Position numbers and translations under genes: made by a program. From a virus (Duplodnaviria > Heunggongvirae > Uroviricota > Caudoviricetes): a stretch of 64,000 bases of DNA. The notes beneath the pieces are model-generated. The model made no database searches. It saw nothing but the letters and a program-made list of their open reading frames with translations, and was not told the DNA's origin. The stretch is from IMG/VR virus record IMGVR_UViG_3300028805_000045. One strand, written 5' to 3'. Numbering within the stretch: the first letter of the stretch is position 1; each line of letters opens with the position of its first letter. Positions 1-64,000 of this stretch are shown piece by piece.

Positions 1-446
1 ACGACATATTCTTTAAATTTAGATTGTGCTATTGCTTGAACTATATTTTTATTTCTTTGTTCTTCTAATACTTTTTTCTGTTGTTGTTCTCTTTTATATT
101 TTTTCATTCGCTCCACCATATCAGGAGTTACTAAAGTAATACTTTCACTATAAACTTTATATTTTTCTACATTATAAATGTAATCTAAACAGTCCGCGAT
201 TACTTCATCTGTATAGCCAAATTTATCTTGTATTCTTTGGCGTTCTTTCCAAATACGCGGACCTGGACTTTTCAATTTAAAAATTTCACATACCCTTTGT
301 GAGAAATAATCTCTTGATTGTCGTTCTTTTAAGCATTTCGGACAGTAATTATGTAATACTGTTGAATTTGGTGAAGAATATGAAACCAATTCTTCGCGTC
401 GAAATTCTTCTTTACAAGTATAGCATTTTAGTGTAGCTTTTGGCAA
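1..446 (-). CDS. Zn-ribbon protein (CxxC...CxxC), start probably TTG behind the SD AGGAAGTG; the 3' end runs past the window
   Basis: Open frame with no stops from about 446 down to position 1. Promoter cassette and SD lie upstream; no ATG present, so absent from the ATG-based ORF track. Confidence 0.45.
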   Translation of the reverse strand, partial: MPKATLKCYTCKEEFRREELVSYSSPNSTVLHNYCPKCLKERQSRDYFSQRVCEIFKLKSPGPRIWKERQRIQDKFGYTDEVIADCLDYIYNVEKYKVYSESITLVTPDMVERMKKYKREQQQKKVLEEQRNKNIVQAIAQSKFKEYV

Positions 447-464
447 TATTCTCACTTCCTACTT

Positions 465-506
465 TTATTCTAATAAAAGTATATCATAAATTTGACAAAA
501 AGTCAA
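465..506 (-). promoter_or_regulatory. Promoter cassette copy (TTGACT-N17-TATACT)
   Basis: Motif match; drives the gene at 1..446. Confidence 0.5.
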
Positions 507-509
507 TAA

Positions 510-535
510 AAAAGACCCCATATTAAGGGGTCTGC
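510..535 (-). terminator. Rho-independent terminator
   Basis: Minus-strand hairpin AGACCCC-TTAATAT-GGGGTCT followed by T6. Confidence 0.6.
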
Positions 536-1530
536 ATTAAGTCCTTCATTTCATCTACGAATAATTCTACCAAATCAGTTTGTGAAGGAACGGCTTGACT
601 TAATTTGAAATCTTCAGTTCCAAATACCTTTTTAATAATATCTCGCATAATATTTAGCCGCTGATCTTTTTCTTCATCAGTATTAGCTTTTTCTAAATAT
701 GTCATCCAAATAGTCTTTGCTTCTTCCATAACTTCTTGGAATGGACGAGATTTTACTTGCGCGAACTCGGTATTGTCAGTTACTTGTGCTCCATCTTTTT
801 CTACTGCCATATCAATAGCTTCACCTATTGCATCAACTAATTCTTTATATCCAAATTTAATTTTAGGAGCTAAATATTGATAACGAGAACCAGCAAATAC
901 TGTGGGAGTAGAACGTGTATATAAATACCTTTCCGTTGTACCGTCGTTATTCATTTGAACTTGAAGATAACCAATAATATCTACGATACTATTAATAATT
1001 GTATAAGCATTATTAGGTAAATCAGGAGCTACTGCGGTTATCGAATTTCCATCTTCGTCCTTCATTTCAGTTGGCTTGTCTTTACTATGAGCAATAAATA
1101 AAATACCAAATCCTAGCAAAGTAATTTCACGCCAACATTCAGAAAATTCATTTTTTACCATGCCCCAACCTTGTCCCCAGGGAATGTCTCGTAAATTATC
1201 TACGCTTTCACGCTGACAAATATATTGTTCACATAGCTGCCAAGCAATTGAAGCGGTATCTACAACGATACTATCATACATTTCTTTTGCTTGTGGCTTT
1301 CTTAATTGGCTAAGTACTTTCTTGAAATCTGTCCATCGTAAAATTGGAACACCGCGTATACCAGCCAATGCGTTTGTACCTTGTTCAAAGTTAAGGAATA
1401 ATGCTCTGGGTAACTAAGAACCAAAAGTAGATTTTCCAGTTTTTGGCTATCCATAAATTAGTAAAAATTTTCCTTTTAAATCTCTTGAAATTTTTGAAGG
1501 TTCAAGAGAAAATATATCAATGTTCGCCAT
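523..1530 (-). CDS. Sak4/RecA-like AAA ATPase (phage recombination ATPase) with 2 in-frame TAG codons
   Basis: Start MANIDIFSLEP at 1530. One in-frame TAG interrupts the Walker A segment (LLIYG-TAG-PKTGKSTFGS-TAG-LPRALF). Joins ORF 523..1368. Stop is TAA. Confidence 0.7.
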
Positions 1531-1558
1531 ATTTTACACCTCCTGGAAGTTGAGAATA

Positions 1559-2470
1559 TTATTCCCAACTATATTTACCAGGAGTAGTTGCGGCAGGAGC
1601 AGAAGCAGAAGCAGTTTTATTAGTGCTATTCTTCGCATCAAGTTGTAGCTGTTCAATCTTTGCCTTACGAACATTAAATGCTTTCTTAATTTCAGTAGGA
1701 TCATAAGCAAAATCTTCTTCCTTGCCCTGATCATCACCAGTAGTAATAATTAGTTCACGCACCATACGAGTCGTATCTTCTGGAACATCTTCACCCCAAC
1801 TACTGGTCATTTGTGGCTTAGTTTCAACAGAAGTTACACGAATACGTCCTTTTACCGTAACTGTATCATGAATTTCCCAATTACGTTCGATATATTCTAC
1901 CTTATCAGCACCTTCTACGACGAATTCAAGTACGTCTAGGTTTCCACCATATTGGACTAAACCGCCCTTTACAATTAGACGTCCGGTTGGATCTCCGTCG
2001 CGATCTACTTCGGGATGCTTGTCCATAATAAAAATGTCAAGGGTGAAAGAAGCGACATCCGCGGTAGAACCCTTACCAACGAAAGAAGCACGAACCTGCC
2101 AACCATTAATAAGTTGTCCGCTCTTGGAAACAAAGTTGTTTTCACTTAATACTGCGCCACTAAAACGAACAGTGTCAGCTTCATCAAAGCCAACATTCTG
2201 AGCAGTCTTTAAAGCCTTTAAATCTTGAATACTTTTATAAGCAGGATTCTGAGTTCCTTTTGTAGTAAATTCAGTTGCGAACATACTAACCTGAACTTCG
2301 CTTACCTCTGGAACGGTACTGCCGCCATACATCTAAGTTACACGAACAGTAGCAGTTGCTCTTTCATATGGAGTGCCGCTAGTCTTAGTCTTTCCGGTGG
2401 CAAAAGTTGTGTCTAATAGTTTTCCAACAATATTTACTTTATTTGTAGCTTGTTCATTAATACTTTTCAT
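1559..2470 (-). CDS. Hypothetical protein, possible ssDNA-binding (OB-fold) partner of the Sak4 ATPase; 1 in-frame TAG
   Basis: ATG at 2470 (MKSINEQATNKV...) reads through the TAG at 2333-2335 into ORF 1559..2332. Sits downstream of a perfect TTGACA-N17-TATAAT promoter. Confidence 0.5.
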
Positions 2471-2481
2471 ATATATTCTTT

Positions 2482-2531
2482 CTCCTATATTTTTTTCTTT
2501 TATTATACTTTAATTTCTTTATTATGTCAAA
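2482..2531 (-). promoter_or_regulatory. Promoter cassette copy (TTGACA-N17-TATAAT, perfect sigma-70 consensus)
   Basis: Minus-strand TTGACATAATAAAGAAATTAAAGTATAAT. Confidence 0.6.
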
Positions 2532-2537
2532 TTATAA

Positions 2538-2572
2538 AAGGGCGATCCCATTTGAGGGACCGCCCTCGATAA
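2538..2572 (-). terminator. Rho-independent terminator
   Basis: Minus-strand hairpin AGGGCGGTCCC...GGGATCGCCCT followed by TTTT. Confidence 0.5.
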
Positions 2573-2576
2573 TTTA

Positions 2577-2936
2577 TTAGGCGTTTTCCTTTGCGGCCTT
2601 AGCAGCAGCACGTTCTGCGGCCTTACGAGCCTTTTCTGCTTCCTTAGCAGCAAGCTTTTCAGCAGCTTCAGCAACGGGATCATAAGCTAGTCCCTTCTCA
2701 GTTAGGGTATGATATAGAACCTTCTTAATCTGAGCCTTACGAGTTTCAGTCGCAGGAGTTACAGTTACTTCCTCGGTACGAGTTGTAATTGCATATTCAT
2801 TCTTAATTAGGCCATTTAAACTACCAGTAACAGCGGGAACAGAAATATTTAGCGCATCCGCGATTTCCTACTTAGAAAATTCCTTACCATAATTCTTTTT
2901 TAGATAATTTAAAACTAATTCACTATTGGGGGTCAT
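2577..2936 (-). CDS. Small HTH (winged-helix-like) DNA-binding protein with an Ala/Lys-rich histone-like C-terminal tail; 1 in-frame TAG
   Basis: Manual translation MTPNSELVLNYLKKNYGKEFSK-TAG-EIADALNISVPAVTGSLNGL...AAKAAKENA, ending in TAA. Missed by the ORF track because of the internal TAG. Confidence 0.5.
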
Positions 2937-3257
2937 AATAATCAATCTCCTTTTTCTTTTAAAAATATTTTATTTATATTAAAGTAGTGCGTTATATTTA
3001 TTAATTTTATTTATTAGTATTTTCTTTTCGCCCCACTTTATATACTTATTATACCAAAATTTTATTCAATTGTCAAATACTTATAATTTATTTTCTCTTA
3101 AAATGAGAACTCTGAGGAGAGATTTTCTTTTTCTCTCTTTCTGTAAATATTATATCATGAATTTTTATAAAAGTCAATTATTAGTTTCTTCAATTTTAAA
3201 TAAATTTTCAACTAATAATTTGGCTTCTTCGTCAGTTTTTGTTTCATCAATAATACG

Positions 3258-3584
3258 CTATAATTTAGGAATAACATCAATTCTATAGCCTTGTACTGCT
3301 TTTTGTTCTCCCTTAATTCTATCTTCGATATTTTGAACAGCAATCATTGTACCGACTAATAATTTAGCCCAGTCATTGCGACTTAATGAAGTAAGTTCAA
3401 AATTTTCTTCTCTAATTCGATCATATAGATTAGCATAATCATCTCTCATGATTGATGCTGTTTTTTCTCCATTTTCGTCATGTTTTTCATGATTTAATTC
3501 AATTACGCGTTCTGCTAAAAGTTCATTTGTATGCGCAATCTCTTTAAATAATTTTTCATATCCAGTATTCATATTTATCCTCAC
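3258..3584 (-). CDS. Hypothetical protein
   Basis: 108-aa ORF whose start overlaps the topoisomerase subunit A stop (ATGA). Confidence 0.5.
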   Translation of the reverse strand: MRINMNTGYEKLFKEIAHTNELLAERVIELNHEKHDENGEKTASIMRDDYANLYDRIREENFELTSLSRNDWAKLLVGTMIAVQNIEDRIKGEQKAVQGYRIDVIPKL

Positions 3585-5959
3585 ATAATTTCAATTGTAG
3601 TATTTGAATCACGAGCATCTATAATACGTACTCCGGCAGTTACTCTATTTTGAACGGGAATATCCGCTGTTTCTAGCAAAACTGCTTTATTATTAGCTGA
3701 TACAAAAATATGTTCTTGAGTAATAGGAACCGCATAAACAACAGCAAGATTTTCATCTTTTAGAGCCATAACTTGCGGTCCTTTAACTGCGCGAGAGGTT
3801 TCATTAAAATCTTCAATAGCAGTAATTTTTCCGCGGCCAGAAGAAGTAATAGTTAAAATACCTTTATATTCTATATTAGTTTTAATTAAAGTGGCAGATT
3901 GAATTTTTTCTTCGTTCATAAGTTTAATAGCTTTTACGCCACGAGTAGCTCTACCAGTTTCAGATAATTCTTCTAATTTATAAAAATTATAATTACCGGA
4001 GGAACTAGCAATAAAAATTCTATCTTCATTATCCATTGATAGATAAACGCCAATTAAGGTATCATTTTCTTCAAGTTTTACTGCGGCAACGCCCTTGCGC
4101 GCGCGAGAACCATATTCTTTAATAAGTGACTTTTTAATATAACCGTTTTTGCTTACAGTTACTAAATACTTATAGGCACTAAATGTAGTTGAATCAATTA
4201 ATAAAATAACTCTTTCATTATCTTGTGGCATAATTAATTCATAAATAGAATAATCTTTTCCATATTCTAAATCACTTAGAGAAAAATTATACATTCTTCC
4301 TTTATTTGTAAAGGCAGATACAGTGCCTAAATTAGTAGTATATAAAGTATTAATTAAATTAGCATTTTTCGGAGGCTTAATATTAACTCCTTTTCGTCCT
4401 CGCTTTGCTCCTTGTAAATCTTCTTTTTTAATTAAACGAATTACATTATTATCGAATAACATAATTCCTAATTCTTCTTCTTGAATTTCTTGAGCTTCTT
4501 CTTCAGAAGGTTCAGCAATATTCATAATTTTTGTTCTACGCGTATCCCCATATTTATTAGCAACTTCTTGTAAAATTTTAATTAGTTCATTATCCAAAGC
4601 CGTACTATCATTTAATAAGTGACGATACTCTTCAATTTTTCTATTAAGTTCTTCCCGTTCGTCATTTAATTTAATAGCGTCAATTTTAGTTAATGAGGCA
4701 AGTTTCATAGCTAAAATTGCTTTAGTTTGCTCTTCATTAAAGCCAAATCGACTAATTAATTTTTGAGAAGCTTCAGAAGGGTTTTGAGAACCACGAATAA
4801 TTGCTACAACTTCATCAATAGAAGCTGCCGCCATTATAAGCCCTTCGACTACATTTAATCGCGCGAGAGCTTTATCTAAATCAAATTTAATAATGTTACG
4901 TTCACAAGAACGAATATGATTAATATAAGCATCACACGCTTCACGCCAGCCAAATACTTTTGGAAAACGGCCTTGATCCAACAAAATCATATTTACTGAA
5001 TACCAATTCTCTAATGAAGTATCTTTATAGAGTTTGGTAATCATTTTCTTTGGATTAGCTCCCTTAGAAAGATAAATACGAATATCTGCAATTTTCTTTG
5101 TATGGTCAGTTACTTTTTCAATACCATATGAAGGGTTTTCTTCCGTCAAAGCCGCTAATTGGTCGATAACAGTATTTGTAAAAACACCATAAGGTAATTC
5201 AGTTGCCTGAATCATATTCTGATCTGGATAATAGGTTAATTTCGCTTGCAGGCGAATTGATTCACCTTTTCCATAACGAAGACTTTCTTTTACTGCTTTT
5301 GCGTTTGTAATTGTGCCGCCACAAGCAAAATCAGGAGCACAATAAATATCATTGAAATCTACTGCTGGATTTTGAATAATTTTTATAAGTGCTTCATTTA
5401 CTTCTTTTAAATTAAATTGAGGAACAGAAGTAGCCATTGCTACTGCAATACCTGAACAACCATTTACAATGTTCCAAAATCCAATTGATGGAAATACAGA
5501 AGGAATAAGTTCTGTATCGTCGTAGTTTGAATACCATTGCTCTCCAATAGCATTTTTCTTTAGTCCAGTAAAGAAAAAATCTGCTATTTCACCTGCACGC
5601 ATTTCTACATAACGAGGCGCCGCATGGCTATCAGGAGAAGAAGGATTACCAAAACTACCCTGAACATCTTCTACTGGATAACGATAAGACCAGGGACGAG
5701 CGGCACGAATAAATGTATCGTACATTGCTACATCGCCATGAACATATGATTGCGCCATTGCTGCGGCGACGGATTTCTGTGCCTTCTGCATCTTATCTTT
5801 ATGGGTTAATTTATTAGTGAATTGAGCATACAGTCCTTGACGCAAGCCGATTTTGAGCATATCCCGAACATCGGGAATGGCACGTTCCTGCGCCACAGAT
5901 GCTCCATAGGTCAAGAAAGCATTTTCAATTTGTTTTTGAAAGTCGGTTTCGTAAATCAA
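3581..5959 (-). CDS. Type II DNA topoisomerase subunit A (GyrA/ParC/T4 gp52-like)
   Basis: 792 aa. Carries the GyrA N-terminal signature HGDVAMYDT...RYPVEDVQGSFGN...AAPRYVEMR, including the catalytic Tyr region. Confidence 0.85.
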   Translation of the reverse strand: MIYETDFQKQIENAFLTYGASVAQERAIPDVRDMLKIGLRQGLYAQFTNKLTHKDKMQKAQKSVAAAMAQSYVHGDVAMYDTFIRAARPWSYRYPVEDVQGSFGNPSSPDSHAAPRYVEMRAGEIADFFFTGLKKNAIGEQWYSNYDDTELIPSVFPSIGFWNIVNGCSGIAVAMATSVPQFNLKEVNEALIKIIQNPAVDFNDIYCAPDFACGGTITNAKAVKESLRYGKGESIRLQAKLTYYPDQNMIQATELPYGVFTNTVIDQLAALTEENPSYGIEKVTDHTKKIADIRIYLSKGANPKKMITKLYKDTSLENWYSVNMILLDQGRFPKVFGWREACDAYINHIRSCERNIIKFDLDKALARLNVVEGLIMAAASIDEVVAIIRGSQNPSEASQKLISRFGFNEEQTKAILAMKLASLTKIDAIKLNDEREELNRKIEEYRHLLNDSTALDNELIKILQEVANKYGDTRRTKIMNIAEPSEEEAQEIQEEELGIMLFDNNVIRLIKKEDLQGAKRGRKGVNIKPPKNANLINTLYTTNLGTVSAFTNKGRMYNFSLSDLEYGKDYSIYELIMPQDNERVILLIDSTTFSAYKYLVTVSKNGYIKKSLIKEYGSRARKGVAAVKLEENDTLIGVYLSMDNEDRIFIASSSGNYNFYKLEELSETGRATRGVKAIKLMNEEKIQSATLIKTNIEYKGILTITSSGRGKITAIEDFNETSRAVKGPQVMALKDENLAVVYAVPITQEHIFVSANNKAVLLETADIPVQNRVTAGVRIIDARDSNTTIEIM

Positions 5960-6011
5960 ATTGTTTTCACTTCCTTTTCTTATTTATTGTTAAATATATT
6001 ATTTAAGATTC

Positions 6012-6203
6012 TTAACTGTTTATTTCATTATAAAGTTCTGCTTGTTCTTTTGCCCATTCTTCATAAGGGATCTTTGCTTTTAATAAAGCAATTTCAAGAG
6101 CATATTCTTCATCTAAATAACATCCTTCTCTATTTATAGTTGATAGTCCATCATATGTACAATAAGTAGATTTATTATTTGAACAATTTTTACAATACAT
6201 CAT
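6012..6203 (-). CDS. Small Zn-ribbon protein
   Basis: 63 aa with CKNC...CTY...C motifs; lies downstream of a promoter cassette. Confidence 0.4.
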   Translation of the reverse strand: MMYCKNCSNNKSTYCTYDGLSTINREGCYLDEEYALEIALLKAKIPYEEWAKEQAELYNEINS

Positions 6204-6217
6204 TTTAGTTTTTATCC

Positions 6218-6262
6218 TTTTCTTATTTATTATATTATAACATAAATTTATGTAAAAGTCAA
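6218..6262 (-). promoter_or_regulatory. Promoter cassette copy
   Basis: TTGACT...TATAAT plus the ATATGTAAGAA-type leader. Confidence 0.5.
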
Positions 6263-7200
6263 TTAATTAACCATTTATCAGACATAATATCTTCTAAGCA
6301 TAATTTCTTTAATTGCGTATAAGGGATACGTTTTAATGGGATATTATGTTCTATTGCATAATTTGTTTTTATATCATCACATAATTTAGTATATTCAAAA
6401 TCATTTTTCCAACCAGGATTAAAATGCTGTTTCCCATCATATTCTAACAAAAATTCATTATTTATATAAAAATCATATCGTAAAACCCAATTTTTAGGAG
6501 ATTTACAATCTAAATATTTATGTTGAAATATAAAAGGAATATTGTTTTCATTTAAAATTTTTTTAATCAACTCTTCTCCTTTTGAAGAGGAAAAACAGCC
6601 ACATGAAATTGTGTCTCCTTGTAATAGACATTCAGAAGTTACTGTACATTTATTACCACAATCACATTGACAAAGCCATAAACGCTTACCATGTTTATTA
6701 GAACCAATATGCTCTAATGCAATTAATTTTCCAAATCGTTGGCCCGTTAAATCTTTTCCATTAATCATAGCTGCTTTTTCTTTTTGTAAACATCCACAAC
6801 TTTGTACATGCCCAGATTTTAATTGAAATGATGTAGCATATGCAATTTGTCCGCAATCACATAAACATTTCCATAGAATTTTTTTATCACTATTTCTACT
6901 TCCATCATCTTCTAATACAAGTAAACGATTAAATTTTTGTCCTTCTAAATGGGTATGATTATTCTTTTTTAATTGTGATAATTTATAACAACCACAAGAA
7001 ATTGTGTGTCCTTGACGAATAGATAATCCACTGACACTAAAAATTTTTCCACAATCACATTGACATTTCCAATATGCATGAGGAGCTGTAATGTGATGTA
7101 TTTTTTTATATTCTTTATCTTCTTCTATCACTGTTATATGGCTTTCTGGAACACCATGTTCTTTCATAACCCAACCAGTCATATCTATTTTTTTACCCAT
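6259..7200 (-). CDS. Multi-Zn-finger nuclease-like protein (homing-endonuclease-like, possible PD-(D/E)XK C-terminal domain)
   Basis: 313 aa with three CQCDCG...SCGC zinc-finger repeats. The C-terminal RYDFYI...LLEYDGKQH resembles Vsr/DUF559-type nuclease cores. Sits between the two topoisomerase subunit genes. Confidence 0.45.
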   Translation of the reverse strand: MGKKIDMTGWVMKEHGVPESHITVIEEDKEYKKIHHITAPHAYWKCQCDCGKIFSVSGLSIRQGHTISCGCYKLSQLKKNNHTHLEGQKFNRLLVLEDDGSRNSDKKILWKCLCDCGQIAYATSFQLKSGHVQSCGCLQKEKAAMINGKDLTGQRFGKLIALEHIGSNKHGKRLWLCQCDCGNKCTVTSECLLQGDTISCGCFSSSKGEELIKKILNENNIPFIFQHKYLDCKSPKNWVLRYDFYINNEFLLEYDGKQHFNPGWKNDFEYTKLCDDIKTNYAIEHNIPLKRIPYTQLKKLCLEDIMSDKWLIN

Positions 7201-7207
7201 AGTAACC

Positions 7208-7504
7208 TCAACTATTTAAAATACTAAAATTAATATTTCTCATATTGAAAAATTGATTATTTACTTTTCCAAGAGGCCAATAAATCCAGTCATCTTTCTT
7301 TTTATAAAATCCATGAACATAATTAGACTGATCTATAATTATATATAACTGTTGTTCTGGAAAACAATAATATTCTTTTATCTTATCTCCACAGGCAGTT
7401 TTATCATATAAATCTAAAATTTCTAAGATGTAGTTTGGATTATTTTTATTTTTATTAAGAAAAAATGAATATTCATCTAAATCAAACATTTTTATTTCAT
7501 CCAT
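7208..7504 (-). CDS. Hypothetical protein
   Basis: 98-aa ORF. Confidence 0.4.
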   Translation of the reverse strand: MDEIKMFDLDEYSFFLNKNKNNPNYILEILDLYDKTACGDKIKEYYCFPEQQLYIIIDQSNYVHGFYKKKDDWIYWPLGKVNNQFFNMRNINFSILNS

Positions 7505-9368
7505 TCAAAATACTAAAATCCACATTCTTAAATAAGAACTCACGACGGGGTTCAACATCTTCACCCATTAACATTTTAAGGCTTTCAGCTGCGGCTTCCA
7601 TATCTTTAATAGTAAGTACTTCAAGATGACGTTCAGTAGGATGAAGCATTGAATTTTCCATATCTTCCGCTGTCATTTCACCCAAGCCTTTTTGGCGCCC
7701 TTGCTCCCAATTAGGATATTTTTTACGAAGTTCAGCGAGTTCATTATCATCATAAGCAAATACCCGTTTGTCTCCTTTTGTTAAACGATATAGAGGAGCG
7801 CGTAGCCAACATAGTCTTCCTTCTTTAATAAAGTCTGGCATAAGTACATAAAACATTGTAGCAATTAAGCACATAATGTTATAGCCATCCACGTCAGCAT
7901 CAACTGCAATAGCAACTTTACCATAATTCAATTTCTTGCTGTTATAACGATTCTGAATACCACATCCAAGAGCAAGAATAATATCTGATACTTCCTGATT
8001 TTCAAGACATTCATCAAGTGGATGCTTTAATAGATTTTTAACTTTGCCACGTACAGCATAAAGGGCTTCTGTATTTACATTGCGTGCAGGCATTAGACCG
8101 CCAAGAGCTGAATTACCTTCACAAATAATTAACATTGAATCTTGTCCGTGTTTTTCGCAATCCTTAAACTTATCAGAGGAAGTAATTTTTTGCTTCTTAT
8201 GTTCTATTTCTTTTTTCTCAAAATTAAGAACACCTTGACGTGCTTTCTCGGCTGCAGCTTCAGCTTTCTTATCGCGCGTAAGTAAAGCAATAATTTTATC
8301 AAAATCTTCTCTATTTTTTACAATCCAGTCTTTAATTGCTTCAGTAAAAACAGTTTGAGTATATCCACGAAGCTCTTGATTTTGAATTTTATCTTTTACC
8401 TGATTTTGATATATTGGATGTGGATGTTTAATATTGATAATAGTTACTAACCCTTTACGAATCATATCACTATCAAATGATTCTTTAGACTGGTCATTAA
8501 TAGTGCGCGTAAAAGCAGTTTTCATACCGGTAATTGGAGTACCACCACCGCTATTTAACGCACCATTAGAAAATACATAACTCTTTTCTTTCCCCGCAGT
8601 CCATTGTGCAAAAACTTCAATATCAACATTATCTTCAAAATGTTTACTAGCATAAATATAATTTTTATGTAATGGATTTGAAATTTTCGCTGCGGCAAAA
8701 TCTTTTAAACCATTTTTTGATAAATAAGTAAAACGTTCATCATTACTACCATCAATTAGCATAAAACTAACATTAGGAATAAAATAACTAGTTAACTCTA
8801 ATTCATCTTTTATTCTATTTATATCAAAAGCAGGCGTGGCATCATCAATATGAAAAATATTTTTATCAGGCTTAAAATATATTGTAGTTCCAGTTTCTTT
8901 TGTTTTTCTTACTTGCTTAGCCACTGGATTTTGTGGAATACCGTCTATAAATGTAAGTTCCCATTCTGCTCCATCACGTCGTGTCCATACTGTAAATTGC
9001 TCTGAACAGACGCATACAGTGGAAGCACCAACACCGTGCATACCACGAACACGCGAATAATTTTTAGTATCAAATTTTCCAGAGCTGTGGGCAGAGGTAT
9101 ATAGCTCAATTAGAACTTCTTCGCAATCCTTATTGGGACCATGAGGAACGCCAGCACCTTCGTCAGAAATTGTAATTTCATTGGGCATTACAAGTACTTC
9201 AATTTTATTACCGCGTCCCATAATAGCTTCATCACAGGAATTATTTAAAATTTCAAGAAAACAATTAAAAACCGCATCTTGCCCGTCTGCGCCAATGTAC
9301 ATTCCCGGCGTTGTTCTGGCCGCAGTTCTAAAGTCTCTTATTTGAATTGAATTAGCATCATAAGCCAC
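7497..9368 (-). CDS. Type II DNA topoisomerase subunit B (GyrB/T4 gp39-like ATPase plus Toprim)
   Basis: 623 aa. Has the GHKL ATPase motif EILNNSCDEA, a GKFD motif and the Toprim motif ICEGNSALGG. Confidence 0.85.
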   Translation of the reverse strand: MAYDANSIQIRDFRTAARTTPGMYIGADGQDAVFNCFLEILNNSCDEAIMGRGNKIEVLVMPNEITISDEGAGVPHGPNKDCEEVLIELYTSAHSSGKFDTKNYSRVRGMHGVGASTVCVCSEQFTVWTRRDGAEWELTFIDGIPQNPVAKQVRKTKETGTTIYFKPDKNIFHIDDATPAFDINRIKDELELTSYFIPNVSFMLIDGSNDERFTYLSKNGLKDFAAAKISNPLHKNYIYASKHFEDNVDIEVFAQWTAGKEKSYVFSNGALNSGGGTPITGMKTAFTRTINDQSKESFDSDMIRKGLVTIINIKHPHPIYQNQVKDKIQNQELRGYTQTVFTEAIKDWIVKNREDFDKIIALLTRDKKAEAAAEKARQGVLNFEKKEIEHKKQKITSSDKFKDCEKHGQDSMLIICEGNSALGGLMPARNVNTEALYAVRGKVKNLLKHPLDECLENQEVSDIILALGCGIQNRYNSKKLNYGKVAIAVDADVDGYNIMCLIATMFYVLMPDFIKEGRLCWLRAPLYRLTKGDKRVFAYDDNELAELRKKYPNWEQGRQKGLGEMTAEDMENSMLHPTERHLEVLTIKDMEAAAESLKMLMGEDVEPRREFLFKNVDFSILNG

Positions 9369-9387
9369 TATATCAATCCTCCTTTTC

Positions 9388-9426
9388 TTTACATTTAATT
9401 ATAACATAAATTAAGAAAAAAGTCAA
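9388..9426 (-). promoter_or_regulatory. Promoter cassette copy upstream of the topoisomerase B gene
   Basis: TTGACT-N17-TATAAT. Confidence 0.55.
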
Positions 9427-9433
9427 CTTTTAA

Positions 9434-9970
9434 TTAGTTGACTTCTAATTCTTCAAATATTAAATCTTTTGGCAAAAAGTTTCTACAAAGATAAAAACTT
9501 CCAAAGCTTACCCCTTTTTGAATTTCTTTTTTTTCTACATCTGTATAATAATTAATACGTTTATCAAAGATAAGAGCTTGGCAATCTTTCATAAAAGGAA
9601 AACGTTTTTGTCCTTGTAAAGAAGGAATTGGAAGTAATAAGGCATAAGGTTTATTTAATTCATATAATCGTTTAATAATATCATCTTTAATAGAAAATGG
9701 TGGATTAGAAATAATTACATCATAATATTCTTGTGGTTCATATTCAAAAAAATTATGATTCTCTTCATCATCAATATGCGAATAAATTACTTTATTTCCA
9801 TTTTCTTGTATTAATTTTACGTATTCGCTATCCTTTTTATCAAAAGGACACCATACAATATCAGTCTATTTAATATATTTTAAAATTGGTTTAACTGCAT
9901 AAGCAGGAGTATATACTTCATCTGAAGCTTTATCTGTCTTTGCGGTTAAATATCCTTTATTTAGTGCCAT
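9434..9970 (-). CDS. N6-adenine (Dam-like) DNA methyltransferase with 1 in-frame TAG
   Basis: Manual translation MALNKGYLTAK...KYIK-TAG-TDIVWCPFD...IISNPPFS..., including the NPPF catalytic motif IV. Stop is TAA at 9434. Absent from the ORF track because of the TAG at about 9866. Confidence 0.6.
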
Positions 9971-9975
9971 TATTA

Positions 9976-10638
9976 TTACCTCGCATATTTTAATAATTCT
10001 TTTAAACCATATTTTGTTAAATAAATTGCATAACTTTGATCTGATACATATCTGTTATATTTCTTAGAAAATATCTTTCCGGTTCCGTGTCCAGCGCCCT
10101 TAGTTCGAAATTGTATATAATGTTTTCTTCCATCAGTAGTTGCAATATTTTTTCCATTATTACAATTAATTTTTATTTGAGAAATCGCAAATTGATAATC
10201 TTTATCTAATTGTTCATACCATTTTTTATATCTTGGATTATTTCTATTAATATGTATTGGAGGAAGCGTTTTCCAATTTTTTGGATCAATCGAGGATTTA
10301 TCACAAGGAAGATAAATCCAATTTTCAATTTTTTTCATTGGATAAGTTTGAGTTAAATCAATCGCGTCCATTAAAGAATCAAAAATTTCTGCGATCATAC
10401 AAATTGCCATAGTTTCGTCAGGAGTTCCATCAGATTTAACTTTATTAGTTTTTAATTCTCCGTCAGAAAAATCTAAATGGGCAGAAGATAAATTTAATTT
10501 AAGTACAATAGTTTCTATTAATTGTCCAGTTTTGCCTTTATTTTTAATAATATCTGATAAGTCTTGACCTTCAAAAATTTCAGAAAAAGGCTTATTAGGA
10601 ATTTGATTAATAATATTGTATCCTTCTTGTAAAGTCAT
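9976..10638 (-). CDS. Hypothetical protein immediately upstream of the methyltransferase (possible MutH/Sau3AI-type nuclease; weak)
   Basis: 220 aa. Contains a D...ELK segment (DFSDGELKTNK). Separated from the MTase by only a 6-nt gap. Confidence 0.45.
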   Translation of the reverse strand: MTLQEGYNIINQIPNKPFSEIFEGQDLSDIIKNKGKTGQLIETIVLKLNLSSAHLDFSDGELKTNKVKSDGTPDETMAICMIAEIFDSLMDAIDLTQTYPMKKIENWIYLPCDKSSIDPKNWKTLPPIHINRNNPRYKKWYEQLDKDYQFAISQIKINCNNGKNIATTDGRKHYIQFRTKGAGHGTGKIFSKKYNRYVSDQSYAIYLTKYGLKELLKYAR

Positions 10639-10692
10639 AATATCATCCTTTCTTTTTATAATAAATTATAATGTAATTTTAAAAATAATTAT

Positions 10693-11109
10693 TTAATTCA
10701 TTCTCCATTCACTATCCGCAATATCAATCTTCATCCAATCTTCACTTTTAATGCCACCGCACAACCATTTTTCTTTTAGATTATAATAACATATAATTCT
10801 ATAAGTATCATTCATCTTTTCTTTATAAACTTCATATAATGGCAGCAATGTCCAATCTTTCTTCAATGAAGTAATTTTATCCCAAACGCTATTCATTGTC
10901 CGGTAGCCACGCTTCGTCATTTCTTCGCGCACATAATAGGCATAAGAAATGAAATGGTCATAATCGTAGTCAAGAACAAAATTTACAAGAATGTGATTTG
11001 GAGTTCCATTTTTTTGAATTGCGCCCGCAATTGCTGATAGCTCACGCCATTGTGCTACAAGTTGTTCTCGTGGGAGTGCCGAAATTAAAGAAGTATGCCA
11101 TAACCTCAT
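10693..11109 (-). CDS. denV: Pyrimidine-dimer DNA glycosylase (T4 endonuclease V, DenV-like)
   Basis: MRLWHTSLISALPREQLVAQWRELSAIAGAIQKNG aligns with the T4 endoV N-terminus [33 protein letters not shown]. Confidence 0.75.
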   Translation of the reverse strand: MRLWHTSLISALPREQLVAQWRELSAIAGAIQKNGTPNHILVNFVLDYDYDHFISYAYYVREEMTKRGYRTMNSVWDKITSLKKDWTLLPLYEVYKEKMNDTYRIICYYNLKEKWLCGGIKSEDWMKIDIADSEWRMN

Positions 11110-11330
11110 TAATCACTATCCTCCAAAAAATCTTCAGTATGTATATCAATATTACAATTTGCAAGTTTTTCTAAAGCAGTAGCAATTCTGGCTAAAGTTT
11201 CAATTTTTAATATCTCATGCATACTATCTTGCGATTTTTTAATAATAGCTTTTTTTAAGTCGTCATTAGTTTCAAGATACATTTCTGCAAAAGTTGTATC
11301 AATTTTATGTACCATTTCATACCAAGTCAT
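11109..11330 (-). CDS. Hypothetical protein
   Basis: 73-aa ORF that overlaps the downstream gene by ATGA. Confidence 0.4.
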   Translation of the reverse strand: MTWYEMVHKIDTTFAEMYLETNDDLKKAIIKKSQDSMHEILKIETLARIATALEKLANCNIDIHTEDFLEDSD

Positions 11331-11344
11331 TTTTTTTCTCCTGT

Positions 11345-11902
11345 TTATTCTTGTATTACTTTACAACTAAAAGTAGAAGTATAATTATCTAAAATATTTG
11401 CCGCTCGAGTATTTATTCTATCTGCGAACTGTTCTCTATTCCATTCTTTCAATTCTTCAATTGCTTCTTCAAACGTACATTGATTATTCTTCATATAATC
11501 TAAAATAGATGCTTCGTCAGTTTCCCATTCATAAGTTAATGTATGTTTAATTTTAAATTTCTTTTTTACCATTTGAATTGCTTTTTCAATACATTCTGAT
11601 AATAAATAACAACGTATTGTTGTATCCATCCAGGTACAAGGATTTTTATCTGGGACATTTTTAAATGAAAATCCAAAATCATACATTGCTTCACAAGCAA
11701 GTTTAAAATTTTCACCAATCCATTTTTCACATTCTTCTTCAGTAGCATATCCAGTTTGATTTCCAGTTACTGTATCTTCATTCCAAAGAATATCATTTAA
11801 ATATTCATATAAACTTTCATTAGTTTCCCATTCTTTTAAATTAATTTCTGTACTAATATAATTTAAAATATCATTAACTTCTGCATCTTTATAATCGTAC
11901 AT
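11345..11902 (-). CDS. Hypothetical protein
   Basis: 185-aa ORF. Confidence 0.45.
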   Translation of the reverse strand: MYDYKDAEVNDILNYISTEINLKEWETNESLYEYLNDILWNEDTVTGNQTGYATEEECEKWIGENFKLACEAMYDFGFSFKNVPDKNPCTWMDTTIRCYLLSECIEKAIQMVKKKFKIKHTLTYEWETDEASILDYMKNNQCTFEEAIEELKEWNREQFADRINTRAANILDNYTSTFSCKVIQE

Positions 11903-11905
11903 AAA

Positions 11906-12190
11906 TTATTCCTCCAATGTAGCGGAAAATCCAATTAAATTTTCTCCAAAAGCCCAACGCATAAATTTATCAGCATTATGGATTACAAATTTTTTATGAG
12001 GAAGATAAAGTTCATCGACAAGTACATCATTCCAATCTATAACTTCAACATCAGGGAATCCATAGCTTTTTGCTTTTACACGAAAAGCTTCAGGATTTTC
12101 TGCGGCGATAACAGCATTATTTTCAGCTGCGTATTCAATTAATTGACGTGCTTTACCGGTTTCACGATCACGAATTATTGTTTTCATATT
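11906..12190 (-). CDS. Hypothetical protein; start reassigned to MKTIIRDRE behind the SD AAAGAGG
   Basis: The upstream extension listed in the ORF track would overlap the promoter cassette at 12196-12238. Confidence 0.45.
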   Translation of the reverse strand, partial: NMKTIIRDRETGKARQLIEYAAENNAVIAAENPEAFRVKAKSYGFPDVEVIDWNDVLVDELYLPHKKFVIHNADKFMRWAFGENLIGFSATLEE

Positions 12191-12195
12191 TTTAC

Positions 12196-12238
12196 CTCTT
12201 TTTTCTTTTATTATATCATGAATTTTATAATTTGTCAA
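12196..12238 (-). promoter_or_regulatory. Promoter cassette copy
   Basis: TTGACA-N17-TATAAT plus AAAAGAAAAAAGAGG leader. Confidence 0.55.
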
Positions 12239-12279
12239 ATTATTTATCAGCCGTGACGAAGTCGCGGCTGAAAATTTAT

Positions 12280-12425
12280 AGTTATAATTTATTATGTTTA
12301 ATTTATTATGTTAATTATTATGTTATAGGTAGTAAATTCCTACTTATCAAACCGTAAATCCCTACTTATTAATAAGTAGTAAATTCCTACTTATTAAAGA
12401 AAATTCCTACCTATTAACAGGTAGG
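12280..12425. repeat. Iteron-like direct repeats (AATTCCTACTTAT x4, TATTATGTT x3) plus the perfect palindrome CCTACCTATTAACAGGTAGG; candidate origin or operator array
   Basis: Seen directly in the sequence, immediately upstream of the winged-helix gene 12439..12771. Confidence 0.5.
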
Positions 12426-12438
12426 AATTTTAGACTTG

Positions 12439-12771
12439 TTAAAAGTCCTCAATTTTTTCTATATTTATAGTTATATTGTCATATTCTTTATAACTGATAT
12501 ACCCTAATTCACGCAAATGCTTTTTACAATTTAGATAAGTATCATGGCTCATACCTGTTCTATCAAGTATCCACTTTTCAGAAATACGAAATCCTTGGGG
12601 AGCCTGCCCTAGTAAAATTATTAATAATAATCGTTCATTTGCTTTTAATTTTTTATTAGTTCCAATAGCTTTAATTAATCTATCTGCCACAGCGATTCTT
12701 TGCTCATTATTTGTTTCCCATTTTTCTCCTAATATAATTAATTCAGGAGCATTTCTGCTAATATCTGACAT
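12439..12771 (-). CDS. Winged-helix DNA-binding protein (replication-organizer or regulator-like)
   Basis: 110 aa. GMSHDTYLNCKKHLRELGYI forms an HTH. Sits directly downstream of an iteron-like repeat block. Confidence 0.5.
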   Translation of the reverse strand: MSDISRNAPELIILGEKWETNNEQRIAVADRLIKAIGTNKKLKANERLLLIILLGQAPQGFRISEKWILDRTGMSHDTYLNCKKHLRELGYISYKEYDNITINIEKIEDF

Positions 12772-12788
12772 ACTGACATCCTCCGGGT

Positions 12789-12977
12789 TTAAAACTGTTT
12801 TGCCCGTTCTTTTGCAATAGGAATTGCCGCATGAAGAGAAGGGGAATCTTCAAACCAGTATACATCATACTGCGGTTTTTTAATATTTGGTGATACTTTT
12901 ATAATTTTAAATCCCATTTCTCGTAACGCAGCGGCAAGACGAGGCATATAAATAATATAAAGTCTATGGTCATTCAT
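12789..12977 (-). CDS. Hypothetical protein
   Basis: 62-aa ORF. Confidence 0.4.
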   Translation of the reverse strand: MNDHRLYIIYMPRLAAALREMGFKIIKVSPNIKKPQYDVYWFEDSPSLHAAIPIAKERAKQF

Positions 12978-13149
12978 TTCTCATAACCTCTTCCATTTTT
13001 GTTAACAAAGTCATAGATGGAACTCGTAATTTATTAAATATGCGTCCCAGATGAGTACGGCTACATTGTATTTTTTCAGCCGCGATTTGATAAGTCCATC
13101 CTTTTTGTTTGATAAAATTATAATATTTATCAATTATTTCTTGAATCAT
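12970..13149 (-). CDS. Small XRE-like HTH protein
   Basis: Manual ORF MIQEIIDKYYNFIKQKGWTYQIAAEKIQCSRTHLGRIFNKLRVPSMTLLTKMEEVMRNE, ending in TGA. Confidence 0.4.
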   Translation of the reverse strand: MIQEIIDKYYNFIKQKGWTYQIAAEKIQCSRTHLGRIFNKLRVPSMTLLTKMEEVMRNE

Positions 13150-13222
13150 ATGACGTATTTGGCACCTCCTCGATAAAAAGAAATATTCCTATCATATGAT
13201 AGGTAATATTTCTAAAATAATT

Positions 13223-13504
13223 TTAATTATCTTCTATTGATATTGAATATCCAATACAACTGCCAGGAAGGCTTAAAAGTAATCCTTCAATTTCATCAAT
13301 AAGAATTTTTCGATTACTATAATCATAACTATTACTAAGATATTGATGATATGAAATAATTTCTAAGTCTTTTATTCCATATTTGTTTGCTAATAATTCT
13401 ATATATTTTGGATTACAGCAAACGATTACAGCATTAGTTTCTTTAGCTAAAAGTATAAGGCGTGAAGTTTTTCCAGTAGCACGCTTATCTATTATTTTTA
13501 TCAT
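13223..13504 (-). CDS. Hypothetical P-loop-like protein (ATGKTS)
   Basis: 93-aa ORF. Confidence 0.4.
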   Translation of the reverse strand: MIKIIDKRATGKTSRLILLAKETNAVIVCCNPKYIELLANKYGIKDLEIISYHQYLSNSYDYSNRKILIDEIEGLLLSLPGSCIGYSISIEDN

Positions 13505-13525
13505 AAATAAATATTCTCCTAGTAA

Positions 13526-14842
13526 TCAATCATCTATAGGATGAATTTTTGTGCGTAATCCACAGCACTTTGGTTTTCTATTAACTATTAAGTTCATAAT
13601 AATTCCAATGATCATAGCAAGGCTAACGCCGCTAAAAGAGAAAATACCAAAGTTTGCGGCAAGTCCACCAATACCAATTGTTAAAATTGAAGCAGCGACC
13701 ATTACATTACCAGTATTACTATAATCAATATTACTATTAAGTAATGTATTAAGTCCGCTAAAAGCAATATATCCATAAGCAATTAAACTAACTCCACCAA
13801 AGATACAAGATGGAATACTTTCAAAGAGCGCCATAAGTGGACGGAAGAATGAAGCAAGAATCATCATTCCTGCAGCGACAGCAATAACATATGTACTTCC
13901 AACTTTGCTTACAGCAGTACAACTGATGCTTTCACCATAACTTGTATTTGGTTGGCCACCAATAATTGTACCTATAAAAGAGGCAAAGCCATCACCAAGT
14001 AAAGTACGATGCAAACCAGGGGTTTTAATTAAATCAGTTCCTATTACTGAACTTAAACTCTTATGATCGCCCACATGTTCAATTAAAAGAACAAGTGAAG
14101 TTGGCACAAATAAAATAATAAGTTGTGGAATCCAAGCCCAGTCAAATTCAGTTATATTAGCATTTAAGAAGGCGAACTTAGGAGCTGAGAAAAGAGTTAA
14201 ATTTTCAAAAGCAGAAAAATTAATTAAATGAATACCAAATATTTCAAGAATTAAACATACTATATATCCAGCTGCTAATGCTACTAAAAAAGGAATTGTT
14301 TTTAAAAAGCCTTTTCCATATTTAGCTGTAATTGCAGTAACAAACATAACGAATAAAGCAACAATTACTCCTATAATATTATATTCACCATTTACTTGAA
14401 CATAAGTTGGAGCAAATTTAGCAAGATTGATACCAATTACCATAATGATTGAGCCAACTACAACTGGTGGCAATAATTTATTTAACCAATCTACTCCTGC
14501 ATGTTTAATTGCAATAGCTACTATACAATAAAGTAAAGCAACAATTGCTCCACCAATTATAATGGAAAGATAATTTCCGCCGCTTAGAGCAATTGCTCCC
14601 ATTACAGCAGAAACAGTTCCGCCCGCATTTGAAACAAACATAGGACTTTTAAAGCCAGTTAAAATCAAATATACTAATGTGCCTAATCCCGCGGCCGCCA
14701 TACCCGCGTCAAGCGGAGTACCGCAAATTGTTGAAATTAAAAGTGTTGCGGTTAAAACCGCAAATACCTGTTGAATTGGATATAAAATCCATTCTTTTAA
14801 AGTTTTAGGTTTATCCTAAATATTATAAATCAAATTACTCAT
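13526..14842 (-). CDS. Uracil/xanthine permease (NCS2 family nucleobase transporter) with 1 in-frame TAG near the N-terminus
   Basis: MSNLIYNI-TAG-DKPKTLKEWILYPIQQVFAVLTATLL joins ORF 13526..14701. About 12 predicted TM segments. Carries the NCS2 family-signature LIEHVGDHK...GQPNTSYGE. Confidence 0.7.
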
Positions 14843-15152
14843 TATTAGTATCTCCTATTTTTATTTTTGGTAAAAGAATAGCGGAAAATTCATGTAATTC
14901 TGGTATAGATACTACATATATTCTTTTATATTTACCTATCCATCCTCTTTTTTGTTCTTGTTCTTGTATTTGTTCTTGTCTAGGTGAAACAAATGGATTA
15001 ATAAGAATAGAGTTAATTATTTCCGCTGCAAATTGTGGAGTACAGTATAATATTCCTTCAGTATTATATGTATCCTAAATATAAGCATTTGCATCATGTA
15101 TTAATTCACTATTAAAATGAGAAAAAATGAAAGGAGGAAATTTATTGTTCAT
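14835..15152 (-). CDS. Hypothetical protein with 1 in-frame TAG
   Basis: Manual translation MNNKFPPFIFSHFNSELIHDANAYI-TAG-DTYNTEGILYCTPQFAAEII..., ending in TAA. Confidence 0.4.
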
Positions 15153-15744
15153 TTTTAAATTTCTCCTTTAGAATAGGAATGATTTCATCAAATGAATTGT
15201 GTAACATATGATCTTCCGTTGCCGCTAAAATCATTCCATACAACATCTGGTTGATACTAAAGCTACGACGCCAATCTTTTTCATTTAAATGATTTGTACG
15301 AATGTCAAAATAGTGAGCATAATTTTTTTTATTTAATTGATTATCAATGATAGCTTGCATTTCTTCAAACATTTCTTTATAATCAAAATTACCTTCATAT
15401 TCATGTTCTTCATAAATTTTATTAAGTTTATCAGCCATATATTTCCATCCATAAAGAACTCCCATTTCGCACATCGTACCAATAGCGGATTGTTCAGGAC
15501 ACAATACGGTATAATCACTATTCCAAAGACGCTCAATATCAGCTTCACAAATTTTTTCTGCCAAATGATTATTTTCTTCTTCTGTCATATTGGACTTATC
15601 ATTAATGGATTTATTCTAAACTGGACTATATACTTCACCAGGTATTCCTGCCGCCTTAAACTTATCATATTCTTCTTGGCGCGCAAGGTTTGAGCCATGC
15701 GTCATAATATCGCCGCCTAAGTATCCAAGAGGTCTCTTATTCAT
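15142..15744 (-). CDS. Hypothetical protein with 1 in-frame TAG
   Basis: MNKRPLGYLGGDIMTHGSNLARQEEYDKFKAAGIPGEVYSPV-TAG-NKSINDKSNMTEEENN joins ORF 15142..15588. Confidence 0.45.
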
Positions 15745-15928
15745 CTTTATTCTCCTTATTATTTAAAAATGTCCAAATAATATCATACATATGTGCTTTA
15801 AATTCTTCGGGCTGCTCTTTTAATGGAAGCTGCCACCAAGCAAGGCCAGCATCTGGATGTTGATTAAAATATTCAGTTATTATATCTTCCCAGACCTATG
15901 CTTTATCATATTTTTGTTTGTTCATCAT
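15737..15928 (-). CDS. Small hypothetical protein with 1 in-frame TAG
   Basis: Manual ORF MMNKQKYDKA-TAG-VWEDIITEYFNQHPDAGLAWWQLPLKEQ... Confidence 0.3.
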
Positions 15929-16106
15929 TTTTACTCCTTTTACTAAATATTTGTTCAATACGTAAATCATTGTATTCTTTACGTATTTTTTCTGCCTTTT
16001 CTAAATATTTTACCATACATTCTGGTATAATTATAGGGCCTTTAAAATCTTTATCAGGAATTGATTTTACTTTAAATCCCTGAAACATTCCAATATAATT
16101 ATTCAT
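15906..16106 (-). CDS. Hypothetical protein
   Basis: 66-aa ORF. Confidence 0.4.
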   Translation of the reverse strand: MNNYIGMFQGFKVKSIPDKDFKGPIIIPECMVKYLEKAEKIRKEYNDLRIEQIFSKRSKNDEQTKI

Positions 16107-16279
16107 AGTCTACGTATTCCTGCTTCAACCGCAATATTTATGCATTTCATAACTTTTTCTTGGTATTCTTCAGGCAAAGATTCAATAGTTTTAAAAACAT
16201 AATGAAATTCTTCATATATCATTTCAGCAGCAATTGTTTCTAAAGATTGTAGATATTTTTCAGATATTTGTTTATTCAT
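16103..16279 (-). CDS. Small hypothetical protein
   Basis: Manual ORF MNKQISEKYLQSLETIAAEMIYEEF... sitting downstream of the promoter cassette at 16290-16329. Confidence 0.35.
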   Translation of the reverse strand: MNKQISEKYLQSLETIAAEMIYEEFHYVFKTIESLPEEYQEKVMKCINIAVEAGIRRL

Positions 16280-16289
16280 TTTATTCTCC

Positions 16290-16329
16290 TTTTTCTTTTA
16301 TTATATCATAAAATTTAAAAAAAGTCAAA
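16290..16329 (-). promoter_or_regulatory. Promoter cassette copy
   Basis: Motif match. Confidence 0.5.
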
Positions 16330-16332
16330 AAG

Positions 16333-16360
16333 AAAAGAGGGAGACTTTTGTCTCCCTTAA
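16333..16360 (-). terminator. Rho-independent terminator
   Basis: Minus-strand hairpin AGGGAGAC-AAAA-GTCTCCCT followed by a T-rich run. Confidence 0.55.
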
Positions 16361-17601
16361 TCTAATAAGTCTGCCATCGCAGCAACTTGGCTACGTTCAG
16401 TTTTTAATAAACGTACCATTCCAAATTTATCTTCGCCCGCAAGGCATCTAATCATTTTAGGAATACCGCTCATTGTTTCTTCTTTATAATCACATTGCTT
16501 AACGTCGGCGCAGAAAATTACTTCGCTTCCGCTTGCTATACGACTTAAAATTAATTGAATATTAGAGGCAAGTAAATTTTCTGCTTCATCAACTATAATA
16601 CAAGCATTTTTTAAATCTCTGCCACGAATACTGGTTAAGTGCGCAGGTTCAATTCTACCATCATTTAAATATTCTTCAAACTTTTGAATACCGATATGAT
16701 CTTCAATTTGACGGAGCCATGGCATCTATTTAGCAATTTCATCGCCAGGTAAGGTTCCAAGTTTTCCGGCCCCTTTTACCTCTAAGTTATTTTTAATAAA
16801 AATAATTTTATCAAATCGTCCACACTGTAAGGCATTTAAAGCATAACTTAAAGCTAAATAACTTTTACCAGTACCAAATTTAGCAATACATAATTTTACT
16901 GGTATATCTTGATTTTGTAATAAATCTAAATACATTTTTTGTTCTAAGTTACGTGGCTTAATACGCTCTCCTAATACAGAAACAAATTCTTTATATTTTA
17001 ATGGGCGATAATTTTTTCCAGTCCAGAATAATACGTCTCTTAAATTAGATCCTTCATATATTTCAGCAAATTCATTAGTCTTTGCGTTTAAAATATTCAT
17101 TTCTGGATTAGAATATAATAAAGCGAATTGTTCTTCTGTTGGATAATATTTAGACCATCCACTATAACTATCCTCATAACTATTTTCATTAATTTTATTA
17201 GAATGAAATATTGCATTTAATTCCTTAAAGCGTTTAGCAAATAAATATAAACATACATCACTAGTAATAAAATTAACTTCTACATTATAGGTGGTATTAA
17301 GTAAAATAGCTTCACATAGCAAACGATGGTCATTTATATCAGATAAAAAATTATATTTTTTTAATAGTTTATTTATTTTTCTCTAATCAGCGATTCCATA
17401 AGAAATACTTTTAGATTCTAATATTGTTCTTGCGGCTTTTCTAGCTTTAAATTTAGTTTCTTCATCTTTATTTGCACTAGTTTTAATATTTTCTAATTCG
17501 TTTAAAACTATCATGCTTATATATGAATCAGAGTAATCATTTAATGCGCCATTTAAAACAGCGGAGGTATCTAAAAAATTATACATTTTCGTCACTTCCA
17601 A
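16357..17601 (-). CDS. phoH: PIN-PhoH (YlaK-like) ATPase with 2 in-frame TAG codons
   Basis: ORFs 17383..17601 (PIN N-terminus MEVTKMYNFLDTSAV), 16726..17322 and 16357..16725 join in one frame across 2 TAGs. Walker A is FGTGKSYLAL, Walker B is IIVDEAENL. One TAG sits between GTLPGDEIAK and MPWLRQIEDH. Confidence 0.8.
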
Positions 17602-18187
17602 TTATTACATCTATTAGATTCAACTCTTTCATTTCTTTTGCGGTTAAAAACCATTGATGACGGGTTTTTGAATCATATTGTTCTGCTGTAATATTAGTAT
17701 TTTCAATCATGAAGTTTCTAATATCATTATCAACCTAATCATTAAAAGCCATAATATCGGATGCAGTTTTTGATTCATTGGTAGAAAGAGTAATATATCC
17801 ATCATGAATTAGTCCATATGAAGATGGATAACAATAGCGTGTAATATTCGGATTTTTTCCGCCGGCACATAAAATAACTGCGGCCATTGAAGCCGCATAA
17901 CCTGTTACTATAATATTTATTTTTTTCTTAAAGTTTTTAAGGTAATGTGCTAAGAAGAATCCATTTGATACAGAACCACCAACAGAATTTAAAATTATTG
18001 TAATTGGTTCATCGGAATCATCTTCTTCAAAATCTTTTAGTGGTAAATATACCATTTCTACAATACTATCAGTAATTTCTTGATTTAATAAAATAGTTCT
18101 TTTTTCAAATAGCTAATGATAATATTGATAGGTAATAGGATTCAAATCATTTGGCTATAATAGAGTCAATAGTTCTTCTAAGTCCAT
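17579..18187 (-). CDS. clpP: ClpP-like serine protease (S14) with 3 in-frame TAG codons
   Basis: MDLEELLTLL-TAG-PNDLNPITYQYYH-TAG-LFEKRTILLNQEI...NSVGGSVSNG...GYAASMAAVIL...IMAFND-TAG-VDNDIRN... SD AGGAGG lies upstream. Joins ORF 17735..18055. Confidence 0.75.
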
Positions 18188-18216
18188 AGAGCCTCCTCGT
18201 TGTTCGAGGAACAACT

Positions 18217-19362
18217 TTAATTAATAATTTTTTCTAAAGTACAATCTTCAATATTTAGATCGCCCTTTCTAATTGATTTAATATATGGATGACGAATACT
18301 AAGGCCAATACCATTTTCATCTGCTTGTGCAGTTGAAACCATCATGCCGCCAATTGTCAGTGGGCACATTTTCCATTCTTCAAAATTAGTGGCAAGTTCT
18401 TGTTTCATTTGATCGGTTAAGCCGGCAACTTTACATAATGGAATAATATTTTTATTCTTATCAAATACGCCAACAAAAATTGCACCAGGCCAATGATTCC
18501 AATAGTTTTTAGTTACTGGTTCATAGGCTCCACCAATTTGATATTCTCCAAAATATTCTCCATATAAAAATTCACCAGTACGAGAATTAATCCAATAAGG
18601 CCAATTATTTAATTCTTTTCCAGTATAAGTTTTAGTTGCAGCTTCGACTCCGGTAATAAAACAATCTATATCATTGGAAATTTCTTGTTTTACTTTACAT
18701 GTCTCCCAAGCCGAAGGGCCGCGTTTTCCTGGAATATAAATAGAGGTTTTTTTATAACAAACTGCACCTTCTCCGCCCTTTGAAAAAATATCATTTAAGT
18801 CATCAAAAAAATTATTATCCATTTCATGATATTTAATTTCATAAACGTAAGGAGAATTAATTCGTTTAACTACTTTTGGAATATAAGTAATGCGTTCTTC
18901 TAATGGTACATTCATCATATCTTTTCCATCAAGAGCTAACACATCAAAAATACGCCATTCTAGTTTTTGATCTTTTTGACGAGCAATTGCTTTAGCGTCA
19001 AGACACCGTAGAATTGCGCCAACATCCTTATCAATGCCGCCAGGTAAATAAATTTCTCCAAGAATAACAGTTGTACCATTATTAAAAGCTTTTACCACAT
19101 TATCCCAAAAGAAAACTTTATTTTGAATTTCACCATAAGTTCCAGTTTTCTTGCTAATTCCACGAGTTTGAAGTGCATTTCTTTTAGAAGTAATAACAGC
19201 ACGAGACCAATTGCCATCAAATTTTTCTGACCATAAATAAGTGCCTTGTTCAATCATTTGTTCAAGATGTTGACGTTTAGATTCAGCAGACATTGAGGCT
19301 GCTGGCGCCCAGTATTTCATAGGTTCGCTCGTGAAATAATCAATCATTTTTTTCTCCTTCAT
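18217..19362 (-). CDS. ATP-dependent polynucleotide ligase (nucleotidyltransferase motif I KFDG)
   Basis: 381 aa. Carries SEKFDGNWSRA (KxDG) and the downstream ligase motifs. Confidence 0.65.
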   Translation of the reverse strand: MKEKKMIDYFTSEPMKYWAPAASMSAESKRQHLEQMIEQGTYLWSEKFDGNWSRAVITSKRNALQTRGISKKTGTYGEIQNKVFFWDNVVKAFNNGTTVILGEIYLPGGIDKDVGAILRCLDAKAIARQKDQKLEWRIFDVLALDGKDMMNVPLEERITYIPKVVKRINSPYVYEIKYHEMDNNFFDDLNDIFSKGGEGAVCYKKTSIYIPGKRGPSAWETCKVKQEISNDIDCFITGVEAATKTYTGKELNNWPYWINSRTGEFLYGEYFGEYQIGGAYEPVTKNYWNHWPGAIFVGVFDKNKNIIPLCKVAGLTDQMKQELATNFEEWKMCPLTIGGMMVSTAQADENGIGLSIRHPYIKSIRKGDLNIEDCTLEKIIN

Positions 19363-19918
19363 CTAAAAGTCCAGTTAGTTTAAGAATTATTTCAACTGAT
19401 TCTTCGAGTTCTTTTAAACCAATATTATCGACACAATAATCAAATTCACAATAGTCATCTAGAGAAGTTTCGCTAGGATGATTTAATTGTTCTTCACTAA
19501 AAGCAGGATTAACATATTCTGTTTTATCTTCATTTAAACGTCTAATGCGAATAGAAATAGCATTTGGAAGCCAGTATTTAACTGTTTCAATTTCATTTTC
19601 AAATCGAGCATCTGGAATTAATGCACAATCAAATTCTTCGTAATGATTCATTACTGCTAAAAACTTGGCAATAGTCTCAGCCCAATAGTCAGGAAATTGT
19701 TCTCTGACCAAATTGGTGCCGAGTTTTTGAAGAAGATTTCTCCCGGCTTCATCCTTAATTCCATTCCAATTATAATATTCTTTTGCGTAAAATTTTACAA
19801 GGTCCGCAAAATGAATAATTAAAACATTACAACCAACCGCTTCTAACTTATCTTTAATCATATTAGCAAAAGTATCTTTACCAGAAGCACTTTTACCGCT
19901 TATCAAAATCGTTTCCAT
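19340..19918 (-). CDS. Deoxynucleoside monophosphate kinase (T4 gp1-like P-loop kinase)
   Basis: METILISGKSASGKDTFANMI resembles the T4 dNMP kinase N-terminus. Confidence 0.65.
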   Translation of the reverse strand: METILISGKSASGKDTFANMIKDKLEAVGCNVLIIHFADLVKFYAKEYYNWNGIKDEAGRNLLQKLGTNLVREQFPDYWAETIAKFLAVMNHYEEFDCALIPDARFENEIETVKYWLPNAISIRIRRLNEDKTEYVNPAFSEEQLNHPSETSLDDYCEFDYCVDNIGLKELEESVEIILKLTGLLDEGEKND

Positions 19919-20111
19919 TTAACATTTGCTCCATTCTCATATTAAAATAAAAATTTACAAAATCTCTTTCTTCCTCATCTATACAGGTATTAGTATAATC
20001 ATTTAATATTTTTACTATTGTAGGAAGACTAGAATGTCTTATTGCCATATCAAATATAAATTCCGCCTATTTTTTGGCTCTCTCTGGAACATTTTCAAAA
20101 ATTTCAATCAT
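19917..20111 (-). CDS. Small hypothetical protein with 1 in-frame TAG
   Basis: Manual ORF MIEIFENVPERAKK-TAG-AEFIFDMAIRHSS... Confidence 0.3.
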
Positions 20112-20443
20112 TCTTATGCTCCTTATTATTTTGCGAAATAGCGTTAAAAAAAGCTTGAACTTCTTCTTTTGTTTCCAAAACTAATTTCATTTTTGGTATA
20201 GGAAGACGACGTTCATCATTATCAGGAAATTCATAAATATAATATTTTTCAGGATGCTTTTTATGAGAAGATTCTCCTATAAAAGTACGCTTTCCGCATA
20301 ATTTTTTATTGGTCTTTTTACTATAAATATAAGTAAAGTGATAAATTCCACTCCTTACATTCTCTATTCTTCCGCATCCAGGAATTATCTATTCTATAAA
20401 ACTTTTATAATCCTCTCGGGTTACTTCATAGATACTATTATCC
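20108..20443 (-). CDS. Hypothetical protein with 1 in-frame TAG
   Basis: Manual ORF MDNSIYEVTREDYKSFIE-TAG-IIPGCGRIENVRSGIYHF..., ending in TGA. Confidence 0.35.
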
Positions 20444-20950
20444 ATCTTGACCTCGCCAATTAATTCTTAGTTGTTCTGCGCTATGCTGTGCTAATTCATC
20501 ACATCTTTCATTCCAGTAATCTCCAGAATGTCCAGCAACTTTTTTAAAATCATACCAAAAATTATCAAAGTAAGGAATAATATCGTACCATAAATCTTGA
20601 TTCGCGACTGGTTGTTTATTGGCATTTTTCCAACCATTTGCCATCCAATTTATATACCATTCTTGTAAATAACAATTGACTGCATAAGCAGAATCACTAT
20701 GAATTATTACTTTTTCGCTAGGGCGGCGGATAGAAGACGCATATTTTAAGGCTTCGCGAATTGCTATAAGTTCCATTCGCTGATTTGTGGTTCCATATTC
20801 GCTTCCCGCCGCCTCTTGTAATATTTCTCGATCGCGTATAACAACAAATGCCCACCCTCCAAAAGTCATTGCCTTTCCTACTTTTTTAAGTGAGCCATCA
20901 GTATAAACGTCTAAATTTATAATTCGTTCTTTGCTACGTTTTTCTTCCAT
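20438..20950 (-). CDS. rnhA: Ribonuclease HI
   Basis: Start reassigned to MEEKRSKER behind the SD GGGAGG. Carries the DVYTDGS...TNQRMEL...HSDSAY...HSGDYWNERCDELA catalytic motifs. Confidence 0.85.
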   Translation of the reverse strand: MEEKRSKERIINLDVYTDGSLKKVGKAMTFGGWAFVVIRDREILQEAAGSEYGTTNQRMELIAIREALKYASSIRRPSEKVIIHSDSAYAVNCYLQEWYINWMANGWKNANKQPVANQDLWYDIIPYFDNFWYDFKKVAGHSGDYWNERCDELAQHSAEQLRINWRGQDG

Positions 20951-20961
20951 CTTAATCCTCC

Positions 20962-21004
20962 CTTTTCTTAATATAATTATATCATAAAAAAGAGAGGAAG
21001 TCAA
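20962..21004 (-). promoter_or_regulatory. Promoter cassette copy upstream of rnhA
   Basis: TTGACT-N17-TATAAT. Confidence 0.55.
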
Positions 21005-21007
21005 ATA

Positions 21008-21244
21008 TTATTCTTTATTTTCTTCTTCTTCTTCTTCTAATTTTTCTTCTAGTTTAATTTCAGGTAATCCACCAATAGAAGTTAATAAAGAATATATTGC
21101 TGCAACGCCAGCAGAGCTAAATACCATAGCCCAATTAATTTCACTCATAATTGCTCCTACAGTAATAAGAGAAGCAGCAGTTTGAGCAAAAGTTTTTAGT
21201 GCGCGAACGCCTGCAGCAGCAATCCATTTCTTAAATTTTTCCAT
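21008..21244 (-). CDS. Small membrane protein (holin-like: 2 TM plus an acidic C-terminus)
   Basis: 78 aa with a hydrophobic core and an EEKLEEEEEENKE tail. Confidence 0.45.
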   Translation of the reverse strand: MEKFKKWIAAAGVRALKTFAQTAASLITVGAIMSEINWAMVFSSAGVAAIYSLLTSIGGLPEIKLEEKLEEEEEENKE

Positions 21245-21253
21245 AATATCACC

Positions 21254-21703
21254 TCATTGTTTAGCTCTTAACTCTTCTTCGCTTTCTGGTAAAGCCATTA
21301 TTTCATTATAATAGCGTTCACCCTGTCCATTGCCGCCGAGTTCTTTATGATATACTTCCCATATATTTTCAACTTCTTTTTTTTCGGCAACGGAGGCCCA
21401 TTTCTTTTCAGCTACTAAAATAACTCTCCAATTATGGAGAGTATCGAATAGTTCCATTTTAGTTCCACGCCCTAGAGTTGCTATACGTCCATTAATTTGG
21501 TCTACTCTATTTTCTAAAGAACCAACCTATTTTTTTATAGTGCCAACTTCTGTTTCTAAATTAGTAACGGTAGCATCTATATGATTTATTTGTTCATGGT
21601 TTTTAGTAGAATTTTGAAGAAAAGCTTCAAGTTGTTCATTACGATTTTTCCATTTGTAATAAGCATTAGGAATTTTTTTGAAGAATTCAAGTACCTTGTT
21701 CAT
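21254..21703 (-). CDS. Coiled-coil hypothetical protein with 1 in-frame TAG
   Basis: ORFs 21527..21721 and 21254..21457 join across a TAG. Start is MNKVLEFF behind the SD AGGAGGGG. Confidence 0.4.
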
Positions 21704-21794
21704 ATAATCCCCTCCTAGCAAGGTTATTTCCTTCCTATAAAAAGTAATAATACTGGGGGAGAATTTTGATAAAAAGTTTTTATTAATATTATTA

Positions 21795-21840
21795 AAAATT
21801 TTATAAAAAAATAAAGTGAGTATTTAACTCACTTTATGAT
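21795..21840 (-). terminator. Rho-independent terminator
   Basis: Minus-strand hairpin AAAGTGAGTTAAATACTCACTTT followed by a T-run. Confidence 0.55.
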
Positions 21841-22288
21841 TAGATATTATATAAATAACAGTAGTGTCAATAATATTAGGAATATAAAATATAACATTAC
21901 CTTTTTCAGTTACAGTTCCACATTTTACATAACATTGTTCTTCTGTAGTAATAAAAATTCCATAGACGAAATCTTCATAATCATTATATTTAATTGGCAA
22001 ATTCATTTCTATTGATTCATAGTTTTTTGTTATATATAAAATTAGACTTTCATCAATAGAATAATTATTTCTCCAATTAATTTCAGGCATTGTTTCTTCT
22101 AAAATTTTATAGGGTTCCCAGTATTGTAAATCTAAATTAATTAATTTCTAATCTAAAAAATCAAATTCAATTTCTGGCTAGAAATGATATAATGATCTTA
22201 TAGAAGGAGAAAGAGTTCCTGCAGCATAAGCGTTAAAAGGTATAAATAAAGTAATTAATAATAACATTAAAATAATTAATTTTTTCAT
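21824..22288 (-). CDS. Secreted protein or lipoprotein (signal peptide) with 2 in-frame TAG codons
   Basis: MKKLIILMLLLITLFIPFNAYAAGTLSPSIRSLYHF-TAG-PEIEFDFLD-TAG-KLINLDLQYWEPYKILEETMPEINW joins ORF 21824..22090. Confidence 0.5.
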
Positions 22289-22291
22289 AAA

Positions 22292-23197
22292 TTAATCCTC
22301 CTTGATAATATTATAGGTTTCTTCAACTGTAATTGGTGAATTAGCAATTCCAGTTCTAATGCCAGGAGCATCAAATCGAGTTACATTCATAGTTAAACAA
22401 TTAAGTACGAAGGCGCGTCCAACAAAAGTTATGCCCGTGTCCATATCAATTTTTAACCCACCACGCTTTTCTTTTGCTCCTAGTTTTTCTCCCCAACAAC
22501 ATGGATGAATATTTTTTTCACTTAAATCATTGCCATAAATACCTTTTGGAAGATAAATTGTTGGGGTATGACCATGAATACAAATTCTATCATTAGCCCA
22601 TCCATAGGCAAAATGTTCTCTATCCCAAATTAATTCACGCTCATAAAATATGTCACGGGGCTTGTCGTTATATTCAGCATTATACACTTTTTCAAAAGCT
22701 TCTATTGAACCACCTGCATGACTGAAATCTAAATTTTCATATTTAAAAGTTCGAGGTAAATCTCTTATTTTATCAATAATTTCTTCATCTGCACCATCTA
22801 ATAACCATTCCATTAGAGTAGGTTCACCGCCATTAGATAGATGTAATAGCACCGCTTCATTGCATATATCATTCATAGTACGAATAATTGATTTAGCTCT
22901 ATTTTCATTGCAGGAATGAAGATAATAATATAGTTCATCATTAGCAGAATAACGGCCAATAATAGCGTCAGCAGCATTAACAAACATATCCTCATGATTT
23001 CCATATAGATATACTATCATAGGATCATTAAGTAGTTCTTTCATTATAGTATAACCCTTTGGCCCACGATCAATAGCATCGCCGCCATAAATAATGGTGC
23101 AATTTTCATCTTGTTCTCGACACCATTTACGAATTGCATTAAATAATTCAAGGCGTCCATGAATATCAGTAAAATAAAATACATCGTGCATATCTTT
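22292..23197 (-). CDS. Ser/Thr protein phosphatase (PPP-family metallophosphoesterase, lambda-PPase-like)
   Basis: Start reassigned to MKDMHDVFYFTDIHG. Carries the DIHG...GDAIDRG...GNHE motifs. Confidence 0.75.
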   Translation of the reverse strand, partial: KDMHDVFYFTDIHGRLELFNAIRKWCREQDENCTIIYGGDAIDRGPKGYTIMKELLNDPMIVYLYGNHEDMFVNAADAIIGRYSANDELYYYLHSCNENRAKSIIRTMNDICNEAVLLHLSNGGEPTLMEWLLDGADEEIIDKIRDLPRTFKYENLDFSHAGGSIEAFEKVYNAEYNDKPRDIFYERELIWDREHFAYGWANDRICIHGHTPTIYLPKGIYGNDLSEKNIHPCCWGEKLGAKEKRGGLKIDMDTGITFVGRAFVLNCLTMNVTRFDAPGIRTGIANSPITVEETYNIIKED

Positions 23198-23207
23198 CAT
23201 TCCTTTC

Positions 23208-23244
23208 TTTTTTATTATTATATCATAATTTTTATAGAAAGTCA
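23208..23244 (-). promoter_or_regulatory. Promoter cassette copy upstream of the phosphatase gene
   Basis: Motif match. Confidence 0.5.
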
Positions 23245-23252
23245 AGGAATAA

Positions 23253-25298
23253 TTATAATGAACTTAATTTATTAATAAATTGCTAAAAAGCTGCTAAAAA
23301 GATAATAGTAACTTTTGTCTATGAAGCGCTTTCTGAACCAACAGCTTGCCAGTGTTCTGGTCGAAGTTCTTCGCGATAATATGTTCTGCCAGAGTCTCCA
23401 TGTAGTTTTCCTTCTTTATATTTATTATAAGCTTCATTAGAACTCGGGACATGGATGCTTGCCCTCGCCGCAATTCCAGATTCTACATACTAAGAGGCAG
23501 CGGAAACCGCGTCAGAAACATATGATAATAACATTGAAGCAGGTACGTAAATACCATTTAAATTATATAAATGTATTTGTTTAATATGTGTATTTTTCTA
23601 CGCAACCTAAGCGGCTTCTAGAGCTATGTTATGAACATCATCAAACATTAATAATCCTGCAAATATAGAAAAATAGTCTTCTAATGGGCCCTTGGCTGAT
23701 GCGGCGGCAGCATTAGGAGAAAGGTTAAGAGCTAAGAAATTTAGTAAATCTCTATTAATTACTAATGAAAAATCTTCAATAGAAGCAGTATCCATATAAT
23801 CAATAAAAGAAAGTATATTCATATTTCTCCCATGGAAAGCTCCATCTTTACTTTTCCCTGTTTCAACAGAACTATATAATTTTAAAGTTTCATGGTAAAC
23901 AAATAATTGTTCAGTATCTGAATTTTTTTCTTTTTCAAGTTGTTTTTCTGCTTCTTCAATTAACTAATTAATATTGTTATTCATATCTAATAAGGTTTTT
24001 CTTATATCTCTTAAATTAGACTCAGAATCATCTTTTTTATCTAAAATAACAGAGGATAATTCTTGTCCTATATCTGATATAAGTTGATCATAAAATTCAT
24101 CATTTTGTTCTAATTTATAACCAAAATCATATGTAATTACATCGACAGCAACATTACCTTTAACATTTCTTCCTAAAAGACTTTCAATTAATTCATATAT
24201 GGTTCCATGTTTAGTTTGGGTAGAACCAGATATAGAAAAATTAACTGTCTATAAATCACTATTTAATTTCGTATTTCTTTTTAGACTCTATCTCATTTCT
24301 TTTATTACATTACGAGCGCTTTTTTGTTTTTTATTTCTTGCTGTATAAAGTTTCTAAATTTTTTCCGCTCGCTTATTTAATTCATTAATTTCTGAGGTTT
24401 TGTTAATTCCCAATAATTCTTTAGCATTCTAAACAACTCGTAAAAAATCTATTCCTGCTATATCATTAATGGCTTTTTGAACAGGAGATCGATCCTATTC
24501 TTGCTTTTCTAATTGGTTTATATACTTTTTTTCTATTTCTTCTAATGCAGTATCGGCAATCGTAGATATATCTTTTTTCTTATCATTGAGTTTAATTTCT
24601 TTATCAATTTCTTCTTGTACTCGTGCTTCAATATCTGCTAAAGTAACGGCAGCGATTGCCGCAAAATCTTCCCCTGATTGTATACGAGATGGAATATTCA
24701 TTTTATCTAATATTCTCATAACCATTTGCTATATTTTAACAGAATATTTTTCTTCTGATATATTTTCACTTAAGTTAAAATTACCAGTTAAACGATGTAA
24801 AAACGATTCAATATCTCCAGATAATCTAAACCTATAATCATCTTTTTTATAATTTTCCAAAGTACGTTCATGCTCAAGTATATTAGAGCGAATACGATAT
24901 AATTCTTTTAAATATTTTTCTGTACCACGTCTAGCTTCATTAATTGCAGCAGTAAGCTATGCATAAAATTCATCTGGGTTATTTAAAATTTCTTCTGGGC
25001 CAAATTTATCTAAAAAAGGAAAATCTTTATTAATTTTTTTACTATAAGCTTTTACTACCATAATTTCTTTTTCTCGTTCAGAAACAGCAATATTATAGAG
25101 AAAATCTTTAGCTTGCTTTAATGATTCAACATTTGAAAGGGCTTCTATACCGCCTTTCGCAGCGCTAGTAGCACTATTCCATAAACTTTCTTTTTTTATA
25201 CGAGCTTTTTCAACATTATGACTAGTATTTGTTAAATCGTTAAAATAAGTAAAACCCTGTGCCAAAGCAAAATCAGGTATTCCAAATAACCACGCCAT
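23253..25298 (-). CDS. Large hypothetical protein (about 680 aa, coiled-coil rich) with about 12 in-frame TAG codons
   Basis: Hand-traced frame from MAWLFGIPDFALAQ (SD GGAGGTGA) runs through ORF fragments 24957..25382, 24495..24725 and 23607..23822 to a TAA at 23253. No TAA or TGA occurs in frame. Frame continuity should be rechecked by computer. Confidence 0.4.
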
Positions 25299-25317
25299 AG
25301 CTTCACCTCCAATAAAA

Positions 25318-25342
25318 AAAACGAGCTTATGCTCGTTAAGTA
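25318..25342 (-). terminator. Rho-independent terminator
   Basis: Minus-strand hairpin AACGAGCATAAGCTCGTT followed by T8. Confidence 0.55.
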
Positions 25343-25453
25343 TTTTCAAGTTTATGAATTTTACGCATAATTTTTGCCGCAATTTTCATATTATGAGGAC
25401 CACGACTTAGTAATAGATTATAACGTTGCCGCAGAATGGCGGCTTTTACTTCA

Positions 25454-26401
25454 TTAGTCATCTTTTAATACTCCTTCCATATTTAATAGAGGCATTACAT
25501 TATCAGTACTTACAGTAGGAAGTTTTCCATTCCATTGTTTAATCCAGTAATAATTAATTAGTCCATCGGTTAGAGACTCTGAAATACGCTTATTCATTTC
25601 AGCTTCTTTTTCACCGGCATATAAAGCGGCTTCAGCTTGAATTTTTACTACTTCAAGTTCTGCTTGAGCGGCAATTTTAGCCTTTTCGGCTTCTGCATTA
25701 GCAATAATAACCGCGCGCTTACCAGCAGCTTCTTCTTCCATAGTCATACGTTCTTGTTCAGTTTGCGCTCGCTGCTTTTCTTGAGTAGCTACTTGTTTAG
25801 CTTCAACTGCGGCTTCAAAAGCATCAGTAAAATCTACATTTTCAAGGGCAAGAGAAATTACATTAATACCCTTATCAGTAAGTTCTGTTTTTATAAGTTC
25901 ATAAATTGCGTCAGAAGCAGCTTGACGATTTTCGATTAGATTTTCGGCGGTATAGCGTGCAATTACAATTTTTACATCTTCTTGAATACGAGGAGTTACA
26001 AAAATATTTACATAATCCGTACCAACTTCACGATATAGAATCATAGCAGTAGGCTTATTGATATTAATATTAATTGAGCCTTGAATATCTACTTGCTGAA
26101 TATCTCTGGAAAAAGCTTGTAGACTGAAAGGAACACGCTGTTCACGATTATCCATTTTAATAATATTTTCCCAAGGGGCATGAACGGCTAATCCGGCGTC
26201 GCGAGTTTCATCGTGTACCTTACCAAAGGTGGTTACGATACCAGTATGTCCAGTAGGTACATATGATATGCAAGAAACTACAATTAAAACTATAGATAGA
26301 ACAATTGAGATTGTGCTAATAATACCCTTATATTCTTCAGACATTATTGCGCAAAATAAACCACCTAGTAAAATTAGAACACCAATAACAAATAAAATCA
26401 T
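25454..26401 (-). CDS. SPFH/band-7 (prohibitin/HflC-like) membrane protein
   Basis: N-terminal TM segment plus an SPFH core (TGIVTTFGKVHDE...) and a C-terminal coiled coil. Confidence 0.75.
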   Translation of the reverse strand: MILFVIGVLILLGGLFCAIMSEEYKGIISTISIVLSIVLIVVSCISYVPTGHTGIVTTFGKVHDETRDAGLAVHAPWENIIKMDNREQRVPFSLQAFSRDIQQVDIQGSINININKPTAMILYREVGTDYVNIFVTPRIQEDVKIVIARYTAENLIENRQAASDAIYELIKTELTDKGINVISLALENVDFTDAFEAAVEAKQVATQEKQRAQTEQERMTMEEEAAGKRAVIIANAEAEKAKIAAQAELEVVKIQAEAALYAGEKEAEMNKRISESLTDGLINYYWIKQWNGKLPTVSTDNVMPLLNMEGVLKDD

Positions 26402-26413
26402 TTTAGTCCTCCT

Positions 26414-26788
26414 TTACATACAATCAACAGAATAAGTATCACGAATTTCTTCCCAATCCATTTCTGATAACCCTGAATAGTCGAAATCTGGACGAAGTTC
26501 ATAAATTTGATATTCGCAAGCTTCATTAAGAGCCTCGGCAACCCTGTCTTCATAGATATCATCATAATCTGGATCGTCCGAAGTAATTCCTTCCTCTTGC
26601 ATCTGTTCCCAAACGTCGTTTTCAATTGCTTCCATTATACTACTATATGATTCTATTACTTCGAGTGCAAGTTCAATACCAATACCTTCTGCTTCTTCAT
26701 AGTCAGTACAGTCATGAATTTCCCAATCATACATTCCATGATTAGGACCGTAATTAGCATCATAGCCTACAATTAAATAAGTTTTCAT
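26414..26788 (-). CDS. Acidic hypothetical protein
   Basis: 124-aa ORF. Confidence 0.45.
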   Translation of the reverse strand: MKTYLIVGYDANYGPNHGMYDWEIHDCTDYEEAEGIGIELALEVIESYSSIMEAIENDVWEQMQEEGITSDDPDYDDIYEDRVAEALNEACEYQIYELRPDFDYSGLSEMDWEEIRDTYSVDCM

Positions 26789-26824
26789 ATTTATCTCCTT
26801 AAATGTAAGTAATATTATTATAGA

Positions 26825-27151
26825 TTATTTAATATTTTTTATTTCTCCATAATGTTGAATTTCTTTTTCTATGGTTTTTAAATATTCTTCCTCAACTTTT
26901 TTACTTATAAAATTAAAAAAATTATTTTTTAAACAATAAAGTTCATAAGGACTATTGCAGCCCGCACTTCCATCATTGTTGAAATAGAAGTGCGAGCAAT
27001 TAATACAACCTTTAACTGGCTTTTCTAAAAACTTGTCTCTTTTTTGAATAGCTTCTATATTAGGATGTGTAAAATTATACCAAGAAATTTCAGGAGTCTT
27101 CAATTTCCTGTGCCTCCTCAATATCAGGGGCGGTTGCTTCATCCTTGGCAA
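26825..27151 (-). CDS. Cys-rich hypothetical protein
   Basis: 108-aa ORF. Confidence 0.4.
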   Translation of the reverse strand: MPRMKQPPLILRRHRKLKTPEISWYNFTHPNIEAIQKRDKFLEKPVKGCINCSHFYFNNDGSAGCNSPYELYCLKNNFFNFISKKVEEEYLKTIEKEIQHYGEIKNIK

Positions 27152-28487
27152 TACCTTCCAACACCTTGAAAGAGAAGTTCTTGTGCTTGTACACAGCGAA
27201 GTTAGAACGGTTAAGGATACGGGCCACTACACCTTCGCGCACATGGGTCTTACCGATAGGATCAGGGCCATCGAAATACTTTTCTACCATACGGAGTACG
27301 TATTCACCGGCAGTCATGTTTACAATATCGCCATTATCATCGAGCTTACGCATTTCCTGAGGAATTATGAAAGTCTCAAATTCCATGACGGTATGCACGC
27401 CCATCTGCTCACAACGCTCCTTAATTTGAGTAGGAGAATATTCTACCACGTCGCCATCTTCATTAACCATAGTCATACGATAAACATATACTTCACAACA
27501 AGGAGCCTTGTTAAATTCTACGCCAGGATCAAGGATGTTCTTGGCTTCGTAGCTACCATCCTGCTCACAACCATAAGAGAAAGTAGTTACTGAACCATAT
27601 TGCTTAGTAAATTCAGGGTCTTTTACCTTAGAGTTCTGAACCTGACCCATAATAGGAGCACCATTAGGTCCCTGGAAACCAACGATTTCATAATAAGCAA
27701 CTTCGCCCTTGCGGAGCTTACCATCGAACTTAGCAGCCATAGCTTCACGGAAATCATCAGAGTCATAGAAACCACCAGTACGTTTTCCATCCAGGACTAC
27801 ACGACGAGTACCAGTGATATAACCATACTCCTTATATTCCTTACCATGACGATGGAACAACTTATCAAACCAAGTTTGCTTTACATGCACCAGAGGCAGA
27901 TACCCAGTACGACCAGAAGTGCCGTGCATCTTCAAAGTCAGCTGAACAGTATCACCAGGCTTAAAAGCATTAAGGTTATAAGCCAATTGAGCAGTATCAA
28001 CGTGTTCATAGAAGGTAGGTGCGATGTTGGCCTTAGCCTTCTTAGCAGCCTTAGATCCAGGTGCACCAGGAGTACGAGTCATCTTAGGGATATACTTCTG
28101 GCAGATCAGTTCTCCATTCAGAGTATCAATAGTGTCTCCAACCTTCAGATCAGAAATCTTGCAGAAATCAGCTAAAGAAGTCAATGGCATATAAAGTCCA
28201 TCAGACTTTTCACCGCGAAGCTTAAGAGCCTTAATATTACGCTTATCGGGATCAAGATAACCGCCGCATTGCTTGCCATTTTCATCCTTGCGACGAACAA
28301 GGTCATTTACTTGGCAATAGCGTTCAGATAACTGCCCATCAACAGGAAAATAAATTCCGATGTCTCCAACTTTAGTATTTAAGCTAACGATGGTATCATT
28401 TCCAAAGAAAGTTGCTATTTGTAGACGATCAGCATTAGAATGCTTACGTAGATGTTCAACTCTTACAACAAAACCAGTATAAGACAT
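27090..28487 (-). CDS. ATP-dependent RNA ligase-like protein (N-terminal OB-like domain plus nucleotidyltransferase with a KxHG motif; Rnl2/Rnl5-like)
   Basis: 465 aa. LKMHGTSGRTG is motif I of the KxHG type. An upstream KSDGL segment and a C-terminal NTase fold are also present. Confidence 0.55.
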   Translation of the reverse strand: MSYTGFVVRVEHLRKHSNADRLQIATFFGNDTIVSLNTKVGDIGIYFPVDGQLSERYCQVNDLVRRKDENGKQCGGYLDPDKRNIKALKLRGEKSDGLYMPLTSLADFCKISDLKVGDTIDTLNGELICQKYIPKMTRTPGAPGSKAAKKAKANIAPTFYEHVDTAQLAYNLNAFKPGDTVQLTLKMHGTSGRTGYLPLVHVKQTWFDKLFHRHGKEYKEYGYITGTRRVVLDGKRTGGFYDSDDFREAMAAKFDGKLRKGEVAYYEIVGFQGPNGAPIMGQVQNSKVKDPEFTKQYGSVTTFSYGCEQDGSYEAKNILDPGVEFNKAPCCEVYVYRMTMVNEDGDVVEYSPTQIKERCEQMGVHTVMEFETFIIPQEMRKLDDNGDIVNMTAGEYVLRMVEKYFDGPDPIGKTHVREGVVARILNRSNFAVYKHKNFSFKVLEGIAKDEATAPDIEEAQEIEDS

Positions 28488-28504
28488 ATTTTTTCATTCC
28501 TTTC

Positions 28505-28687
28505 TTAACTATATAAGTCATATCCACTTAATTCGATATCTCCATAAATATCATAACCAATATGTTCTATTTCTGCGCGACCATTAATAGGATAGCCTAC
28601 ACTATCTAGAATATATTCAATGAAAATTTCAACTTTTTTATCATCCGGATAGTGATTAAGCTGTTCACGTAATTCTTTTACAGTCAT
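28505..28687 (-). CDS. Hypothetical protein
   Basis: 60-aa ORF downstream of a promoter cassette. Confidence 0.4.
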   Translation of the reverse strand: MTVKELREQLNHYPDDKKVEIFIEYILDSVGYPINGRAEIEHIGYDIYGDIELSGYDLYS

Positions 28688-28699
28688 TATTATTTCCTC

Positions 28700-28738
28700 T
28701 TTATGAAATAATTATAGCATAATTTTAATTTTAAGTCA
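28700..28738 (-). promoter_or_regulatory. Promoter cassette copy
   Basis: TTGACT-N17-TATAAT. Confidence 0.55.
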
Positions 28739-28978
28739 ATTTTCTGAAGAAATAAACTTTATTATTTTAGAATTATAATATTTATAATTCCAATCTAAAG
28801 TATTAATAATTTGTTTTTCATTTAATTTAATTGGAATCCATTGTGCTGGTTTGCCACATTTTGGACATAAAATTTCTTTAATATAATATTGATTAGACTT
28901 CAATGAATTTATAACTCCATCCACAATCTTCGTCGTTCCATACAAAATATGCTCCTTTTGAATGATCGGCATGTTCAC
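28736..28978 (-). CDS. Hypothetical Zn-ribbon protein (overlaps the next ORF)
   Basis: 80-aa ORF with CPKCGK. Confidence 0.3.
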   Translation of the reverse strand: MNMPIIQKEHILYGTTKIVDGVINSLKSNQYYIKEILCPKCGKPAQWIPIKLNEKQIINTLDWNYKYYNSKIIKFISSEN

Positions 28979-29099
28979 AAATCATTAAATATCCATCATT
29001 AAATGAAGTTGTCCATTCTATTCTTTCAATCATATATACTTCATTTAATAGATAATCTTGCGCGGTATCTAGAAGCCAATCTTTATATTCGTTAGACAT
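28893..29099 (-). CDS. Hypothetical protein
   Basis: 68-aa ORF. Confidence 0.4.
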   Translation of the reverse strand: MSNEYKDWLLDTAQDYLLNEVYMIERIEWTTSFNDGYLMICEHADHSKGAYFVWNDEDCGWSYKFIEV

Positions 29100-29318
29100 T
29101 TATTTCTCCTTAATATAATCTAAAATAGTTTTTAAAGCCTTGCCTAATTCAACATATTCTTCGGTTTGCTTAATATAAGTTGAATCGCGGCCAGCCGCTT
29201 GTTTTAGAATAGCATATTCTTTTTCGACTGTATTCAATCTATCAAAGAGTTCTCGCTGTTGCTTAAGATATTTATCTTTAGCATCGTTATAACCAACAAT
29301 ATAGTTATCATCATCCAT
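29100..29318 (-). CDS. Hypothetical protein
   Basis: 72-aa ORF. Confidence 0.4.
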   Translation of the reverse strand: MDDDNYIVGYNDAKDKYLKQQRELFDRLNTVEKEYAILKQAAGRDSTYIKQTEEYVELGKALKTILDYIKEK

Positions 29319-29587
29319 TAATACAAATCCTCCGAAAATAATTCAGTCGGTAAATTAGTTTTAGGAACAATTTGATTACAATTACAAGCTTCATTATAGG
29401 CTTGAATTCGTGTCATAAATTCATCATGTTCATTTAAAAAACCTTGCTGTAAAATATTATAATCTTTATTTAGCTTATAACCAAATTCTTTTAAAATATA
29501 AAAAGCATCACAATGTCGATGGACAGGAATAATTATTTCTTTATTTTGACGTAAATCCTCAATTTTTACTGCCGCCCGCGTTATCAT
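29318..29587 (-). CDS. Hypothetical protein
   Basis: 89-aa ORF. Confidence 0.4.
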   Translation of the reverse strand: MITRAAVKIEDLRQNKEIIIPVHRHCDAFYILKEFGYKLNKDYNILQQGFLNEHDEFMTRIQAYNEACNCNQIVPKTNLPTELFSEDLY

Positions 29588-29834
29588 TTAATACTCCTTT
29601 CAGAAGGAAAAATTCAGAATGACTACCTACATCATACCAAGTAACATTTTCTTTAAACTGTTCATCAAAATCAGTCCAAGTACGAGTATAATGTACTTTA
29701 AATTTTTTATCTTCTGGTTTTCCTTTATTACAAGTACGAATAAAGGCATCAATAGCAGTATGAACTTCTTTAGAGTTTTTACACCGAGCAATTTCACGGC
29801 GGTCTCCATAGCGATTTTCAAAATATAGAACCAT
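29559..29834 (-). CDS. Hypothetical protein
   Basis: 91-aa ORF. Confidence 0.4.
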   Translation of the reverse strand: MVLYFENRYGDRREIARCKNSKEVHTAIDAFIRTCNKGKPEDKKFKVHYTRTWTDFDEQFKENVTWYDVGSHSEFFLLKGVLNDNAGGSKN

Positions 29835-29843
29835 ACTTACACC

Positions 29844-30197
29844 TCACTTTAATTCACGATTAACGTTATTTAAATGATCACCAATTTTTATTTTATCATA
29901 AATTAGTGGAGTAACATTATACCAAGCTTGATGCTGTCCATCATCACTTTTTACTAATATTGTATAAGAAGCTCCATGATATACAGGGACAGAAATTGAT
30001 TTTCCATTAACTGTTTGAGAACTATAAGAAGTATAAGGAGCATTATAATCTTTATCAATAACATAGCCACTTGTGATAGCAAGTTGTTCTTGATGATTAT
30101 GATAGGCTCCGTAAATAAGAAGGAAGAAAAGTCCAATAACTAAAATTATTCCAATAATAAAGATAAATTCTGGTTTAAAGTGAAATCGTTTTTTCAT
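29844..30197 (-). CDS. Membrane-anchored hypothetical protein
   Basis: 117 aa with an N-terminal TM helix. Confidence 0.45.
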   Translation of the reverse strand: MKKRFHFKPEFIFIIGIILVIGLFFLLIYGAYHNHQEQLAITSGYVIDKDYNAPYTSYSSQTVNGKSISVPVYHGASYTILVKSDDGQHQAWYNVTPLIYDKIKIGDHLNNVNRELK

Positions 30198-30206
30198 TAT
30201 CTCTCC

Positions 30207-30665
30207 TTATTCTTCATCAAATATAAATAATTCAATACCACGGTTTATAAGCGTTTGCCGCTGAGCATCAGTTAAAAAGCCTTCATGATAATAAGTTAAT
30301 TCATCATTGTCTTTATAAACTTTTACATATCCGGTTTGTTCGGCCACACCTTCATAAATTCCAAAACAAGCTAATGCGCAATCGTTATGTTCAAAGTAGC
30401 TGCATCCATAGAATATTCCATCCTTATCTATCCATCCATATGGAGAGTCAGATTTACTTAGATAATATTTTCGTTCAACAGTTTTCCAATCAGATTCTAT
30501 AATCCCATCATCTTCTGTAATAGTGTGAAAATTCCAACCACCAGAACTATTCTCTATTTTAACACGACATCCTGGTTCATATGGCGGATCGTCTATAATT
30601 TCCCAGTAGCCATTGTCCCAAATATGTCCATTGTCACGTTTTTCTAATATATGTAAAAATTTCAT
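30207..30665 (-). CDS. Hypothetical protein
   Basis: 152-aa ORF. Confidence 0.45.
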   Translation of the reverse strand: MKFLHILEKRDNGHIWDNGYWEIIDDPPYEPGCRVKIENSSGGWNFHTITEDDGIIESDWKTVERKYYLSKSDSPYGWIDKDGIFYGCSYFEHNDCALACFGIYEGVAEQTGYVKVYKDNDELTYYHEGFLTDAQRQTLINRGIELFIFDEE

Positions 30666-31514
30666 TTACTTCACCTTACAATAGTATACAACAGTTTGCT
30701 TTACGCCTTTATATTCTTTATGGTCTTTAACTTTCATCCGAAGATGAATAGTTTTTCCTTCTTCAAAACTCTTGCTTGCAGTAGTCCAAACATACACATT
30801 ACCTTCAGCATCTTCCATAATATGCATATGAGACTCACCGTAAGAAGAAGAAACCGCAATATTGCGTTTAATTATTACGTCATGTTCGAGCCAGCTATCT
30901 TTTTCTCCCTGATATTGGCTTTTGCTTTCTCCATAAAGCATAGTATAAACAAGTTTACGAACTTCTTCTTTATCACGAATTTGAAGATCTTCTTTATCTT
31001 CTTCATCGCGCACTTGTTCCCATTTAAGGACATGAAGATAAATTTCGTCAGGAATGTTTGCGGGTTCGCGTCCTGCGGGAATAAACCAACCAAAAAGTTC
31101 GTTATACCATATAGTATGTTCAGGAAGTTCAGTACGCCATTCCTGAATTTTATCATTATCGCCCTGAACAATGGTAATATACCCAAGTTCACCGAACCCC
31201 AAACTATTACGAGCGGCAAATTTAATACGACGAGCTTCATCTTTTTCTGCTTTTGCGGCAGCTCGCTTTTCAGCTGCACGGTCCATATTGGCACGCTGAG
31301 CGTCAGTGTACCAACGCACATTCATTGCTTGAATGCCAGAGCCGCGACATTGAAAGCAAATAGTACCATCCATGGGATTATAAGAATAGTGACCAGAACC
31401 GCCACATCGAGGGCACTTGCCTTTTACGCGCACATACATTTTGCCTTCGGATTCAAAAGGTTCACCAACTTGTTCCATGTTTTCATAAGATTTAGCAACT
31501 GCCATCCTAATCAC
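30666..31514 (-). CDS. Zn-ribbon hypothetical protein
   Basis: 282 aa with CPRCGGSG...CFQCRGSG. Confidence 0.45.
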   Translation of the reverse strand: MIRMAVAKSYENMEQVGEPFESEGKMYVRVKGKCPRCGGSGHYSYNPMDGTICFQCRGSGIQAMNVRWYTDAQRANMDRAAEKRAAAKAEKDEARRIKFAARNSLGFGELGYITIVQGDNDKIQEWRTELPEHTIWYNELFGWFIPAGREPANIPDEIYLHVLKWEQVRDEEDKEDLQIRDKEEVRKLVYTMLYGESKSQYQGEKDSWLEHDVIIKRNIAVSSSYGESHMHIMEDAEGNVYVWTTASKSFEEGKTIHLRMKVKDHKEYKGVKQTVVYYCKVK

Positions 31515-31524
31515 TTTCCTTTCC

Positions 31525-31566
31525 CTTTTCTATAAATATTATATCATAATTTTTATAAAAAGACAA
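31525..31566 (-). promoter_or_regulatory. Promoter cassette copy (-35 variant TTGTCT)
   Basis: Motif match. Confidence 0.5.
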
Positions 31567-31584
31567 GTGATTAATTTTTTAAAA

Positions 31585-31800
31585 TTAATCACTTTCTAGT
31601 TTCCACAAATAAAATTCTTTAATTGACTTTAAAATTTCATCGGGATATTGATCAAAATTATTTGGAGAAGCAATATATATAATATTATCTTTTTTAAAAC
31701 TAGTCATAAAATATGGTTCAGCATTAATAGCTATAATATCTCTAAAATTTTCATAAATTTGATCTAATGTACGCGAACTATTTGCACATTCCCAACTCAT
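31585..31800 (-). CDS. Hypothetical protein
   Basis: 71-aa ORF. Confidence 0.4.
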   Translation of the reverse strand: MSWECANSSRTLDQIYENFRDIIAINAEPYFMTSFKKDNIIYIASPNNFDQYPDEILKSIKEFYLWKLESD

Positions 31801-32375
31801 TTATTAGCCTCCCAAACTTGTTGAATATAACCTGATTTAATTAATTTTTCAGGAGAATTTAAAATTAAATCATTTTCTGCCGCGGCAAGGTCGTGTAAAA
31901 TAATATCTACCATTCGTTTATTAATGGGATTCATAGCTTTATTTCCTTTTTCTCTATCTTTTTCCCACCATTGTAATTCATTATAATAAGAGAAATTTTC
32001 TTCTGAATAGGCGTGAGCGGCCCCAAGAAAATCACATATTAATTCTACAAAATCATTTTTAGGCATAGGATAAATTACAGTTCCTTCGCTAAATTTATCA
32101 GACCAATATGCCCAATGATGACGATTTCGTCCTTTATGATGCAACCAAGCTTCAGAATATCCTTTATCTTGTTTTGCTGCATCAATTGGAGAACTTGTGC
32201 CAACATAGTAGCGAGCAGATTCAAAAAATTCAGTTGGACTATATTTTGATAAATCATGAGTAATTCCTCGCCATGGGATACCTGCAAGAAAGCAATAATG
32301 GCGAACCCATTTGCGGTGTAAACGAATTTTTTTCCAATGTTTTAAAATATTTTTAAAAGTTAATTTCTGGCTCAT
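31797..32375 (-). CDS. HD-domain phosphohydrolase
   Basis: 192 aa with ...HDLSKY... and a run of His residues HHKGRNRHH. Confidence 0.55.
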   Translation of the reverse strand: MSQKLTFKNILKHWKKIRLHRKWVRHYCFLAGIPWRGITHDLSKYSPTEFFESARYYVGTSSPIDAAKQDKGYSEAWLHHKGRNRHHWAYWSDKFSEGTVIYPMPKNDFVELICDFLGAAHAYSEENFSYYNELQWWEKDREKGNKAMNPINKRMVDIILHDLAAAENDLILNSPEKLIKSGYIQQVWEANK

Positions 32376-33246
32376 AGGCTCTCCTTAATCCATTTAAAAA
32401 AAAATAAACTTCAAAAATTTTATATTCAAAACGATTAATGTCATACTTTGCTACATATTCAACTTCTTTTTCTACTTCTGAAACTTTATATTCTTTACCA
32501 AAGTTATTCATATGTTGGCGAATAAATTCATATTGTTTACGACATTCTTCATTATTTGGATACTCGATTTTAGCCTTTCGAGCGATTTGTAAGTCATGTT
32601 CTCGCATATGAAGATATTCAGACACAGGAGCCTGTGGATCCAAATAGCGGTAAAGCATATGTTGTAACCGCAAAGCATGAGCATATTTTTTGCCTTCAGT
32701 CATATTACGTCCATGTAATTGATAAACTGTGCCAACAATAGCATCTACCATATTTTTATAATTAGCATGAGTTAGATAATAAAGCATTACATTATTATCA
32801 TATTCTTTAAAAACATTATAAAAATCTGGTTCATATACTTTATAGTCACTTAAAAAACATTCTACAATATTAGGAGAAGGTTTACGAAGAAGATTTAAAG
32901 CAAGTCGAATGTCCTTAATGTTTAAATGGCTTCCATCTTTCATTTCAACTGTGGTACTTACCATAGGAACACCGGAAATAAAGTCCATATAAGATGGAAG
33001 AACAAATGAATAAGTATCAACATCGCTAGAATCAGTTTCTAGACCATAATTTTGACTGCCTACTAAACATGTCATTAATACAAATTGATAATGATGTTTT
33101 TCTGCCATTAACTTAACTAATTCATGATTAGCTTGTACAGCTTTCATAGTTTCCATATTAGATTCCCTCTTTCTTTTCAAAACGCCACATAAATGTTCCG
33201 TAAGGAGTATTCTTTCTAATAGCGCGAGCAATATGACAGAAAACAT
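32353..33246 (-). CDS. Pol-beta superfamily nucleotidyltransferase (GS-x10-DVD motif)
   Basis: LVGSQNYGLETDSSDVDTY carries the canonical NTase GS...DxD signature. Lies immediately upstream of the HD protein. Confidence 0.55.
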   Translation of the reverse strand: MFSVILLALLERILLTEHLCGVLKRKRESNMETMKAVQANHELVKLMAEKHHYQFVLMTCLVGSQNYGLETDSSDVDTYSFVLPSYMDFISGVPMVSTTVEMKDGSHLNIKDIRLALNLLRKPSPNIVECFLSDYKVYEPDFYNVFKEYDNNVMLYYLTHANYKNMVDAIVGTVYQLHGRNMTEGKKYAHALRLQHMLYRYLDPQAPVSEYLHMREHDLQIARKAKIEYPNNEECRKQYEFIRQHMNNFGKEYKVSEVEKEVEYVAKYDINRFEYKIFEVYFFLNGLRRAYEPEINF

Positions 33247-33781
33247 CTTTTTTAAGAGGAGTTTTCCCGCCAGGTTTAATTGCTTTTAAAATATCTTGAT
33301 ATTCATTAACTAACGTGTCATTATAAAAAAGATTAATTTTATTTTCTGTAAATAATTTTAATAAAATACTTCCTGATTTATTAGGATCGCTGTTAAATTT
33401 TTCAATAAAATCTTCTGTTTGTTCGACACTTTCGATAGAATCTGTTTCTAAATCTGTTTGAGTATATTTGGCATAATCAGTATTTAATTGAACTTCAATC
33501 CAACGTAAATTTTTGATTGAATTATCACGTTTATTACTATTAATATGGTCGATATTATATTTTTCATTTCGTTTTCCGCCGAGCCAAGTATAAGCAACTA
33601 GTCGATGAACGAGCTGCGGGCCTTTATTAGTAAAAACTGTACAATAACCTTTTTTATCTATCCTAATATTTAGGAACTCTTTATTCTGAATAAGCCGTAC
33701 TCGTCCTTGTGTGCTAACCCAGACACCATATTCTTCGTTCTTACGCCAACGTTCGATAGAGAAATGAAAATTAGGAAACAT
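33158..33781 (-). CDS. HNH homing endonuclease
   Basis: HRLVAYTWLGG...IDHINSNKRDNSIKNLRW carries the HNH motif. Confidence 0.7.
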   Translation of the reverse strand: MFPNFHFSIERWRKNEEYGVWVSTQGRVRLIQNKEFLNIRIDKKGYCTVFTNKGPQLVHRLVAYTWLGGKRNEKYNIDHINSNKRDNSIKNLRWIEVQLNTDYAKYTQTDLETDSIESVEQTEDFIEKFNSDPNKSGSILLKLFTENKINLFYNDTLVNEYQDILKAIKPGGKTPLKKDVFCHIARAIRKNTPYGTFMWRFEKKEGI

Positions 33782-33799
33782 AATATCAATCCTTTCATT

Positions 33800-33843
33800 C
33801 TTTCTTACATATATATTATATCAAAAATTTTAAAAAAAATCAA
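33800..33843 (-). promoter_or_regulatory. Promoter cassette copy (-35 variant TTGATT) upstream of the HNH gene
   Basis: Motif match. Confidence 0.5.
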
Positions 33844-33851
33844 GGGTTAGA

Positions 33852-33876
33852 CTTTCATCTAACCCTATATTTTATA
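33852..33876 (-). terminator. Rho-independent terminator
   Basis: Minus-strand hairpin GGGTTAGATGAAAGTCTAACCC followed by a T-run. Confidence 0.5.
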
Positions 33877-33878
33877 AA

Positions 33879-35423
33879 TTATAGAACTGAGTGAATTTCT
33901 TTATATCGCTCACTTAGGAGTTTGTCCATCATGAGGTCAATAGAAGTCTTTCCGCTCATAATCATTTCAAAAGTTACAGGAGAGGCACCGGATACGTAAG
34001 TTACTCCTTGCTTGTCTTGCATAGGCATATTACCATTGGTAACAGTAGCATTGACATTCCAGTAAACTAGCTTAGGCATTTTATAGCCGTAGCTGTTCCA
34101 CTTACGTTCAATGTTTTCCATTAGAGAGCCACTGCCGTTACGGGCATAATAACCACGGCCAACATCAAACTGCATATCACTGATTACGATGATATTTTTA
34201 GGTAAATCTTCTTGACGTAGGTGATTCTTTACCGCAGTATTTAGAATTAAGTCAAAGGTTGCTTCAATGTTAGTATTCTCGCAAAGATTTTGACGATAAA
34301 TACGACTCACCTTATCGCAGAAGTCTACACCAACGGTTTCAATTAGCTGAGGACGAGAACTAAAAGAAATAAAGTGGTTCTTGAAAGGCCCGTTCGCACG
34401 TTCAGCACAGTATAGACCAAGAGAAATAGCAATATCCATAGGACACACGCCACTATTCATCACTGGGGTTGTCATACTGCCACTCGTGTCGATTACGGCA
34501 AGAGCATTAAGAGTAGCTTTATGGAAATAATCAGTTAGATTATCCCAATACTTATTGACGGCTAGACGATTTACATCATTGACTCCGACTTTAAGATCAT
34601 AGTTATTATATCCCCACCAGCCATTGCAGCCATTATGTCCCCATAGTTTGGTTACTTCATGTACTACATCATAAGGATATAGAGTTCCTGCATTAACCTT
34701 AGTGGTTTCATCCTTCATGAATTTCTCATAACGAGCCTTAGTTACGTCATGGCGTGCAAAGGCATTCTTATAAATTAGACCAGCGCGAGAAGGTAGTTTA
34801 TCGAACTCAATTTCATCCCAACGATTTTGAGACATTAGAGTTTCAACAATATTGATACGGGCGCGAAGAGCAGAAAGCATCTTACGATATTCGCGAGGAG
34901 ATAGCCCAAAAGCTTCACGAGTTTTAGTTGCAAGGTCGCGGCTTTCTTGAGAAGAAGTATTCTCACTCTTTAGCCACTTGGCGAGTAGAGAAGGAGTTTT
35001 ACAAGATACGTCAAGCACAGCCTGATTATACATAAACTTAAACATATCCTTTTCTACGCTGGTTCCTACTAGAGAATATAGATCATCCCAACGACCAAAT
35101 TCAGGAATCTGCTTGATTAGGTTCTGCATTTCACGAGGATAATGCTTACCTAGCCAATTAATACAAGCACGGAAGAAATGACGTTCGCCTTGGCCTCCGC
35201 GCACGTCACGAAGATAAAATACGCATTTCAAAGCAAGAGACTTATCTTCTTCATAAGCATTTTTAAATAGTAAGATACAATCTTCTTCAGAAGCATTGCG
35301 CATTGCAGCGCCAGTAGCAAATAGGTCATAGACCTTATTCATGGTGGATTTATAAGTAGTAGCTCCATTGGCGGTAGTAGTAACGTTAGAAACAGTTTTT
35401 AGACCCTTTAGTAATTCATTCAT
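33879..35423 (-). CDS. vWA-domain protein with an N-terminal TROVE-like region (Ro60/Rsr-like)
   Basis: 514 aa. MIDAS motif VIDTSGSM. Size and domain order match Ro60 orthologues. The N-terminal region is unverified. Confidence 0.5.
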   Translation of the reverse strand: MNELLKGLKTVSNVTTTANGATTYKSTMNKVYDLFATGAAMRNASEEDCILLFKNAYEEDKSLALKCVFYLRDVRGGQGERHFFRACINWLGKHYPREMQNLIKQIPEFGRWDDLYSLVGTSVEKDMFKFMYNQAVLDVSCKTPSLLAKWLKSENTSSQESRDLATKTREAFGLSPREYRKMLSALRARINIVETLMSQNRWDEIEFDKLPSRAGLIYKNAFARHDVTKARYEKFMKDETTKVNAGTLYPYDVVHEVTKLWGHNGCNGWWGYNNYDLKVGVNDVNRLAVNKYWDNLTDYFHKATLNALAVIDTSGSMTTPVMNSGVCPMDIAISLGLYCAERANGPFKNHFISFSSRPQLIETVGVDFCDKVSRIYRQNLCENTNIEATFDLILNTAVKNHLRQEDLPKNIIVISDMQFDVGRGYYARNGSGSLMENIERKWNSYGYKMPKLVYWNVNATVTNGNMPMQDKQGVTYVSGASPVTFEMIMSGKTSIDLMMDKLLSERYKEIHSVL

Positions 35424-35489
35424 ATCCTTTTATCTCCTTTTCATCTTAGTCGTTGTCACGACCGTAGGTTTTCTTCTTTATATATTTAT

Positions 35490-35537
35490 TATGCTATTTT
35501 ATATATTTATTATACTATAATTTTTATCTAAAGTCAA
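35490..35537 (-). promoter_or_regulatory. Promoter cassette copy (-10 region partly duplicated) upstream of the vWA gene
   Basis: Motif match. Confidence 0.5.
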
Positions 35538-35839
35538 ATATTATTTTCTACGGGTTCTGGATCTGGAATATCAGCAATTGCTCCGATAGATCTATACTCT
35601 AACGTTAATCCATCTGAGCGTAAAAGTATTACTGTCTGTAACTGTCTATCTTCGCGCTTATATAATGTTCCTAATGTAGTATAATATTCTCCATATGCGC
35701 GAGATAATGCGGTTGAAATGTTATTATTAAATAACTTACTATCAAATACTTTAGGATAACCGGATAAAGTACTATAATTTCCATTAGCATCTACAATTTT
35801 AGCTGATACTTCAAAAATTTCTCGTTTCATAATAAACAC
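35534..35839 (-). CDS. Hypothetical protein
   Basis: 101-aa ORF. Confidence 0.4.
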   Translation of the reverse strand: MFIMKREIFEVSAKIVDANGNYSTLSGYPKVFDSKLFNNNISTALSRAYGEYYTTLGTLYKREDRQLQTVILLRSDGLTLEYRSIGAIADIPDPEPVENNI

Positions 35840-35842
35840 CTC

Positions 35843-36049
35843 TTATATAGTTTTAAAACATAAACATTCAGTTTTTTCAATGTTTGTTTTACAAGTTTTA
35901 TCTTTTAATTTACATTTATAATATCCAGGTTCTTCAATAAATGGAGGATTGGGAATCCATTTACTATACGGACATTCGCTAGGTTTAATTACGTCAACAT
36001 ATTCTTTCATATTAATCTCCTTCAAATGCTGCGGCAAGGCGACCGCCAA
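35843..36049 (-). CDS. Hypothetical protein
   Basis: 68-aa ORF. Confidence 0.35.
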   Translation of the reverse strand: MAVALPQHLKEINMKEYVDVIKPSECPYSKWIPNPPFIEEPGYYKCKLKDKTCKTNIEKTECLCFKTI

Positions 36050-36578
36050 TTAAGTTTCCTGCGGCTATAATTAAAATTTTTAAAAGTGATATGGGGCCAT
36101 GACCGAGAGCCACAAAATAGAAGTAGTCAGCAATAGAGTGATTAAATCCTGCTAGAATAAATGCGGCTACGGCTAATGTGCTAATCCATAATGGAGTTAA
36201 CCTATATGTAGCGATTGTCATTAAAGCTCCACACATAATGCTATTAAATATTAAAGTATCAATTGGAATAGCATCTTTTATCATACCAATCTTTTGTGCG
36301 CCAACAAGTATATTTGGAGAAAAAAACATAACTAAGAGAAAAATAAAATTTACTCCAAGACAGTTATCAATAAAAATCCAAAAGATTTTCATTGGTTTAT
36401 ATGGTGAATTCTTTTTTAAAAAGAATTGAGTTTTTCCTGTATATAAGTCTAGTTGGAATAATCGTATAGCAAGCAAGCCTAATGAAAAACAAATGGCTCC
36501 AATTGTTTTATCTGGAATAGCAACATACATACAGCACCCGAGTCCAATTAGCATTCCAGCAAGGAATGGATTTTTCAT
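36012..36578 (-). CDS. Polytopic membrane protein (FNT-transporter-like segment)
   Basis: 188 aa with 5-6 TM segments and an NHSIADYFYF motif. Confidence 0.45.
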   Translation of the reverse strand: MKNPFLAGMLIGLGCCMYVAIPDKTIGAICFSLGLLAIRLFQLDLYTGKTQFFLKKNSPYKPMKIFWIFIDNCLGVNFIFLLVMFFSPNILVGAQKIGMIKDAIPIDTLIFNSIMCGALMTIATYRLTPLWISTLAVAAFILAGFNHSIADYFYFVALGHGPISLLKILIIAAGNLIGGRLAAAFEGD

Positions 36579-36961
36579 TCAGTTTCAAGCTCCTTTAAGG
36601 CGTTTAAATCATGCTGAAGATTTTGAATATAATGCTTTACTGAGAATACATTATAATCATCCTCATAATCACCGCCATCATGCCGAATAGCAATATACCA
36701 TCCAGGACCATCATAATGATAATAAGCATTTCGAAGCCATGTCTTTTGTTGAAGATATTTTAAATCATCCTCAGATTCTATTTTATAACAATATTCGTAA
36801 TCTTCTGTTGTTAGTAATTCAATATAACACTTTGGAATTTGTTTTTCTGGCATAAGTTCTACTTCATGCTTTTCTGCATCTCGTTTACTTGTAAATGTTT
36901 TTCCATCACTAGTAATATAAACTTTGTATTCTTGTGAACGAACTCGAATTTCCTCTTTCAT
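36575..36961 (-). CDS. Hypothetical protein
   Basis: 128-aa ORF. Confidence 0.45.
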   Translation of the reverse strand: MKEEIRVRSQEYKVYITSDGKTFTSKRDAEKHEVELMPEKQIPKCYIELLTTEDYEYCYKIESEDDLKYLQQKTWLRNAYYHYDGPGWYIAIRHDGGDYEDDYNVFSVKHYIQNLQHDLNALKELETE

Positions 36962-36962
36962 A

Positions 36963-37589
36963 TTATTCTCCTTTCATTGGATAGGTGTATAAATCTTCAA
37001 TTGGAATTTTTAACGATTGTAAATCAAACCAACGTTGACGTATTTCTCCAATAATTTCTTCAATGTTTACTGGTTTACAATCATGACTATCCATTCCTAC
37101 ATGATAACAGAATGGATTGTTAGGATATAAAAAGTTAGCTTGTTGATGAGTATGCCCATGTAAAGCGATTACATGTTGATTAAAATGCTTTTCATCATAA
37201 TTAGCTGTCAATGTTGGATAGTGAGAAAGATAACATGTAATTTTATTGTTATATTTAAACATAGTTGCCCAAGAAGCTTCTGGATTACTAATTAATGAAA
37301 CATTTTTACATTCTTTAGTAATTTCTTCTACTTTCGACCTTGAATCGTGGTTTCCTCGAATCCACCAAATAAAACCATTTAATTTTTTAATATATGCAAT
37401 TGCATCCGCAGTATCTGTCAAAGCCATATCACCAAGATGATAAACAATATCATCTGATTTTACTATACTATTCCATTTTTCTACAATTATTTCATTCATT
37501 TCTCTTACAGAAGAAAATCCGCGGGGACTCCACAAAAATTCTGGCTTATGAGAAAAATGTGTATCACTCGTTAGATAGATTTCACTCAT
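36963..37589 (-). CDS. Calcineurin-like metallophosphoesterase
   Basis: Carries DTHFSH...GDMALTD...GNHD...HGHTHQ motifs. Confidence 0.7.
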   Translation of the reverse strand: MSEIYLTSDTHFSHKPEFLWSPRGFSSVREMNEIIVEKWNSIVKSDDIVYHLGDMALTDTADAIAYIKKLNGFIWWIRGNHDSRSKVEEITKECKNVSLISNPEASWATMFKYNNKITCYLSHYPTLTANYDEKHFNQHVIALHGHTHQQANFLYPNNPFCYHVGMDSHDCKPVNIEEIIGEIRQRWFDLQSLKIPIEDLYTYPMKGE

Positions 37590-38065
37590 ATTTCCAATTC
37601 TCCATCAATAGTAACCATTCCAATTTCACGTTTGTCTTCGTGATTAGGAATAGTAAGCGAAGCGCGCATACGATGAATAACGTTTTCTGGAACTAACGCG
37701 CGGCCTTCACGATTTTTATTATGTTCAATGCAAGTCTCAGCAGAAGCCGTAAAAATTACATAAACAATATTATATTCAGTAAAATCAAGATCAATCGCTG
37801 CGGTTAGCTTTTTACGCGAAGCTGCATTAAGTTGGGTTGCATCAGCAAGTACGTGCTTACCTTCGCTAAGAGCCTGTGCAATTAATTTAGAATAGTGCCG
37901 AAATACTTCTTTTTCGTGAGAAAAATAATCTTCATCTGATTTAATAAACCGAAAACGAATTTCGTCACGAGAAATCCATTTTACAGAATCAGAAGTAAAT
38001 TGCTTCGCAAAGGTAGATTTGCCGCACCCAGGAGCACCGCAAAGAATATATAAAGTAGGCTTCAT
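37586..38065 (-). CDS. P-loop kinase (polynucleotide kinase-like)
   Basis: LYILCGAPGCGKSTFAKQF forms a Walker A. Overlaps the phosphoesterase gene by 4 nt. Confidence 0.6.
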   Translation of the reverse strand: MKPTLYILCGAPGCGKSTFAKQFTSDSVKWISRDEIRFRFIKSDEDYFSHEKEVFRHYSKLIAQALSEGKHVLADATQLNAASRKKLTAAIDLDFTEYNIVYVIFTASAETCIEHNKNREGRALVPENVIHRMRASLTIPNHEDKREIGMVTIDGELEI

Positions 38066-38075
38066 ACTTAATCTC

Positions 38076-38122
38076 CTTTTCTTTTATATAAATATTATAT
38101 AATAATTTATATAATAAGTCAA
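38076..38122 (-). promoter_or_regulatory. Promoter cassette copy upstream of the kinase gene
   Basis: Motif match. Confidence 0.5.
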
Positions 38123-38140
38123 ATAAAAAAGAAGAGGAAA

Positions 38141-38410
38141 TTATTCAATTTCCTCTTCTTCATCGTAATTCATTTCGTCTAATTGACGGCGATCTCGCGG
38201 ACTCCAATTCATTCTTGGCCCATAATGTCCACGATTATTAGTTTTAGTCGCGCATAAATGGCAGGAACAATGAATCTTATTTTTACTGTATTGATGAAGG
38301 TTATCATACCAATCATGTTCCCAACCTTGTGGGGCAGTTTCACGATCAATTCTACGTTTACGAATTGCTTTTTTAAAATCATTATGACGTTTTTCGGCAG
38401 TTGGACGCAT
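38141..38410 (-). CDS. Hypothetical basic protein (start reassigned to MRPTAEKRH so that it does not overlap the tRNA-Ser)
   Basis: The N-terminal 40 aa of ORF-track entry 38141..38533 is a translated tRNA gene. Confidence 0.4.
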   Translation of the reverse strand: MRPTAEKRHNDFKKAIRKRRIDRETAPQGWEHDWYDNLHQYSKNKIHCSCHLCATKTNNRGHYGPRMNWSPRDRRQLDEMNYDEEEEIE

Positions 38411-38435
38411 AGATAACACTTCCTTTATATACAAT

Positions 38436-38524
38436 TGGCGGGCAGAGTAGGATTTGAACCCACGGACGCTCGTCACGCCAACGGTTTTCAAGACCGCCGC
38501 CTTAAGCCACTCGGCCATCTGCCC
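38436..38524 (-). tRNA. tRNA-Ser (anticodon TGA), type II
   Basis: Hand-folded cloverleaf: acceptor GGGCAGA/TCTGCCC, anticodon loop CTTGAAA, long variable arm, T-loop TTCAAAT, G73, CCA encoded. Confidence 0.8.
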
Positions 38525-38533
38525 ATAAAACAA

Positions 38534-38638
38534 GATAGTTATGGAAGGGATTCGAACCCTTGTCTCTTACTTTTTACGGTAAGTGTCTTAGTCCCCTAGA
38601 CAACCTCGGCTAGTATTTGCTGTAAGAGCCGAATAACT
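38534..38638 (-). tRNA. Atypical tRNA-like element
   Basis: D, anticodon (loop CGTAAAA) and T arms are recognisable. It is flanked by the 9-bp inverted repeat GATAGTTAT/ATAACTATC and carries an extra 5' hairpin containing CTCTTACAGCAAA. There is no canonical acceptor stem. Confidence 0.25.
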
Positions 38639-38646
38639 ATCTTAAT

Positions 38647-38721
38647 TGGAGCCGCCGATAGGATTTGAACCTACAACATCTCGCTTACAAGGCGAGCCCA
38701 CTACCATTGTGATACGACGGC
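38647..38721 (-). tRNA. tRNA-Thr (TGT)
   Basis: Acceptor GCCGTCG/CGGCGGC, loop CTTGTAA, CCA encoded. Confidence 0.8.
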
Positions 38722-38797
38722 ATATTTCTAGACTCTTCCATATTAACCATATATGTAATAAAATGTCGGTAAGTATATTGCTGTAAGAGTCATAATT

Positions 38798-39235
38798 TTA
38801 TTTATAAAGTTGAAATTTTTTTGAAATTTTCCAAGCAACTTCATCTGGAAGCGGCTTAAATCCAATACATGTCAATGTTCTTCCAATTCCATTTTCATCA
38901 ATTTTTTCAGGAGTAAGCTCAGTTAAACAAGCATCCCAAATTAAAAAATAATCTTTATTTTCTTTTAATCCAAGTTCTTTTGCTATATTTGTAGCTTTCA
39001 TTAGTTGATTATAATTTTTAGCTTCACATACTGTTTTTGTAAAAACTCCTTTAAACCATTGATCCATTACTTCTTTATCTAATAAAACTGAAACATTATA
39101 TCCAGTTTCATTTTCAATTGCGGGAGTATTACGAATTTGATTTGATATAAAAGCAAAAGAAGCATGTGCTACTTGCGCGGCTAATTTTCCTGCACTCATA
39201 TTTAAATCTTTACGCGCAATAATTATTTGTCTCAT
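38798..39235 (-). CDS. Peptidyl-tRNA hydrolase, PTH2 family
   Basis: IIARKDLNMSAGKLAAQVAHAS matches the PTH2 consensus (VRTDLGMGKGKIAAQCSHAA). Confidence 0.65.
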   Translation of the reverse strand: MRQIIIARKDLNMSAGKLAAQVAHASFAFISNQIRNTPAIENETGYNVSVLLDKEVMDQWFKGVFTKTVCEAKNYNQLMKATNIAKELGLKENKDYFLIWDACLTELTPEKIDENGIGRTLTCIGFKPLPDEVAWKISKKFQLYK

Positions 39236-39424
39236 AAAATCACCATAAGTTCTAGGCTCGTAATTAATTATTAATTTAAAACGCTATCTCTAAGTATTTC
39301 ATAAAATAATTTTTATTACATTTGCTGTAATGAGCCTATGTTTATTTATAAGCAAGATCGTTATATATAATTTATTATCGCCCATCAAATTATCTCCAAT
39401 ATTAATTGCTGTAACGATCTTGAA

Positions 39425-39499
39425 TGGCAGGCGAGGTAGGAATCGAACCTACGTTAGCGGAGTCAAAGTCCGTTGCCTTAGCCGCTTGGCTACTCGCCT
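39425..39499 (-). tRNA. tRNA-Gln (TTG)
   Basis: Acceptor AGGCGAG/CTCGCCT, loop CTTTGAC, T-loop TTCGATT, CCA encoded. Confidence 0.75.
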
Positions 39500-39507
39500 A
39501 TAAGTAA

Positions 39508-39581
39508 TGGGCAAGAAGGGAGTTGAACCCTCAAAACCCAGATTCTTAGTCTGGTACCTATGCCAATTCGGTTACTCGCCC
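39508..39581 (-). tRNA. tRNA with anticodon loop CTAAGAA (anticodon AAG, a Leu codon family; short variable arm, A73)
   Basis: Acceptor GGGCGAG/CTTGCCC and a perfect anticodon stem CCAGA/TCTGG. Position 34 is an unusual A. Confidence 0.55.
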
Positions 39582-39788
39582 TCACTCTCGAACATATCAA
39601 GTAGTTCTTCTTCAGAAAGAACTTGTTCAAGCTCAGAAAGCTGAATATCTACTACGTTTTTAGTCCCATAATATTCAGTAGCTCGCTGAGCGGCTTCTCC
39701 ATAAGAAGTTGCGGCGACAATGCCAGAATCAGTACGAGGTTCATTGTCAATTTCATCCCAGTAATTAATAACGTAGTAATACATTTTC
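39572..39788 (-). CDS. Small acidic hypothetical protein (start reassigned to MKMYYYV so that it does not overlap a tRNA)
   Basis: The N-terminus of ORF-track entry 39572..39931 is a translated tRNA. Confidence 0.4.
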
Positions 39789-39868
39789 ATTCTCCTTTCA
39801 ATACAAGTCACATTTAAAATAGCTGCATTTTTTAGTGCGGTTTTTGTTAAGATTGCTGTTAATGACTT

Positions 39869-39959
39869 TGGCGGGGAGGGTGGGATTCGAACCCACGCAC
39901 CAGTTACCTGGCCTAATTGCTTAGTAGGCAACCCCCTTCAACCACTTGGGTACCTCCCC
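39869..39959 (-). tRNA. Type II (Ser-like, G73) tRNA with anticodon loop CTACTAA (formal anticodon ACT; the loop contains CTA)
   Basis: Acceptor GGGGAGG/CCTCCCC is a perfect stem. Long variable arm. CCA encoded. The acceptor closely resembles that of the CTA tRNA at 43958. Confidence 0.55.
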
Positions 39960-40471
39960 ATATAAGCCGATGTATTAATATTGCGGCAACATTAATACTT
40001 TCTGTATATGCTATATAAAGCCGCGCAATGTATAGGCTATCGGCTTAGCCCATTATAATACGGTTTCGAGGTCGTACACCGAAAACCCCAACATGTTGTT
40101 AGCGTTTTTTATTTTACTCTCACGCTGTTGCGATCGCTATATACCGCACTACGTCTTAGAGGACTTTATTTTGCCGCATTCGGGGCATGAAGTGTTCCGT
40201 TCTAAGAATCTTCTCTCCGCGAATTATGTTCTTTTTATATACCGCAGGAACATAGCTAATTAGCGGTTTCTCCCCTATCTTTCAGCGGCCGACCTACTCA
40301 ATAGGCAAGAAATATATATAAGAAGCGGTGACGTATACTTTGGCCGCAATTTGTTTCTAACAAGAGATTACGTCTCACACTGCCAGTCATCAAGTTCTTT
40401 AGCTTGCTTGACACGGCTCCAAGAGGAAGAAAACACAGTACGACTCATTTTACGCATAATCATCACTTTCC

Positions 40472-40522
40472 TTTCTCTCTTTCTTACATATATATTATAC
40501 TATAAATTTTATTTATAGTCAA
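40472..40522 (-). promoter_or_regulatory. Promoter cassette copy driving an ORF-poor segment and the downstream tRNAs
   Basis: Full cassette including the CTTTCTTACATATATATTATAC leader. Confidence 0.5.
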
Positions 40523-40839
40523 ATATTAATTCCATGAGATTTCATTGCGGATTTTAAAGAATTATTTGTAAGAGTTGTATTAACACTACTACAAGTGGTA
40601 GTAGCTGTATCTCCAGATTTGCATGTTACTTGATTCCACCAAGGATTAGGATCTCCAGTAGATTGCCATGTAATACTAGGAGTAGCAGTAATTTGTGTGC
40701 CGATGCAGTTAATACAAGAGTTCTGCCAAGGAGCCATAATTGCTCCACAAGAAGGGCATTTCCAGCCATATTGAATCGGTAATGAAACTGGTTTATCAGA
40801 ATTAGATTTAACAGTATATGTTGTTGAAGTACTATCCAT
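40519..40839 (-). CDS. Cys-rich small protein
   Basis: 106-aa ORF. Confidence 0.4.
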   Translation of the reverse strand: MDSTSTTYTVKSNSDKPVSLPIQYGWKCPSCGAIMAPWQNSCINCIGTQITATPSITWQSTGDPNPWWNQVTCKSGDTATTTCSSVNTTLTNNSLKSAMKSHGINI

Positions 40840-40841
40840 TT

Positions 40842-41357
40842 TTAATTCTCCTTTAAAAATTTATCTAAAATAGGAACATTGACATTAGAATTAATTACTG
40901 AACCCACTTTTCGTGGTTGATATAAAGCAATAGTTTGTAGAAGATTACGATCAATTCCATAAATTAAGTCATTAATTTCATCTTCAACTTCTGCACGAGG
41001 TCTACAAAAATCTTTATATTCTTCTTTTCGTTTTTCGATTTCAATTAAAGCATTATTTCGAGTTATATCTTCTATTTCAATTGTATATAAGACTTCATCG
41101 TTACGTTGTTTACATTTACAACAAATATAAGTTTCATAGATTTTTATAACTAAACGACCAAGCTGTTTTTCTTTTTCTCGTTTTTTATTAGCTTCATTAT
41201 AATAAACATTCCAAGAAAATATAAAATATGGTGAAGAATCCCACCAAAAATGCTCACATTCTTTTGGAACATAAAGTGTTGGAACTTCTTCTACTTTATT
41301 ATTGTTTTTCTTTTTTGTAAACCAGCTCATTTTATTCTCCTTTAAATGGTAGGGCAT
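40842..41357 (-). CDS. Hypothetical protein
   Basis: 171-aa ORF. Confidence 0.45.
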   Translation of the reverse strand: MPYHLKENKMSWFTKKKNNNKVEEVPTLYVPKECEHFWWDSSPYFIFSWNVYYNEANKKREKEKQLGRLVIKIYETYICCKCKQRNDEVLYTIEIEDITRNNALIEIEKRKEEYKDFCRPRAEVEDEINDLIYGIDRNLLQTIALYQPRKVGSVINSNVNVPILDKFLKEN

Positions 41358-41423
41358 GGTGGAATCGAACCATCCTGACCAGTTTATAAGACTGGCGTAA
41401 TCATACCAATATACGAATGCCCC
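41347..41423 (-). tRNA. tRNA-Ile (TAT)
   Basis: Acceptor GGGGCAT/ATGCCCT, loop CTTATAA, CCA encoded. Confidence 0.7.
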
Positions 41424-41434
41424 ATATAGAGGAA

Positions 41435-41620
41435 TTAATCCTCTTCGCCAAAATAGTCATCTATAGTTTTAGGACTAAAACTTAAAGCAATTGCGAATCG
41501 CCGAAAAAAACTCACTAATTCACTCATAGTTAAATCTTCTGAACAGTGAAAGGTTAAATCTACATCAGGATAATTTTCTGGATAAAATGAAAAACTTAAA
41601 GTTGCATTTTTTTCTTCCAT
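41435..41620 (-). CDS. Hypothetical protein
   Basis: 61-aa ORF. Confidence 0.35.
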   Translation of the reverse strand: MEEKNATLSFSFYPENYPDVDLTFHCSEDLTMSELVSFFRRFAIALSFSPKTIDDYFGEED

Positions 41621-41627
41621 TTTATTT

Positions 41628-41675
41628 CTCCTTTCTTACATATATATTATAACATAATTTTAAATTAAAGTCAAT
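41628..41675 (-). promoter_or_regulatory. Promoter cassette copy
   Basis: Motif match. Confidence 0.5.
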
Positions 41676-41709
41676 TATTTATACGTTCTTCAATTAATAT
41701 AACTTCATT

Positions 41710-41880
41710 CAGACATATGTTCTCCAAAATAATCATACACTATTTGTAAACAATTATCAAACATATCGTTTGCTTTTTCATAGGCACATTGAGTAGTATA
41801 ATCTTTCCCAAAAAAATCGTCATCAGAAATACGTAAATTTTCTAAACGGTCTAATAAATCTGTTACAAACATCATAGCAA
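41710..41880 (-). CDS. Small hypothetical protein
   Basis: Manual 56-aa ORF MMFVTDLLDRLENLRISDDD... Confidence 0.3.
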
Positions 41881-41889
41881 TAATTCTCC

Positions 41890-42210
41890 TTAATAAGAAA
41901 AATGTTTAAAGCATTCTGGTTCTTCTTTTTCAAAAAATCCACCGCGTTCTTCATTCCATTCAAAATAGGTACGACGATCTTTTGTTGCACTATCATAACA
42001 GCCGGGATATAAAGTTAAAATAAATCCGGCTTTAAACATATACTCATGAATATCACACCAATTTTCATGCATAGCGCGAACTGCGGTTTCATATTCATAG
42101 TAAAAGCCTACGTCATCTTGTGTGCCACAATCAGGCCAGCCGCATTCATTTGGTGCAGGAATTTTTGAGAATAAAAGAATACGATAAATGGGCTTTTGAT
42201 CTTTATACAT
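41890..42210 (-). CDS. Hypothetical protein
   Basis: 106-aa ORF. Confidence 0.45.
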   Translation of the reverse strand: MYKDQKPIYRILLFSKIPAPNECGWPDCGTQDDVGFYYEYETAVRAMHENWCDIHEYMFKAGFILTLYPGCYDSATKDRRTYFEWNEERGGFFEKEEPECFKHFSY

Positions 42211-42227
42211 ATTATCACCTTTCTTGA

Positions 42228-42298
42228 AGCTTCATAGAGGAATTGAACCTCTATATAGTGTTTACGAAACACTTATGTTGCCATTACATTAATGAAGC
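42228..42298 (-). tRNA. tRNA-Thr (CGT)
   Basis: Acceptor GCTTCAT/ATGAAGC, loop TTCGTAA, T-loop TTCAATT. CCA is not encoded. Confidence 0.7.
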
Positions 42299-42299
42299 G

Positions 42300-42627
42300 T
42301 TTGATGGCTGATTTTTCTGCTGTCCGCCAGCCATCGGCACATACGTCCGATAAGAACACAGGTTTTTCCGTTGCCTGCCAACCGCCGGCACATTCGTCCG
42401 GTAAGTCTGTCGGATTTTAGGTGTCAGCCCACCGGTAATAATTGTTACCTCAAAATAAGCCAGATATACCAATAACATTTGTATATCTTTAACGACCGGG
42501 CTCACGGCGACCACCTCCTTAAGATTCCCTAGTGGTTCGTCTGGGATACGAGAATTTTCCTTTCCGATTTGGTTCGCGACCCGCTTCGGCGGCAACACCT
42601 TTATACATTCCCATTCTCAAAGGTTAC
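42300..42627 (-). ncRNA. GC-enriched ORF-free segment between two tRNAs, candidate structured RNA
   Basis: Contains a tandem pair of roughly 48-nt repeats (GCCAGCCATCGGCACATACGTCCGATAAG / GCCAACCGCCGGCACATTCGTCCGGTAAG) and a CCGC-UUCG-GCGG tetraloop hairpin. The overlapping ORF 42284..42598 is judged spurious. Confidence 0.3.
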
Positions 42628-42703
42628 TGGTCGGAGTGGTGGGACTTGAACCCACGACTTCTTGATCCCAAATCAAGCACGCTACCAACTGCGCTACACC
42701 CCG
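42628..42703 (-). tRNA. tRNA-Pro (TGG)
   Basis: Acceptor CGGGGTG/CACTCCG, loop TTTGGGA, CCA encoded. Fused directly to the promoter leader. Confidence 0.8.
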
Positions 42704-42736
42704 TTCTTTACATATCTATTATACTATAATTTTAAC
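42702..42736 (-). promoter_or_regulatory. Promoter cassette copy fused directly to tRNA-Pro
   Basis: The leader ...ATATGTAAAGAA runs straight into the tRNA 5' end CGGGGTG. Confidence 0.5.
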
Positions 42737-42743
42737 TAAAAGT

Positions 42744-42814
42744 CAAATATTAAAGCGTCCAGTTGGAGTTGAACCAACTAACAAGGATTTTGCAGACCCT
42801 CTCCCGACCGACGA
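42744..42814 (-). tRNA. tRNA-Cys (GCA)
   Basis: Acceptor GCGTCCA/TGGACGC, loop CTGCAAA, T-loop TTCAACT. Confidence 0.75.
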
Positions 42815-42942
42815 GAATTGGACGCATATGCACAAGATAATAAGCAGTTGACAATCTGCATCTCTTATATTAGTGATAGCTGCCTGTTCTATCCTTTATT
42901 ATCTTATGCTCCGCTCTTTCTACACATGGCAGATGAGTTAAA

Positions 42943-43014
42943 CAGGAAGGTAGGGACTCGAACCCCAATCAACGGTTTTGGAGACCGTCATGCTACCAAT
43001 TGCACCACCGACCT
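42943..43014 (-). tRNA. tRNA-Trp (CCA), imperfect acceptor
   Basis: Perfect anticodon stem ACGGT/ACCGT with loop CTCCAAA. T-loop TTCGAGT. The acceptor has 2 mismatches. Confidence 0.55.
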
Positions 43015-43251
43015 ATGATATGATAGGTTGATCCTGGTGTTTCCTCTTTTAAATACGACAAACTTGAATAAAATTTCCAGTTTCTATTCTTAAAAATTAC
43101 CGTATCCCTATCTAACGACATTTCAGCCGCTGTTTACAGTTCTACTGCCTTTCGGAATAAACAGCAATCCCCTGGTGGCATGGGTTGGTAACGATCCAAC
43201 CTATGTGGATTTTCAGTCCACTGCTAATCCGTCTCAGCTACCGTGCCATAA

Positions 43252-43339
43252 TGGGTGGAAAGACAGGACTTGAACCTGCACTTCTCTAATGAGAAATCGG
43301 GGCCACAACCCGACGCGTATACCATTTCGCCACTTACCA
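43252..43339 (-). tRNA. Type II tRNA with anticodon loop TTGTGGC (anticodon GTG, His-type; C73)
   Basis: Acceptor TGGTAAG/CTTTCCA (1 mismatch). Long variable arm TTCTCATTAGAGAA. CCA encoded. Confidence 0.45.
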
Positions 43340-43350
43340 CATATATCTAA

Positions 43351-43422
43351 TGCGAGTGGTGGGAATTGAACCCACTGTACCTTGATTAAAAGTCAAGTGC
43401 CTTACCGGTTGGCTACACTCGC
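43351..43422 (-). tRNA. tRNA-Lys (TTT)
   Basis: Acceptor GCGAGTG/CACTCGC, loop CTTTTAA. Confidence 0.8.
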
Positions 43423-43425
43423 ATA

Positions 43426-43501
43426 TGGAGCTGAGGACGGGACTTGAACCCGTGGTCTTGCGCTTACCAAGCGCACGCTTTACCAACTAAGCTACGACAG
43501 C
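43426..43501 (-). tRNA. tRNA-Thr (GGT)
   Basis: Loop TTGGTAA and T-loop TTCAAGT. The acceptor has 2 internal mismatches. CCA encoded. Confidence 0.65.
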
Positions 43502-43503
43502 AT

Positions 43504-43620
43504 TGGAGCAAGTACACGGATTTGAATCGCGGATACTGTGATTAATGGTGGAAGACCCAAGATTCAAACTTGGCCCTACTTGCGCGAGTATGTGCCTTCA
43601 CTACACCAATCTCCCAAGTC
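43504..43620 (-). tRNA. Degenerate tRNA-like sequence
   Basis: Acceptor GCAAGTA/TACTTGC and a T-loop TTCAAAT are present but no anticodon arm can be folded. Confidence 0.2.
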
Positions 43621-43785
43621 ACATGCTTTTCCAACTAAACTAATGGCGCATATAAATCACATCCATTCTCCCGATTCTCCAAATGGAACCTATCCACCGT
43701 AATTAACTTTTCATTAATTACCCTTATAGCGTCAACGAAGGATATAGACTATTTTATTGATCGTACTTTTATCTCATGTGATTAA

Positions 43786-43859
43786 TGGAGCAAGTAGCGG
43801 GAATTGAACCCGCGACGTCTGCATGGCAAGCAGAAGTTTTACCGCTAAACTATACCTGC
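43786..43859 (-). tRNA. tRNA-Gly (GCC)
   Basis: Acceptor GCAGGTA/TACTTGC, loop TTGCCAT, CCA encoded. Confidence 0.8.
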
Positions 43860-43865
43860 ATAAAC

Positions 43866-43955
43866 TAGACCATTTAATTTATAGGAATCGAACCTATTCA
43901 AAAATTTTTTACAGAAATTTTTTTTAACCAAAATTAATTGCCGAAATGGTCTATA
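43866..43955 (-). tRNA. AT-rich tRNA-like element (loop CTGTAAA, i.e. GTA)
   Basis: Outer stem TAGACCATTT/AAATGGTCTA and T-arm ATAGG-TTCGATT-CCTAT, with an AATTT/AAATT stem bearing a CTGTAAA loop. The spacing is non-canonical. Confidence 0.2.
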
Positions 43956-43957
43956 AT

Positions 43958-44047
43958 TGGCGGGGGAGCTCGGATTTGAACCGAGAATGACGCCCTCAGA
44001 AGGCCCAGGTTTTAGAGACCTGCGTGTTGCCGTTACACCACTCCCCT
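43958..44047 (-). tRNA. Amber suppressor tRNA, anticodon CTA; type II scaffold (long variable arm), Ser-like
   Basis: Anticodon stem CAGGT/ACCTG with loop CTCTAAA (CTA = revcomp of plus 44013-44015). T-arm CTCGG-TTCAAAT-CCGAG. 3' end is ...CTCCCCCGCCA. The loop flanks GGTCT.CTAAAACC resemble this phage's tRNA-Ser(TGA) (GGTCTTGAAAACC) and the E. coli serU/supD Ser tRNA. Confidence 0.75.
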
Positions 44048-44050
44048 TTA

Positions 44051-44184
44051 TGGTGGGCGAGGACAGGATTTGAACCTGCGAAGCTTTCGCCTTGGATTTA
44101 CAGTCCATTAAGTAGCTGTTAGAACCTCAATTACTAGATTCATTTTATCGGTTCCAATGTCTTTGACCACTTGACTACTCGCCC
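44051..44184 (-). tRNA. tRNA-Tyr (GTA)-like gene interrupted by a roughly 48-nt insertion at the 5' side of the anticodon loop
   Basis: Perfect acceptor GGGCGAG/CTCGCCC, A73, CCA. Loop CTGTAAA. The insert ACCGATAAAATGAATCTAGTAATTGAGGTTCTAACAGCTACTTAA is flanked by the direct repeat TGGA. Confidence 0.45.
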
Positions 44185-44263
44185 ATATGAGAGTTTTGAA
44201 CACCAAACTCACAACGGTTGCCTTAGGGTAGTAACTTTCCTGCGACTCAGCTCGCAACACTAT

Positions 44264-44349
44264 TGGTGGGCCGCGGTGGAATCGAACCACCTGAGTCATT
44301 GACAGCTGATTTACAGTCAGCGCCGCTTCCATATACGGTATACCGACCC
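44264..44349 (-). tRNA. tRNA-Tyr (GTA), type II
   Basis: Anticodon stem GCTGA/TCAGC, loop CTGTAAA, long variable arm, T-loop TTCGATT, A73, CCA encoded. Confidence 0.75.
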
Positions 44350-44422
44350 ATAAATAACACGACGACTTCTAACTAAATAAATCCCTAATTTATTGTTAAA
44401 ATTATTGCTGTAATCGTCGTAA

Positions 44423-44498
44423 TGGTCTCCCGTGAAGGATTTGAACCCTCATTAATAGATCCGTAGTCTATTGTCCTATTCCGTTAGACGAACGGGAG
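44423..44498 (-). tRNA. tRNA-Arg (ACG)
   Basis: Acceptor CTCCCGT/ACGGGAG, stem ATAGA/TCTAT, loop CTACGGA. Confidence 0.8.
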
Positions 44499-44744
44499 AT
44501 ACAAGAAGCGTTTTTACGCTTCTAGAAACTTTTTGCACGCTAGTGCATAAGATGTTATTGGGCCACGCGCGTCCCACCGCCCTGTTTTAAATTGATTATT
44601 GGTTATCATTCGATCTTTCGATCTCCCAAGTTCTCAATTTAATCATGCGCCAAAGCCTTGTCCGCCCTAGTTAATGTTGAGAATCGCCGTATATAGTACT
44701 GTTCGTGGTGGCGCCTTACATCCATATAACTATATATCCCACGC

Positions 44745-44787
44745 TCTCAACATATTTATTATACTATAATTTTAGAATAAAGTCAAA
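44745..44787 (-). promoter_or_regulatory. Promoter cassette copy
   Basis: Motif match. Confidence 0.5.
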
Positions 44788-44789
44788 TA

Positions 44790-45104
44790 TCAGTATTCTT
44801 TGTATCCATAATGAGTAAGTAATTGCCGCATATTCTGCACACCAACAGGATTCATGCTATGAATATGAAAACCAACAAGTGGAATTTGATGTTCTACAAT
44901 ATATTTACAAATATCATATCCAGAACCATCAAGTCCAATATCATGGTCAAGGTCAATGAAAATTTCATCATTTTTCGTACAACAATCTAATATATCAATT
45001 GTACTATGATAATCTCGGCATACCTGAACTTGGTATTGATTACTTTTTAATATGTTAGCCCAAGTACATTCACGAATATCATCTATATAAATGTAAATTT
45101 TCAT
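44790..45104 (-). CDS. Hypothetical protein
   Basis: 104-aa ORF. Confidence 0.45.
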   Translation of the reverse strand: MKIYIYIDDIRECTWANILKSNQYQVQVCRDYHSTIDILDCCTKNDEIFIDLDHDIGLDGSGYDICKYIVEHQIPLVGFHIHSMNPVGVQNMRQLLTHYGYKEY

Positions 45105-45109
45105 ATTAT

Positions 45110-46270
45110 ATTCTCCTTTAATTTATAAAATGCCAAGCGTTTCAGGCTCTTTTTAACGGTTTCTGTGTTTCCGTATTCACGCATAGTCCATTAGTACCAT
45201 GGGCTTTTGGACTCACCCTATGTAGCTGACAGTATTTCAACTTCCCCACTCATAAGGGATGGTCGATATTTTTATACCGCATCATCCACTCTGCGGTTTA
45301 AATTTTTGCGGGTGTAGATTTTCACTACACATGATAAATAAGTGAATTGGCCGAGTTCTTCTTATTTATCATAGTTACTTTTTGAAGCATTTGCTCTTAT
45401 CTTCTGGAGAAGCACCCTAACACTATGTGTCTACTGATACAATGCACTTTGCATTAACATTGCCACTGTATCCGCTACAGATTATTGAACAATCAAATGA
45501 TTGTTTTTTAATTCTGCTTGCGTTTATTCCACCACCGCAAATATTATTTATATAGCACAAAACCTAAGACACCAAAGATTAGAAAAACGCATCCGCATCA
45601 TCCACTCTGCGGTTTGACGAGAAATTCTTCCCATCTGCTAAAATGCCCCTTACTCTTATTTCTTTAGTATAAAAGACACTTTGTTTAACAATTACTGCGA
45701 CCTTCGCCGTACCTCATAATTCTTCTTGAATATTATGCTACTATTGAAAACCGGGCTGTGGCATAAGTAGCGACCTTATACCATCCGATTCCCGCGCCTA
45801 GCGCCGAGAATAGAGAGGATTGTTTACCTCTAAGTTTCACCCAAACCATTCAGCAGAAATTCATATCTGTATTTGTATTTCTATTTACATACAAATTTCT
45901 GTCTTGGGCTACTCCAACCGCAAACCTTACTTATATGCCATTTCTGGCTTTCATCGACATAGCGACTTGTGGTTTTTCCAGAGTTTGTATTGGCTACCAC
46001 CCCAATACCTTATCTGGATTTGGCCTGGCTCTTAACCTGGCTTCCTATTGTGTCGCCGTAAGGAATCGTGCATTTTCAAGCGAATTACTTGGCGCATACT
46101 CTTAACATTTGGAGTTTCTCCGCTATCGCTAACTATTACTAGTTTTGCGGCCGCACTTGCCTAGTATCCCGGGCAGTAGTGTATGGCTGTTATTCAAGTA
46201 TCCCAAGCTGCGTGGTTAGCGCATCTTCACTTGGTTCATAATTGCTAAACAAAATGTCTTTTACATTTCG
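45110..46270 (-). ncRNA. About 1.15 kb of GC-enriched, ORF-free sequence downstream of a promoter cassette: candidate long structured RNA(s) or an acquired element
   Basis: No ORF of at least 60 aa on the minus strand. A duplicated 23-mer CCGCATCATCCACTCTGCGGTTT occurs twice. Two hairpins covary: GTGTAG-ATTTTCA-CTACAC versus GTGTGG-ATTTTCA-CCACAC. Confidence 0.3.
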
Positions 46271-46274
46271 TTTT

Positions 46275-46319
46275 CCTTTCTTACATATTTATTATATCAT
46301 AGATTTTGAAGAAAGTCAA
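46275..46319 (-). promoter_or_regulatory. Promoter cassette copy driving the 1.15-kb ORF-free region
   Basis: Motif match. Confidence 0.5.
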
Positions 46320-46507
46320 ATATTTAGGTGTGGATTTTCACCACACATACGAGCTTTATTCTCCATGATTCCAAGTTTTATGTCCTCTCCGACTGGAACC
46401 GCTTTTTCGGCGCGTAGTCTCAACCCTCGCATGCTCGCCAACCGTCAACTGCTGCATCCTCATGGATTTGTATTTACGTCTACATATTCCGCCACTAAAT
46501 ATTTGAA

Positions 46508-46585
46508 TGGTGTCCAGTAAAGGATTTGAACCTTCAAAAACATGGGCCTAAACCATGCGCGTCTGCCAAATTGCGCCAACTGGAC
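46508..46585 (-). tRNA. tRNA-Leu (TAG), short variable arm, A73
   Basis: Acceptor GTCCAGT/ACTGGAC, stem CATGG/CCATG, loop TTTAGGC. Confidence 0.65.
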
Positions 46586-46664
46586 ATAATTCGCTTCTAT
46601 TCAGTTTTTCTTTTTTTTCCACAATTTGCTAAAAGAGTCGTATGAAGCGATAACAGTAGACTTT

Positions 46665-46740
46665 GGTATCCTCGGTGGGAGTCGGACCCACAGAACTTCG
46701 GGTTTGAGCCGAATACATATGCCAATTCTGTTACGAGGAC
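46665..46740 (-). tRNA. tRNA-Leu (CAA), short variable arm, A73
   Basis: Acceptor GTCCTCG/CGAGGAT, loop CTCAAAC, T-loop TCCGACT. Confidence 0.65.
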
Positions 46741-46746
46741 ATAAAA

Positions 46747-46824
46747 TGGTAGCGAGAATGGGATTCGAACCCACACTACAGAGATTTTAAGTCTCTTGAC
46801 TCTGCCAAATTGGTCTACCTCGCC
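46747..46824 (-). tRNA. tRNA-Leu (TAA), short variable arm, A73
   Basis: Stem AGAGA/TCTCT, loop CTTAAAA. The acceptor has 2 G-U pairs. Confidence 0.65.
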
Positions 46825-47000
46825 ATATTGCTACTATTAACCGTCGTAGCCACGTGCTCCCCAGGTACGCATTATTAAGAGGCGCGGGCAAGTCTATTAA
46901 AACTAGACACGCTTATCTTCCCGGAGCCGACCCGGTGCCTTTTTACTGCAATTCCAAAAATAGCTTGTTCTTTAAGAAAATTTGCTGACGTGTCTCGGCT

Positions 47001-47074
47001 TGGAGCGATATGCGGGACTCGAACCCGCGTCACCGGCTTGGAAGGCCAGGGCACTACCGCTATACCAATACCGC
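47001..47074 (-). tRNA. tRNA-Gly (TCC)
   Basis: Acceptor GCGGTAT/ATATCGC, loop CTTCCAA, T-loop TTCGAGT. Confidence 0.75.
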
Positions 47075-47105
47075 ATTTGCCTATTTAACCCAATAGGCCA
47101 AGAAA

Positions 47106-47182
47106 GTGGTCGCAACACCTGGACTTGAACCAGGGACTTTCATCTTATCAGGATGACACGCTGACCAACTGCGTCATGTTGC
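47106..47182 (-). tRNA. tRNA-Ile (GAT)
   Basis: Acceptor CGCAACA/TGTTGCG, loop CTGATAA. Confidence 0.8.
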
Positions 47183-47183
47183 G

Positions 47184-47411
47184 TTAAGATTTTTTAGCAA
47201 TAAATTTCATTTCAATTTTAGTATTAGCAGGAATAGAATATGAAAGAAAATAATTGTCGGGAAGAGAACACATAATGCTAGAACCTTCAATTGTAAAACA
47301 ATTAATACAATCTTCATGGCCTCGCTGTTTCAAAGTATCTATTAACCAATTATAAATAGACTTAACAAATTCAGTTTTCGTGGCTTGAATAGATAATTCT
47401 TTCTTTTCCAT
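47184..47411 (-). CDS. Hypothetical protein
   Basis: 75-aa ORF downstream of a promoter cassette. Confidence 0.4.
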   Translation of the reverse strand: MEKKELSIQATKTEFVKSIYNWLIDTLKQRGHEDCINCFTIEGSSIMCSLPDNYFLSYSIPANTKIEMKFIAKKS

Positions 47412-47429
47412 AAAATCATTTCCTTTCTC

Positions 47430-47469
47430 TTGATATATTTATTATATCAAAAAATCTTAAAAAAGTCAA
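47430..47469 (-). promoter_or_regulatory. Promoter cassette copy
   Basis: Motif match. Confidence 0.5.
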
Positions 47470-47475
47470 ATATAC

Positions 47476-47530
47476 AAGACCCGCTATAAACGCGCCCGGC
47501 CATCGGGCATCTTTCCCCATAATGGGGAAA
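47476..47530 (-). terminator. Tandem hairpins (terminator-like) that follow a truncated T-arm-like sequence
   Basis: Minus-strand hairpins CTTTCCCC-ATTAT-GGGGAAAG and GCCCG-ATGGC-CGGGC. The upstream GTTAG-TTCGATT-CTAAC looks like an orphan T-arm. Confidence 0.35.
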
Positions 47531-47594
47531 GGTTAGAATCGAACTAACTATCACGTGCTCTCTATGCAAAAGAAGAATTGCTGACAGGTCTTAA

Positions 47595-47668
47595 TGGCGG
47601 CCGATGAGAGAATTGAACTCCCCTGGGGTGGTTAACAGCCACCTGCCAAACCACTTGGCGAATCGGCC
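47595..47668 (-). tRNA. tRNA-Asn (GTT)
   Basis: Acceptor GGCCGAT/ATCGGCC, stem GGTGG/CCACC, loop CTGTTAA. Confidence 0.8.
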
Positions 47669-47689
47669 ATACGAAAGGGATTTCTCCCT

Positions 47690-47730
47690 TTCAACATATT
47701 TATTATAGCATAATTTTAAATAAGAGTCAA
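47690..47730 (-). promoter_or_regulatory. Promoter cassette copy upstream of tRNA-Asn
   Basis: Motif match. Confidence 0.5.
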
Positions 47731-47733
47731 ATA

Positions 47734-48288
47734 TTAGGGCCACTCGCCTAATGGCTTACCAAGATTTGCACGCTCAACATTAGTATTATAGAAAACACCT
47801 TCTGTTGCTGGGCCAGTTAGAACTTCTTCTGCAATATCTTGATATAGAGTACTAATAATACCATGACAATCGTTTAGATTATCTGCGGCAAACTGCACTA
47901 CGCAATTATTAAATACGACGTAAGTTGTACCAATCCACTGATAACCTTCTTCAGCAGGACAAACAGAGTATGCATAAGCAGGATTACCTTTGAATGCAGT
48001 ATCAAATAGTTCAACCTTACTGGTAAAGGCGCGATTAGTTGGAGTTCCATCAATCATAATTTTTAGTTTAACATTGCCAAAACCTACTTCTTCTGGCAAA
48101 ATTTGCTGTAAAGCCGCGACTTTATCGCCGTTATTACAAGCAAGAACTACTGTTGGATGTTCGCCACTAAAATCAACATTGAAAGCAATTAGAGGATCTC
48201 CGTCAAATAGAGCTTCTAATTTTCTTACTGTAATCGTCCAAGGTGGTAGAATTTTTAATCTTACATTATTCATTTCAGTATACCTCAT
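47734..48288 (-). CDS. Hypothetical protein
   Basis: 184-aa ORF. Confidence 0.45.
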   Translation of the reverse strand: MRYTEMNNVRLKILPPWTITVRKLEALFDGDPLIAFNVDFSGEHPTVVLACNNGDKVAALQQILPEEVGFGNVKLKIMIDGTPTNRAFTSKVELFDTAFKGNPAYAYSVCPAEEGYQWIGTTYVVFNNCVVQFAADNLNDCHGIISTLYQDIAEEVLTGPATEGVFYNTNVERANLGKPLGEWP

Positions 48289-48299
48289 AAATTAGAATA

Positions 48300-50440
48300 G
48301 CAGTAGGTTGCTAGCCACACATCAGAGTCAAATAAAAACTAGACAGACTTATATACATTCTATCCATTGAACTATTAGCCGCGTAAGCGACTAAGTGAGA
48401 TTCGAACTCACATCCCTTGTTATACAGACAAATTAAGAAAATATTGCTGACCTGTCTAAATGGTGCGGCAAATAGCACTCTAAGCTATACATCATTATAG
48501 GGACGTCTCCGTAAACTATAAGGTGTCTCTCACGTAAGCATTACTTTGGTCGCTTACTGGTTGCCACATATAAAGCCGAGCACACCCTCGGCGTGGGTTA
48601 TTAGGGCTGTTATCCTTATAAGGGATACATTTTTTCAACTCCATTACAGGCACCCTACTATTAGAGATTATAGTGTGTAACCGCACACTTACTTACTTCG
48701 CCTGTCTTTTTATTATAGTCTGCCGCTAAGCCGCATGCTACATATCATATTTGATTATGAAGTATTGCTTAGAAAGTTCATTCATAAGCACTTCTCCCAA
48801 ATACGCCAGTAGTAGTTTAGTAAAAATCCGTGTTTTCCGCAGACTTGCATCGTAAAGGAGGCGATGCGAATGGCGGCCCCAGCGGGTTATGATCCCGCGA
48901 TCTCGGCGGTGACAGCGCCGTATTCTAACCAGCTGAACTATGGGGTCATATAGATAGTCTTTAAAGCTAAAGGCTTACGTCATAATCTCACATTGGCATT
49001 ACATATTTATACTGCTGAAGCCACATTTGATCTCAAAGCACGATGGTACCCACATCCGGGAACGATCCGGAATTTTCACCTTGAAAGGGTGACGAACTAA
49101 CCAATTATTCGATGCGGGCATAATTCCAGTGTTGGCGCACCGGAACGACGAGATGCAGTTGACTAGTTATTATTGCGCCAACAATAATAACAACGAATTT
49201 TTAATTTCTATGTTTGTCTTTCATCAACTTTATCTCTCACGTTTTTACACAGATACGTGTCAACTGTTTGCTCTTCATTGGAATCGAACCAATCCTACTC
49301 GGTGGTATATCCGGGCGTGCCTTCCACTACACTATCAGGGCATATAGGCGTTTGATAACCCAGGTTGCGCCCAAACTCTGGGCATGTGTTGTACTTTCAC
49401 ATGATGAAAATGCGGCGACCACATAAACCGCGTTCAAGAGATTCAGGTCATGACTCCCTTCTCTTGGAAGAGCACTAGGATTCCCTTCCCATTTTCATTT
49501 TACTATACTGCGTCAGAATGCTGTTCCTACATTCATTGTTAAGGGTTAGCTTTCACCCTAACCGTTTACAGCGGTCGCATTTTAGCCTACACAATGTGAC
49601 GGGTGCGGAGGGCCCTTCCACCGCTTTTCTGATTTGTTAACAATCAGTAAGGACTTCACCCATTACTTTCCTTCCATCCCGTTTTTCGGCCGTTGTACTT
49701 CTTACGTGGTACATCACGCTTGCCTGATATTCTTCCAATTTAACGCGCAAGTCCGCTAAATTTCCTATTGGTCTCAGTGGAATAGGACGCTGCTTCGATT
49801 TTTTGTTTAGGCCAGAAATCAAGACAACTGGCACTTTTGACTATCGAGGTGGCCCATATATTAGAAACCTGCACTAATATGGCGATTCTTCTAATATACG
49901 TATCTCAATCTGGTCTTCGTCCATCCCCACTTCCCGTTTCCGAAGTGTAGCGCACCATCAACTACGAGTGTGACGGAAACTCACATTTCTTCTTTTACGT
50001 CCTTACTGTTTGGACTTGGCTGTTCTTCAAACTCCATTTAACCCATTCTTCCTAGCGTGTGGTCTAAAGCTTCTTAACCTTAGTTTTTCAAAACTTACAC
50101 GCTAATTACGGCATTTGGGCACCTAATAGGCGCAATGATTTGCGCATTGCTTTAAGCTCCCTTAGCACCGATGCTCTGCCTGACTACCAGAGCTACAGCA
50201 GTCTGGCCCTGCTTGCCGACATCGTTATTTTATATACCGCGAACGATGTGCGGTTGCGCTCTCCAGTGGCCGCCTTCGAGCGGGGCTAGATTCTAAGTGC
50301 ATCAGAGTTTTTTGACACCGTGGCCTTCCTCCGCCACCGCCGGGAGTCGAACCCGGGCAGCGTCGTTACCTTTTCGCCCTAACATCACTACGTCGATGTT
50401 TCTCACCTTGAACGAATACCTTCTAACGGTCTGGTATCAA
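48300..50440 (-). ncRNA. About 2.1 kb GC-enriched, essentially ORF-free island holding one tRNA-Asp, orphan tRNA-like arms and repeated hairpins
   Basis: Only scattered short ORFs. The 14-mer GGTCATGACTCCC(T/G) recurs at 49441 and 50791. An orphan T-arm lies at about 48409-48425 and a GCCC..-type 5' half at about 49262-49345. Confidence 0.3.
48871..48947 (-). tRNA. tRNA-Asp (GTC)
   Basis: Stem CGGCG/CGCCG, loop CTGTCAC, T-arm GCGGG-ATCATAA-CCCGC. The acceptor has 1 mismatch. CCA encoded. Confidence 0.6.
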
Positions 50441-50444
50441 CCGT

Positions 50445-50520
50445 TGGTCGCGGGCCTGGGAGTCGAACCCAGTCCTTGAGGCTTATGAGGCCCATGACTT
50501 AACCGCTTGTCCTGTCCGCG
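50445..50520 (-). tRNA. tRNA-Met (CAT), or Ile2
   Basis: Loop CTCATAA, T-arm CTGGG-TTCGACT-CCCAG. The acceptor has 1 mismatch. Fused to the promoter leader. Confidence 0.65.
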
Positions 50521-50524
50521 ATAC

Positions 50525-50573
50525 TCTCTCTTTCTTACATAATTATTATATCATAATTTTTGTTTTAAGTCAA
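50525..50573 (-). promoter_or_regulatory. Promoter cassette copy fused to tRNA-Met
   Basis: Minus-strand TTGACTTAAAACAAAAATTATGATATAATAATTATGTAAGAAAG. Confidence 0.55.
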
Positions 50574-50584
50574 ATAACTAGACT

Positions 50585-50625
50585 CGAAATTTCATGCTCT
50601 ACCTCTTGAGCTACTCACGCTATTG
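50585..50625 (-). pseudogene. 5' tRNA fragment (acceptor plus D-arm) abutting a promoter cassette
   Basis: GCGTGAG-TA-GCTC-AAGAGGTA-GAGC... is followed directly by the TTGACT -35 element. Confidence 0.35.
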
Positions 50626-50684
50626 CATAAGATGGGAGTTGAACCCACGACACTGAAAGTGTTGTTTGCTGTAAGAGTCTATAA

Positions 50685-50757
50685 TGCGCACTGCTGGACT
50701 CGAACCAACGACGTCTTGCTTGTAAGGCAAGCCTTCTCCCAACTGAAGTAAGCGCGC
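50685..50757 (-). tRNA. tRNA-Val (TAC)
   Basis: Acceptor GCGCGCT/AGTGCGC, stem CTTGC/GCAAG, loop CTTACAA. Confidence 0.7.
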
Positions 50758-50900
50758 ACGCGTGCAACATCCATATTACGGTCATGTTTCAACCTTTAAC
50801 GAGTTGATGCTGCCAGTATCTCGGGAAAGAGATCGGGTCATGACTCCCGTTTTTCAGATTTCTCCTACTTTGTCGTCTCCCAGTCATCCTCGCGACATTC

Positions 50901-50975
50901 TGGTACTCCACCAGGGAATCGAACCCTGAATCCACTGATTAAGAGTCAGTTGCATTACCATTGTGCTAGTGGAAT
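50901..50975 (-). tRNA. tRNA-Lys (CTT)
   Basis: Stem ACTGA/TCAGT, loop CTCTTAA, T-arm CAGGG-TTCGATT-CCCTG, CCA encoded. Confidence 0.75.
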
Positions 50976-51232
50976 ATAAATCTCACAATTTACCATTCCA
51001 TATGCCCTTATGTTCTGGTCGTAGGGAATTGGTGAGTTTCTACCCTACTGTTTCCTCCTCAACGGGCGAGGTGTCCGGCGTACTCTCTGGTGGCCGCGTT
51101 TCACCTTTTGGGAGTTGCCGCTCCCGCACTACTTGCGGCAACAAGTAGATTGGCATATAAAGACTTCTTGCGTTTAGGGACTCCAAGGCTTGCGCATCGC
51201 CGGTTTACAGTCCGTTCAGTCATTCGGACAAA

Positions 51233-51308
51233 TGGTGGAGCTAATGAGATTCGAACTCACTACTTCTTCCTTGCAAGGGAAGCACTCTACCAACTGAGTT
51301 ATAGCCCC
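51233..51308 (-). tRNA. tRNA-Ala (TGC) with a G3-U70 pair
   Basis: Acceptor GGGGCTA/TAGCTCC, loop CTTGCAA, CCA encoded. Confidence 0.8.
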
Positions 51309-51526
51309 ATTTTATAAATTATCATTCTTTTATTGTCAATTTGACCTGGATTATATTTACGAAGAAAGTTTCCAAACTCATAATCATAGAATAAATAATT
51401 ACAAGTAGGACAACGAAAAGAATAATAATCTCCATCACGGTCGAGGCGATTTGAAGTCTTAACTTCAGTTTTAGACTTTACAATTACATGTAGACATTGC
51501 GGGCACCGAAACGGATACATTTTCAT
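51299..51526 (-). CDS. Small Zn-ribbon protein
   Basis: 75 aa with CPQC...CPTC. Confidence 0.45.
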   Translation of the reverse strand: MKMYPFRCPQCLHVIVKSKTEVKTSNRLDRDGDYYSFRCPTCNYLFYDYEFGNFLRKYNPGQIDNKRMIIYKMGL

Positions 51527-51534
51527 TTCTTTCC

Positions 51535-51582
51535 CTTCTTTCTTACATATTTATTATATCATAATTTTTAAGAGAAGTCAAA
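51535..51582 (-). promoter_or_regulatory. Promoter cassette copy
   Basis: Motif match. Confidence 0.5.
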
Positions 51583-51587
51583 TTCTT

Positions 51588-51761
51588 ATTATTTTAATGT
51601 TTACAATTTCAACCCTGGTCAAGTCAAAACCAATATTACGAATATAATTAAAAACTTCTTTTTTTGAAGGTTTTTTAGAATAGAGAACTACAAAATCTCG
51701 GGTCATTTCTCCATATTTCAATGATACTATACACCGCCAGTTCTCTTTCTGCATTTTTCTT
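51588..51761 (-). CDS. Small hypothetical protein
   Basis: Manual 57-aa ORF MQKENWRCIVSLKYGEM... Confidence 0.3.
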
Positions 51762-51808
51762 CCCCTTTCTTACATAAAAATTATAACATAATTTTATTTT
51801 TAAGTCAA
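51760..51808 (-). promoter_or_regulatory. Promoter cassette copy
   Basis: Motif match. Confidence 0.5.
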
Positions 51809-51812
51809 ATAA

Positions 51813-52010
51813 TTATTTTTTTGAAGTTCGATAATCTTCACGAGAATGAATGGTGTTTTGATATTTACATTCGGGACAATAAATATATTGTTCATAATCC
51901 CATTGACAATGATTATTCTGAATATCACTATCTTCAAAAGTAAAAACGCATTCACAATTCTTACAAGTCATTTGGTAAGGAGCATGCCCATGTTTAATAA
52001 CTTTAATCAT
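51813..52010 (-). CDS. Small Zn-ribbon protein
   Basis: 65 aa with CKNC...CPEC. Confidence 0.45.
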   Translation of the reverse strand: MIKVIKHGHAPYQMTCKNCECVFTFEDSDIQNNHCQWDYEQYIYCPECKYQNTIHSREDYRTSKK

Positions 52011-52153
52011 CGTAACATTCTACCTCGATTCCCATCTGTTCACAAAAAGTACTTTCAACTTCATACCAGGTATCACGAGAAATATACTCTTCTTCCATTT
52101 CTTCAATAGTACGATCACAAAGGAAATCATCAAGATAATCAGGCATTTTCTCA
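52010..52153 (-). CDS. Small acidic hypothetical protein
   Basis: Manual 47-aa ORF MPDYLDDFLCDRTIEEMEEEY... that overlaps the next gene by ATGA. Confidence 0.3.
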
Positions 52154-52159
52154 TCCTCC

Positions 52160-52203
52160 CTCTTTACATAAAAATTATATCATAATTTTAGTACAAAGTC
52201 AAG
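52160..52203 (-). promoter_or_regulatory. Promoter cassette copy
   Basis: Motif match. Confidence 0.5.
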
Positions 52204-52214
52204 AAAAAATCCAT

Positions 52215-52650
52215 ACTAAATTTCAAGTAAATCGACTATATAAGATTGGGTGTCTTTAATCTCTCACTATCAATTTAGTATGGATAGTGCAATTAATATT
52301 CGCGTAATATCAATTGCGGCCGCATATCTCACAGTTGCCGCGACTGGCAATAGTGCTTATATCGAAAGCAATCCGAGCGGATTCTCGCGCCGTATTCTCC
52401 GCGCCCACTTGGTTAAGGTAGTCAGCTCCTTCCAACTTTCATTCTCGAAAAAGTTGGCCTACGTCGTAGTATTACTCCGGATTAATTTACATGGCTACGA
52501 GCTCATGGCGGTTATTAACGCAAACCAAGCCCCGGCGCTTACTTTATTCTCCGCTCCCCTCGCTAGCAGGTTCGCGGGCGGGATGAAATAAGAAAACCCT
52601 TAGTTGTAAAAAGTCCTATCGGGTTGCGCATTGTAAAGAGGCGTGATAGG
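52215..52650 (-). ncRNA. GC-enriched ORF-free segment, candidate structured RNA
   Basis: Begins with the 12-bp inverted repeat CCATACTAAATT...AATTTAGTATGG. The plus-strand ORF 52250..52591 is judged spurious. Confidence 0.25.
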
Positions 52651-52656
52651 CTCTTA

Positions 52657-52733
52657 CTGGTACTCCCTCTGGGATTCTAACCCAGGACACCGGACTTAGA
52701 AGGACCGTGCTCTATACAACTGAGCTAAGGGAG
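52657..52733 (-). tRNA. tRNA-Arg (TCT)
   Basis: Acceptor GCTCCCT/AGGGAGT, loop CTTCTAA, T-arm CTGGG-TTAGAAT-CCCAG, CCA encoded. Confidence 0.7.
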
Positions 52734-52773
52734 CATATAAAAGGGTTGATTACGGCTCAACCCAAGCCATCAA

Positions 52774-53118
52774 TTAAAGAAAATTTTTGAAGAAAGGATC
52801 AAAAATATCAAATAAAGCGGGTACGTTCTTTACCCCATCGGTTGAAAAATGGAAAGTACCGTACTTTTTACAGAAAGCTTCAAGTTTTTCTCTATAAGCT
52901 GACTGTGCTTTATTAGCCGCTTCTAGCGCTGCGGTAACTTCTGCCGCCATAGCCTTACGCTCTGCGGCTTCCTTTTCTTTCTTTTCCTTTTCTTCTGCGG
53001 CTTTACGTTCTGCACGAATACGCTGACGATTTTCTTCTTCTTTTGCTTCGAATTCTGCTTGCTGGCAAGCTTCAACAGAATCAAATAGTTTGTTTAATTT
53101 TTCGCTATAAAACTTCAT
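52774..53118 (-). CDS. Lys/Glu-rich coiled-coil protein
   Basis: 114-aa ORF downstream of a promoter cassette. Confidence 0.45.
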   Translation of the reverse strand: MKFYSEKLNKLFDSVEACQQAEFEAKEEENRQRIRAERKAAEEKEKKEKEAAERKAMAAEVTAALEAANKAQSAYREKLEAFCKKYGTFHFSTDGVKNVPALFDIFDPFFKNFL

Positions 53119-53189
53119 ATAAGTTCCTCTCCTTATAATTTATGTAGTTCCTATCCTACATATTTAATATTATTAGAATGGGATTTTCC

Positions 53190-53234
53190 CTTTCTAACAA
53201 TATTATTATATCATAAAAAATTAAAAAAGTCAAA
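53190..53234 (-). promoter_or_regulatory. Promoter cassette copy
   Basis: Motif match. Confidence 0.5.
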
Positions 53235-53239
53235 TATTT

Positions 53240-53636
53240 ATTTCAACCCATCCATAAACACCTGGTTCCCATACATTATTTGCGATAGTATTTTCCCAAG
53301 TTTTTCCATTATGAGTTACTTTATCTCCAATCTAATATGGATTTGTGCTATCTGGCTATTCCCATTCAGGAATTACATTTTCATCTGGAATTAGTACTTT
53401 AGCCCATAGGCTTGGAGCAGAAAGTGGGTCCCAATTTGGTTGTGGTATATGTGTCTATAAACATTTGTATAAAATACCATTATATCGAACTCGTGTATCT
53501 TTTTCATAATTATCTTCATTTGCGTGCCACTCTGGAAATAATTGTACGGCTTCAATTGCATCAGCATCATCTAAAGAAATAGCGGCTTTTTCAATATAAG
53601 GGCGCAATTTACGAGCAAGTTCTATTAAGGTCATAG
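53240..53636 (-). CDS. Hypothetical protein with 3 in-frame TAG codons
   Basis: Manual ORF MTLIELARKLRPYIEKAAISLDDADA...KCL-TAG-THIPQPNWDPL... that overlaps the upstream gene by ATGA. Confidence 0.35.
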
Positions 53637-53637
53637 G

Positions 53638-53904
53638 TTACTCCACCCCCAATAAAATTTTTGCCGCGGTGAGTTCTTCTTGTAAATTAGCAATAGCTTT
53701 AGAATTTTCTTCATTCATTAATTGAATGTATTCGTCTTTAGTATATCCAGTATAATCATATTCAAACCCGTTAATTACATGTTCATCTATTTCTTTTTCA
53801 AAAGGAATAATGTTTTTTGCAGTAAAAACCATAGAATCAGTTATTTCAATTTCTTGAGGATATTCAAATGATTGAATTTTACCATAATTAATCATACTAA
53901 TCAC
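53638..53904 (-). CDS. Hypothetical protein
   Basis: 88-aa ORF. Confidence 0.4.
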   Translation of the reverse strand: MISMINYGKIQSFEYPQEIEITDSMVFTAKNIIPFEKEIDEHVINGFEYDYTGYTKDEYIQLMNEENSKAIANLQEELTAAKILLGVE

Positions 53905-53957
53905 CCCTCAAATTTTGCTTTCCATTTATTTATATTTGCAGTATAAATATCATTTTT

Positions 53958-55946
53958 CTAAGGAATATACATTAAATTCGCGCCAAAGGAATATTTAGAA
54001 TATGTAATTTCTCGATCGCATCCATAATAAAATGGCCCTGCGCTATCTTCACTTTCCCAAGTTCCGCCAATCACTACACAATTAGTTCCATTTAAATTTG
54101 CTTTAGACCAAAAGTTATCTCCTACTGGCAAAGCACTATTGGCAGAAGCACATTCAGCTGGCATAAATACCCAATCATACTTATCATTGCCATATCCCAT
54201 TGCAGAAACCCATGAATGCATAGTAGGAAGTTTAAATCCTACACTTTCATAATTATTATCTACAGTAGTATAGTTATAATTAAAGTTTTTACAAATATAT
54301 GGATATCCGCCTTCATCATTGCCTTGTCCATAAATATTGATTCCGCCAATAAAATGCCAAATGTTACCCCAAGGATTTTCTATGCCACGATAAGATATTG
54401 CTCTTTTTCCAGAAGTATCATAAGAAGTATATTCACCATTTATTTCAGAAATGGTTGTTTGGGCTACTCCGGTATTATTGCCAAGTGATGCGGTTGAACC
54501 TGTCAATGAAGCACAATTTGTATTATAAACAGCTGGAATATTTATTATTCCAGACTCTATTCCATTTTGAATATTTAATTGTCCAAATTCTACCATTTCT
54601 AACATTTGATTTGCGCTTTCAACTGCCATATTTGTTATATGCCATCCATTTCCTCGATTTTTTGCTAATTGTTCAGCATTAATTATTGTAAGACTACTAG
54701 TAGAATTACTACTAACTGGTTTAGCATTAGCAACTGATGAAAGCTTATCATTAGCAAAATCAATAGTTATAGTAGAAGTAGTATTATAATTATTATTGGA
54801 AAAATCATAAACACTTCCTTGATAAGCTGGTAATAATACATAATCAACTTCAACATTGTCTTCATTTATAAATAAAGGATGTACTTTAAAACCCGATTTT
54901 TTTTGAGTAGATAAAATTATATTTTCTTTTTTAATAATATTACCACTTTCAAGTCCGGTCATATTAATTGGGATTCTCTAGTAATAAAATTTTGGTTGAT
55001 ATACCATAACTTGTCCATTACTTCCATCATCAGCATAATTAGAATCTCCATAAAATGCGGTTATTGTTCCATCGTCTGTTACGTTACAACGCATACGTCC
55101 GCCATACATGGAATAAGAATCGAAATTAGCTCCTGCTGTTTTATTTTCTGCGTCCTATATTCTAGTAAAGGATTTATTTACATAGTCTATCTATAATCCT
55201 ATTGTTCCACTTATATTATATGTACCAGTATTAATAAGTGCCGCAATAATATCCTATTCTGAGGTTGAACCTGCAATTGGTTTACCATCTGGGCCAATAA
55301 TTATAATATTACCTGCGTCATCAATTGAGAAACTTCCAATTGTTCCGCCGCCAGTGGAAGGGATTTGTGCAATTTTATTTTCAAGTTCAGTTTTTATTGA
55401 AGTTATATATTCTTTGATAGCTTTTTGTGTCATTGAACCATCTTCATTGTTTCCTGAACTAGTATAATTTTTTTCTATATCATATGAAGTAGAGCTACCA
55501 TTTTTAGTAATGGTCGCACGTTTAATTTTGGCATTACTTGTATTAGCATCTGATATAGTTACATTTGCGGCAGTATTTTGAATTGCCGTAGATAATTCAG
55601 TATAATTGTCTGCCATTGTAGTTTCTAAAGAATCAATATCTGTCTGTACTGGAACTAATGCTTCTTGAATTTTATCTTCAACAATTTCATTAGTAAGAGC
55701 CGCGGCGGCAGACGTAAAATCTGTTTTTAAATTATCGAAGTCATCTGCAATTGCTTCTGCCCTTGTCTAAGCTTCTTGTGCGGCTTCATTTGCGGCTTGA
55801 GCGGCAGCATTAGCATCCTAAGCATCTTGTAGAATTGCAGCCACTTCATTGGCTTGCGCCATAGCAGCTTTAGCTTGTCGTACAAGTGTTTCGGTTTCTC
55901 CTGTAAATGACTTTTTTGAGGCTAAAATAATATCAATAATATCCAT
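53958..55946 (-). CDS. Tail fibre protein (N-terminal coiled coil, Ser/Thr/Asn/Gly-rich C-terminus) with about 8 in-frame TAG codons
   Basis: Hand-traced single frame from MDIIDIILASKK (SD AAGGAGG) joins ORFs 55254..55616 and 53958..54962 across TAGs. The stop is TAA. Confidence 0.5.
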
Positions 55947-55960
55947 TATTCAATACCTCC

Positions 55961-56173
55961 TTATACTCGTTTCCAAGTCTTATTGCTTTTTCCTAAATAA
56001 AACGTTAATTCATTGTTATTATCTTCATCTTCTAATACAACGCAGACTGAACCTAAAGTAATATATCTAGGATCAATTCGTTTTTTATCTTCTGCGGTGT
56101 CACAAAAATGTGTATATGTTATAACATTATCTTGTGAACCGCGCTGTGTCATAATATTTGCCATATCTATCAC
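55961..56173 (-). CDS. Hypothetical protein
   Basis: 70-aa ORF. Confidence 0.4.
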   Translation of the reverse strand: MIDMANIMTQRGSQDNVITYTHFCDTAEDKKRIDPRYITLGSVCVVLEDEDNNNELTFYLGKSNKTWKRV

Positions 56174-56212
56174 CTCAAAAGAAAAGGAGCGAAATTAATC
56201 GCTCCTTATCAT

Positions 56213-56557
56213 TTATTCTTCACTTTGTTCAGGTTCTACTCTTTTATTAATTTTATTTATGTTAATATAAGCAGTAGAATTATTATTATTGTATATATTA
56301 GAATTAAGACTGGTGATGTATAAATCTTCTGCGAAGGTTAAAGTAACTATTTCTTCATCTTGTCCGTTTAGAATTTTTAGACTTTCAATACGGACATTTT
56401 CAAAGAATTTTGCGCTTGATAGTGAGCTTAAAGAAACGTTTAATCCAATTGATTCAGAATGTTGAGAATAATTATCAATTCCCATTGTTGCTGAATAATT
56501 CATTTCATTAGCTTCAATAAGATGGGTGTCGTCGTTGTTTAAAATAATTTTAATCAT
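56213..56557 (-). CDS. Hypothetical protein (tail-associated by context)
   Basis: 114-aa ORF behind the SD AGGAGG. Confidence 0.45.
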   Translation of the reverse strand: MIKIILNNDDTHLIEANEMNYSATMGIDNYSQHSESIGLNVSLSSLSSAKFFENVRIESLKILNGQDEEIVTLTFAEDLYITSLNSNIYNNNNSTAYININKINKRVEPEQSEE

Positions 56558-56570
56558 AATAAATTCCTCC

Positions 56571-57805
56571 TATTATTGTGGTTTATATATTGCTCTGACA
56601 TTGAAAGCAGAGTAACTGTTTGCATTAGAAGCACTTCTAGTGCCACTACACCAGCAACCACCAAAAATATTTCCACTATACCAATATGGCGTTCTATGAC
56701 TCCAAATAGTTTGTCCTTCAATTTTAGTATACTGAAAACCTGAATAAGTTTGATTAGTATATTCATATGGGGTTGGATCACTATAATAACCTACATTCGA
56801 ACTATAAGGAAAAAATATATAATCATTTTGTGCAGATGCAGATGTATTTATTATATTATAATGATATGTTACTTGTCCAGGAATGATGTCATTTGGAATC
56901 GTATGCTATTCAAGAATTGTATATCCTTGAAGTTCACTGGTACTAGCGGGAATGGTATTAGTAATAGCTTGCTTAAAAGAATGATTTGTTGATTTTTTAT
57001 CTATATAAAAATAAGAGTGCGCAAGGCAAGTACTAAATGGAGAAGTAAATAGTCCTTCAATACCATAATAATATAAAATATTATTAGCTTTAAAACAAGA
57101 TAAAAATCCGTTTTGTACAGCACTTTGGTTAGTACATCCAGTTGTATACTGAGTAATATAGCTATCTGTACTATTACTATTATTCCATTTATCAGTTCCT
57201 TGTTCTATTAAAAAAAGTAATTGTAAAGCACTATATACTTCTATAGACATAACTTCATAATTATTGCTAAGTCCAGTAATTGCATCATTAATTGTTTTTC
57301 CATTAGTATAATTGTAGTTATCAACTGTATTATACTTTATTTGTAATCCACTACTTGATTTATTATTACTGTTTAAATAATATTTAGAAATATATACTCC
57401 TGAACCAGGATGTAATTTAAATCCAGGATATTTTGAAGAAGGAGGCTTTCTATTTGCTATGTACATATAGTAATCCTAACCTTCTTTTATTGCTTTATAA
57501 TAAAACTTTGGTAAATAAACATAAAGATTGTTATTTGCATTATCAAGGTCATCTCTACTATTAACTCTAGTAATATTATTCTATTCATTAATATTATAAG
57601 TTAGCATTTTTTTCCATGGAGAAAAGTTTTTATATATAGTTGTATCATCAGCGTCACCGGCATTAACATAATTATTTGGATCCTAATTATTAGTATTGGA
57701 AGAATTGGGTAAAAGTTTAAAATAATTACTACTACTAGTATTCCATTTTATTCCAAATATACTTAATTCTTCTGTACTTAAAGTTGAAAATAAATTTAAA
57801 ATCAT
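56571..57805 (-). CDS. Tail-associated protein with about 4 in-frame TAG codons
   Basis: Hand-traced frame from MILNLFSTLST joins ORF 56906..57466 and ends ...AIYKPQ followed by TAA. Confidence 0.45.
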
Positions 57806-59572
57806 TAACTTACTTGAACTCCTTTTATCTAAACTATTGTTATGGGAATATTCTCAGTAGGAGGTTCTCCAAATGCTGTTGCAACAATAGTTGTTCCATT
57901 TGATCGTGTAAATTCTAACCCTGCAGAAACAATAGCGGTATGAACGCCTTCAGTAGCAGTACCTTGCGGGCCAATTATTAAAGTGTCAGTTGCGTCACTA
58001 TTAATTGTAATATTCTATGTATATATACCGTTAGTAGCATTCCAACCACTACTAGTTAATGTTTTATTATAACTTTTTATATTTGCAGCCTCTAAATCTT
58101 TACTTGCATGGCCTGTAACGTTTGCTTCAATTCCACCAGGAACTTTCATTAAACCAGTTGAAGGATTAAGAGTTGGAACTTTGGTGATATCATCCCATAC
58201 AACACCATATATAGTATTAGTAGAGCTGCCATCCGTTTCAGTAGTTCCTATACCGCCCGTGGTTGTTATTTTTGTACGACTTACTAATAATGGATAATCC
58301 CCATTATATCCACTCTTTTGCCTATAAACACGAAGTCCATAATTAATACCTGAATCATACTATGTAATTAGACGCCAGCATCCATGTGCTGTTGCACGAG
58401 CATTAGAAGCGATTATACTAGTACCACTTACTGCGCCATATACACTACATGTTGCGGCACTATCATATCTTAATGTAATAGACATGTTGTTATTAAACCA
58501 GTTCTATAATCTTGAGCCATTACTATGAATGATTGGATGATATGTAGTACCATTGTCTAATGATAACCAAGTACCATAGTCATGTGCGGCACTAGGGATT
58601 TTAACAGTAACTATATCTCCATCTATTGGTTCTATACCAGCATTATATTTCCAGGATGCAGGACGATAACGTGGGTTTGCTGAGGCACCTAAGTCTGATG
58701 CAGTAACACCAGTACCATCAGTTATTGTCGGAGAATTAATAGCTTTTGCAGAAAGTTGAATCGCGCCATTTAGATACTAAATATATGCTTTTTCTGTTGT
58801 TATATTTGTATTAAAAGCCAACTTACCAGTTAAACCAATTGCGCCCGCGGCGTATAATTTATAAGTATTCTATGTTGCATTTGTATCGCCGAGCTATAAA
58901 TTATTGTACTAATTAAAACGAGCAATTTCAGCACTCGCTTGCTAAATGACTATACTCGCACCACTCGCCCTATTTAAAAATAGTGTGCTACCGCTACTAA
59001 TTGTTAATGTCTTTCCCGCAGTATCTGGAGAAAGAGTAATATCAGCTCCAACGGCGCCAGTAACTTTTAAGCCGCGAGAAGCCATTGCACCTGTACCATT
59101 ACCCACAATAACACAATCAGCTGTAAAAGTTGTCGCCCCAGTGCCACCGCGTCCAACTCCTAATGTACCAGAAGTTAGCTTACTTGTTGATAAATTAGGA
59201 ATGTCATCTGCAGTTAAACTACGAAATGTTGGGGCGGCATTCGAGTCAGAGGTTCCTGCTGGCCCAGCGAGCACTGTATTATGGGTCTAAGCTACAAATG
59301 AAATAGTTGTATTTAATGAAGAGGTTTGAGCAGTATTTACACTAGACTAAAGTGGAGAGGCGGCCTGTACTCGTACACTAGTTACACCAGAATTACCCCA
59401 AAATATATTAGTGCCATTTGTTTTTAAAACCTATCCATTAGTTCCCGCCCCATAAACTGCTTCAGTATCAGAAGTAGAAGCAATTATTGTCTAAATTCGT
59501 GCTGATTCTGAAAGAATAGTATTAGTTACCTAAAGATTACCAGTAACCAATGTATCTTTTAACTAAGCCATA
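57805..59572 (-). CDS. Tail fibre protein with about 13 in-frame TAG codons
   Basis: Hand-traced frame from MA-TAG-LKDTLVTGNL joins ORF 58942..59274 and ends in TAA, overlapping the next start (TAATG). Confidence 0.45.
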
Positions 59573-59583
59573 TATTCACCTCC

Positions 59584-61647
59584 TTACATTTCTATAAAAT
59601 CTTTGGCGATTATTTGACCGTCGCGTACAAAAGATACTTTTTGATTTATCCATGAGTTTGAATCTATAATTCGATTATAAAATTGTCCTTTTCGAGTTAT
59701 TTTAACTGGAGAAGGGGTCATTAATGGGGTGGAATTAATTGAAAATACTTTATTTTGATTATTAGTATCATTAGGTAAATCAGAATAACGATATGATATT
59801 ACAATCATTCCATAAGCAGCATTTTTAGCTTCATATGGTATTACTAATGTTTTTTCAGTAGCCTCACAAATTTTAGGAGAAGTAATACTACTCTATGTAA
59901 GAGTATCATTAAGTATTGACAATGATTGCAATGAAATTGTTTTTATTAAATTATCATTGTTATCATAAATTTCTAAATAACTTTGATAATAATAGTTTTT
60001 AACAAAATGAGTAGTGCTAACTTGACGATAATAGTTACCTGTCCTACTCCATTTTGAACTGGTGTATTGAGCATCTATAGGTATAATTGAAATAGCAGGA
60101 GAATGTATAATATATTCATTTGCTCCCTGAAAATAAAATTTATTATATTTTTTAGTATATTCTACGACAGATAAATACTTAGTTTTTTGACTTGGAGCAA
60201 TAGTGCCAACGACGGAATATTCTGTTACGATACCACTAGAACTAGTAATATCAGCAGTATCATTTACTTGATAAGATTGATTAAATTGAGTTCCTTGAGT
60301 ATTTTCATTCTATTCTATAAATTCAACCGCATGAATATTATTCAAATTATCTATTCTCATACTATTATTATACAACAATTTTATGTCATTGTCAAGTAAT
60401 GGAGTACAATAAATTCTGACATCACTTATATTGCCCACTTGATCAGTACTCTGTGGTTCATTTTGACTTGCCTTTGCTTCTCCTGAAATTACTAAAGGAG
60501 TATTATTTGCATATTTAATTGTATCTAATGAAAAAGTAACTTCCGTACTAGTTTTTTCTATTCCATCTATATAAATTTTAACGGAAGTTCCATCAAAGAC
60601 TCCAGTAAACATATGCCAACCATTTGTTAAACTAGTATGATCTATTGCGCTACGCGCTATTTTGTAACCACCTATATTTGTTAAATATACTGGGAATTGT
60701 ATTCCATATGTAGTGCCGCCATATTCAAAATTCCATCCTCCGCCTTGTGTACAAGAAATGGGATTTCCCCATGTAGTCCATTTTGTCCATAAGTTTACTG
60801 TCATCTATTCTTTAGGTAGCCAGTCTCCACTCTATCTTGGAGAAATTGCATACTATTCATTAGTAAAATTTGTAGAAGTTGAATATCGTGCGGTATTAGT
60901 ATCTGTTGTGCCGCCGATAATATTTAAGTAATTCCCATATCCACTTGCGTCAGAAACTCGCCCGTCCATAATAGATTCTTTAGTAAAAGTCCAATGAGCA
61001 ATTAATCCTTGTGATATTTCTTTTACTTCAAGTGGACTTAGACAATGATCATAAATGCGGACGTCATTTAATGAACAAGCTGGTTTATAGTTGTTATTTG
61101 TTCCCGGTACATCCCAATTAAATATAGATATTTTTGTAGCTATTGCATGATTTGTATAACTCTAAGTTAATTCTGATTTTCCGTCTACCCATAACTAGAA
61201 TTCTTTTTTAGTATTATCATATGTTAAAGCTAAATGATGCCATTCATTTTTTATATTAGTAGTACCATAATAAGTATAATATGTACGAGAGCTTCCATTT
61301 CCTGTACTGCAACATATACGATAATCATCCGTAGAAATCTATTTGACATTAATGCCAAATCCAGATTTATTTGCTGTAGAATGATTGCTGACTAATCCGT
61401 TAGCAGTATTCCCAACCGTTTCTGTAACTTTTGCCCAGCAACAAATAGATAAATCCTTATCGAGTAAAACAGTAGCATCTGAAGAAATATCTCCTGCAGT
61501 TTTTATATTGGGTCTACAATAACAGTTTCCAATTTTCCCTTCATTATTAATTATAATAGTAGAAGAATTAGAATTAATAAATTGTAAATTTGAACACCCT
61601 AAATTCCTTAAATCCCCATTTAAAGGAAGCCAAACCTGTAAACTCAT
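59584..61647 (-). CDS. Tail fibre or receptor-binding protein with a lectin/LamG-like domain and about 8 in-frame TAG codons
   Basis: Start MSLQVWLPLNGDL behind the SD AGGAGG. Joins ORFs 61339..61647, 60310..60804 and 59584..59808 across TAGs. Confidence 0.45.
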
Positions 61648-61717
61648 TTATTTTCCTCCTTTTACTCATATATATTAAAAATATGAGAGATATAAAATAT
61701 ATCTCTCATATTTATTA

Positions 61718-64000
61718 CTAAAATATAAAATCTAAACAGTTATCTGTTTCATTATATTCTATTGATACATGTTCATTTACTATATGAGTCTCTGCATGTA
61801 AAGTATGTGCATATAAATTTCCTTGTCCCATAATATAAGCGTTAGTAGTACCCCCAGCAGTAACTGCGACGTTAGCACTTGTAGGTTCATTCTGAGAGCC
61901 CATCAAATAATATTGAGTTGTAGTATCAGAAATTAATTTATAATCTACTTTTGTATTAGTATTAATCCAAGGAACGTTTACAAATGGCACTCCATTTATA
62001 TCTGTCTCAATTGCATAATAACGTCCCGGAGTGCTAGTTCTACTTTGAATTGCAGGAGGAGTGGTTGCGTAAGTACTATGAGAAGCTGTAATTTTTCCAG
62101 TTGTAGAATATAACGGATTAATTCCACCGAGTGTTGTTGAAGAGGCTTCATTTAGAGTTACATTACCTGATGATACTGATAATCCAGTTCCAAAACTTGC
62201 TACACCTAAAGCTGAAGCAGTAGCAGTAGGTAAATCTTCTGCTGTCGGTTTCGCCATTGCTTTAACCTTAACTGCAGAGCCATTTATCGTTAATATGGTT
62301 GCTTCCGCGCCCCATGATAAGGTCGGGACAGTGTTTGGAATTGTTGTATTCCCGGTATCTAATATGACTCTCCAGTCTTTTGCACTATTATTCACAACTG
62401 AACGGTGTAATAAATTTTCATTATTAGGAGACATAAAAATATCATGGAAGTATGTTGAACTCCAATAAACACGTATTGTCTAGATATTCGCTTTTGTTGT
62501 ATGAGAAGTATAATCCGCTGGATAACTCCATAATTTATAACTATTACTGGATCCCTCATAAGCATTCCCATCCGCAGAACCAACCGTTGGCTAACCCGAA
62601 TAATACTATAAACCACTTGTATTTTCTGTTGCGCTAGACGCGAGTAAATTTGCTTTAGTCGCTGTTGTAGCATTACCACTAAATGTTGTAGCAACAACAG
62701 TACCATTATCTTTAATAGTGAATAAATCTGTATATGAAGTACCACCATTAGTAGACTACTAGAATGTAAATACAGCAGTATTCGTTGTACTATCATCTGT
62801 GATTGTTATACGTTGTCTATATGTATCACTATTCCAATCTAAAATATTTGCGGTTGGAAATATTAAATTACCATTTATTGTTGTCGCGCCGTTTAAACGT
62901 GAAGCTCCTTTAACATCCAATACATAATTTGTTAAATCTGCATCACTATATTTGGAATTTAAACCTAAACGACTAAAGTATCCTGGAATGCTTGTGCCAC
63001 TAGAGGAAAGAAAGTAAAACCCATCAATATCTTGTTTTGCATAGATTCTGTCAACATTTCTTAAATATCCATTGTCATCTATACTTATTGAACTGGTTTG
63101 AATAGTTCTTCCGTTTGTCCCATTAAATCTCACAATTGCATTATTAGTAGAAGTTGTAGAAGAACTAGTCACATATCCTGAGTTATTATTAAACTCATTT
63201 AAATCAGTTGGGCGTCCAGATATATTTTCCCATGCTACACTTGTAGCACTACCAGCAGAAGTAGCATAAGGTACAGTAAAAGCACTACTAGTTTTCCCAC
63301 CGGCAGTAATAGTTACCTAATTGGCATTACTGGTGCTTGCCTAGATAGATGGATTATTTGCTAAATTGGTCGCGGTAGTAGCTGTATCAGCATTACCTTT
63401 AAAAGCTGCAGCGTATACATTCCCTTCAACTTCTAGCCATGCGGGAGAAGCACTAGTTCCACCTATAAGTTTTAACCCCGCGGGGTAACGATAACTATCC
63501 AAATCAGTATAAATTAAATGTACTGGTTGTGTTCCTGTATTTTCCTAAAATGTAATACGTGGATTTGTACTTGCTGCAGTCATTGTAGCTGTTGTTTCTC
63601 CGCCCAATACAATATTATGGAATGGGTTAGCAGTAGTACCAAGAGCAACAGTTTGATTACCTTTAATATCTCCAGTCATCGTTCCACCTGATAGAGGAAG
63701 CGCATACGAAGAATAATTGGTCGCGTTTAGAACAATACTGCCATTAATTTTTACATGATTATCATCTTTTGCTCTAAAACTTAGCCCCCAATAATTTGAT
63801 AAACAAATCCATTGACGTGTAACGGTAGAACCCCCACTAGTTTCCTCCACATCAAAGCCACCAAGTCCATACCAGCTAGCTCCATCAGAATTGTTGTCAT
63901 TATCTGAAGTAGTCCATTGTAATTTTCTCGCGGCTGAAGAATAAATTTTACCAGTCATATTGCCGCCTGCAAGTGGCAAGTAATCACCTAATGCTGCCTA
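61718..64000 (-). CDS. Tail fibre protein with a repeated LPLSGGTMTG motif; 5' end upstream of the window; multiple in-frame TAG codons
   Basis: ORFs 63545..63979, 62759..63172 and 61718..62434 join in one frame across TAGs. LPLAGGNMTG and LPLSGGTMTG are the conserved phage tail-fibre motif. Confidence 0.5.

What the first reader, a model, noticed from the sequence alone, without database searches (positions are those of the whole stretch)
27090..39235. Clustered RNA-repair and tRNA-maintenance genes
Within about 12 kb the window encodes the following. (a) An RNA-ligase-like protein with a KxHG motif. (b) A P-loop polynucleotide-kinase-like protein that overlaps a calcineurin-type phosphoesterase. 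(c) A Pol-beta nucleotidyltransferase that overlaps an HD phosphohydrolase, the domain pair of class II CCA-adding enzymes. (d) A PTH2 peptidyl-tRNA hydrolase. A second ATP-dependent ligase and RNase H lie further upstream. Kinase, phosphatase and ligase together form the classic healing and sealing toolkit used against anticodon nucleases. An NTase plus HD pair could restore 3' CCA on the many phage tRNAs that lack an encoded CCA. Together with the tRNA array this suggests the phage defends and maintains its own decoding apparatus.
Basis: partly seen in the sequence, partly recalled or inferred. Interest (0 to 1): 0.65.

Follow-up and report, generated by a model that had tools for sequence, protein, structure and literature searches.

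The report
Phage RNA-repair island with Ro/Y-RNA module
A large uncultured phage carries, next to its 31 tRNA genes, a known kind of RNA-repair toolkit (kinase, phosphatase, ligase, nucleotide-adding enzyme, peptidyl-tRNA hydrolase); it also carries a Ro60-like protein and a family of small tRNA-mimicking RNAs with an invariant CAGCAA box that accompany this protein in very different phages, are absent from Rfam 15 as a family, and were not found in the paper library searched.

Summary
They are an Rnl5-type RNA ligase, a Pnkp-type kinase overlapping a calcineurin-type phosphoesterase, a Pol-beta nucleotidyltransferase overlapping a second gene, and PTH2. The RNA-repair reading holds and is a known phage theme. 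Three details fail. The nucleotidyltransferase is RlaP (PF10127), not a CCA-adding enzyme. Its partner is DUF5662, which has an HD-like motif but no profile support. And 25 of 31 tRNAs already encode CCA. The "second ligase" and RNase H are replication genes. Its AlphaFold model matches Ro60/Rsr over its full length. A covariance model finds the same RNAs beside DUF2828 genes in Felix O1, Tsamsa, a mycobacteriophage, and Klebsiella, Staphylococcus, Campylobacter and Enterococcus phages. Rfam's YrlA model scores them below threshold. Best reading: a phage RNA-damage-response island with its own Ro/Y-RNA-like module. All functions are inferred; nothing was tested biochemically.

The parts
27090..28487 (-). 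Rnl5-type ATP-dependent RNA ligase (N-terminal OB domain plus nucleotidyltransferase domain), 465 aa
   Evidence: phrog_968 at E 1.5e-69. TIGR02306 (DraRnl family) at E 3.7e-14, below its cutoff. Motif residues K186, G189, E267, E418, G419, K434 and K436 are invariant in 54 homologs. AF2 model has pLDDT 83.6; its best PDB match is NgrRnl 6vt4, E 1.1e-16, TM(target) 0.66-0.70.
37586..38065 (-). Pnkp-type polynucleotide 5'-kinase (P-loop), 159 aa
   Evidence: AAA_33 at E 3e-20; phrog_505 polynucleotide kinase at E 7.8e-22. TIGR04075 bacter_Pnkp at E 1.8e-14, far below its full-length cutoff. Best PDB match is the CthPnkp kinase domain 4gp6 (E 1.5e-9), then Pnkp1 4xrp. Walker A GAPGCGKST and a SRDEIR motif are visible in the sequence.
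36963..37589 (-). Calcineurin-type metallophosphoesterase, 208 aa; its start overlaps the kinase stop (ATGA)
   Evidence: Metallophos_2 at 36.3 bits against a cutoff of 27; phrog_547 at E 9.5e-44. Nearest solved structure is 1xm7 (aq_1665), E 1.1e-5. The kinase-then-phosphoesterase order is kept in every relative that has both genes.
32353..33156 (-). RlaP nucleotidyltransferase (Pol-beta superfamily). The open frame runs to 33246, but the likely start is the ATG at 33156, just after the HNH stop
   Evidence: PF10127 RlaP at 44.2 bits against a cutoff of 23; phrog_388. A GS...DVD motif is visible in the sequence. No PolyA_pol hit.
31797..32375 (-). DUF5662 protein, 192 aa; overlaps the RlaP 3' end by 23 nt. 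Possible HD-like phosphohydrolase, unproven
   Evidence: PF18907 at 105.6 bits. H20, H40, D41, H80, H86 and H87 are invariant and D115 is at least 90% conserved in 47 homologs. No PDB hit by profile. 1 of 47 members touches HD at E 0.054.
33879..35423 (-). Ro60/Rsr-like RNA-binding protein (HEAT-repeat ring plus vWA domain with MIDAS), Pfam DUF2828+DUF7788, 514 aa
   Evidence: Pfam E 1e-32 and E 1e-43; phrog_850 at E 2.4e-133. AF2 model has pLDDT 80.6; its top 11 PDB matches are all Ro60, Rsr or the phage TROVE structure 9kop, aligned over full length, E 1e-7 to 2e-5. D312-T-S-G-S316 is invariant or nearly so in 45 homologs.
35509..35537 (-). Promoter-like site (TTGACT-17-TATAAT) in front of the Ro60-like gene
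   Evidence: 11 of 12 matches. Similar sites lie at 38094-38122 (before the kinase) and 28711-28739 (before the ligase unit).
33843..33866 (-). Intrinsic-terminator-like hairpin after the Ro60-like gene
   Evidence: 10-bp stem followed by a T run.
33158..33781 (-). HNH homing endonuclease inserted between the Ro60-like gene and RlaP
   Evidence: HNH_3 at E 2e-8, plus NUMOD4. Absent at this position in most relatives; present in L114.
38798..39235 (-). PTH2 peptidyl-tRNA hydrolase, 145 aa
   Evidence: PF01981 at 78.2 bits against a cutoff of 23. NF003314 at E 2e-18, below its cutoff.
50575..50684 (-). Y RNA-like ncRNA, tRNA-mimic form, copy 1: P1 stem UAGACUC/GAGUCUA, UUACAGCAA box, then V, T, closed acceptor and D arms
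   Evidence: Rfam YrlA at 35.3 bits against a gathering score of 69, E 1.3e-4, full-length match. Model R1 gives 84.6 bits, but this copy was in the training set.
48336..48461 (-). Y RNA-like ncRNA, tRNA-mimic form, copy 2 (box GU-CAGCAA)
   Evidence: R1 gives 51.5 bits, E about 1e-6 to 1e-7; not in the training set. Rfam YrlA at 22.3 bits.
47472..47595 (-). Y RNA-like ncRNA, tRNA-mimic form, copy 3
   Evidence: R1 gives 42.7 bits, E about 5e-6. P1, box, T arm, closed AS hairpin and D arm are all aligned.
44355..44423 (-). Short CAGCAA-box hairpin RNA (P1 ACGACGA/UCGUCGU plus UUACAGCAA)
   Evidence: Sequence. R1 gives 37.6 bits.
39350..39424 (-). Short CAGCAA-box hairpin RNA (P1 CAAGAUCG/CGAUCUUG)
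   Evidence: Sequence. R1 gives 31.4 bits.
39249..39340 (-). Short CAGCAA-box hairpin RNA (P1 UAGGCUC/GAGCCUA)
   Evidence: Sequence. R1 gives 20.2 bits with filters off.
39801..39871 (-). Short hairpin RNA with variant box UAACAGCAA
   Evidence: Sequence. R1 gives 23.1 bits.
38725..38796 (-). Short CAGCAA-box hairpin RNA (P1 GACUC/GAGUC)
   Evidence: Sequence. R1 gives 22.4 bits.
38436..52734 (-). tRNA array: 31 ARAGORN tRNAs plus 2 found by Rfam only. 25 of the 31 have an encoded CCA. Includes a suppressor tRNA(CUA) at 43958-44047
25454..26401 (-). SPFH/Band-7 membrane protein that travels with the ligase in relatives (role unknown)
   Evidence: Band_7 at E 2e-25. Lies next to the ligase in L004, L005, L008, L014 and L017. 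Also lies near DUF2828 in an unrelated gut-phage group.

Best explanation
The region is the protein-coding half of a phage island for RNA damage response and translation maintenance. The island spans roughly 25-53 kb of the window.

Inferred workflow:
1. Host ribotoxins (anticodon nucleases and similar enzymes) cut tRNAs, leaving 2',3'-cyclic-phosphate and 5'-OH ends.
2. The calcineurin-type phosphoesterase removes the 3' phosphate. The Pnkp-type kinase phosphorylates the 5' end. The two genes are translationally coupled.
3. RlaP can put back one or two nucleotides if the nuclease also trimmed the 3' end.
4. The Rnl5-type ligase seals the nick in the folded, duplex-like stem-loop.
5. PTH2 frees tRNAs trapped as peptidyl-tRNA after ribosome stalling.
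6. The 31 phage tRNAs replace or supplement host tRNAs.

The monocistronic DUF2828 gene encodes a Ro60-like ring protein. Its proposed partners are the CAGCAA-box RNAs in the tRNA array: three YrlA-like tRNA mimics and at least five short hairpins. By analogy with Rsr-YrlA and with phiLo phiRo60-Yrl, this particle would bind damaged or misfolded RNA, or recruit a host exoribonuclease. It could also act as a decoy against a host defence.

Shown here: gene identities by profile and fold, conservation of gene content, RNA covariation, and the RNA-gene association across phages. Inferred: every biochemical activity, the substrates, and the protein-RNA binding.
For: Enzymes:
- Pfam, PHROG and NCBIfam hits.
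- The kinase matches the CthPnkp kinase domain, PDB 4gp6, E 1.5e-9.
- The ligase AF2 model matches NgrRnl over full length, E 1e-16, with the catalytic motifs invariant.
- RlaP is above its Pfam cutoff, and its activity is published (PMC12776372).
- Co-occurrence of DUF2828, RlaP, Rnl, PNK, the phosphoesterase, DUF5662 and SPFH within 20 kb in 17 related contigs of 43-89% ligase identity.
- Listeria phage LMLPA3 has DUF2828 next to RtcB, an RNA ligase and a phosphoesterase, just downstream of its tRNA array.
- This repertoire is described for large phages (PMC7824862).

Ro-like protein:
- Foldseek top hits are all Ro60/Rsr/TROVE.
- The MIDAS DxSxS motif is conserved.

RNAs:
- The exact box TTACAGCAA is enriched on the gene strand inside the tRNA array.
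- RNAalifold independently recovers the P1, T, AS and D helices, and 20 of 22 pairs show compensatory changes.
- In an independent set anchored on DUF2828 genes (24 of 25 sequences not in training), 96.1% of cells are paired against 62.6% in shuffles. 21 of 22 pairs are compensatory, and CAGCAA is invariant in 24 of 24.
- All 109 model hits in 1.13 Mb lie on the gene strand.
- In at least 45 of 119 loci found by RNA pattern alone, a DUF2828 gene is present in the locus. Where coordinates were compared, it begins 200-700 nt downstream on the same strand.
- Strong hits lie beside DUF2828 in Felix O1, Appletree2, KP2025 and Tsamsa. Weaker hits lie beside it in Staphylococcus, Campylobacter, Enterococcus, Synechococcus and Listeria phages.
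Against: - No experiment supports any activity.
- The ligase itself is below the Pfam and NCBIfam cutoffs. Characterised Rnl5 enzymes seal nicks in duplexes and have no proven tRNA-repair role.
- The nearest solved relative of the phosphoesterase is an uncharacterised protein.
- Gene order is shuffled among relatives, so this is not a fixed operon.
- In this window the tRNA-like RNA copies lie 12-15 kb from the Ro-like gene. The link therefore rests on other phages.
- The P1 stems in the training alignment were picked by a script that required pairing.
- The model contains a tRNA-like core. It also scores some tRNA dimers (for example 39455-39561), and short forms score weakly (20-38 bits).
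- Two of eleven cultured phages gave no convincing RNA: Vibrio R11Z and Acinetobacter ME3.
- In the only genetic study found (Bas63 gp130), the Ro-like protein countered a DNA-targeting defence candidate (ppl), not a ribotoxin (PMC11482910).
Confidence: 0.65

Rival explanations
1. One reading: the NTase plus 'HD' pair is a split class II CCA-adding enzyme that restores 3' CCA on phage tRNAs that lack it.
For: - Pol-beta fold NTase with a GS...DxD motif.
- The downstream overlapping gene has a conserved H..HD..H..D pattern.
- 6 of 31 tRNAs lack an encoded CCA.
- RlaP adds untemplated nucleotides to RNA 3' ends (PMC12776372).
Against: - No PolyA_pol (PF01743) hit; the protein is RlaP, above its cutoff.
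- DUF5662 has no significant HD profile match.
- The two genes are adjacent in only one of the relatives that have both.
- 25 of 31 tRNAs encode CCA.
- Phages with real CCA enzymes carry a recognisable tRNA nucleotidyltransferase, for example Acinetobacter phage ME3.
Confidence: 0.05
2. The kinase, phosphoesterase and Rnl5 ligase serve DNA replication or repair, for example sealing RNA-primed nicks or processing ends. They would work together with the nearby DNA ligase and RNase H, not in tRNA repair.
For: - NgrRnl and DraRnl seal duplex nicks whose 3'-OH strand is RNA (titles of the PDB entries; established biochemistry, from my own knowledge).
- A DNA ligase, RNase H, dNMP kinase and PhoH lie 6-10 kb away on the same strand.
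Against: - The genes cluster with RlaP, the Ro-like protein, PTH2 and the tRNA array, not with the replication genes.
- The same association holds in relatives.
- The kinase's nearest solved relatives are RNA-repair Pnkp enzymes.
- The phage already has a dedicated DNA ligase.
Confidence: 0.12
3. The CAGCAA-box hairpins are not partners of the Ro-like protein. They are processing or punctuation signals of tRNA-array transcripts, or a mobile repeat that spreads within tRNA arrays.
For: - In the window, six of the eight copies listed in parts start within about 25 nt of a tRNA 3' end (the copies at 39249-39340 and 48336-48461 do not), and all lie inside the array.
- In the window's own clade the hits lie on the tRNA-array side of the Ro-like gene.
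- Several copies per genome.
Against: - In mycobacteriophage Appletree2 a 61.5-bit copy lies 106 nt after the Ro-like gene, with no tRNA annotated within 4 kb. In the Staphylococcus phage two copies abut the gene; the only annotated tRNA in the locus lies about 2.2 kb further downstream.
- DUF2828 is present in the locus in at least 45 of 119 pattern-found loci from many lineages.
- The architecture equals YrlA, a known Ro partner.
- The box sits where YrlA carries its proposed Rsr-binding motif (PMC4201824).
Confidence: 0.15
4. The Ro-like protein and its RNAs form a counter-defence decoy or inhibitor (as proposed for Bas63 gp130 against ppl) and have no functional tie to the neighbouring repair enzymes. 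The clustering would only reflect shared early expression.
For: - Bas63 gp130, a Ro60-like protein of a Felix O1-like phage, counters the ppl system (PMC11482910).
- The Ro-like gene has its own promoter and terminator.
- Many DUF2828 phages (Felix O1, Appletree2) show no repair enzymes within 4 kb.
Against: - DUF2828 is followed directly by RlaP in several relatives. It lies within 20 kb of the ligase, kinase and phosphoesterase in 11 of 17 related loci.
- Listeria phage LMLPA3 places it with RtcB and an RNA ligase.
- In bacteria, rsr-yrlA sits in the rtcBA RNA-repair operon (PMC4201824, PMC7790460).
Confidence: 0.25

Closest known systems
T4 Pnkp + Rnl1 healing and sealing against the PrrC anticodon nuclease
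   Same: Phage-encoded 5'-kinase, 3'-phosphatase and ATP-dependent RNA ligase, next to phage tRNA genes. The proposed logic is the same: undo host tRNA cleavage.
   Different: - Kinase and phosphatase are separate, overlapping genes here.
- The phosphatase is a calcineurin-type metalloenzyme, not the DxDxT type of T4 Pnkp.
- The ligase is Rnl5-type (N-terminal OB domain), not Rnl1.
The T4 details come from established knowledge and were not tested here.
Bacterial Pnkp-based RNA repair (Clostridium thermocellum Pnkp/Hen1; Capnocytophaga Pnkp1-Rnl-Hen1)
   Same: The kinase domain is homologous (4gp6 E 1.5e-9; 4xrp E 5e-7). It is paired with a calcineurin-type phosphoesterase, as in CthPnkp.
   Different: - No fused ligase domain.
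- No Hen1 methyltransferase was seen in the window.
- The phosphoesterase's nearest solved relative is aq_1665, not the Pnkp phosphatase.
Rnl5 RNA ligases (Naegleria NgrRnl, Deinococcus DraRnl)
   Same: N-terminal OB domain followed by the nucleotidyltransferase domain. Full-length structural match. TIGR02306 similarity. Motifs I, III, IV and V present.
   Different: - 465 aa against 340 aa, with about 100 extra residues as insertions, including a disordered linker at 138-154.
- Only 15% sequence identity.
- Below the family cutoffs.
RlaP (PF10127; PfRlaP, PaRlaP, T4 NrdC.11)
   Same: Pfam member above its cutoff. Lies among RNA ligase genes, as the family name implies. A 5'-phosphate ligase is present, which accepts the 3'-OH that RlaP leaves (PMC12776372).
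   Different: Only distantly related to the characterised Pseudomonas enzymes. No PDB sequence hit. Activity not tested.
Rsr (bacterial Ro60) with YrlA/YrlB in the rtcBA RNA-repair operon; Thermus phage phiLo phiRo60 with Yrl1/Yrl2
   Same: - Ring-plus-vWA protein fold.
- Small RNAs with a long closing stem, some carrying a tRNA mimic (V, T, closed acceptor and D arms), encoded near the gene on the same strand.
- Association with RNA-repair genes.
   Different: - The protein is Pfam DUF2828/DUF7788 rather than TROVE, with 12-16% identity to solved Ro60s.
- The RNAs carry an invariant CAGCAA box where YrlA has GNCGAAN0-1G and the phiLo Yrls have CGAA.
- They score 22-40 bits against Rfam YrlA's gathering score of 69.
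- In this phage the copies are scattered through the tRNA array.
RNA-repair repertoire of jumbo phages (Iyer et al. 2021, PMC7824862)
   Same: Same parts list: tRNAs, ATP-dependent RNA ligases, kinases and phosphoesterases, RlaP, and an occasional ROT/TROVE protein.
   Different: - This phage is probably below the jumbo size: the longest contig carrying the identical ligase is 189.6 kb.
- That survey, in the passages retrieved, does not describe the RNA partners.

Membership tests
Rnl5 RNA ligase (DraRnl/NgrRnl) | Covalent nucleotidyltransferase motifs I (KxxG), III, IV and V | tested here: met
   K186, G189, E267, E418, G419, K434 and K436 are invariant across 54 homologs.
Rnl5 RNA ligase (DraRnl/NgrRnl) | OB domain placed N-terminal to the nucleotidyltransferase domain | tested here: met
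   PF21189 covers residues 7-102 (E 1.3e-4, below cutoff). The AF2 model aligns over the whole of NgrRnl, E 1e-16, TM(target) 0.66-0.70.
Rnl5 RNA ligase (DraRnl/NgrRnl) | Curated family score (TIGR02306 151 bits; Pfam RNA_ligase 27 bits) | tested here: not met
   52.4 bits and 18.4 bits for the window protein. Close homologs (P0123, P0124, P0162) and more distant ones do carry PF09414/PF21189 hits.
Rnl5 RNA ligase (DraRnl/NgrRnl) | Seals 3'-OH/5'-PO4 nicks with an RNA 3'-OH strand | not testable with these tools
   Biochemical assay needed.
Pnkp-type polynucleotide 5'-kinase | P-loop kinase homologous to the Pnkp kinase domain, with Walker A and a D-x-x-R motif | tested here: met
   4gp6 at E 1.5e-9. 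GAPGCGKST and SRDEIR are visible in the sequence.
Pnkp-type polynucleotide 5'-kinase | Full bacterial Pnkp architecture (kinase-phosphatase-ligase in one chain; TIGR04075 750 bits) | tested here: not met
   Only the kinase part matches (52.9 bits, profile positions 9-140). The phosphoesterase is a separate gene.
Calcineurin-like metallophosphoesterase | Pfam gathering score and the D-x-H / GD / GNH metal motifs | tested here: met
   Metallophos_2 at 36.3 bits against a cutoff of 27. DTH, GD and GNHD are visible in the sequence.
Calcineurin-like metallophosphoesterase | RNA 2',3'-cyclic phosphodiesterase / 3'-phosphatase activity | not testable with these tools
   Inferred only from the conserved coupling to the kinase.
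RlaP (PF10127) | Pfam gathering score | tested here: met
   44.2 bits against a cutoff of 23.
RlaP (PF10127) | Neighbourhood of RNA ligase or other RNA-repair genes | tested here: met
   Window, and 10 of 17 related loci.
Class II CCA-adding enzyme | PolyA_pol head domain (PF01743) | tested here: not met
   No hit at E <= 0.01.
Class II CCA-adding enzyme | HD domain as the C-terminal part of the same enzyme | tested here: not met
   Separate gene, DUF5662. No significant HD match. Adjacency is not conserved.
Class II CCA-adding enzyme | Need: tRNA genes without an encoded CCA | tested here: not met
   25 of 31 tRNAs encode CCA.
HD phosphohydrolase superfamily (for DUF5662) | Conserved H...HD...H...D metal ligands | tested here: inconclusive
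   H20, H40, D41, H80, H86 and H87 are invariant and D115 is at least 90% conserved. However, a profile search of the PDB found nothing, 1 of 47 members hits HD at E 0.054, and hhalign against a phage 'metal-dependent phosphohydrolase' gives probability 0.7%.
Ro60 / Rsr (TROVE + vWA) | HEAT-repeat ring followed by a vWA domain with a MIDAS DxSxS motif | tested here: met
   AF2 pLDDT 80.6. The 11 best PDB matches are Ro60, Rsr or phage TROVE over about 570 columns. DTSGS at 312-316 is conserved.
Ro60 / Rsr (TROVE + vWA) | Sequence membership in Pfam TROVE | tested here: not met
   Only DUF2828 and DUF7788 hit. phmmer against the PDB finds no Ro60.
Ro60 / Rsr (TROVE + vWA) | Binds Y RNA | not testable with these tools
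   Candidate RNAs were identified in silico only.
YrlA (Rfam RF02553) | Closing stem enclosing V, T, closed acceptor-like and D arms | tested here: met
   cmscan alignment. RNAalifold and covariation counts.
YrlA (Rfam RF02553) | Rfam gathering score (69 bits) | tested here: not met
   Window copies score 35.3 and 22.3 bits. KP2025 and Appletree2 copies score 34-40 bits.
YrlA (Rfam RF02553) | 5' motif GNCGAAN0-1G (proposed Rsr site) | tested here: not met
   Replaced by (U)UA-CAGCAA. CAGCAA is invariant in 24 of 24 sequences. The motif definition comes from PMC4201824.
YrlA (Rfam RF02553) | Encoded within about 4 kb of the Ro gene on the same strand | tested here: inconclusive
   Same strand always. 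Within 4 kb in relatives and in 9 of 11 cultured phages. In the window, the tRNA-like copies are 12-15 kb away and the nearest short copy is 3.3 kb away.
PTH2 peptidyl-tRNA hydrolase | Pfam gathering score | tested here: met
   78.2 bits against a cutoff of 23. The NCBIfam equivalog cutoffs are not reached: 66.6 bits against 126.

The most novel reading that the evidence does not exclude
The CAGCAA-box RNAs are a widespread class of phage Y RNA-like ncRNAs that has not been described before. They are the cognate ligands of the DUF2828 Ro60-like proteins, which occur in 711 of 50,697 phage records, including Felix O1, Tsamsa, P100-like Listeria phages and cluster-L-type mycobacteriophages. Together they form a ribonucleoprotein that phages use to manage damaged RNA or to disarm host defences.
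Probability: 0.4. Interest if true: 0.75.

Novelty: new variant of a known kind. Interest (0 to 1): 0.6.

Why it matters
Phage RNA-repair gene sets are already catalogued, so the enzyme cluster alone adds one more example.

The added value is the link between a very common phage protein of unclear role (DUF2828, often annotated only as 'hypothetical' or 'RNA-binding protein') and a concrete, searchable RNA family. That family has an invariant six-base box and strongly covarying helices.

This gives testable candidates for the RNA partner of Ro-like proteins in model phages that can be grown today: Felix O1/Bas63, Tsamsa and mycobacteriophages. One of these proteins has been reported to counter a bacterial defence.

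It also explains unannotated gaps, 'tRNA-Undet' calls and tiny 'hypothetical protein' calls in public phage records.

Finally, it supplies a covariance model that could be turned into a new Rfam family.

Tried and rejected
- **Rfam at gathering thresholds** found no Y RNA. Only the permissive search exposed the sub-threshold YrlA hit.
- **megablast** of the 12 kb against cultured phages found nothing but a tRNA fragment.
- **Single-sequence and 15-sequence profile searches of the PDB** for the ligase gave only marginal NgrRnl hits (E 0.04-0.24). A more diverse alignment plus AF2 was needed.
- **DUF5662.** Phmmer against the PDB, a profile search of the PDB, a Pfam scan of 47 members and hhalign against the Listeria-phage 'metal-dependent phosphohydrolase' all failed to place it. 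That Listeria protein itself has no Pfam hit.
- **My first stem-finding script** (at least 6 of 7 pairs within 30-200 nt) is expected to succeed by chance several times per site. It was dropped as evidence in favour of the covariance model. The exact-box scan of 80 relatives under-counted because the first three box positions vary.
- **Skipping-rope RNA** was considered as the identity of the hairpins and rejected after reading its sequence and description.
- **Literature searches** for DUF2828, DUF5662 and the box sequence found nothing relevant. Burroughs and Aravind 2016 is not held in the library.
- **The 559-nt gap at 39960-40518** was examined as a possible large ncRNA. Only its first 130 nt (a promoter plus a 31-codon ORF) are conserved in the loci held.

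Full report
**Context**

The window is a low-GC (29-43%) stretch of a large phage genome. All genes lie on the - strand. There are 31 ARAGORN tRNAs between 38436 and 52734, together with a ROOL RNA, a skipping-rope RNA and an abiF RNA. The ligase protein is identical to one found on JGI contigs of up to 189.6 kb, in sample 3300024486. Seventeen related IMG/VR contigs of up to 193 kb carry ligases that are 43-89% identical. No cultured phage is close at the DNA level.

**Checking the observation**

- **Ligase.** ORF 27090-28487 (465 aa) carries K186-M-H-G189. It matches PHROG 968 'RNA ligase' at E 1.5e-69. The Pfam RNA_ligase and PHA02142-OB hits and the NCBIfam DraRnl model (E 3.7e-14) fall below their curated cutoffs.
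- **Kinase and phosphoesterase.** ORF 37586-38065 is a P-loop kinase (AAA_33, E 3e-20; PHROG polynucleotide kinase). Its stop overlaps the start (ATGA) of ORF 36963-37589, a calcineurin-type phosphoesterase above the Pfam cutoff.
- **NTase and partner.** ORF 32353-33246 is a Pol-beta nucleotidyltransferase and overlaps ORF 31797-32375 by 23 nt.
- **PTH2.** ORF 38798-39235 is PTH2 (78.2 bits against a cutoff of 23).
- **Second ligase and RNase H.** The 'second ATP-dependent ligase' (18217-19362) is a DNA ligase, and RNase H is at 20438-21004. They sit with a dNMP kinase and PhoH. This is a replication set. It lies downstream in the direction of transcription, not upstream.

**What the enzymes are**

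- **Kinase.** The nearest solved relatives are the kinase domain of Clostridium thermocellum Pnkp (4gp6, E 1.5e-9) and Pnkp1 of the Capnocytophaga repair complex (4xrp).
- **Ligase.** I built a 54-sequence alignment spanning 35-88% identity. It shows the nucleotidyltransferase motif residues invariant. The AlphaFold model (pLDDT 83.6) superposes on the whole of Naegleria RNA ligase, the Rnl5 prototype (E 1e-16, TM 0.66-0.70). Rnl2-type enzymes come far behind. So it works like an Rnl5 ligase, but it is a distant member, with about 100 extra residues.
- **Nucleotidyltransferase.** It is RlaP (PF10127, 44.2 bits against a cutoff of 23) and gives no PolyA_pol hit. A 2025 preprint shows that RlaP enzymes add one or two nucleotides to the 3'-OH of damaged RNA. 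It proposes that they restore bases removed by nucleases such as RloC before ligation by a 5'-phosphate ligase (PMC12776372).
- **RlaP's partner.** The overlapping gene is DUF5662. Its homologs keep an H..HD..H..D pattern, but no profile method tied it to HD proteins. In relatives it is usually not next to RlaP.
- **CCA.** 25 of 31 tRNAs already encode CCA.

On this evidence the CCA-adding reading is rejected.

**The missed protein**

Between the kinase operon and RlaP lies a 514-aa gene (33879-35423). It has its own promoter-like site and its own terminator. Pfam calls it DUF2828+DUF7788, and PHROGs calls it 'RNA-binding protein'. Its AlphaFold model (pLDDT 80.6) has Ro60 from frog and human, Deinococcus Rsr, and the Thermus-phage TROVE structure 9kop as its eleven best PDB matches, each aligned over the full length. 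The vWA MIDAS motif DTSGS is conserved. Homologs occur in 711 of 50,697 phage records from many hosts. An HNH homing endonuclease is inserted between this gene and RlaP. In several relatives the two are direct neighbours.

**The missed RNAs**

A permissive Rfam scan gave a full-length but sub-threshold YrlA (bacterial Y RNA) hit at 50568-50668: 35.3 bits against a gathering score of 69. The sequence is a circularly arranged tRNA mimic: V arm, T arm, an acceptor-like hairpin closed by a loop, and a D arm. All of this is enclosed by a closing stem.

Reading the intergenic gaps showed the same closing-stem design, followed at once by UUACAGCAA, after several tRNAs. The exact box is enriched on the gene strand inside the array.

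Most show the same architecture. At least 45 carry a DUF2828 gene that is only 24-52% identical to ours. Where coordinates were compared, that gene begins 200-700 nt downstream on the same strand.

**Testing the RNA family**

1. RNAalifold on 22 sequences recovered four helices on its own, and 20 of 22 pairs show compensatory changes. The covariation score is 0.81, against 0.25 for shuffles and 0.08-0.14 for slid partners. One caveat applies: the closing stems of this set were chosen by a script that required pairing.
2. I therefore built a covariance model (R1) and searched loci collected by the protein, not by the RNA.
3. All 109 hits in 1.13 Mb are on the gene strand.
4. The 25 best hits, 24 of them not in the training set, give 96.1% paired cells against 62.6% for shuffles. 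Compensatory changes occur in 21 of 22 pairs, including all seven of the closing stem. CAGCAA is invariant in 24 of 24.
5. In the window the model finds two further tRNA-like copies (48336-48461 and 47472-47595) and five short copies. All are on the - strand.

**Cultured phages**

The model finds the RNAs beside the DUF2828 gene in these phages:

| Phage | Score (bits) | Position relative to the DUF2828 gene |
|---|---|---|
| Felix O1 | 67.2, plus two short copies | in gaps of the tRNA array that follows the gene |
| Mycobacteriophage Appletree2 | 61.5 | 106 nt after the gene, no tRNA annotated within 4 kb |
| Klebsiella phage KP2025 | 70.2 and 66.8 | two tandem copies after the gene |
| Bacillus phage Tsamsa | 49.2, plus a short copy | short copy about 90 nt before the gene |
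| Staphylococcus, Campylobacter, Enterococcus, Synechococcus and Listeria phages | 29.7-34.9 (best hit per phage) | within 2 kb, same strand |
| Vibrio R11Z | marginal (19.4, E 0.09) | just before the gene |
| Acinetobacter ME3 | no hit | - |

Rfam's YrlA model scores the best of these only 34-40 bits.

**Literature**

- Chen et al. 2014 found YrlA near TROVE-annotated Ro genes in 22 phages. They proposed GNCGAAN0-1G as the Rsr site (PMC4201824).
- Thermus phage phiLo phiRo60 binds two upstream Y-like RNAs that carry a CGAA motif, and it also binds host PNPase (PMC12135203).
- A screen in Bas63, a Felix O1 relative, found that its Ro60-like gp130 counters the ppl defence. The authors guessed that some neighbouring 'tRNA genes' might be Y RNAs (PMC11482910).
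- No paper in the library mentions DUF2828 in phages or the box sequence.

**Verdict**

The finding is a real cluster of RNA-repair and tRNA-maintenance genes, of a kind already described for large phages (PMC7824862). The CCA sub-hypothesis and the role it gave the second ligase do not.

The more interesting content is a Ro60-like protein and a covarying, CAGCAA-box Y-like RNA family. This family travels with that protein across very different phages and is not captured by Rfam 15. All functions remain inferences from homology, fold, gene context and covariation.

Noticed in passing
window 53901-64000 and 23253-25385 (- strand); suppressor tRNA at 43958-44047: If TAG is read through, the fragmented late-region ORFs merge into frames of 426-761 codons containing 4-15 in-frame TAGs each, and 23253-25385 becomes 710 codons with 13 TAGs. 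The repair-cluster genes have no convincing internal TAG and end mostly in TAA or TGA. The phage encodes a tRNA with anticodon CUA that has a long variable arm and a G discriminator, so it looks Ser-like. This points to TAG recoding of late genes, which would make the phage dependent on its own tRNA.
   Followed up: partly
window 45678-46258 (-): A full-length ROOL RNA (323 bits) sits inside the tRNA array. A skipping-rope RNA lies at 42836-42903 and an abiF RNA at 52614-52650.
   Followed up: no
window 38537-38640 (-): A weak tRNA-like gene (Rfam 34.2 bits, not called by ARAGORN) is preceded at its 5' edge by a small hairpin UCGGCU[CUUACAGCAAAUACU]AGCCGA that holds the box in its loop. It may be a hybrid of a tRNA and a box element.
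   Followed up: partly
window 25454-26401 (-); loci L004, L005, L008, L014, L017, L027, L037, L042, L075: An SPFH/Band-7 membrane protein lies next to the ligase in relatives. It also lies about 4-5 kb from DUF2828 in an unrelated, very abundant gut-phage group. Its role is unknown.
   Followed up: partly
window 39960-40518 (-): A 559-nt stretch without a long ORF. It begins with a strong promoter-like site and a 31-codon ORF that are conserved in L139 and L005. The remaining roughly 400 nt are GC-richer, fold extensively, have no Rfam hit, and are not conserved in the loci held.
   Followed up: partly
window 36012-36578 (-) and 13526-14701 (-): A truncated formate/nitrite-transporter-like membrane protein sits inside the kinase operon, and a xanthine/uracil-family permease lies further along. 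Both are unusual cargo for a phage.
   Followed up: no
L221 5519-5608; L228 5863-5972; L227 3905-4336; L001 7236-7365: Public annotations appear to mislabel these RNAs or miss them:
- a 90-nt 'hypothetical protein' CDS in Staphylococcus phage S-CoN_Ph8 overlaps a box hairpin;
- 'tRNA-Undet' in Synechococcus phage B23 overlaps a model hit;
- a 432-nt 'tRNA-Arg' in Klebsiella phage KP2025 runs into the DUF2828 gene;
- Tsamsa has an unannotated 155-nt gap that holds a 49-bit hit.
   Followed up: partly
window 28711-28739, 31538-31566, 33815-33843, 35509-35537, 38094-38122 (-): Near-consensus TTGACT-17-TATAAT sites, several with an extended -10 TG, sit in most intergenic gaps of the cluster. This suggests several short early transcription units read by host RNA polymerase. 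The overall count of promoter-like sites in the region is not above the shuffled expectation.
   Followed up: partly
window 50448-50520 (-): An extra tRNA (Rfam 43.5 bits, anticodon loop CUCAUAA, so CAU) that ARAGORN did not report.
   Followed up: no

Follow-up and report, generated by a model that had tools for sequence, protein, structure and literature searches.

A large phage tRNA array in which conserved non-canonical tRNAs accompany a putative glutamine-inserting amber suppressor

Background

T5-like phages carry 77-nt genes annotated as tRNA-Leu; the GenBank record of T5 calls a CUA version of its tRNA-Leu an effective amber suppressor. A tRNA-Lys variant of T5, able to escape PARIS, sets a precedent for nuclease-resistant phage tRNAs (PMC11464382), and ROOL RNA is reported to occur near tRNAs and in prophages (PMC5737381). 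In this work, we analysed a 64-kb window, i.e. the whole stretch of DNA at hand, of a phage genome whose full size is likely near 165 kb. The most fitting interpretation of its tRNA array is a self-sufficient supply of adaptors, matched to codon usage and combined with one stop-codon reassignment.

Results and discussion

Size and content of the array

ARAGORN located 31 tRNA genes at positions 38436-52734, all on the minus strand, and Rfam model RF00005 gave 30 matches at the gathering score in the same window (best E-values 3e-13). Their union comprises 33 tRNA-type elements, likewise all on the minus strand (Table 1), which bears out the large array of the original prediction. Two RF00005 matches had no ARAGORN call, namely Met(CAT) (50448-50520, 43.5 bits) and a degenerate element (38537-38610, 34.2 bits). 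These 33 elements correspond to about 31 credible tRNAs and two conserved tRNA-like remnants. Every anticodon and every oddity listed previously (short-armed Leu, long-armed GTG, Ser-like tRNA with A34, mismatched acceptor stems) was found, the mismatches being present in Trp, Thr(GGT), Phe, His, Met and the suppressor. Most of the genes encode their CCA end. Related IMG/VR phages possess similar arrays with the same gene order, and the relatives that carry the odd genes share only 50-94% identity in a neighbouring protein.

The array is real. We consider it probable that it comprises about 31 predicted functional genes and two relics and serves all 20 amino acids and a CUA suppressor, its non-canonical members being conserved phage lineages: T5-type short-armed Leu, long-armed His, Ser with A34 and T-loops with swapped A54/U58, each keeping its own amino-acid identity marks. 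The rest of the genome, beyond the window, may hold further tRNAs and suppressors, or an aminoacyl-tRNA synthetase encoded by the phage.

Table 1. Elements of the array and neighbouring genes and RNAs, ordered by position (scores are Rfam bits unless given as E-values)
Feature	Position	Strand	Called by	Score	Remarks
RNA ligase (phrog_968)	27090..28487	-		E 1.5e-69	
Metallophosphoesterase	36963-37589	-			flanks array
Polynucleotide-kinase-like P-loop protein	37586-38065	-			flanks array
Ser(TGA)	38436..38524	-	ARAGORN, Rfam	57.8	canonical long-armed
Degenerate tRNA-like element	38537..38610	-	Rfam	34.2	
Thr(TGT)	38647..38721	-	ARAGORN, Rfam	65.4	
Peptidyl-tRNA hydrolase (PTH2 family)	38798..39235	-		E 7e-22	within array
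Gln(TTG)	39425..39499	-	ARAGORN, Rfam	65.2	A1-U72, G73
Leu(AAG)	39508..39581	-	ARAGORN, Rfam	56.8	class I, 74 nt, A73; CCA not encoded
Ser(ACT)	39869..39959	-	ARAGORN, Rfam	59.2	long-armed, 91 nt
Ile(TAT)	41347..41423	-	ARAGORN, Rfam	47.9	
Thr(CGT)	42228..42298	-	ARAGORN, Rfam	63.3	
Pro(TGG)	42628..42703	-	ARAGORN, Rfam	70.2	
Cys(GCA)	42754..42825	-	ARAGORN	below gathering score	U73; acceptor-to-D-stem spacer of 1 nucleotide
Skipping-rope RNA	42836..42903	-	Rfam	53.8	between Trp and Cys
Trp(CCA)	42942..43015	-	ARAGORN, Rfam	54	G73; U4.U69, C5.U68
Phe(GAA)	43173..43247	-	ARAGORN, Rfam	47.6	C5.A68
His(GTG)	43252..43340	-	ARAGORN, Rfam	48.8	class II; 88 nt by ARAGORN
Lys(TTT)	43350..43423	-	ARAGORN, Rfam	69.6	mature ends probably 43351-43422 plus A73; CCA not encoded
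Thr(GGT)	43426..43501	-	ARAGORN, Rfam	64.5	two adjacent acceptor mismatches: 5:68 U.U, 6:67 C.C
Gly(GCC)	43786..43859	-	ARAGORN, Rfam	67.5	
AT-rich tRNA-like element	43873..43937	-	ARAGORN	30.4, below gathering score	65 nt, 17% GC
Amber suppressor tRNA(CTA)	43958..44047	-	ARAGORN, Rfam	52.1	90 nt
Tyr(GTA)	44264..44349	-	ARAGORN	below gathering score	bacterial long-armed
Arg(ACG)	44423..44498	-	ARAGORN, Rfam	54	
cREC_REC (cyclic-phosphate processing receiver domain) protein	44790..45104	-		E 4e-18	within array
ROOL RNA	45678..46258	-	Rfam	323	full length; embedded in array
Leu(TAG)	46508..46585	-	ARAGORN, Rfam	52.2	class I, 78 nt, A73
Leu(CAA)	46664..46740	-	ARAGORN, Rfam	50.8	class I, 77 nt, A73
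Leu(TAA)	46747..46824	-	ARAGORN, Rfam	52.1	class I, 78 nt, A73
Gly(TCC)	47001..47074	-	ARAGORN, Rfam	59	
Ile(GAT)	47107..47183	-	ARAGORN, Rfam	65.4	
Asn(GTT)	47595..47668	-	ARAGORN, Rfam	52.1	
Asp(GTC)	48871..48947	-	ARAGORN, Rfam	52.4	
Glu(TTC)	49044..49119	-	ARAGORN, Rfam	50.6	
Met(CAT)	50445..50520	-	Rfam	43.5	elongator-like; A6.C67, A73, CCA encoded
Val(TAC)	50684..50758	-	ARAGORN, Rfam	62.6	
Lys(CTT)	50901..50975	-	ARAGORN, Rfam	60.3	
Ala(TGC)	51233..51308	-	ARAGORN, Rfam	69.4	
Arg(TCT)	52658..52734	-	ARAGORN, Rfam	59.1	CCA encoded

Leu, His and Ser tRNAs of unusual architecture

The four Leu tRNAs have variable loops of 4-5 nt and fall, with their A73, into one family with the tRNA-Leu of phage T5; the covariance model assigned a long variable arm to none of them. 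Leu(AAG) is about 80% identical to the T5-like genes (363 GenBank phage records matched), Leu(TAA) has a D-arm of Leu type (AAUUUGGCAGA), Leu(CAA) has the T-loop TCCGACT (C55) and an identical gene in the related phage L036, and genes identical to Leu(TAG) are found in L036 and in another relative, L001. Among 35 distinct short-armed sequences A73 is invariant, and the acceptor and T stems are paired in 32-35 of them, with up to six standard pair types per position. With A73 and the Leu-type D-arm kept, these tRNAs appear to carry leucine. Short-armed Streptomyces tRNA-Leu was not charged by E. coli LeuRS (PMC6614811), therefore charging would depend on the host enzyme.

The only His gene, which had been set aside as non-canonical, is a true tRNA-His and appears to carry histidine, since it keeps the G-1:C73 identity. 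G-1 is encoded at position 43340, with the UAU leader lying before it and not before T1, and the 3' end is C73-CCA. Its D-stem has 3 bp next to a large D-loop, and its variable arm 5 bp (UUCUC-AUUA-GAGAA). All 11 distinct long-armed His genes have G at -1; in the L001 ortholog the variable stem is longer by one base pair and the anticodon stem has changed in a compensatory manner. Such a 7/5 long-armed tRNA-His with G-1:C73 seems undescribed in the literature searched and rare in cellular genomes (about 4 genes in 185,579 species genomes, as against some 11 loci among the viral contigs of the collection). Long-armed tRNA-Ser(ACT), with the loop CTACTAA (A34) and G73-CCA, occurs also in L001 and L036.

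Codon usage agrees with these anticodons, as had been proposed for checking. TTA (53% of Leu codons), CTT (23%), CTA (13%) and TTG (7%) are exactly the codons of the four Leu anticodons, Ser(ACT) forms Watson-Crick pairs with AGT, which makes up 27% of Ser codons as compared to 9% for AGC, and Ile(TAT), present in relatives as well, directly reads ATA (24% of Ile codons).

Such architecture and anticodons are at odds with textbook classes, which might mean that the short-armed "Leu" or long-armed GUG tRNAs carry another amino acid and reassign sense codons. There is a parallel in nematode long-armed tRNAs with Gly or Ile anticodons, which are said to decode an alternative code for leucine (PMC3333845) and carry a different amino acid in vitro. 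However, in the few conserved columns of one tail protein compared with distant homologs TTA stood for L in 7/8, CTT for L in 4/4, CAT for H in 2/2 and AGT for S in 3/5 cases; A73 of the Leu family and G-1:C73 of the His family are kept as well. Moreover, reassigning TTA would rewrite every protein because of its share among Leu codons, and we regard this reading as extremely improbable.

Loop variants, relics and the question of decay

Phe(GAA) and Glu(TTC), not found by eye in the original prediction, are both present, and they were probably missed because their T-loops begin with A (ATCGTTA and ATCGTTC, respectively). In both, as in Asp(GTC) with ATCATAA, A54 and U58 are swapped; identical loops are found in L001 and L002 for Glu, and in L001 and L036 for Asp and Phe. 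In tRNA-Arg(TCT) GU replaces G18G19 of the D-loop and the T-loop is TTAGAAT (A56), U19-A56 being a likely covariation. Of two Tyr(GTA) copies expected, one is of the normal bacterial long-armed type (A73, CCA, single G7.G66 mismatch), its true 5' end being the G at 44349, one base before the ARAGORN start and after a UAU leader. The other, the AT-rich element, was rejected as a second tRNA-Tyr, for its anticodon loop is not conserved.

This AT-rich element has a good T-arm and a nearly absent D-arm; it is 90-93% identical in L001 and L036, and a compensatory T-stem change occurs in L035. The degenerate element, with a mostly unpaired acceptor stem and G at position 33, has kin at the equivalent array position in L001 and L002. 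Both look degenerate, and with the acceptor mismatches and sub-par Rfam scores of several tRNAs they could suggest that the odd members are pseudogenes or tRNA-derived relics, the real tRNAs coming from the host. We find this very unlikely, because the genes for Leu, His, Ser(ACT) and the CTA tRNA persist in the diverged relatives, their stems showing compensatory substitutions and their identity nucleotides staying invariant. Even the mismatches are conserved (both of Trp in L001; His in L002, L010, L030 and L036), and the encoded CCA and the fit of Leu anticodons to codon usage likewise argue against decay.

Reassignment of TAG and the amber suppressor

The proposed code change is real: when TAG is taken as sense, the ORFs of the minus strand grow from 13,653 to 17,090 aa in total, and the structural genes contain 7-15 in-frame TAGs apiece. 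At two conserved sites of the tail protein TAG is aligned with Q in 109/120 and 89/120 homologs, the closest homolog has Q at 7/7 TAG sites and in a second protein TAG faces Q in 7/9 aligned ortholog positions, counts that are possibly inflated as some database homologs may be code 15 translations. The expectation of substantially reprogrammed decoding is only partly supported: TAG alone appears reassigned, to Gln. A wider recoding by the irregular set finds no support, as the sense codons compared align with standard residues and seem to keep their standard meaning.

The suppressor tRNA(CTA) has an A1.C72 mismatch, G2-C71, G3-C70, G10 and G73-CCA, and a D-arm of the short-armed type (4-bp stem, 7-nt loop). 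Its 20-nt variable region (GGCCUUCUGAGGGCGUCAUU) contains the motif of a tRNA family of viral contigs, in which at least 37 distinct long-armed CUA members share a CCU-CUGA-AGG core and which seems undescribed in the literature searched. No member of this family has G-C at 1:72, G2 is found in 37/37 and G10 in 36/37, and the CUGA-containing core is kept while the remaining sequence diverges. The 5' half of the suppressor is 70-77% identical to phage tRNA-Trp, as compared to 53-59% for tRNA-Gln, and this tRNA-Trp-like body likens it to the E. coli su+7 suppressor, the basis for proposing Gln charging.

G73 and the long variable region could also indicate a Ser-type suppressor reading TAG as Ser, and other viral contigs (L049, L054, L055, L058, L059) do contain CUA tRNAs whose framework is that of a true tRNA-Ser. 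This is highly improbable here, as TAG aligns with Gln, not Ser; the D-arm, A.C at 1:72 and tRNA-Trp-like body also speak against it, and the variable stem has only 2-4 bp with six unpaired bases behind it, which sets it apart from the Ser tRNAs of the window itself. By contrast, the weak pairing at 1:72, together with G2, G10 and G73, would be retained Gln-accepting marks, and we infer that the host Gln-charging system may load the suppressor, TAG then being read as Gln in late genes. This route is less plain if the host is without GlnRS. The array lies inside a zone of about 27.3-53.1 kb without in-frame TAG, which would be translatable under the standard code of the host at a stage when the TAG-rich structural genes are not yet required.

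Codon compensation, drift and RNA repair

The array anticodons match the A/U-rich codon usage of the phage. It is possible, though doubtful, that the array does nothing else than compensate codon usage, the odd shapes being tolerated neutral drift without any defence-related role. The anticodon set does mirror the preference for A/U-ending codons, and the free exchange of long- and short-armed His, Leu and suppressor forms among close relatives suggests that either form works. Against drift stand the conserved core of the suppressor, the rarity of long-armed tRNA-His in species genomes as compared to the viral loci, the experimental T5 precedent and the RNA-repair genes co-located with the array; the RNA ligase belongs to this adjoining set and an RlaP nucleotidyltransferase is also present. 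Gain and loss of arms, T-loop and acceptor changes and RNA repair may together keep phage translation going once host tRNAs come under attack or run short, and the reshaping could, by analogy, serve evasion of tRNA nucleases. The source is a TAG-recoded gut or rumen phage.

Composition and setting of the tRNA array

ARAGORN called 31 tRNA genes between positions 38436 and 52734, on the minus strand throughout, which is the orientation of every gene in the window. The Rfam tRNA model RF00005 (gathering score 29 bits) gave 30 elements at or above that score in the window, at 34-70 bits and with E-values down to 3e-13. The union of both sets, 33 elements, confirms the array of at least 30 tRNA genes put forward in the original prediction. 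ARAGORN missed two of the Rfam elements, tRNA-Met(CAT) (43.5 bits, 50448-50520) and a degenerate one (34.2 bits, 38537-38610); Cys, Tyr and a 65-nt AT-rich element were called by ARAGORN and missed by Rfam, the AT-rich element reaching 30.4 bits under laxer Rfam filters. The G+C content is about 41% in the array and about 31% in the window. Most tRNA genes are preceded by a UAU leader at positions -3 to -1 (T at -3 in 22/32, A at -2 in 26/32, T at -1 in 21/32), which may be a processing signal and whose position fixes the 5' ends of the His and Tyr genes; with its 5' end moved to 44349, the Tyr gene encodes a normal long-armed tRNA-Tyr.

Three further RNAs lie within the array (see the table), among them ROOL RNA, which has been reported near tRNAs and in prophages (PMC5737381). 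The abiF motif is 91% conserved (934-976) in L002, one of the IMG/VR viral loci retrieved as comparison sequences and denoted here by L numbers. Since the motif owes its name to an abortive-infection gene, the phage copy could be a decoy. Sub-threshold matches to YrlA (Y-RNA-like) RNA were also noticed between tRNA genes on the minus strand, at 50568-50668 (35.3 bits) and 48334-48434 (22.3 bits), the former being 72-79% conserved in L030, L052, L067 and L076.

The array is adjoined by a set of genes of RNA-repair type, and RNA-maintenance genes within or flanking it encode peptidyl-tRNA hydrolase, a cREC_REC-domain protein and two phosphoesterases, in addition to the RNA ligase and the RlaP, Band-7, polynucleotide-kinase-like and DUF2828 proteins of the table. 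A PDB sequence search with the DUF2828 protein and the RNA ligase gave no match, and a literature search on DUF2828 gave nothing useful. Elsewhere in the window PHROGs and Pfam identified the tail protein, a prohead protease, PhoH, a Sak4-like protein and a methyltransferase. Judged by eye from their sequences, the products of 3581-5860 and 7497-9302 are presumably type II topoisomerase subunits.

Genes carrying in-frame TAG codons, RNA-repair-type genes and structured RNAs of the window
Feature	Position	Strand	Remarks
Gene with 13 in-frame TAG	23253-25298	-	structural gene
Band-7 protein, DUF5662 protein, HNH endonuclease	within 25454-38065	-	RNA-repair-type set adjoining array
Phosphoesterase and polynucleotide-kinase-like protein	within 25454-38065	-	RNA-repair-type set adjoining array
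RNA ligase	27090-28487	-	phrog_968, E 1.5e-69
RlaP nucleotidyltransferase	32353-33246	-	RNA-repair-type set adjoining array
DUF2828/DUF7788 protein	33879-35423	-	PHROGs label 'RNA-binding'
Skipping-rope RNA	42836-42903	-	Rfam 53.8 bits; between Trp and Cys tRNAs
ROOL RNA	45678-46258	-	Rfam 323 bits, full length; mid-array, between Arg(ACG) and Leu(TAG)
abiF RNA motif	52614-52650	-	Rfam 44.2 bits; 7 nt downstream of tRNA-Arg(TCT)
Tail protein gene with 7 in-frame TAG	53901-55946	-	structural gene
Gene with 15 in-frame TAG	57805-59571	-	structural gene
Gene with 8 in-frame TAG	59584-61647	-	structural gene
Gene with 9 in-frame TAG	61715-63958	-	structural gene

Neither the array nor the structural genes had relatives among GenBank phages by megablast, which matched tRNA fragments of 36-39 nt only. 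Relatives were reached through the cREC_REC-domain protein encoded within the array (44790-45104), which led to 11 IMG/VR loci (50-94% identity), most of them with a similar array gene order. A further relative, L036, shows 87% identity over 6.1 kb; its contig measures 166.7 kb, and relatives range from 165 to 169 kb.

TAG as a glutamine codon

Reading TAG as sense raised the minus-strand open reading frame content from 13,653 to 17,090 amino acids. In-frame TAG codons are dense in the structural genes at 23.2-25.3 kb and 53.2-64 kb, and there are none in the genes of the tRNA and RNA-repair zone at about 27.3-53.1 kb, array-internal genes included, a distribution consistent with the standard code giving way to TAG-as-Gln in the course of infection. 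At two conserved TAG columns of the tail protein Gln is present in 109/120 and 89/120 homologs, the closest homolog has Gln at all seven TAG sites, and in a second protein Gln stands opposite TAG in 7/9 aligned ortholog positions. Judging from these alignments TAG is read as Gln, and together with the gain in coding content they confirm the predicted code change. For the protein with 13 TAG codons there were no relatives in viral contigs and no PHROGs family.

Large phage tRNA arrays and TAG-to-Gln recoding are already known, and an array of this kind in a recoded phage is in itself a known phenomenon. Like the code-15 gut phages (Borges et al., bioRxiv 10.1101/2021.08.26.457843; Phassvirus, PMC10607447), the phage studied here has TAG in structural genes, TAG standing for Gln, a suppressor tRNA in the standard-code region and many tRNAs, with no phage aminoacyl-tRNA synthetase seen; neither a synthetase nor a release factor was found among the approximately 45 open reading frames scanned in the window.

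The amber suppressor and its family

The suppressor of the phage studied here has a 20-nt variable region with a conserved CUGA-containing core on a Trp-like body. This CTA-anticodon tRNA is 90 nt long, with an A1.C72 mismatch, G2-C71, G3-C70, G10 and G73-CCA. CUA stands in a 7-nt loop with U33 (CUCUAAA) and, as expected of a code-15 suppressor, it is accompanied by in-frame TAG codons aligning with Gln. The D-arm is of the short-armed type (4-bp stem, 7-nt loop), and the variable region, GGCCUUCUGAGGGCGUCAUU, has a stem of 2-4 bp followed by a 6-nt tail.

Derivation from tRNA-Gln was considered on account of an acceptor stem like that of the window's own tRNA-Gln, and was dropped as the body is closer to phage tRNA-Trp: pairwise identity of the 5' half is 70-77% with phage tRNA-Trp(CCA) and 53-59% with tRNA-Gln. 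A Ser-type (supD-like) suppressor would be built on a tRNA-Ser framework, defined here by G1-C72, a large D-loop on a 3-bp D-stem and a variable arm that is long and well paired; the CTA tRNA does not fit this framework, having A1.C72, a 4-bp D-stem with a 7-nt D-loop and a variable stem of 2-4 bp with its tail, and Ser is not the residue with which TAG aligns.

The acceptor features of this tRNA (weak 1:72 pair, G2, G3, G10, G73) and U35 fit the identity rules of E. coli GlnRS. E. coli su+7, as Yaniv, Folk, Berg and Soll reportedly described in 1974, is a tRNA-Trp whose anticodon changed from CCA to CUA and which is charged with Gln by GlnRS. The phage suppressor resembles it in the Trp-like body, an anticodon loop one base away from that of Trp (CUCCAAA to CUCUAAA), G73, the weak first pair and TAG standing for Gln, and differs in the inserted variable arm. 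A design of the su+7 kind, with a Trp body, CUA and Gln charging, fits TAG read as Gln, and by this analogy the suppressor would be charged with Gln.

A pattern scan of IMG/VR for CUA tRNAs returned 58 loci, short and tRNA-rich, with 37 distinct long CUA tRNAs (88-95 nt) sharing the body of the suppressor. None of these has a G-C pair at 1:72, while G2 occurs in 37/37 and G10 in 36/37; G73 was imposed by the search pattern. The core of the variable region is CCU-CUGA-AGG, with CUGA in 31 sequences, UUGA in 4 and CUGC in 2, and the stem beside the CUGA motif is only 2-3 bp. Covariation of the variable stem was not significant (93/148 cells paired vs 89.5 +/- 3.5 in shuffled data). We regard the element as a motif conserved in sequence and carrying a short stem rather than as a proven hairpin.

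At about ten IMG/VR loci (L039, L042, L056, L060, L072, L081-L086) a short CUA tRNA of 73-78 nt is accompanied by a long one of 91-94 nt, the pair being adjacent and 3 nt apart in L042, which suggests that the two are not redundant. Separately, CUA tRNAs on a tRNA-Ser framework, with G1-C72, a Ser-type D-arm and a well-paired variable arm, were seen in L049, L054, L055, L058, L059 and L065, where TAG may be read as Ser.

Sensitive blastn of the CTA tRNA against E. coli genomes found no match, and the term 'variable loop' was not found in the text of the searchable recoded-phage papers. Borges et al. (bioRxiv 10.1101/2021.08.26.457843) explicitly expected non-canonical suppressors and stated the charging and use of suppressors in recoded phages as an open question. 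The Trp-derived, long-armed family with its conserved motif looks like an undescribed variant. It is a recurrent design of at least 37 distinct sequences, recognisable by the Trp-like body, the weak first pair and the variable region with its CUGA-containing core.

A long-armed tRNA-His

The predicted long-armed tRNA with a His anticodon (GTG) and C73 was borne out. The gene reads g-TGGTAAG...CTTTCCA-C-CCA, so that G-1 is encoded opposite C73, and the UAU leader, lying before G-1, places this nucleotide within the mature RNA. With canonical bacterial tRNA-His it shares the GUG anticodon and the G-1:C73 pair; instead of the short variable loop (4-5 nt) and 4-bp D-stem of the canonical molecule it has a variable region of 17 nt, forming a 5-bp arm (UUCUC-AUUA-GAGAA), and a 3-bp D-stem.

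In the L001 ortholog the variable arm is 1 bp longer and the anticodon stem contains a compensatory change, and mismatches of the acceptor stem recur in four relatives. The orthologs of L002, L010 and L036 agree with it in acceptor stem and T-arm, but their variable loop has the normal short form and their D-stem is 4 bp long, which implies a recent exchange of the central body. Long-armed tRNA-His genes of 85-90 nt turned up at about 11 loci in a pattern scan of IMG/VR, each with G-1, C73 and CCA; their variable stems are unrelated in sequence, several being capped by GNRA loops. The same pattern matched only about 4 genes in 185,579 species-representative genomes.

In the literature the closest counterpart is a tRNA-His of the (8/4) type described for phages and bacteria (Mukai et al. 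2017, PMC5389517), which has an 8-bp acceptor stem, a 4-bp T-stem, no G-1 and A73 or U73. Both have a His anticodon, lie in phage tRNA clusters and differ in shape from standard tRNA-His. They differ in stem lengths, G-1 and position 73: the gene described here has 7/5 stems and G-1:C73, the canonical HisRS marks, which ruled out its assignment to the allo-tRNA type (PMC5389517). The 7/5 long-armed tRNA-His looks like an undescribed variant.

Short-armed tRNA-Leu

The Leu AAG, TAG, CAA and TAA genes proved to be short-armed with A73, as predicted; they are 74-78 nt long, with variable loops of 4-5 nt (GUUUU, GUUCU, GUAGU, UUUU). All four have a 3-bp D-stem and a D-loop of the form (G/C)AAUU(U)GGCA(U/G)A, which we take to be the D-arm of normal bacterial tRNA-Leu. 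The features of T5-type class I tRNA-Leu are present: a Leu anticodon, a variable loop within 4-6 nt, A73 and the Leu-type D-arm (3-bp stem, loop AAUUGGCA). Among 35 distinct short-armed Leu sequences of the phage family A73 is invariant (35/35), the acceptor and T stems are paired in 32-35, and one stem position can show as many as six standard pair types, these statistics covering the acceptor stem, T stem and position 73. The design is present throughout the clade. In Leu(CAA) the T-loop has C55.

T5-like phages have 77-nt genes, annotated as tRNA-Leu, to which Leu(AAG) is about 80% identical, and 363 GenBank phage records match it, which places the short-armed Leu type in cultured phages. 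Sensitive blastn of the Leu(TAG), His and CTA tRNAs against GenBank phages gave no match or fragments only. The T5 (Demerecviridae) array resembles the present one in its large size and interspersed small open reading frames, and its 77-nt tRNA-Leu (tRNAL2, UAA) in the short variable loop, A73 and the Leu-type D-arm GAAUUGGCAUA common to both; T5 tRNAs include nuclease-resistant variants. Unlike T5, our phage has four short-armed Leu tRNAs (for UUA, UUG, CUU and CUA) without a long-armed one, and it is unrelated at the DNA level, AT-rich, TAG-recoded and metagenomic. In bacteria short-armed tRNA-Leu has been called exceptional and was documented in Streptomyces coelicolor (PMC6614811), where it is a single tRNA-Leu(CAA) gene beside long-armed Leu tRNAs, is not charged by E. 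coli LeuRS and does not use as an identity element the A73 that is invariant in the phage family.

Codon usage matched the tRNA set, the four Leu anticodons being exact Watson-Crick partners of the four most used Leu codons (TTA 53%, CTT 23%, CTA 13%, TTG 7%). We infer that these tRNAs are leucylated by host LeuRS, which fits the alignment of TTA and CTT with Leu and the remark in the T5 tRNA-region record AJ604531 that a CUA version of tRNA-Leu is an effective amber suppressor.

Sense codons

In conserved columns of distant tail-protein homologs TTA stands opposite Leu in 7/8, CTT opposite Leu in 4/4, CAT opposite His in 2/2, AGT opposite Ser in 3/5 and TAT opposite Tyr in 21/21. This small sample gave no sign of a changed sense-codon meaning, and the alignment matches the tRNA identity nucleotides. 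Of the proposal that decoding is substantially reprogrammed, the part concerning TAG, reassigned to Gln, was upheld, while sense codons are standard in the aligned columns. The phage carries a near-complete, codon-matched adaptor set, with the suppressor in the TAG-free zone and TAG standing for Gln.

The variable arm and its possible function

In phages the variable arm is not fixed for each amino-acid family: Leu has lost it, and His and the suppressor have gained it. Because annotation pipelines compare isotype with architecture in their scoring, such tRNA genes can be mislabelled or missed. These changes are also relevant to the view that tRNA-targeting defence systems shape the tRNAs of phages. 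The phage tRNAs would be charged by host synthetases, and by analogy tRNA reshaping and the repair genes may shield translation from tRNA-targeting nucleases; the escape of T5 tRNA-Lys from PARIS is an experimental precedent for a nuclease-resistant phage tRNA (PMC11464382).

It is conceivable, though we consider it rather improbable, that gut and rumen phage arrays systematically add or remove the variable arm as a functional handle. The CCU-CUGA-AGG core would then be recognised by some factor of the host or the phage, through which charging, stability or the timing of the TAG-to-Gln switch would be controlled, and the long-armed His and short-armed Leu tRNAs would be invisible to tRNA nucleases and still legible to host synthetases.

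Other irregular tRNAs

Reading the unusual Leu, His, Ser(ACT) and CTA genes as pseudogenes was rejected, as pairing and identity nucleotides are kept and conserved in relatives. Both L001 and L036 have a Ser(ACT) gene too; AGT makes up 27% of Ser codons vs 9% for AGC, and ATA is read directly by Ile(TAT). The T-loops of Phe (43173-43247), Asp (48871-48947) and Glu (49044-49119) have A54 and U58 swapped, which recurs per isotype in two of L001, L002 and L036, and in Arg(TCT) (52658-52734) a GU D-loop is paired with A56 (U19/A56), a feature conserved in relatives. Across the clade 27/167 tRNAs have non-standard T-loops. The acceptor-stem mismatches of Trp recur in L001. Two tRNA-like elements, at 38537-38610 and 43873-43937, are without a working acceptor stem or D-arm and have related copies in other phages, with a compensatory T-stem change in the L035 copy of the latter type.

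ARAGORN also called long tRNAs of normally short-loop isotypes in L032 (Ile 83 nt, Asn 86 nt, Gln 84 nt), as well as in L028 (Asn 90 nt) and L019 (Thr 82 nt), and gain of a variable arm may thus extend beyond His and the suppressor.

What the first reader, a model, noticed from the sequence alone, without database searches (positions are those of the whole stretch)
38613..50680. Recurring CAGCAA(T/A) element 10-25 nt downstream of tRNA 3' ends, with a longer CTCTTACAGCAAA 13-mer in three places
Reading the minus strand after the 3' CCA or discriminator gives the following downstream sequences: TTCAAGATCGTTACAGCAATTAA after tRNA-Gln; AAAGTCATTAACAGCAATC after the 39869 tRNA; TTACGACGATTACAGCAATAAT after tRNA-Arg; AGCCGAGACACGTCAGCAAATT after tRNA-Gly(TCC); AAGACCTGTCAGCAATTC after tRNA-Asn; TTATAGACTCTTACAGCAAACA after tRNA-Val; and ...GGCTCTTACAGCAAATACT after tRNA-Thr(TGT). 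The same core appears after the PTH2 gene (38778) and at 48445 next to an orphan T-arm. Often the motif lies in the loop of a local hairpin, for example TCGGCT-CTTACAGCAAATACT-AGCCGA at 38613-38630 and CAAGATCGTTA...TAACGATCTTG at 39351-39420. This looks like a dedicated processing or recognition signal (3'-end maturation, a nuclease or ligase site, or the footprint of a small mobile element) rather than chance.
Basis: seen in the sequence. Interest (0 to 1): 0.65.

Follow-up and report, generated by a model that had tools for sequence, protein, structure and literature searches.

The report
Y-RNA-like small RNAs beside tRNAs
The repeated CAGCAA motif marks ten copies of an apparently undescribed small structured RNA that, in phages, bacteria and some archaeal genome bins, sits next to a distant relative of the Ro60 RNA-quality-control protein, and that looks strikingly like the "Class I" RNAs thought to exist only in social amoebae.

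Summary
CAGCAA(A/T) occurs 11 times on the minus strand of 38400-52800, against 2.0 expected. Ten of the 11 copies sit directly after the 5' arm of a 7-11 bp stem whose 3' arm lies 15-110 nt downstream.

The motif is not a tRNA 3'-end signal. It is the handle of a family of 60-120 nt structured RNAs, with consensus 5'-wAGRY(stem)-nnA-CAGCAAW-variable module-(stem)RYCUwG-3'. The variable module often mimics tRNA parts.

The same element lies on the gene strand next to homologues of the window's 514-aa DUF2828/DUF7788 protein (33879-35423). This holds in related phage contigs, three cultured phages, bacterial genomes without tRNA arrays and Asgard archaeal bins. The predicted fold of that protein matches Ro60, and in bacteria the gene is often adjacent to RtcB.

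A covariance model trained only on bacterial and archaeal copies recovers nine of the ten window copies as nine of its ten best hits.

The best reading is that these RNAs are the Y-RNA equivalents of a divergent Ro60-like protein, co-transcribed with the tRNAs. Protein binding is inferred, not shown.

Rfam 15 has no family for the element. Its architecture and its 10-nt core CUUACAGCAA match Dictyostelium Class I RNAs. Whether that reflects homology remains untested.

The parts
50579..50681 (-). Element 10. 5' arm TAGACTC 50675-50681; linker TTA; CAGCAAA 50665-50671; permuted tRNA-like module (variable loop, T arm, closed acceptor hairpin, D arm); 3' arm GAGTCTA 50579-50585. Starts 2 nt after tRNA-Val. 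The next promoter's -35 box begins 6 nt after it.
   Evidence: Bacterial-trained CM R1: 26.1 bits, E=6.7e-4, at 50577-50682. Rfam YrlA: 35.3 bits, below threshold, full-length alignment of the T/acceptor/D parts. Promoter at 50573.
48339..48459 (-). Element 9.
   Evidence: R1: 11.7 bits at 48338-48459. Rfam YrlA: 22.3 bits, below threshold.
47475..47593 (-). Element 8. 5' arm TAAGACCTGT 47584-47593; CAGCAAT 47577-47583; interior with a T-arm-like hairpin, a 9-bp closed hairpin and a D-arm-like hairpin; 3' arm GCGGGTCTTG 47475-47484. Starts 1 nt after tRNA-Asn. A promoter follows at 47469.
   Evidence: R1: 9.7 bits at 47474-47593.
46905..46995 (-). Element 7. 5' arm AGACACGT 46988-46995; CAGCAAA 46981-46987; interior hairpins not tRNA-like; 3' arm GCGTGTCT 46905-46912, then AGTTTT. 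Starts 5 nt after tRNA-Gly(TCC).
   Evidence: R1: 13.3 bits at 46902-46997.
44358..44421 (-). Element 6. 5' arm TACGACGATT 44412-44421; CAGCAAT 44404-44410; A/U-rich hairpin; 3' arm AGTCGTCGTG 44358-44367. Lies between tRNA-Arg and tRNA-Tyr. An orthologue is present in L001 at 2288.
   Evidence: R1: 24.7 bits, E=1.4e-3.
39805..39868 (-). Element 5. 5' arm AAGTCAT 39862-39868; linker TAA; CAGCAAT 39852-39858; 3' arm GTGACTT 39805-39811. Starts directly after the tRNA at 39869-39959.
   Evidence: R1: 29.0 bits, E=1.4e-4, the best hit in the window.
39353..39422 (-). Element 4. 5' arm CAAGATCGTTA 39412-39422; CAGCAAT 39405-39411; 3' arm TAACGATCTTG 39353-39363. Starts 2 nt after tRNA-Gln.
   Evidence: R1: 27.3 bits, E=3.4e-4.
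39253..39338 (-). Element 3. 5' arm TAGGCTC 39332-39338; linker ATTA; CAGCAAA 39321-39327; 3' arm GAGCCTA 39253-39259. In tandem, 14 nt after element 4 and upstream of the PTH2 gene.
   Evidence: R1: 14.9 bits. Rfam Dicty_Class_I_RNA: 22.5 bits, below threshold, at 39288-39334.
38731..38791 (-). Element 2. 5' arm GACTCTT 38785-38791; CAGCAAT 38777-38783; 3' arm AAGAGTC 38731-38737, then TAG. Lies between the PTH2 stop codon and tRNA-Thr.
   Evidence: R1: 19.4 bits, E=0.024.
38532..38643 (-). Element 1 (composite). Outer stem AAGATAGTTAT 38633-38643 pairs with ATAACTATCTT 38532-38542, followed by GTTTT. Inside it are a hairpin TCGGCT/AGCCGA (38606-38632) with CTTACAGCAAATACT in its loop (motif 38616-38622) and a normal-order tRNA-like body (D, anticodon and T arms) without its own acceptor stem.
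   Evidence: Rfam tRNA: 34.2 bits at 38537-38610, reported as a full-length (1-71) match; that its acceptor positions fail to pair is my own reading of the sequence. Same layout in L005 7961-8080 and L017 13620-13725. Not recovered by R1.
33879..35423 (-). Gene for the presumed protein partner: 514 aa, Pfam DUF2828 + DUF7788, vWA domain with a DxSxS motif (DTSGS, residues 312-316). Predicted fold is Ro60-like (HEAT-repeat/TROVE-like ring plus vWA domain).
   Evidence: Pfam. AlphaFold2 model, pLDDT 79, pTM 0.71. The ten best Foldseek PDB hits are all Ro60/TROVE structures, aligned over the full length (E about 1e-7, prob 1.0, TM about 0.5). Homologues in cultured phages are annotated 'Ro-like RNA binding protein'.
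27090..39235 (-). Surrounding RNA-repair gene set: DraRnl-type RNA ligase 27090-28487; RlaP nucleotidyltransferase 32353-33246; metallophosphatase 36963-37589; AAA_33 kinase 37586-38065; PTH2 38798-39235.
48102..48108 (-). CAGCAAA inside ORF 47734-48288. Not a member of the family; a chance occurrence.
   Evidence: ORF listed. Stem score 5.75, at control level. No R1 hit.

Best explanation
Each CAGCAA site is the conserved handle of a separate small non-coding RNA of about 60-120 nt.

**Architecture (shown).**
- The two ends of the RNA pair into a 7-10 bp stem. The outer pairs are conserved (5'-wAG...CUw-3', then G) and the inner pairs covary freely.
- The 5' arm is followed at once by a stretch that is mostly single-stranded, (C)nnA-CAGCAA-W.
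- The rest is a variable module. In about a quarter to a third of family members it imitates tRNA parts: a T arm, a D arm, an anticodon stem-loop, or a whole tRNA body in normal or circularly permuted order.

**Expression in this phage (inferred).** The ten copies are transcribed together with the tRNAs from the TTGACT-N17-TATAAT promoters. They are probably released by the enzymes that trim the neighbouring tRNAs.

**Partner and function (inferred).** The stem plus CAGCAA handle is bound by the Ro60-like ring protein encoded at 33879-35423. This follows from gene linkage and from analogy with Ro60 and its Y RNAs. The tRNA-like module then gates the protein or tethers it to tRNA-handling or RNA-repair enzymes. 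Candidates are the adjacent RNA ligase, kinase/phosphatase and RlaP, and RtcB in bacteria. The role would be RNA quality control or repair, or countering host defence.

In short, these are the Y-RNA equivalents of a divergent Ro60 paralogue.
For: **1. The motif and stem are real.**
- 11 observed against 2.0 expected.
- Stems are better than at random positions.
- Every minimum-free-energy fold keeps the closing stem.

**2. The family is conserved.**
- In 96 related phage loci plus the window itself, CAGCAAW with a stem score of at least 7 occurs 152 times on the sense strand and 31 times on the antisense strand. At a score of at least 9 the counts are 44 and 1.
- A fixed-register consensus was derived from these copies.

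**3. The stem covaries.** On 94 modules (alignment A2), 7 solid pairs show 208 double-change cells against 65 in shuffles. The covariation score is 0.642, against 0.199 for shuffles and 0.17 or less for slid structures.

**4. The element is linked to the protein gene, not to tRNAs.**
- In 80 bacterial/archaeal loci found through the protein, elements occur 136 times on the sense strand and 20 on the antisense strand.
- 51 lie within 250 nt upstream of the gene.
- 50 of 70 loci have at least one within 1.5 kb upstream, including 35 of 44 loci with no tRNA.

**5. A model trained elsewhere finds the window copies.** CM R1, trained only on 31 bacterial/archaeal copies, recovers 9 of the 10 window elements as 9 of its 10 best hits (ranks 1-8 and 10; an unrelated plus-strand match at 25082 is rank 9). 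All nine are on the minus strand, within about 4 nt of my hand-drawn ends, and five have E < 0.03. It also finds copies beside the gene in Listeria phage LP-124, Mycobacterium phage Rumpelstiltskin and Salmonella phage Mushroom.

**6. The protein's predicted fold matches Ro60**.

**7. RtcB sits on the same strand next to the gene** in 32 of 80 bacterial loci. This parallels the rsr-yrlBA-rtcBA operon (PMC7790460, PMC4201824).

**8. The cargo is tRNA-like.**
- Below-threshold YrlA alignments.
- Acceptor-less tRNA hits inside the elements.
- A T-loop motif in 38 of 156 interiors, against 1.1 in shuffles.

**9. The elements are packed like tRNAs.** In phage arrays, 29 of 70 start within 10 nt of a tRNA 3' end and 34 of 62 end within 15 nt of the next tRNA.

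**10. Independent experimental hint.** The Felix O1-like phage Bas63 gp130 was reported as Ro60-like and as a counter to the Ppl defence. Its authors guessed at Y RNAs among the downstream 'tRNAs' but did not identify any (PMC11482910).
Against: - No expression, end-mapping or binding data exist. The protein-RNA contact is inferred from gene linkage and analogy only.
- The canonical Ro60-binding motif (GNCGAAN0-1G or GGUCCGA) is absent.
- The Rfam YrlA and Dicty_Class_I scores are below their gathering thresholds.
- The protein is a Ro60 relative by predicted fold only (12-16% identity). Pfam's TROVE family was not among its matches at E <= 0.001.
- In bacteria most copies lie in what could be the 5' UTR of the gene, so a cis-regulatory role there is not excluded.
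- My census required an exact CAGCAAW and a stem, so the counts are biased towards clean copies.
- In phages, linkage to the protein gene is confounded with linkage to tRNA arrays.
- The covariation test used modules pre-selected for pairing.
Confidence: 0.7

Rival explanations
1. The elements are cis-acting regulatory structures rather than stable RNAs. They would be protein-binding leaders or attenuators of the Ro-like gene in bacteria, and unusual terminators or insulators at the ends of tRNA transcription units in the phage.
For: - In bacteria, 51 elements lie within 250 nt upstream of the gene start.
- In the window, elements 8 and 10 end 6 nt before the next promoter.
- In phage copies, the bases after the 3' arm are T-rich.
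Against: - No GC-rich hairpin with a short loop and a U tract is present at any element.
- Bacterial copies are followed by G plus mixed A/T, not by a U run.
- In Rumpelstiltskin and Mushroom the copies lie downstream of the gene.
- The window copies lie 3-15 kb from the gene.
- Tandem arrays of up to 5-6 copies with different tRNA-like cargoes are not expected of a leader.
Confidence: 0.1
2. The motif is a processing signal for the 3' ends of the upstream tRNAs.
For: - Seven window copies start 0-5 nt after a tRNA 3' end.
- In related phages, 29 of 70 start within 10 nt of one.
Against: - Only 7 of 31 tRNAs in the window have it.
- It also follows a protein gene and other elements.
- It is present next to the Ro-like gene in 35 of 44 loci with no tRNA, and in a mycobacteriophage locus with no tRNA.
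- The conserved unit includes a distant 3' arm and a cargo module, which a cleavage signal would not need.
Confidence: 0.06
3. The RNAs are real, but their partner is not the Ro-like protein. They could be substrates, guides or decoys for RtcB or other ligases, for host anticodon nucleases, or for another factor. The gene linkage would then reflect only a shared pathway.
For: - RtcB adjacency.
- Anticodon-stem-loop and tRNA-body mimics in the cargo.
- The ends are held together by a stem, a geometry that suits a ligase.
Against: - The constant neighbour across phages, bacteria and archaeal bins is the DUF2828 gene. RtcB is present in only 32 of 80 bacterial loci and in 3 of the 96 phage loci, and it is absent from the window.
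- The conserved part of the RNA is the handle, not the cargo.
Confidence: 0.12
4. The elements are DNA-level repeats: inverted repeats of a miniature mobile element, or recombination sites resembling integron attC sites.
For: Imperfect inverted repeats flank variable DNA of 30-130 bp, in many copies per genome.
Against: - There is a strong strand bias relative to the gene (152 against 31, and 136 against 20).
- The interiors are unrelated in sequence, and I saw no flanking direct repeats when reading the copies (not searched formally).
- No integrase or transposase is linked to the elements.
- G-U pairs are tolerated in the stems.
- The cargo has tRNA-like folds.
Confidence: 0.03

Closest known systems
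Bacterial and phage Y RNAs (YrlA/YrlB, Yrn1; Rfam RF02553), the partners of Ro60/Rsr
   Same: - Small RNAs encoded beside a Ro60-type ring protein on the same strand, often together with RtcB.
- The 5' and 3' ends pair into a stem next to a conserved, largely unpaired motif.
- The remainder often mimics tRNA. Elements 8-10 have the permuted order (T arm, closed acceptor hairpin, D arm) that defines YrlA.
- Found in phages with tRNA arrays (PMC4201824, PMC12135203).
   Different: - The handle motif is CAGCAAW plus wAG/CUwG ends, not GNCGAAN0-1G or CGAA.
- The protein belongs to Pfam DUF2828/DUF7788, not TROVE, and is only 12-16% identical to solved Ro60 structures.
- YrlA model scores are 35 and 22 bits against a threshold of 69.
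- Copy number is high (10 here, 14 in L014).
- The cargo is very diverse: normal-order tRNA bodies, bare anticodon-loop mimics and plain hairpins.
Dictyostelium Class I RNAs (Rfam RF01414; Kjellin et al. 2021, PMC7919456)
   Same: - A short stem joins the 5' and 3' ends, with covariation.
- A conserved motif is adjacent to the 5' arm, with the identical 10-nt core CUUACAGCAA. Class I has CCUUACAGCAA; the window has CUCUUACAGCAA.
- The conserved start is AAG and the conserved end is CUGU (here wAG...CUwG-U).
- The remainder is variable, and there are many copies per genome.
- Published Class I sequences parse with the same rule I used here: 6-bp stem, CUUA linker, CAGCAAW, 3' arm, UG tail.
   Different: - Class I RNAs are eukaryotic, have their own DUSE promoters, and are 42-65 nt long.
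- They have no reported tRNA-like cargo.
- The only partner shown to bind them directly is the RRM protein Rnp1A.
- They were reported as unique to Dictyostelia.
- RF01414 scores here are 22.5 and 24.3 bits against a threshold of 41.5.
- In the bacterial and phage copies the C at -4 is usually paired and the stem is longer.
- I could not test whether Dictyostelium encodes a DUF2828 protein.
Other phage tRNA-array non-coding RNAs (ROOL, GOLLD, skipping-rope; T4 species 1 and 2 RNAs)
   Same: They are structured RNAs of unknown function embedded among phage tRNA genes. ROOL and skipping-rope are present in this same array.
   Different: Their sequences, structures and sizes are unrelated to this element, and none is defined by linkage to a Ro-like gene.

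Membership tests
Y RNA / YrlA (RF02553) | Encoded within a few kb of a Ro60 orthologue on the same strand | tested here: met
   Met for a Ro60-like (DUF2828) gene rather than a canonical one. In the window the elements lie 3-15 kb upstream on the same strand. In bacteria, 50 of 70 loci have a copy within 1.5 kb upstream. Three cultured phages have copies directly adjacent to the gene.
Y RNA / YrlA (RF02553) | Stem formed by the 5' and 3' ends | tested here: met
Y RNA / YrlA (RF02553) | Ro-binding motif GNCGAAN0-1G (bacteria) or GGUCCGA (animals) in the 5' strand | tested here: not met
   The conserved motif is (C)nnACAGCAAW. No CGAA-type motif appears in the consensus.
Y RNA / YrlA (RF02553) | tRNA-like domain, with a score at or above the Rfam gathering threshold (69 bits) | tested here: not met
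   35.3 bits (50568-50668) and 22.3 bits (48334-48434). The T/acceptor/D parts align, but the outer stems do not. No YrlA hit at the gathering threshold in seven related loci.
Y RNA / YrlA (RF02553) | Physical binding to the Ro60 protein | not testable with these tools
   Needs RIP, CLIP or EMSA.
Dictyostelium Class I RNA (RF01414) | Short terminal stem with compensatory changes | tested here: met
   Class I sequences were parsed with the same rule.
Dictyostelium Class I RNA (RF01414) | 11-nt motif CCUUACAGCAA adjacent to the 5' arm | tested here: met
   The 10-nt core CTTACAGCAA is present in elements 1, 2 and 10. Its counts are 28 on the sense strand and 2 on the antisense strand across all loci. 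CnnACAGCAAW gives 167 sense and 13 antisense. The first C of the 11-mer is not conserved here.
Dictyostelium Class I RNA (RF01414) | Conserved ends AAG...CUGU | tested here: inconclusive
   The family consensus is wAG...CUwG followed by T/U. This is similar but not identical, and the true RNA ends are unmapped.
Dictyostelium Class I RNA (RF01414) | Rfam gathering score of 41.5 bits; length 42-65 nt | tested here: not met
   22.5 bits at window 39288-39334 and 24.3 bits at L162 5321-5382. There was only one hit in 62 kb of bacterial loci. The window elements are 61-121 nt long.
Dictyostelium Class I RNA (RF01414) | Eukaryotic DUSE promoter; expression in Dictyostelia | not testable with these tools
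   Not applicable to phage or bacterial DNA. No amoebal genomes are available here.
Ro60 / TROVE protein family (for the neighbouring gene) | HEAT-repeat ring plus vWA domain with a MIDAS motif | tested here: met
   Met at the level of predicted fold and motif. Foldseek gives full-length matches to 9kop, 1yvr, 2i91, 1yvp and 9l5y. The DxSxS motif is invariant in the alignment.
Ro60 / TROVE protein family (for the neighbouring gene) | Sequence match to Pfam TROVE, or to solved Ro60 structures | tested here: not met
   Pfam gives only DUF2828 + DUF7788. phmmer against PDB sequences finds no Ro60.
Intrinsic terminator | GC-rich hairpin with a 3-8 nt loop, followed by a U tract | tested here: not met
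   None of the 15 terminator-like sites coincides with an element. The element loops are 15-110 nt.

The most novel reading that the evidence does not exclude
The phage, bacterial and archaeal CAGCAA-handle RNAs and the Dictyostelium Class I RNAs are one ancient family. Its conserved partner is the DUF2828 Ro60-like protein, which also occurs in eukaryotes and giant viruses. Class I RNAs, so far of unknown mechanism and reported as unique to social amoebae, would then be the eukaryotic branch of a cross-domain Ro-like/Y-like ribonucleoprotein tied to RNA repair (RtcB) and to phage counter-defence.
Probability: 0.35. Interest if true: 0.9.

Novelty: new variant of a known kind. Interest (0 to 1): 0.8.

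Why it matters
**1. It supplies a candidate RNA partner for a very widespread protein.**
- 711 cultured-phage records carry a homologue, including Felix O1-like, Listeria P100-like and cluster L mycobacteriophages. At least 8000 homologues were scored in the metagenomic protein collection.
- The protein is annotated only as DUF2828 or 'Ro-like'.
- In phage Bas63 it was shown to counter the Ppl defence, and its RNA partner was only guessed at (PMC11482910).

**2. It extends the Ro60/Y RNA/RtcB theme.** There would be a second, sequence-unrelated version of the module. It has a different handle and a large, diversified set of tRNA-mimicking cargoes, which gives a new way to ask what tRNA mimicry by Y RNAs is for.

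**3. It explains some unannotated gaps and 'pseudo-tRNA' calls in phage tRNA arrays.**

**4. It makes the Class I RNA question testable.** The family shares its architecture and its 10-nt core with Dictyostelium Class I RNAs. One can now ask whether a DUF2828 protein binds them.

Tried and rejected
**Interpretations considered and rejected**
- **boxA-like antitermination site.** GCTCTTACAGCAA resembles rrn/lambda boxA (from memory). Rejected because the bases before TTA covary with a distant 3' arm and are not conserved across the family.
- **Self-cleaving ribozymes next to tRNAs** (HDV-like 'theta', hammerhead, twister, pistol, hatchet). No Rfam hit at E <= 5, and the conserved cores I recall for these are absent.
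- **Genuine circularly permuted tRNA genes.** The order of the tRNA parts in elements 8-10 fits. However, the 'anticodon loop' would contain the whole handle, and most family members have no such module.
- **Intrinsic terminators.** Rejected.
- **Further, degenerate copies in the window.** A weight matrix plus stem scan and CM R1 with filters off found none that is convincing.

**Searches that gave nothing**
- No close nucleotide relative among cultured phages.
- A sequence search of the protein against PDB gave nothing.
- Literature searches for DUF2828, for the motif string, for TROVE plus Dictyostelium, and for Ro60 plus anti-defence found no description of this RNA.

**Things that could not be done**
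- The afdb50 fold library was unavailable.
- Avesson et al. 2011 and Aspegren et al. 2004 were not held, so the other Class I RNA-binding proteins could not be checked.
- The supplement of Chen et al. 2014 was not held.

Full report
**Setting**

The window carries a phage-type tRNA array on the minus strand.
- ARAGORN tRNAs between 38436 and 52734.
- The array is driven by 13 near-identical TTGACT-N17-TATAAT promoters.
- It also contains a ROOL RNA, a skipping-rope RNA and an abiF RNA.
- No cultured phage is close at the nucleotide level.

- CAGCAA(A/T) occurs 11 times on the minus strand of 38400-52800. 1000 dinucleotide shuffles gave 2.0 +/- 1.4, with a maximum of 8. The opposite strand has one copy.
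- The exact 13-mer occurs twice. The third copy ends in T.
- The copy at 48102 lies inside an ORF and behaves like chance.

In the other ten cases the motif directly follows the 5' arm of a stem whose 3' arm lies 15-110 nt downstream. Examples are TAGACTC/GAGTCTA, CAAGATCGTTA/TAACGATCTTG and TACGACGATT/AGTCGTCGTG.
- These stems are better than stems at 1500 random positions in the same region (mean score 7.66 against 5.28; none of 20000 bootstrap resamples reached the observed mean).
- They are kept in every minimum-free-energy fold.

**The interiors differ between copies**

- Elements at 47475-47593, 48339-48459 and 50579-50681 contain a T arm, a closed acceptor-like hairpin and a D arm, in that order. 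This is a circularly permuted tRNA mimic, the hallmark of YrlA-type bacterial Y RNAs. The Rfam YrlA model aligns to two of them below threshold (35.3 and 22.3 bits).
- The element at 38532-38643 holds a normal-order tRNA body without its own acceptor stem.
- The other six elements hold plain hairpins.

**Neighbouring genes**

Just downstream in the direction of transcription lies a 514-aa protein (33879-35423) with Pfam DUF2828 + DUF7788. It sits among an RNA ligase of the DraRnl type, an RlaP nucleotidyltransferase, a kinase, a phosphoesterase and PTH2.
- An AlphaFold2 model of the protein (pLDDT 79) matches Ro60/TROVE structures over its full length. These are the ten best Foldseek hits in the PDB (E about 1e-7, prob 1.0, TM about 0.5).
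- Sequence searches find no Ro60.
- The vWA DxSxS motif is invariant in the alignment.

**Conservation in related phages**

I fetched 96 phage loci through this protein and through PTH2. In those loci plus the window itself:
- CAGCAAW with a stem score of at least 7 occurs 152 times on the gene strand and 31 times on the other strand.
- At a score of at least 9 the counts are 44 and 1.
- Some loci have 10-14 copies.
- The consensus is wAGRCnnTTA-CAGCAAW ... nnGYCTwG, with the AG in a nearly fixed register.
- On 94 modules the seven core pairs are 100% or nearly 100% paired, with AU/GC/UA/CG interchange. There are 208 double-change cells against 65 in shuffles. The covariation score is 0.642, against 0.199 for shuffles and 0.17 or less for slid partners. 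This set was pre-selected for pairing, so the strand asymmetry above is the cleaner statistic.

**The decisive result: loci without tRNA arrays**

I scanned one genome per bacterial and archaeal species with the protein alignment. This returned 80 loci, mostly Clostridia, but also Synergistaceae, Treponema, Gammaproteobacteria, Thermotogota and Promethearchaeota bins. 54 of them have no tRNA.
- The same element is present, 136 times on the sense strand and 20 on the antisense strand.
- It is concentrated just upstream of the gene: 51 copies lie within 250 nt.
- 50 of 70 loci have at least one copy within 1.5 kb, including 35 of 44 tRNA-free loci.
- Copies often stand in tandem; L162 has five.
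- RtcB lies next to the gene on the same strand in 32 of 80 loci. This mirrors the Salmonella rsr-yrlBA-rtcBA operon (PMC4201824, PMC7790460).
- Bacterial copies also carry tRNA-like bodies or bare anticodon-stem-loop mimics.
- A T-loop motif occurs in 38 of 156 interiors, against 1.1 in shuffles.

**An independent model confirms family membership**

A covariance model built only from 31 bacterial and archaeal copies was run over the whole window with filters off.
- Nine of the ten elements are among its ten best hits (ranks 1-8 and 10; an unrelated plus-strand match at 25082 takes rank 9). All nine are on the minus strand, within about 4 nt of the ends I had drawn by hand. Five have E < 0.03.
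- The composite element at 38532-38643 is the one it misses.
- The model also finds the element in three cultured phages:
  - Listeria phage LP-124: three copies just upstream of its DUF2828 gene, with an RtcB-like gene nearby.
  - Mycobacterium phage Rumpelstiltskin: three copies just downstream of its 'Ro-like RNA binding protein', with no tRNAs in the locus.
  - Salmonella phage Mushroom: one copy in a gap of the Felix O1-type tRNA array at E < 1. The motif scan shows four copies there.
- 711 cultured-phage records encode a homologue of the protein.

**Interpretation**

The elements are separate small RNAs, the functional counterparts of Y RNAs for a divergent Ro60-like protein.

Shown:
- the motif and the covarying stem;
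- the tRNA-like cargo;
- linkage to the gene, with strand bias;
- the Ro60-like predicted fold;
- the RtcB neighbourhood.

Inferred:
- that the protein binds the stem plus CAGCAA handle;
- that the RNAs are released by tRNA processing. In phage arrays, 29 of 70 start within 10 nt of a tRNA 3' end and 34 of 62 end within 15 nt of the next tRNA;
- that the ribonucleoprotein acts in RNA repair, RNA quality control or counter-defence.

The last point fits a report that the Felix O1-like phage Bas63 gp130 is Ro60-like by structure and counters the Ppl defence. The authors suspected Y RNAs among the downstream 'tRNAs' but did not identify them (PMC11482910). Chen et al. 2014 surveyed only TROVE-annotated proteins and defined a different motif, GNCGAAN0-1G.

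**Comparison with known RNA families**

Rfam 15 has no family for the element. The only recurrent weak hit is RF01414, Dictyostelium Class I RNA (22.5 bits at 39288-39334; 24.3 bits, end to end, at L162 5321-5382).

Kjellin et al. 2021 describe Class I RNAs as having:
- a short covarying stem that joins the 5' and 3' ends;
- an 11-nt motif next to the 5' arm;
- conserved ends AAG...CUGU;
- an otherwise variable body.

They concluded that the class is unique to Dictyostelia. Their supplement gives the motif as CCTTACAGCAA. It also gives sequences such as DdR-21, GTTGACCTTACAGCAAACCC...CCGTCAACTG. These parse with my rule into a 6-bp stem, a CTTA linker, CAGCAAW, a 3' arm and a TG tail.

The window's CTCTTACAGCAA shares the 10-nt core. 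This is a resemblance in several independent features, not a demonstrated homology:
- the scores are below threshold;
- the sizes differ;
- I could not check whether Dictyostelium has a DUF2828 protein. No eukaryotic genomes are available here, the afdb50 library was unavailable, and key papers were not held.
- The one relevant fact I found is that mimivirus-like proteins carrying the DUF2828 domain have been reported.

**Rivals**

- A tRNA 3'-end processing signal is contradicted by the tRNA-free loci.
- A terminator or leader role is contradicted by the lack of terminator features, by copies downstream of the gene, and by tandem copies with diverse cargo.
- A DNA-level repeat is contradicted by the strand bias and the unrelated interiors.
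- A partner other than the Ro-like protein (RtcB, or an anticodon nuclease) cannot be excluded without experiments.

**Verdict**

The finding is real and more interesting than proposed. It is an unannotated, widespread, Y-RNA-like family with a new handle motif, tied to a Ro60-like protein, with a possible link to amoebal Class I RNAs.

Noticed in passing
window 45678-46258 (-), 42836-42903 (-), 52614-52650 (-): A ROOL RNA (323 bits), a skipping-rope RNA (53.8 bits) and an abiF RNA (44.2 bits) lie inside the tRNA array. ROOL is also present in relatives L001 and L005.
   Followed up: partly
window 43958-44047 (-): A tRNA with anticodon CTA and a long variable arm (ARAGORN calls it 'tRNA-Pyl'; Rfam tRNA 52 bits). 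It may be an amber suppressor, which would hint at TAG recoding in this phage.
   Followed up: no
window ~44090-44232 (-); L001 2433-2561: A tRNA-Tyr-like gene with an insertion of about 50 nt between the D arm and the anticodon arm. ARAGORN misses it in the window. The L001 orthologue scores 29.7 bits as a 129-nt tRNA.
   Followed up: partly
L024 8035-8182 and 10755-10944: tRNA genes in a related phage carry inserts of about 75-120 nt in the anticodon loop. This is too short for a typical group I intron.
   Followed up: no
window 49130-50440, 50985-51230, 52240-52610, 42300-42625, 44520-44770, 39960-40380, 45110-45670, 46330-46500, 48470-48870 (-): Long, GC-richer stretches between the tRNAs that read as non-coding and have no convincing Rfam match. 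The 13-mer GGGAGTCATGACC is repeated at 50836-50848 and 49446-49458. These may be further large structured RNAs.
   Followed up: no
window 38094-53233 (-): Thirteen near-identical promoters, TTGACT-N17-TATAAT, most with a TG extension. All are on the minus strand and split the array into short transcription units.
   Followed up: partly
window 25454-39235 (-): An RNA-repair and translation-rescue gene set lies next to the array: Band 7, DraRnl-type RNA ligase, RlaP, HNH endonuclease, Ro-like protein, metallophosphatase, AAA_33 kinase and PTH2.
   Followed up: partly
L131 5939, L137 7530, L173 5103, L152 5329, L127 5925 (bacterial loci): The shortest bacterial elements consist of the handle plus one hairpin with a 7-nt anticodon-like loop (CUGUUAA, CUGUCAA, CUUUUAA, CUGAAAA). 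They are bare anticodon-stem-loop mimics, with Asn, Asp, Lys and Phe anticodons.
   Followed up: partly
L177 (Salmonella phage Mushroom, KP143762.1) 11582-15642: The record's tRNA features are listed on the strand opposite to the one on which ARAGORN finds the tRNAs and on which the neighbouring genes lie. This may be an annotation strand error in the record.
   Followed up: no
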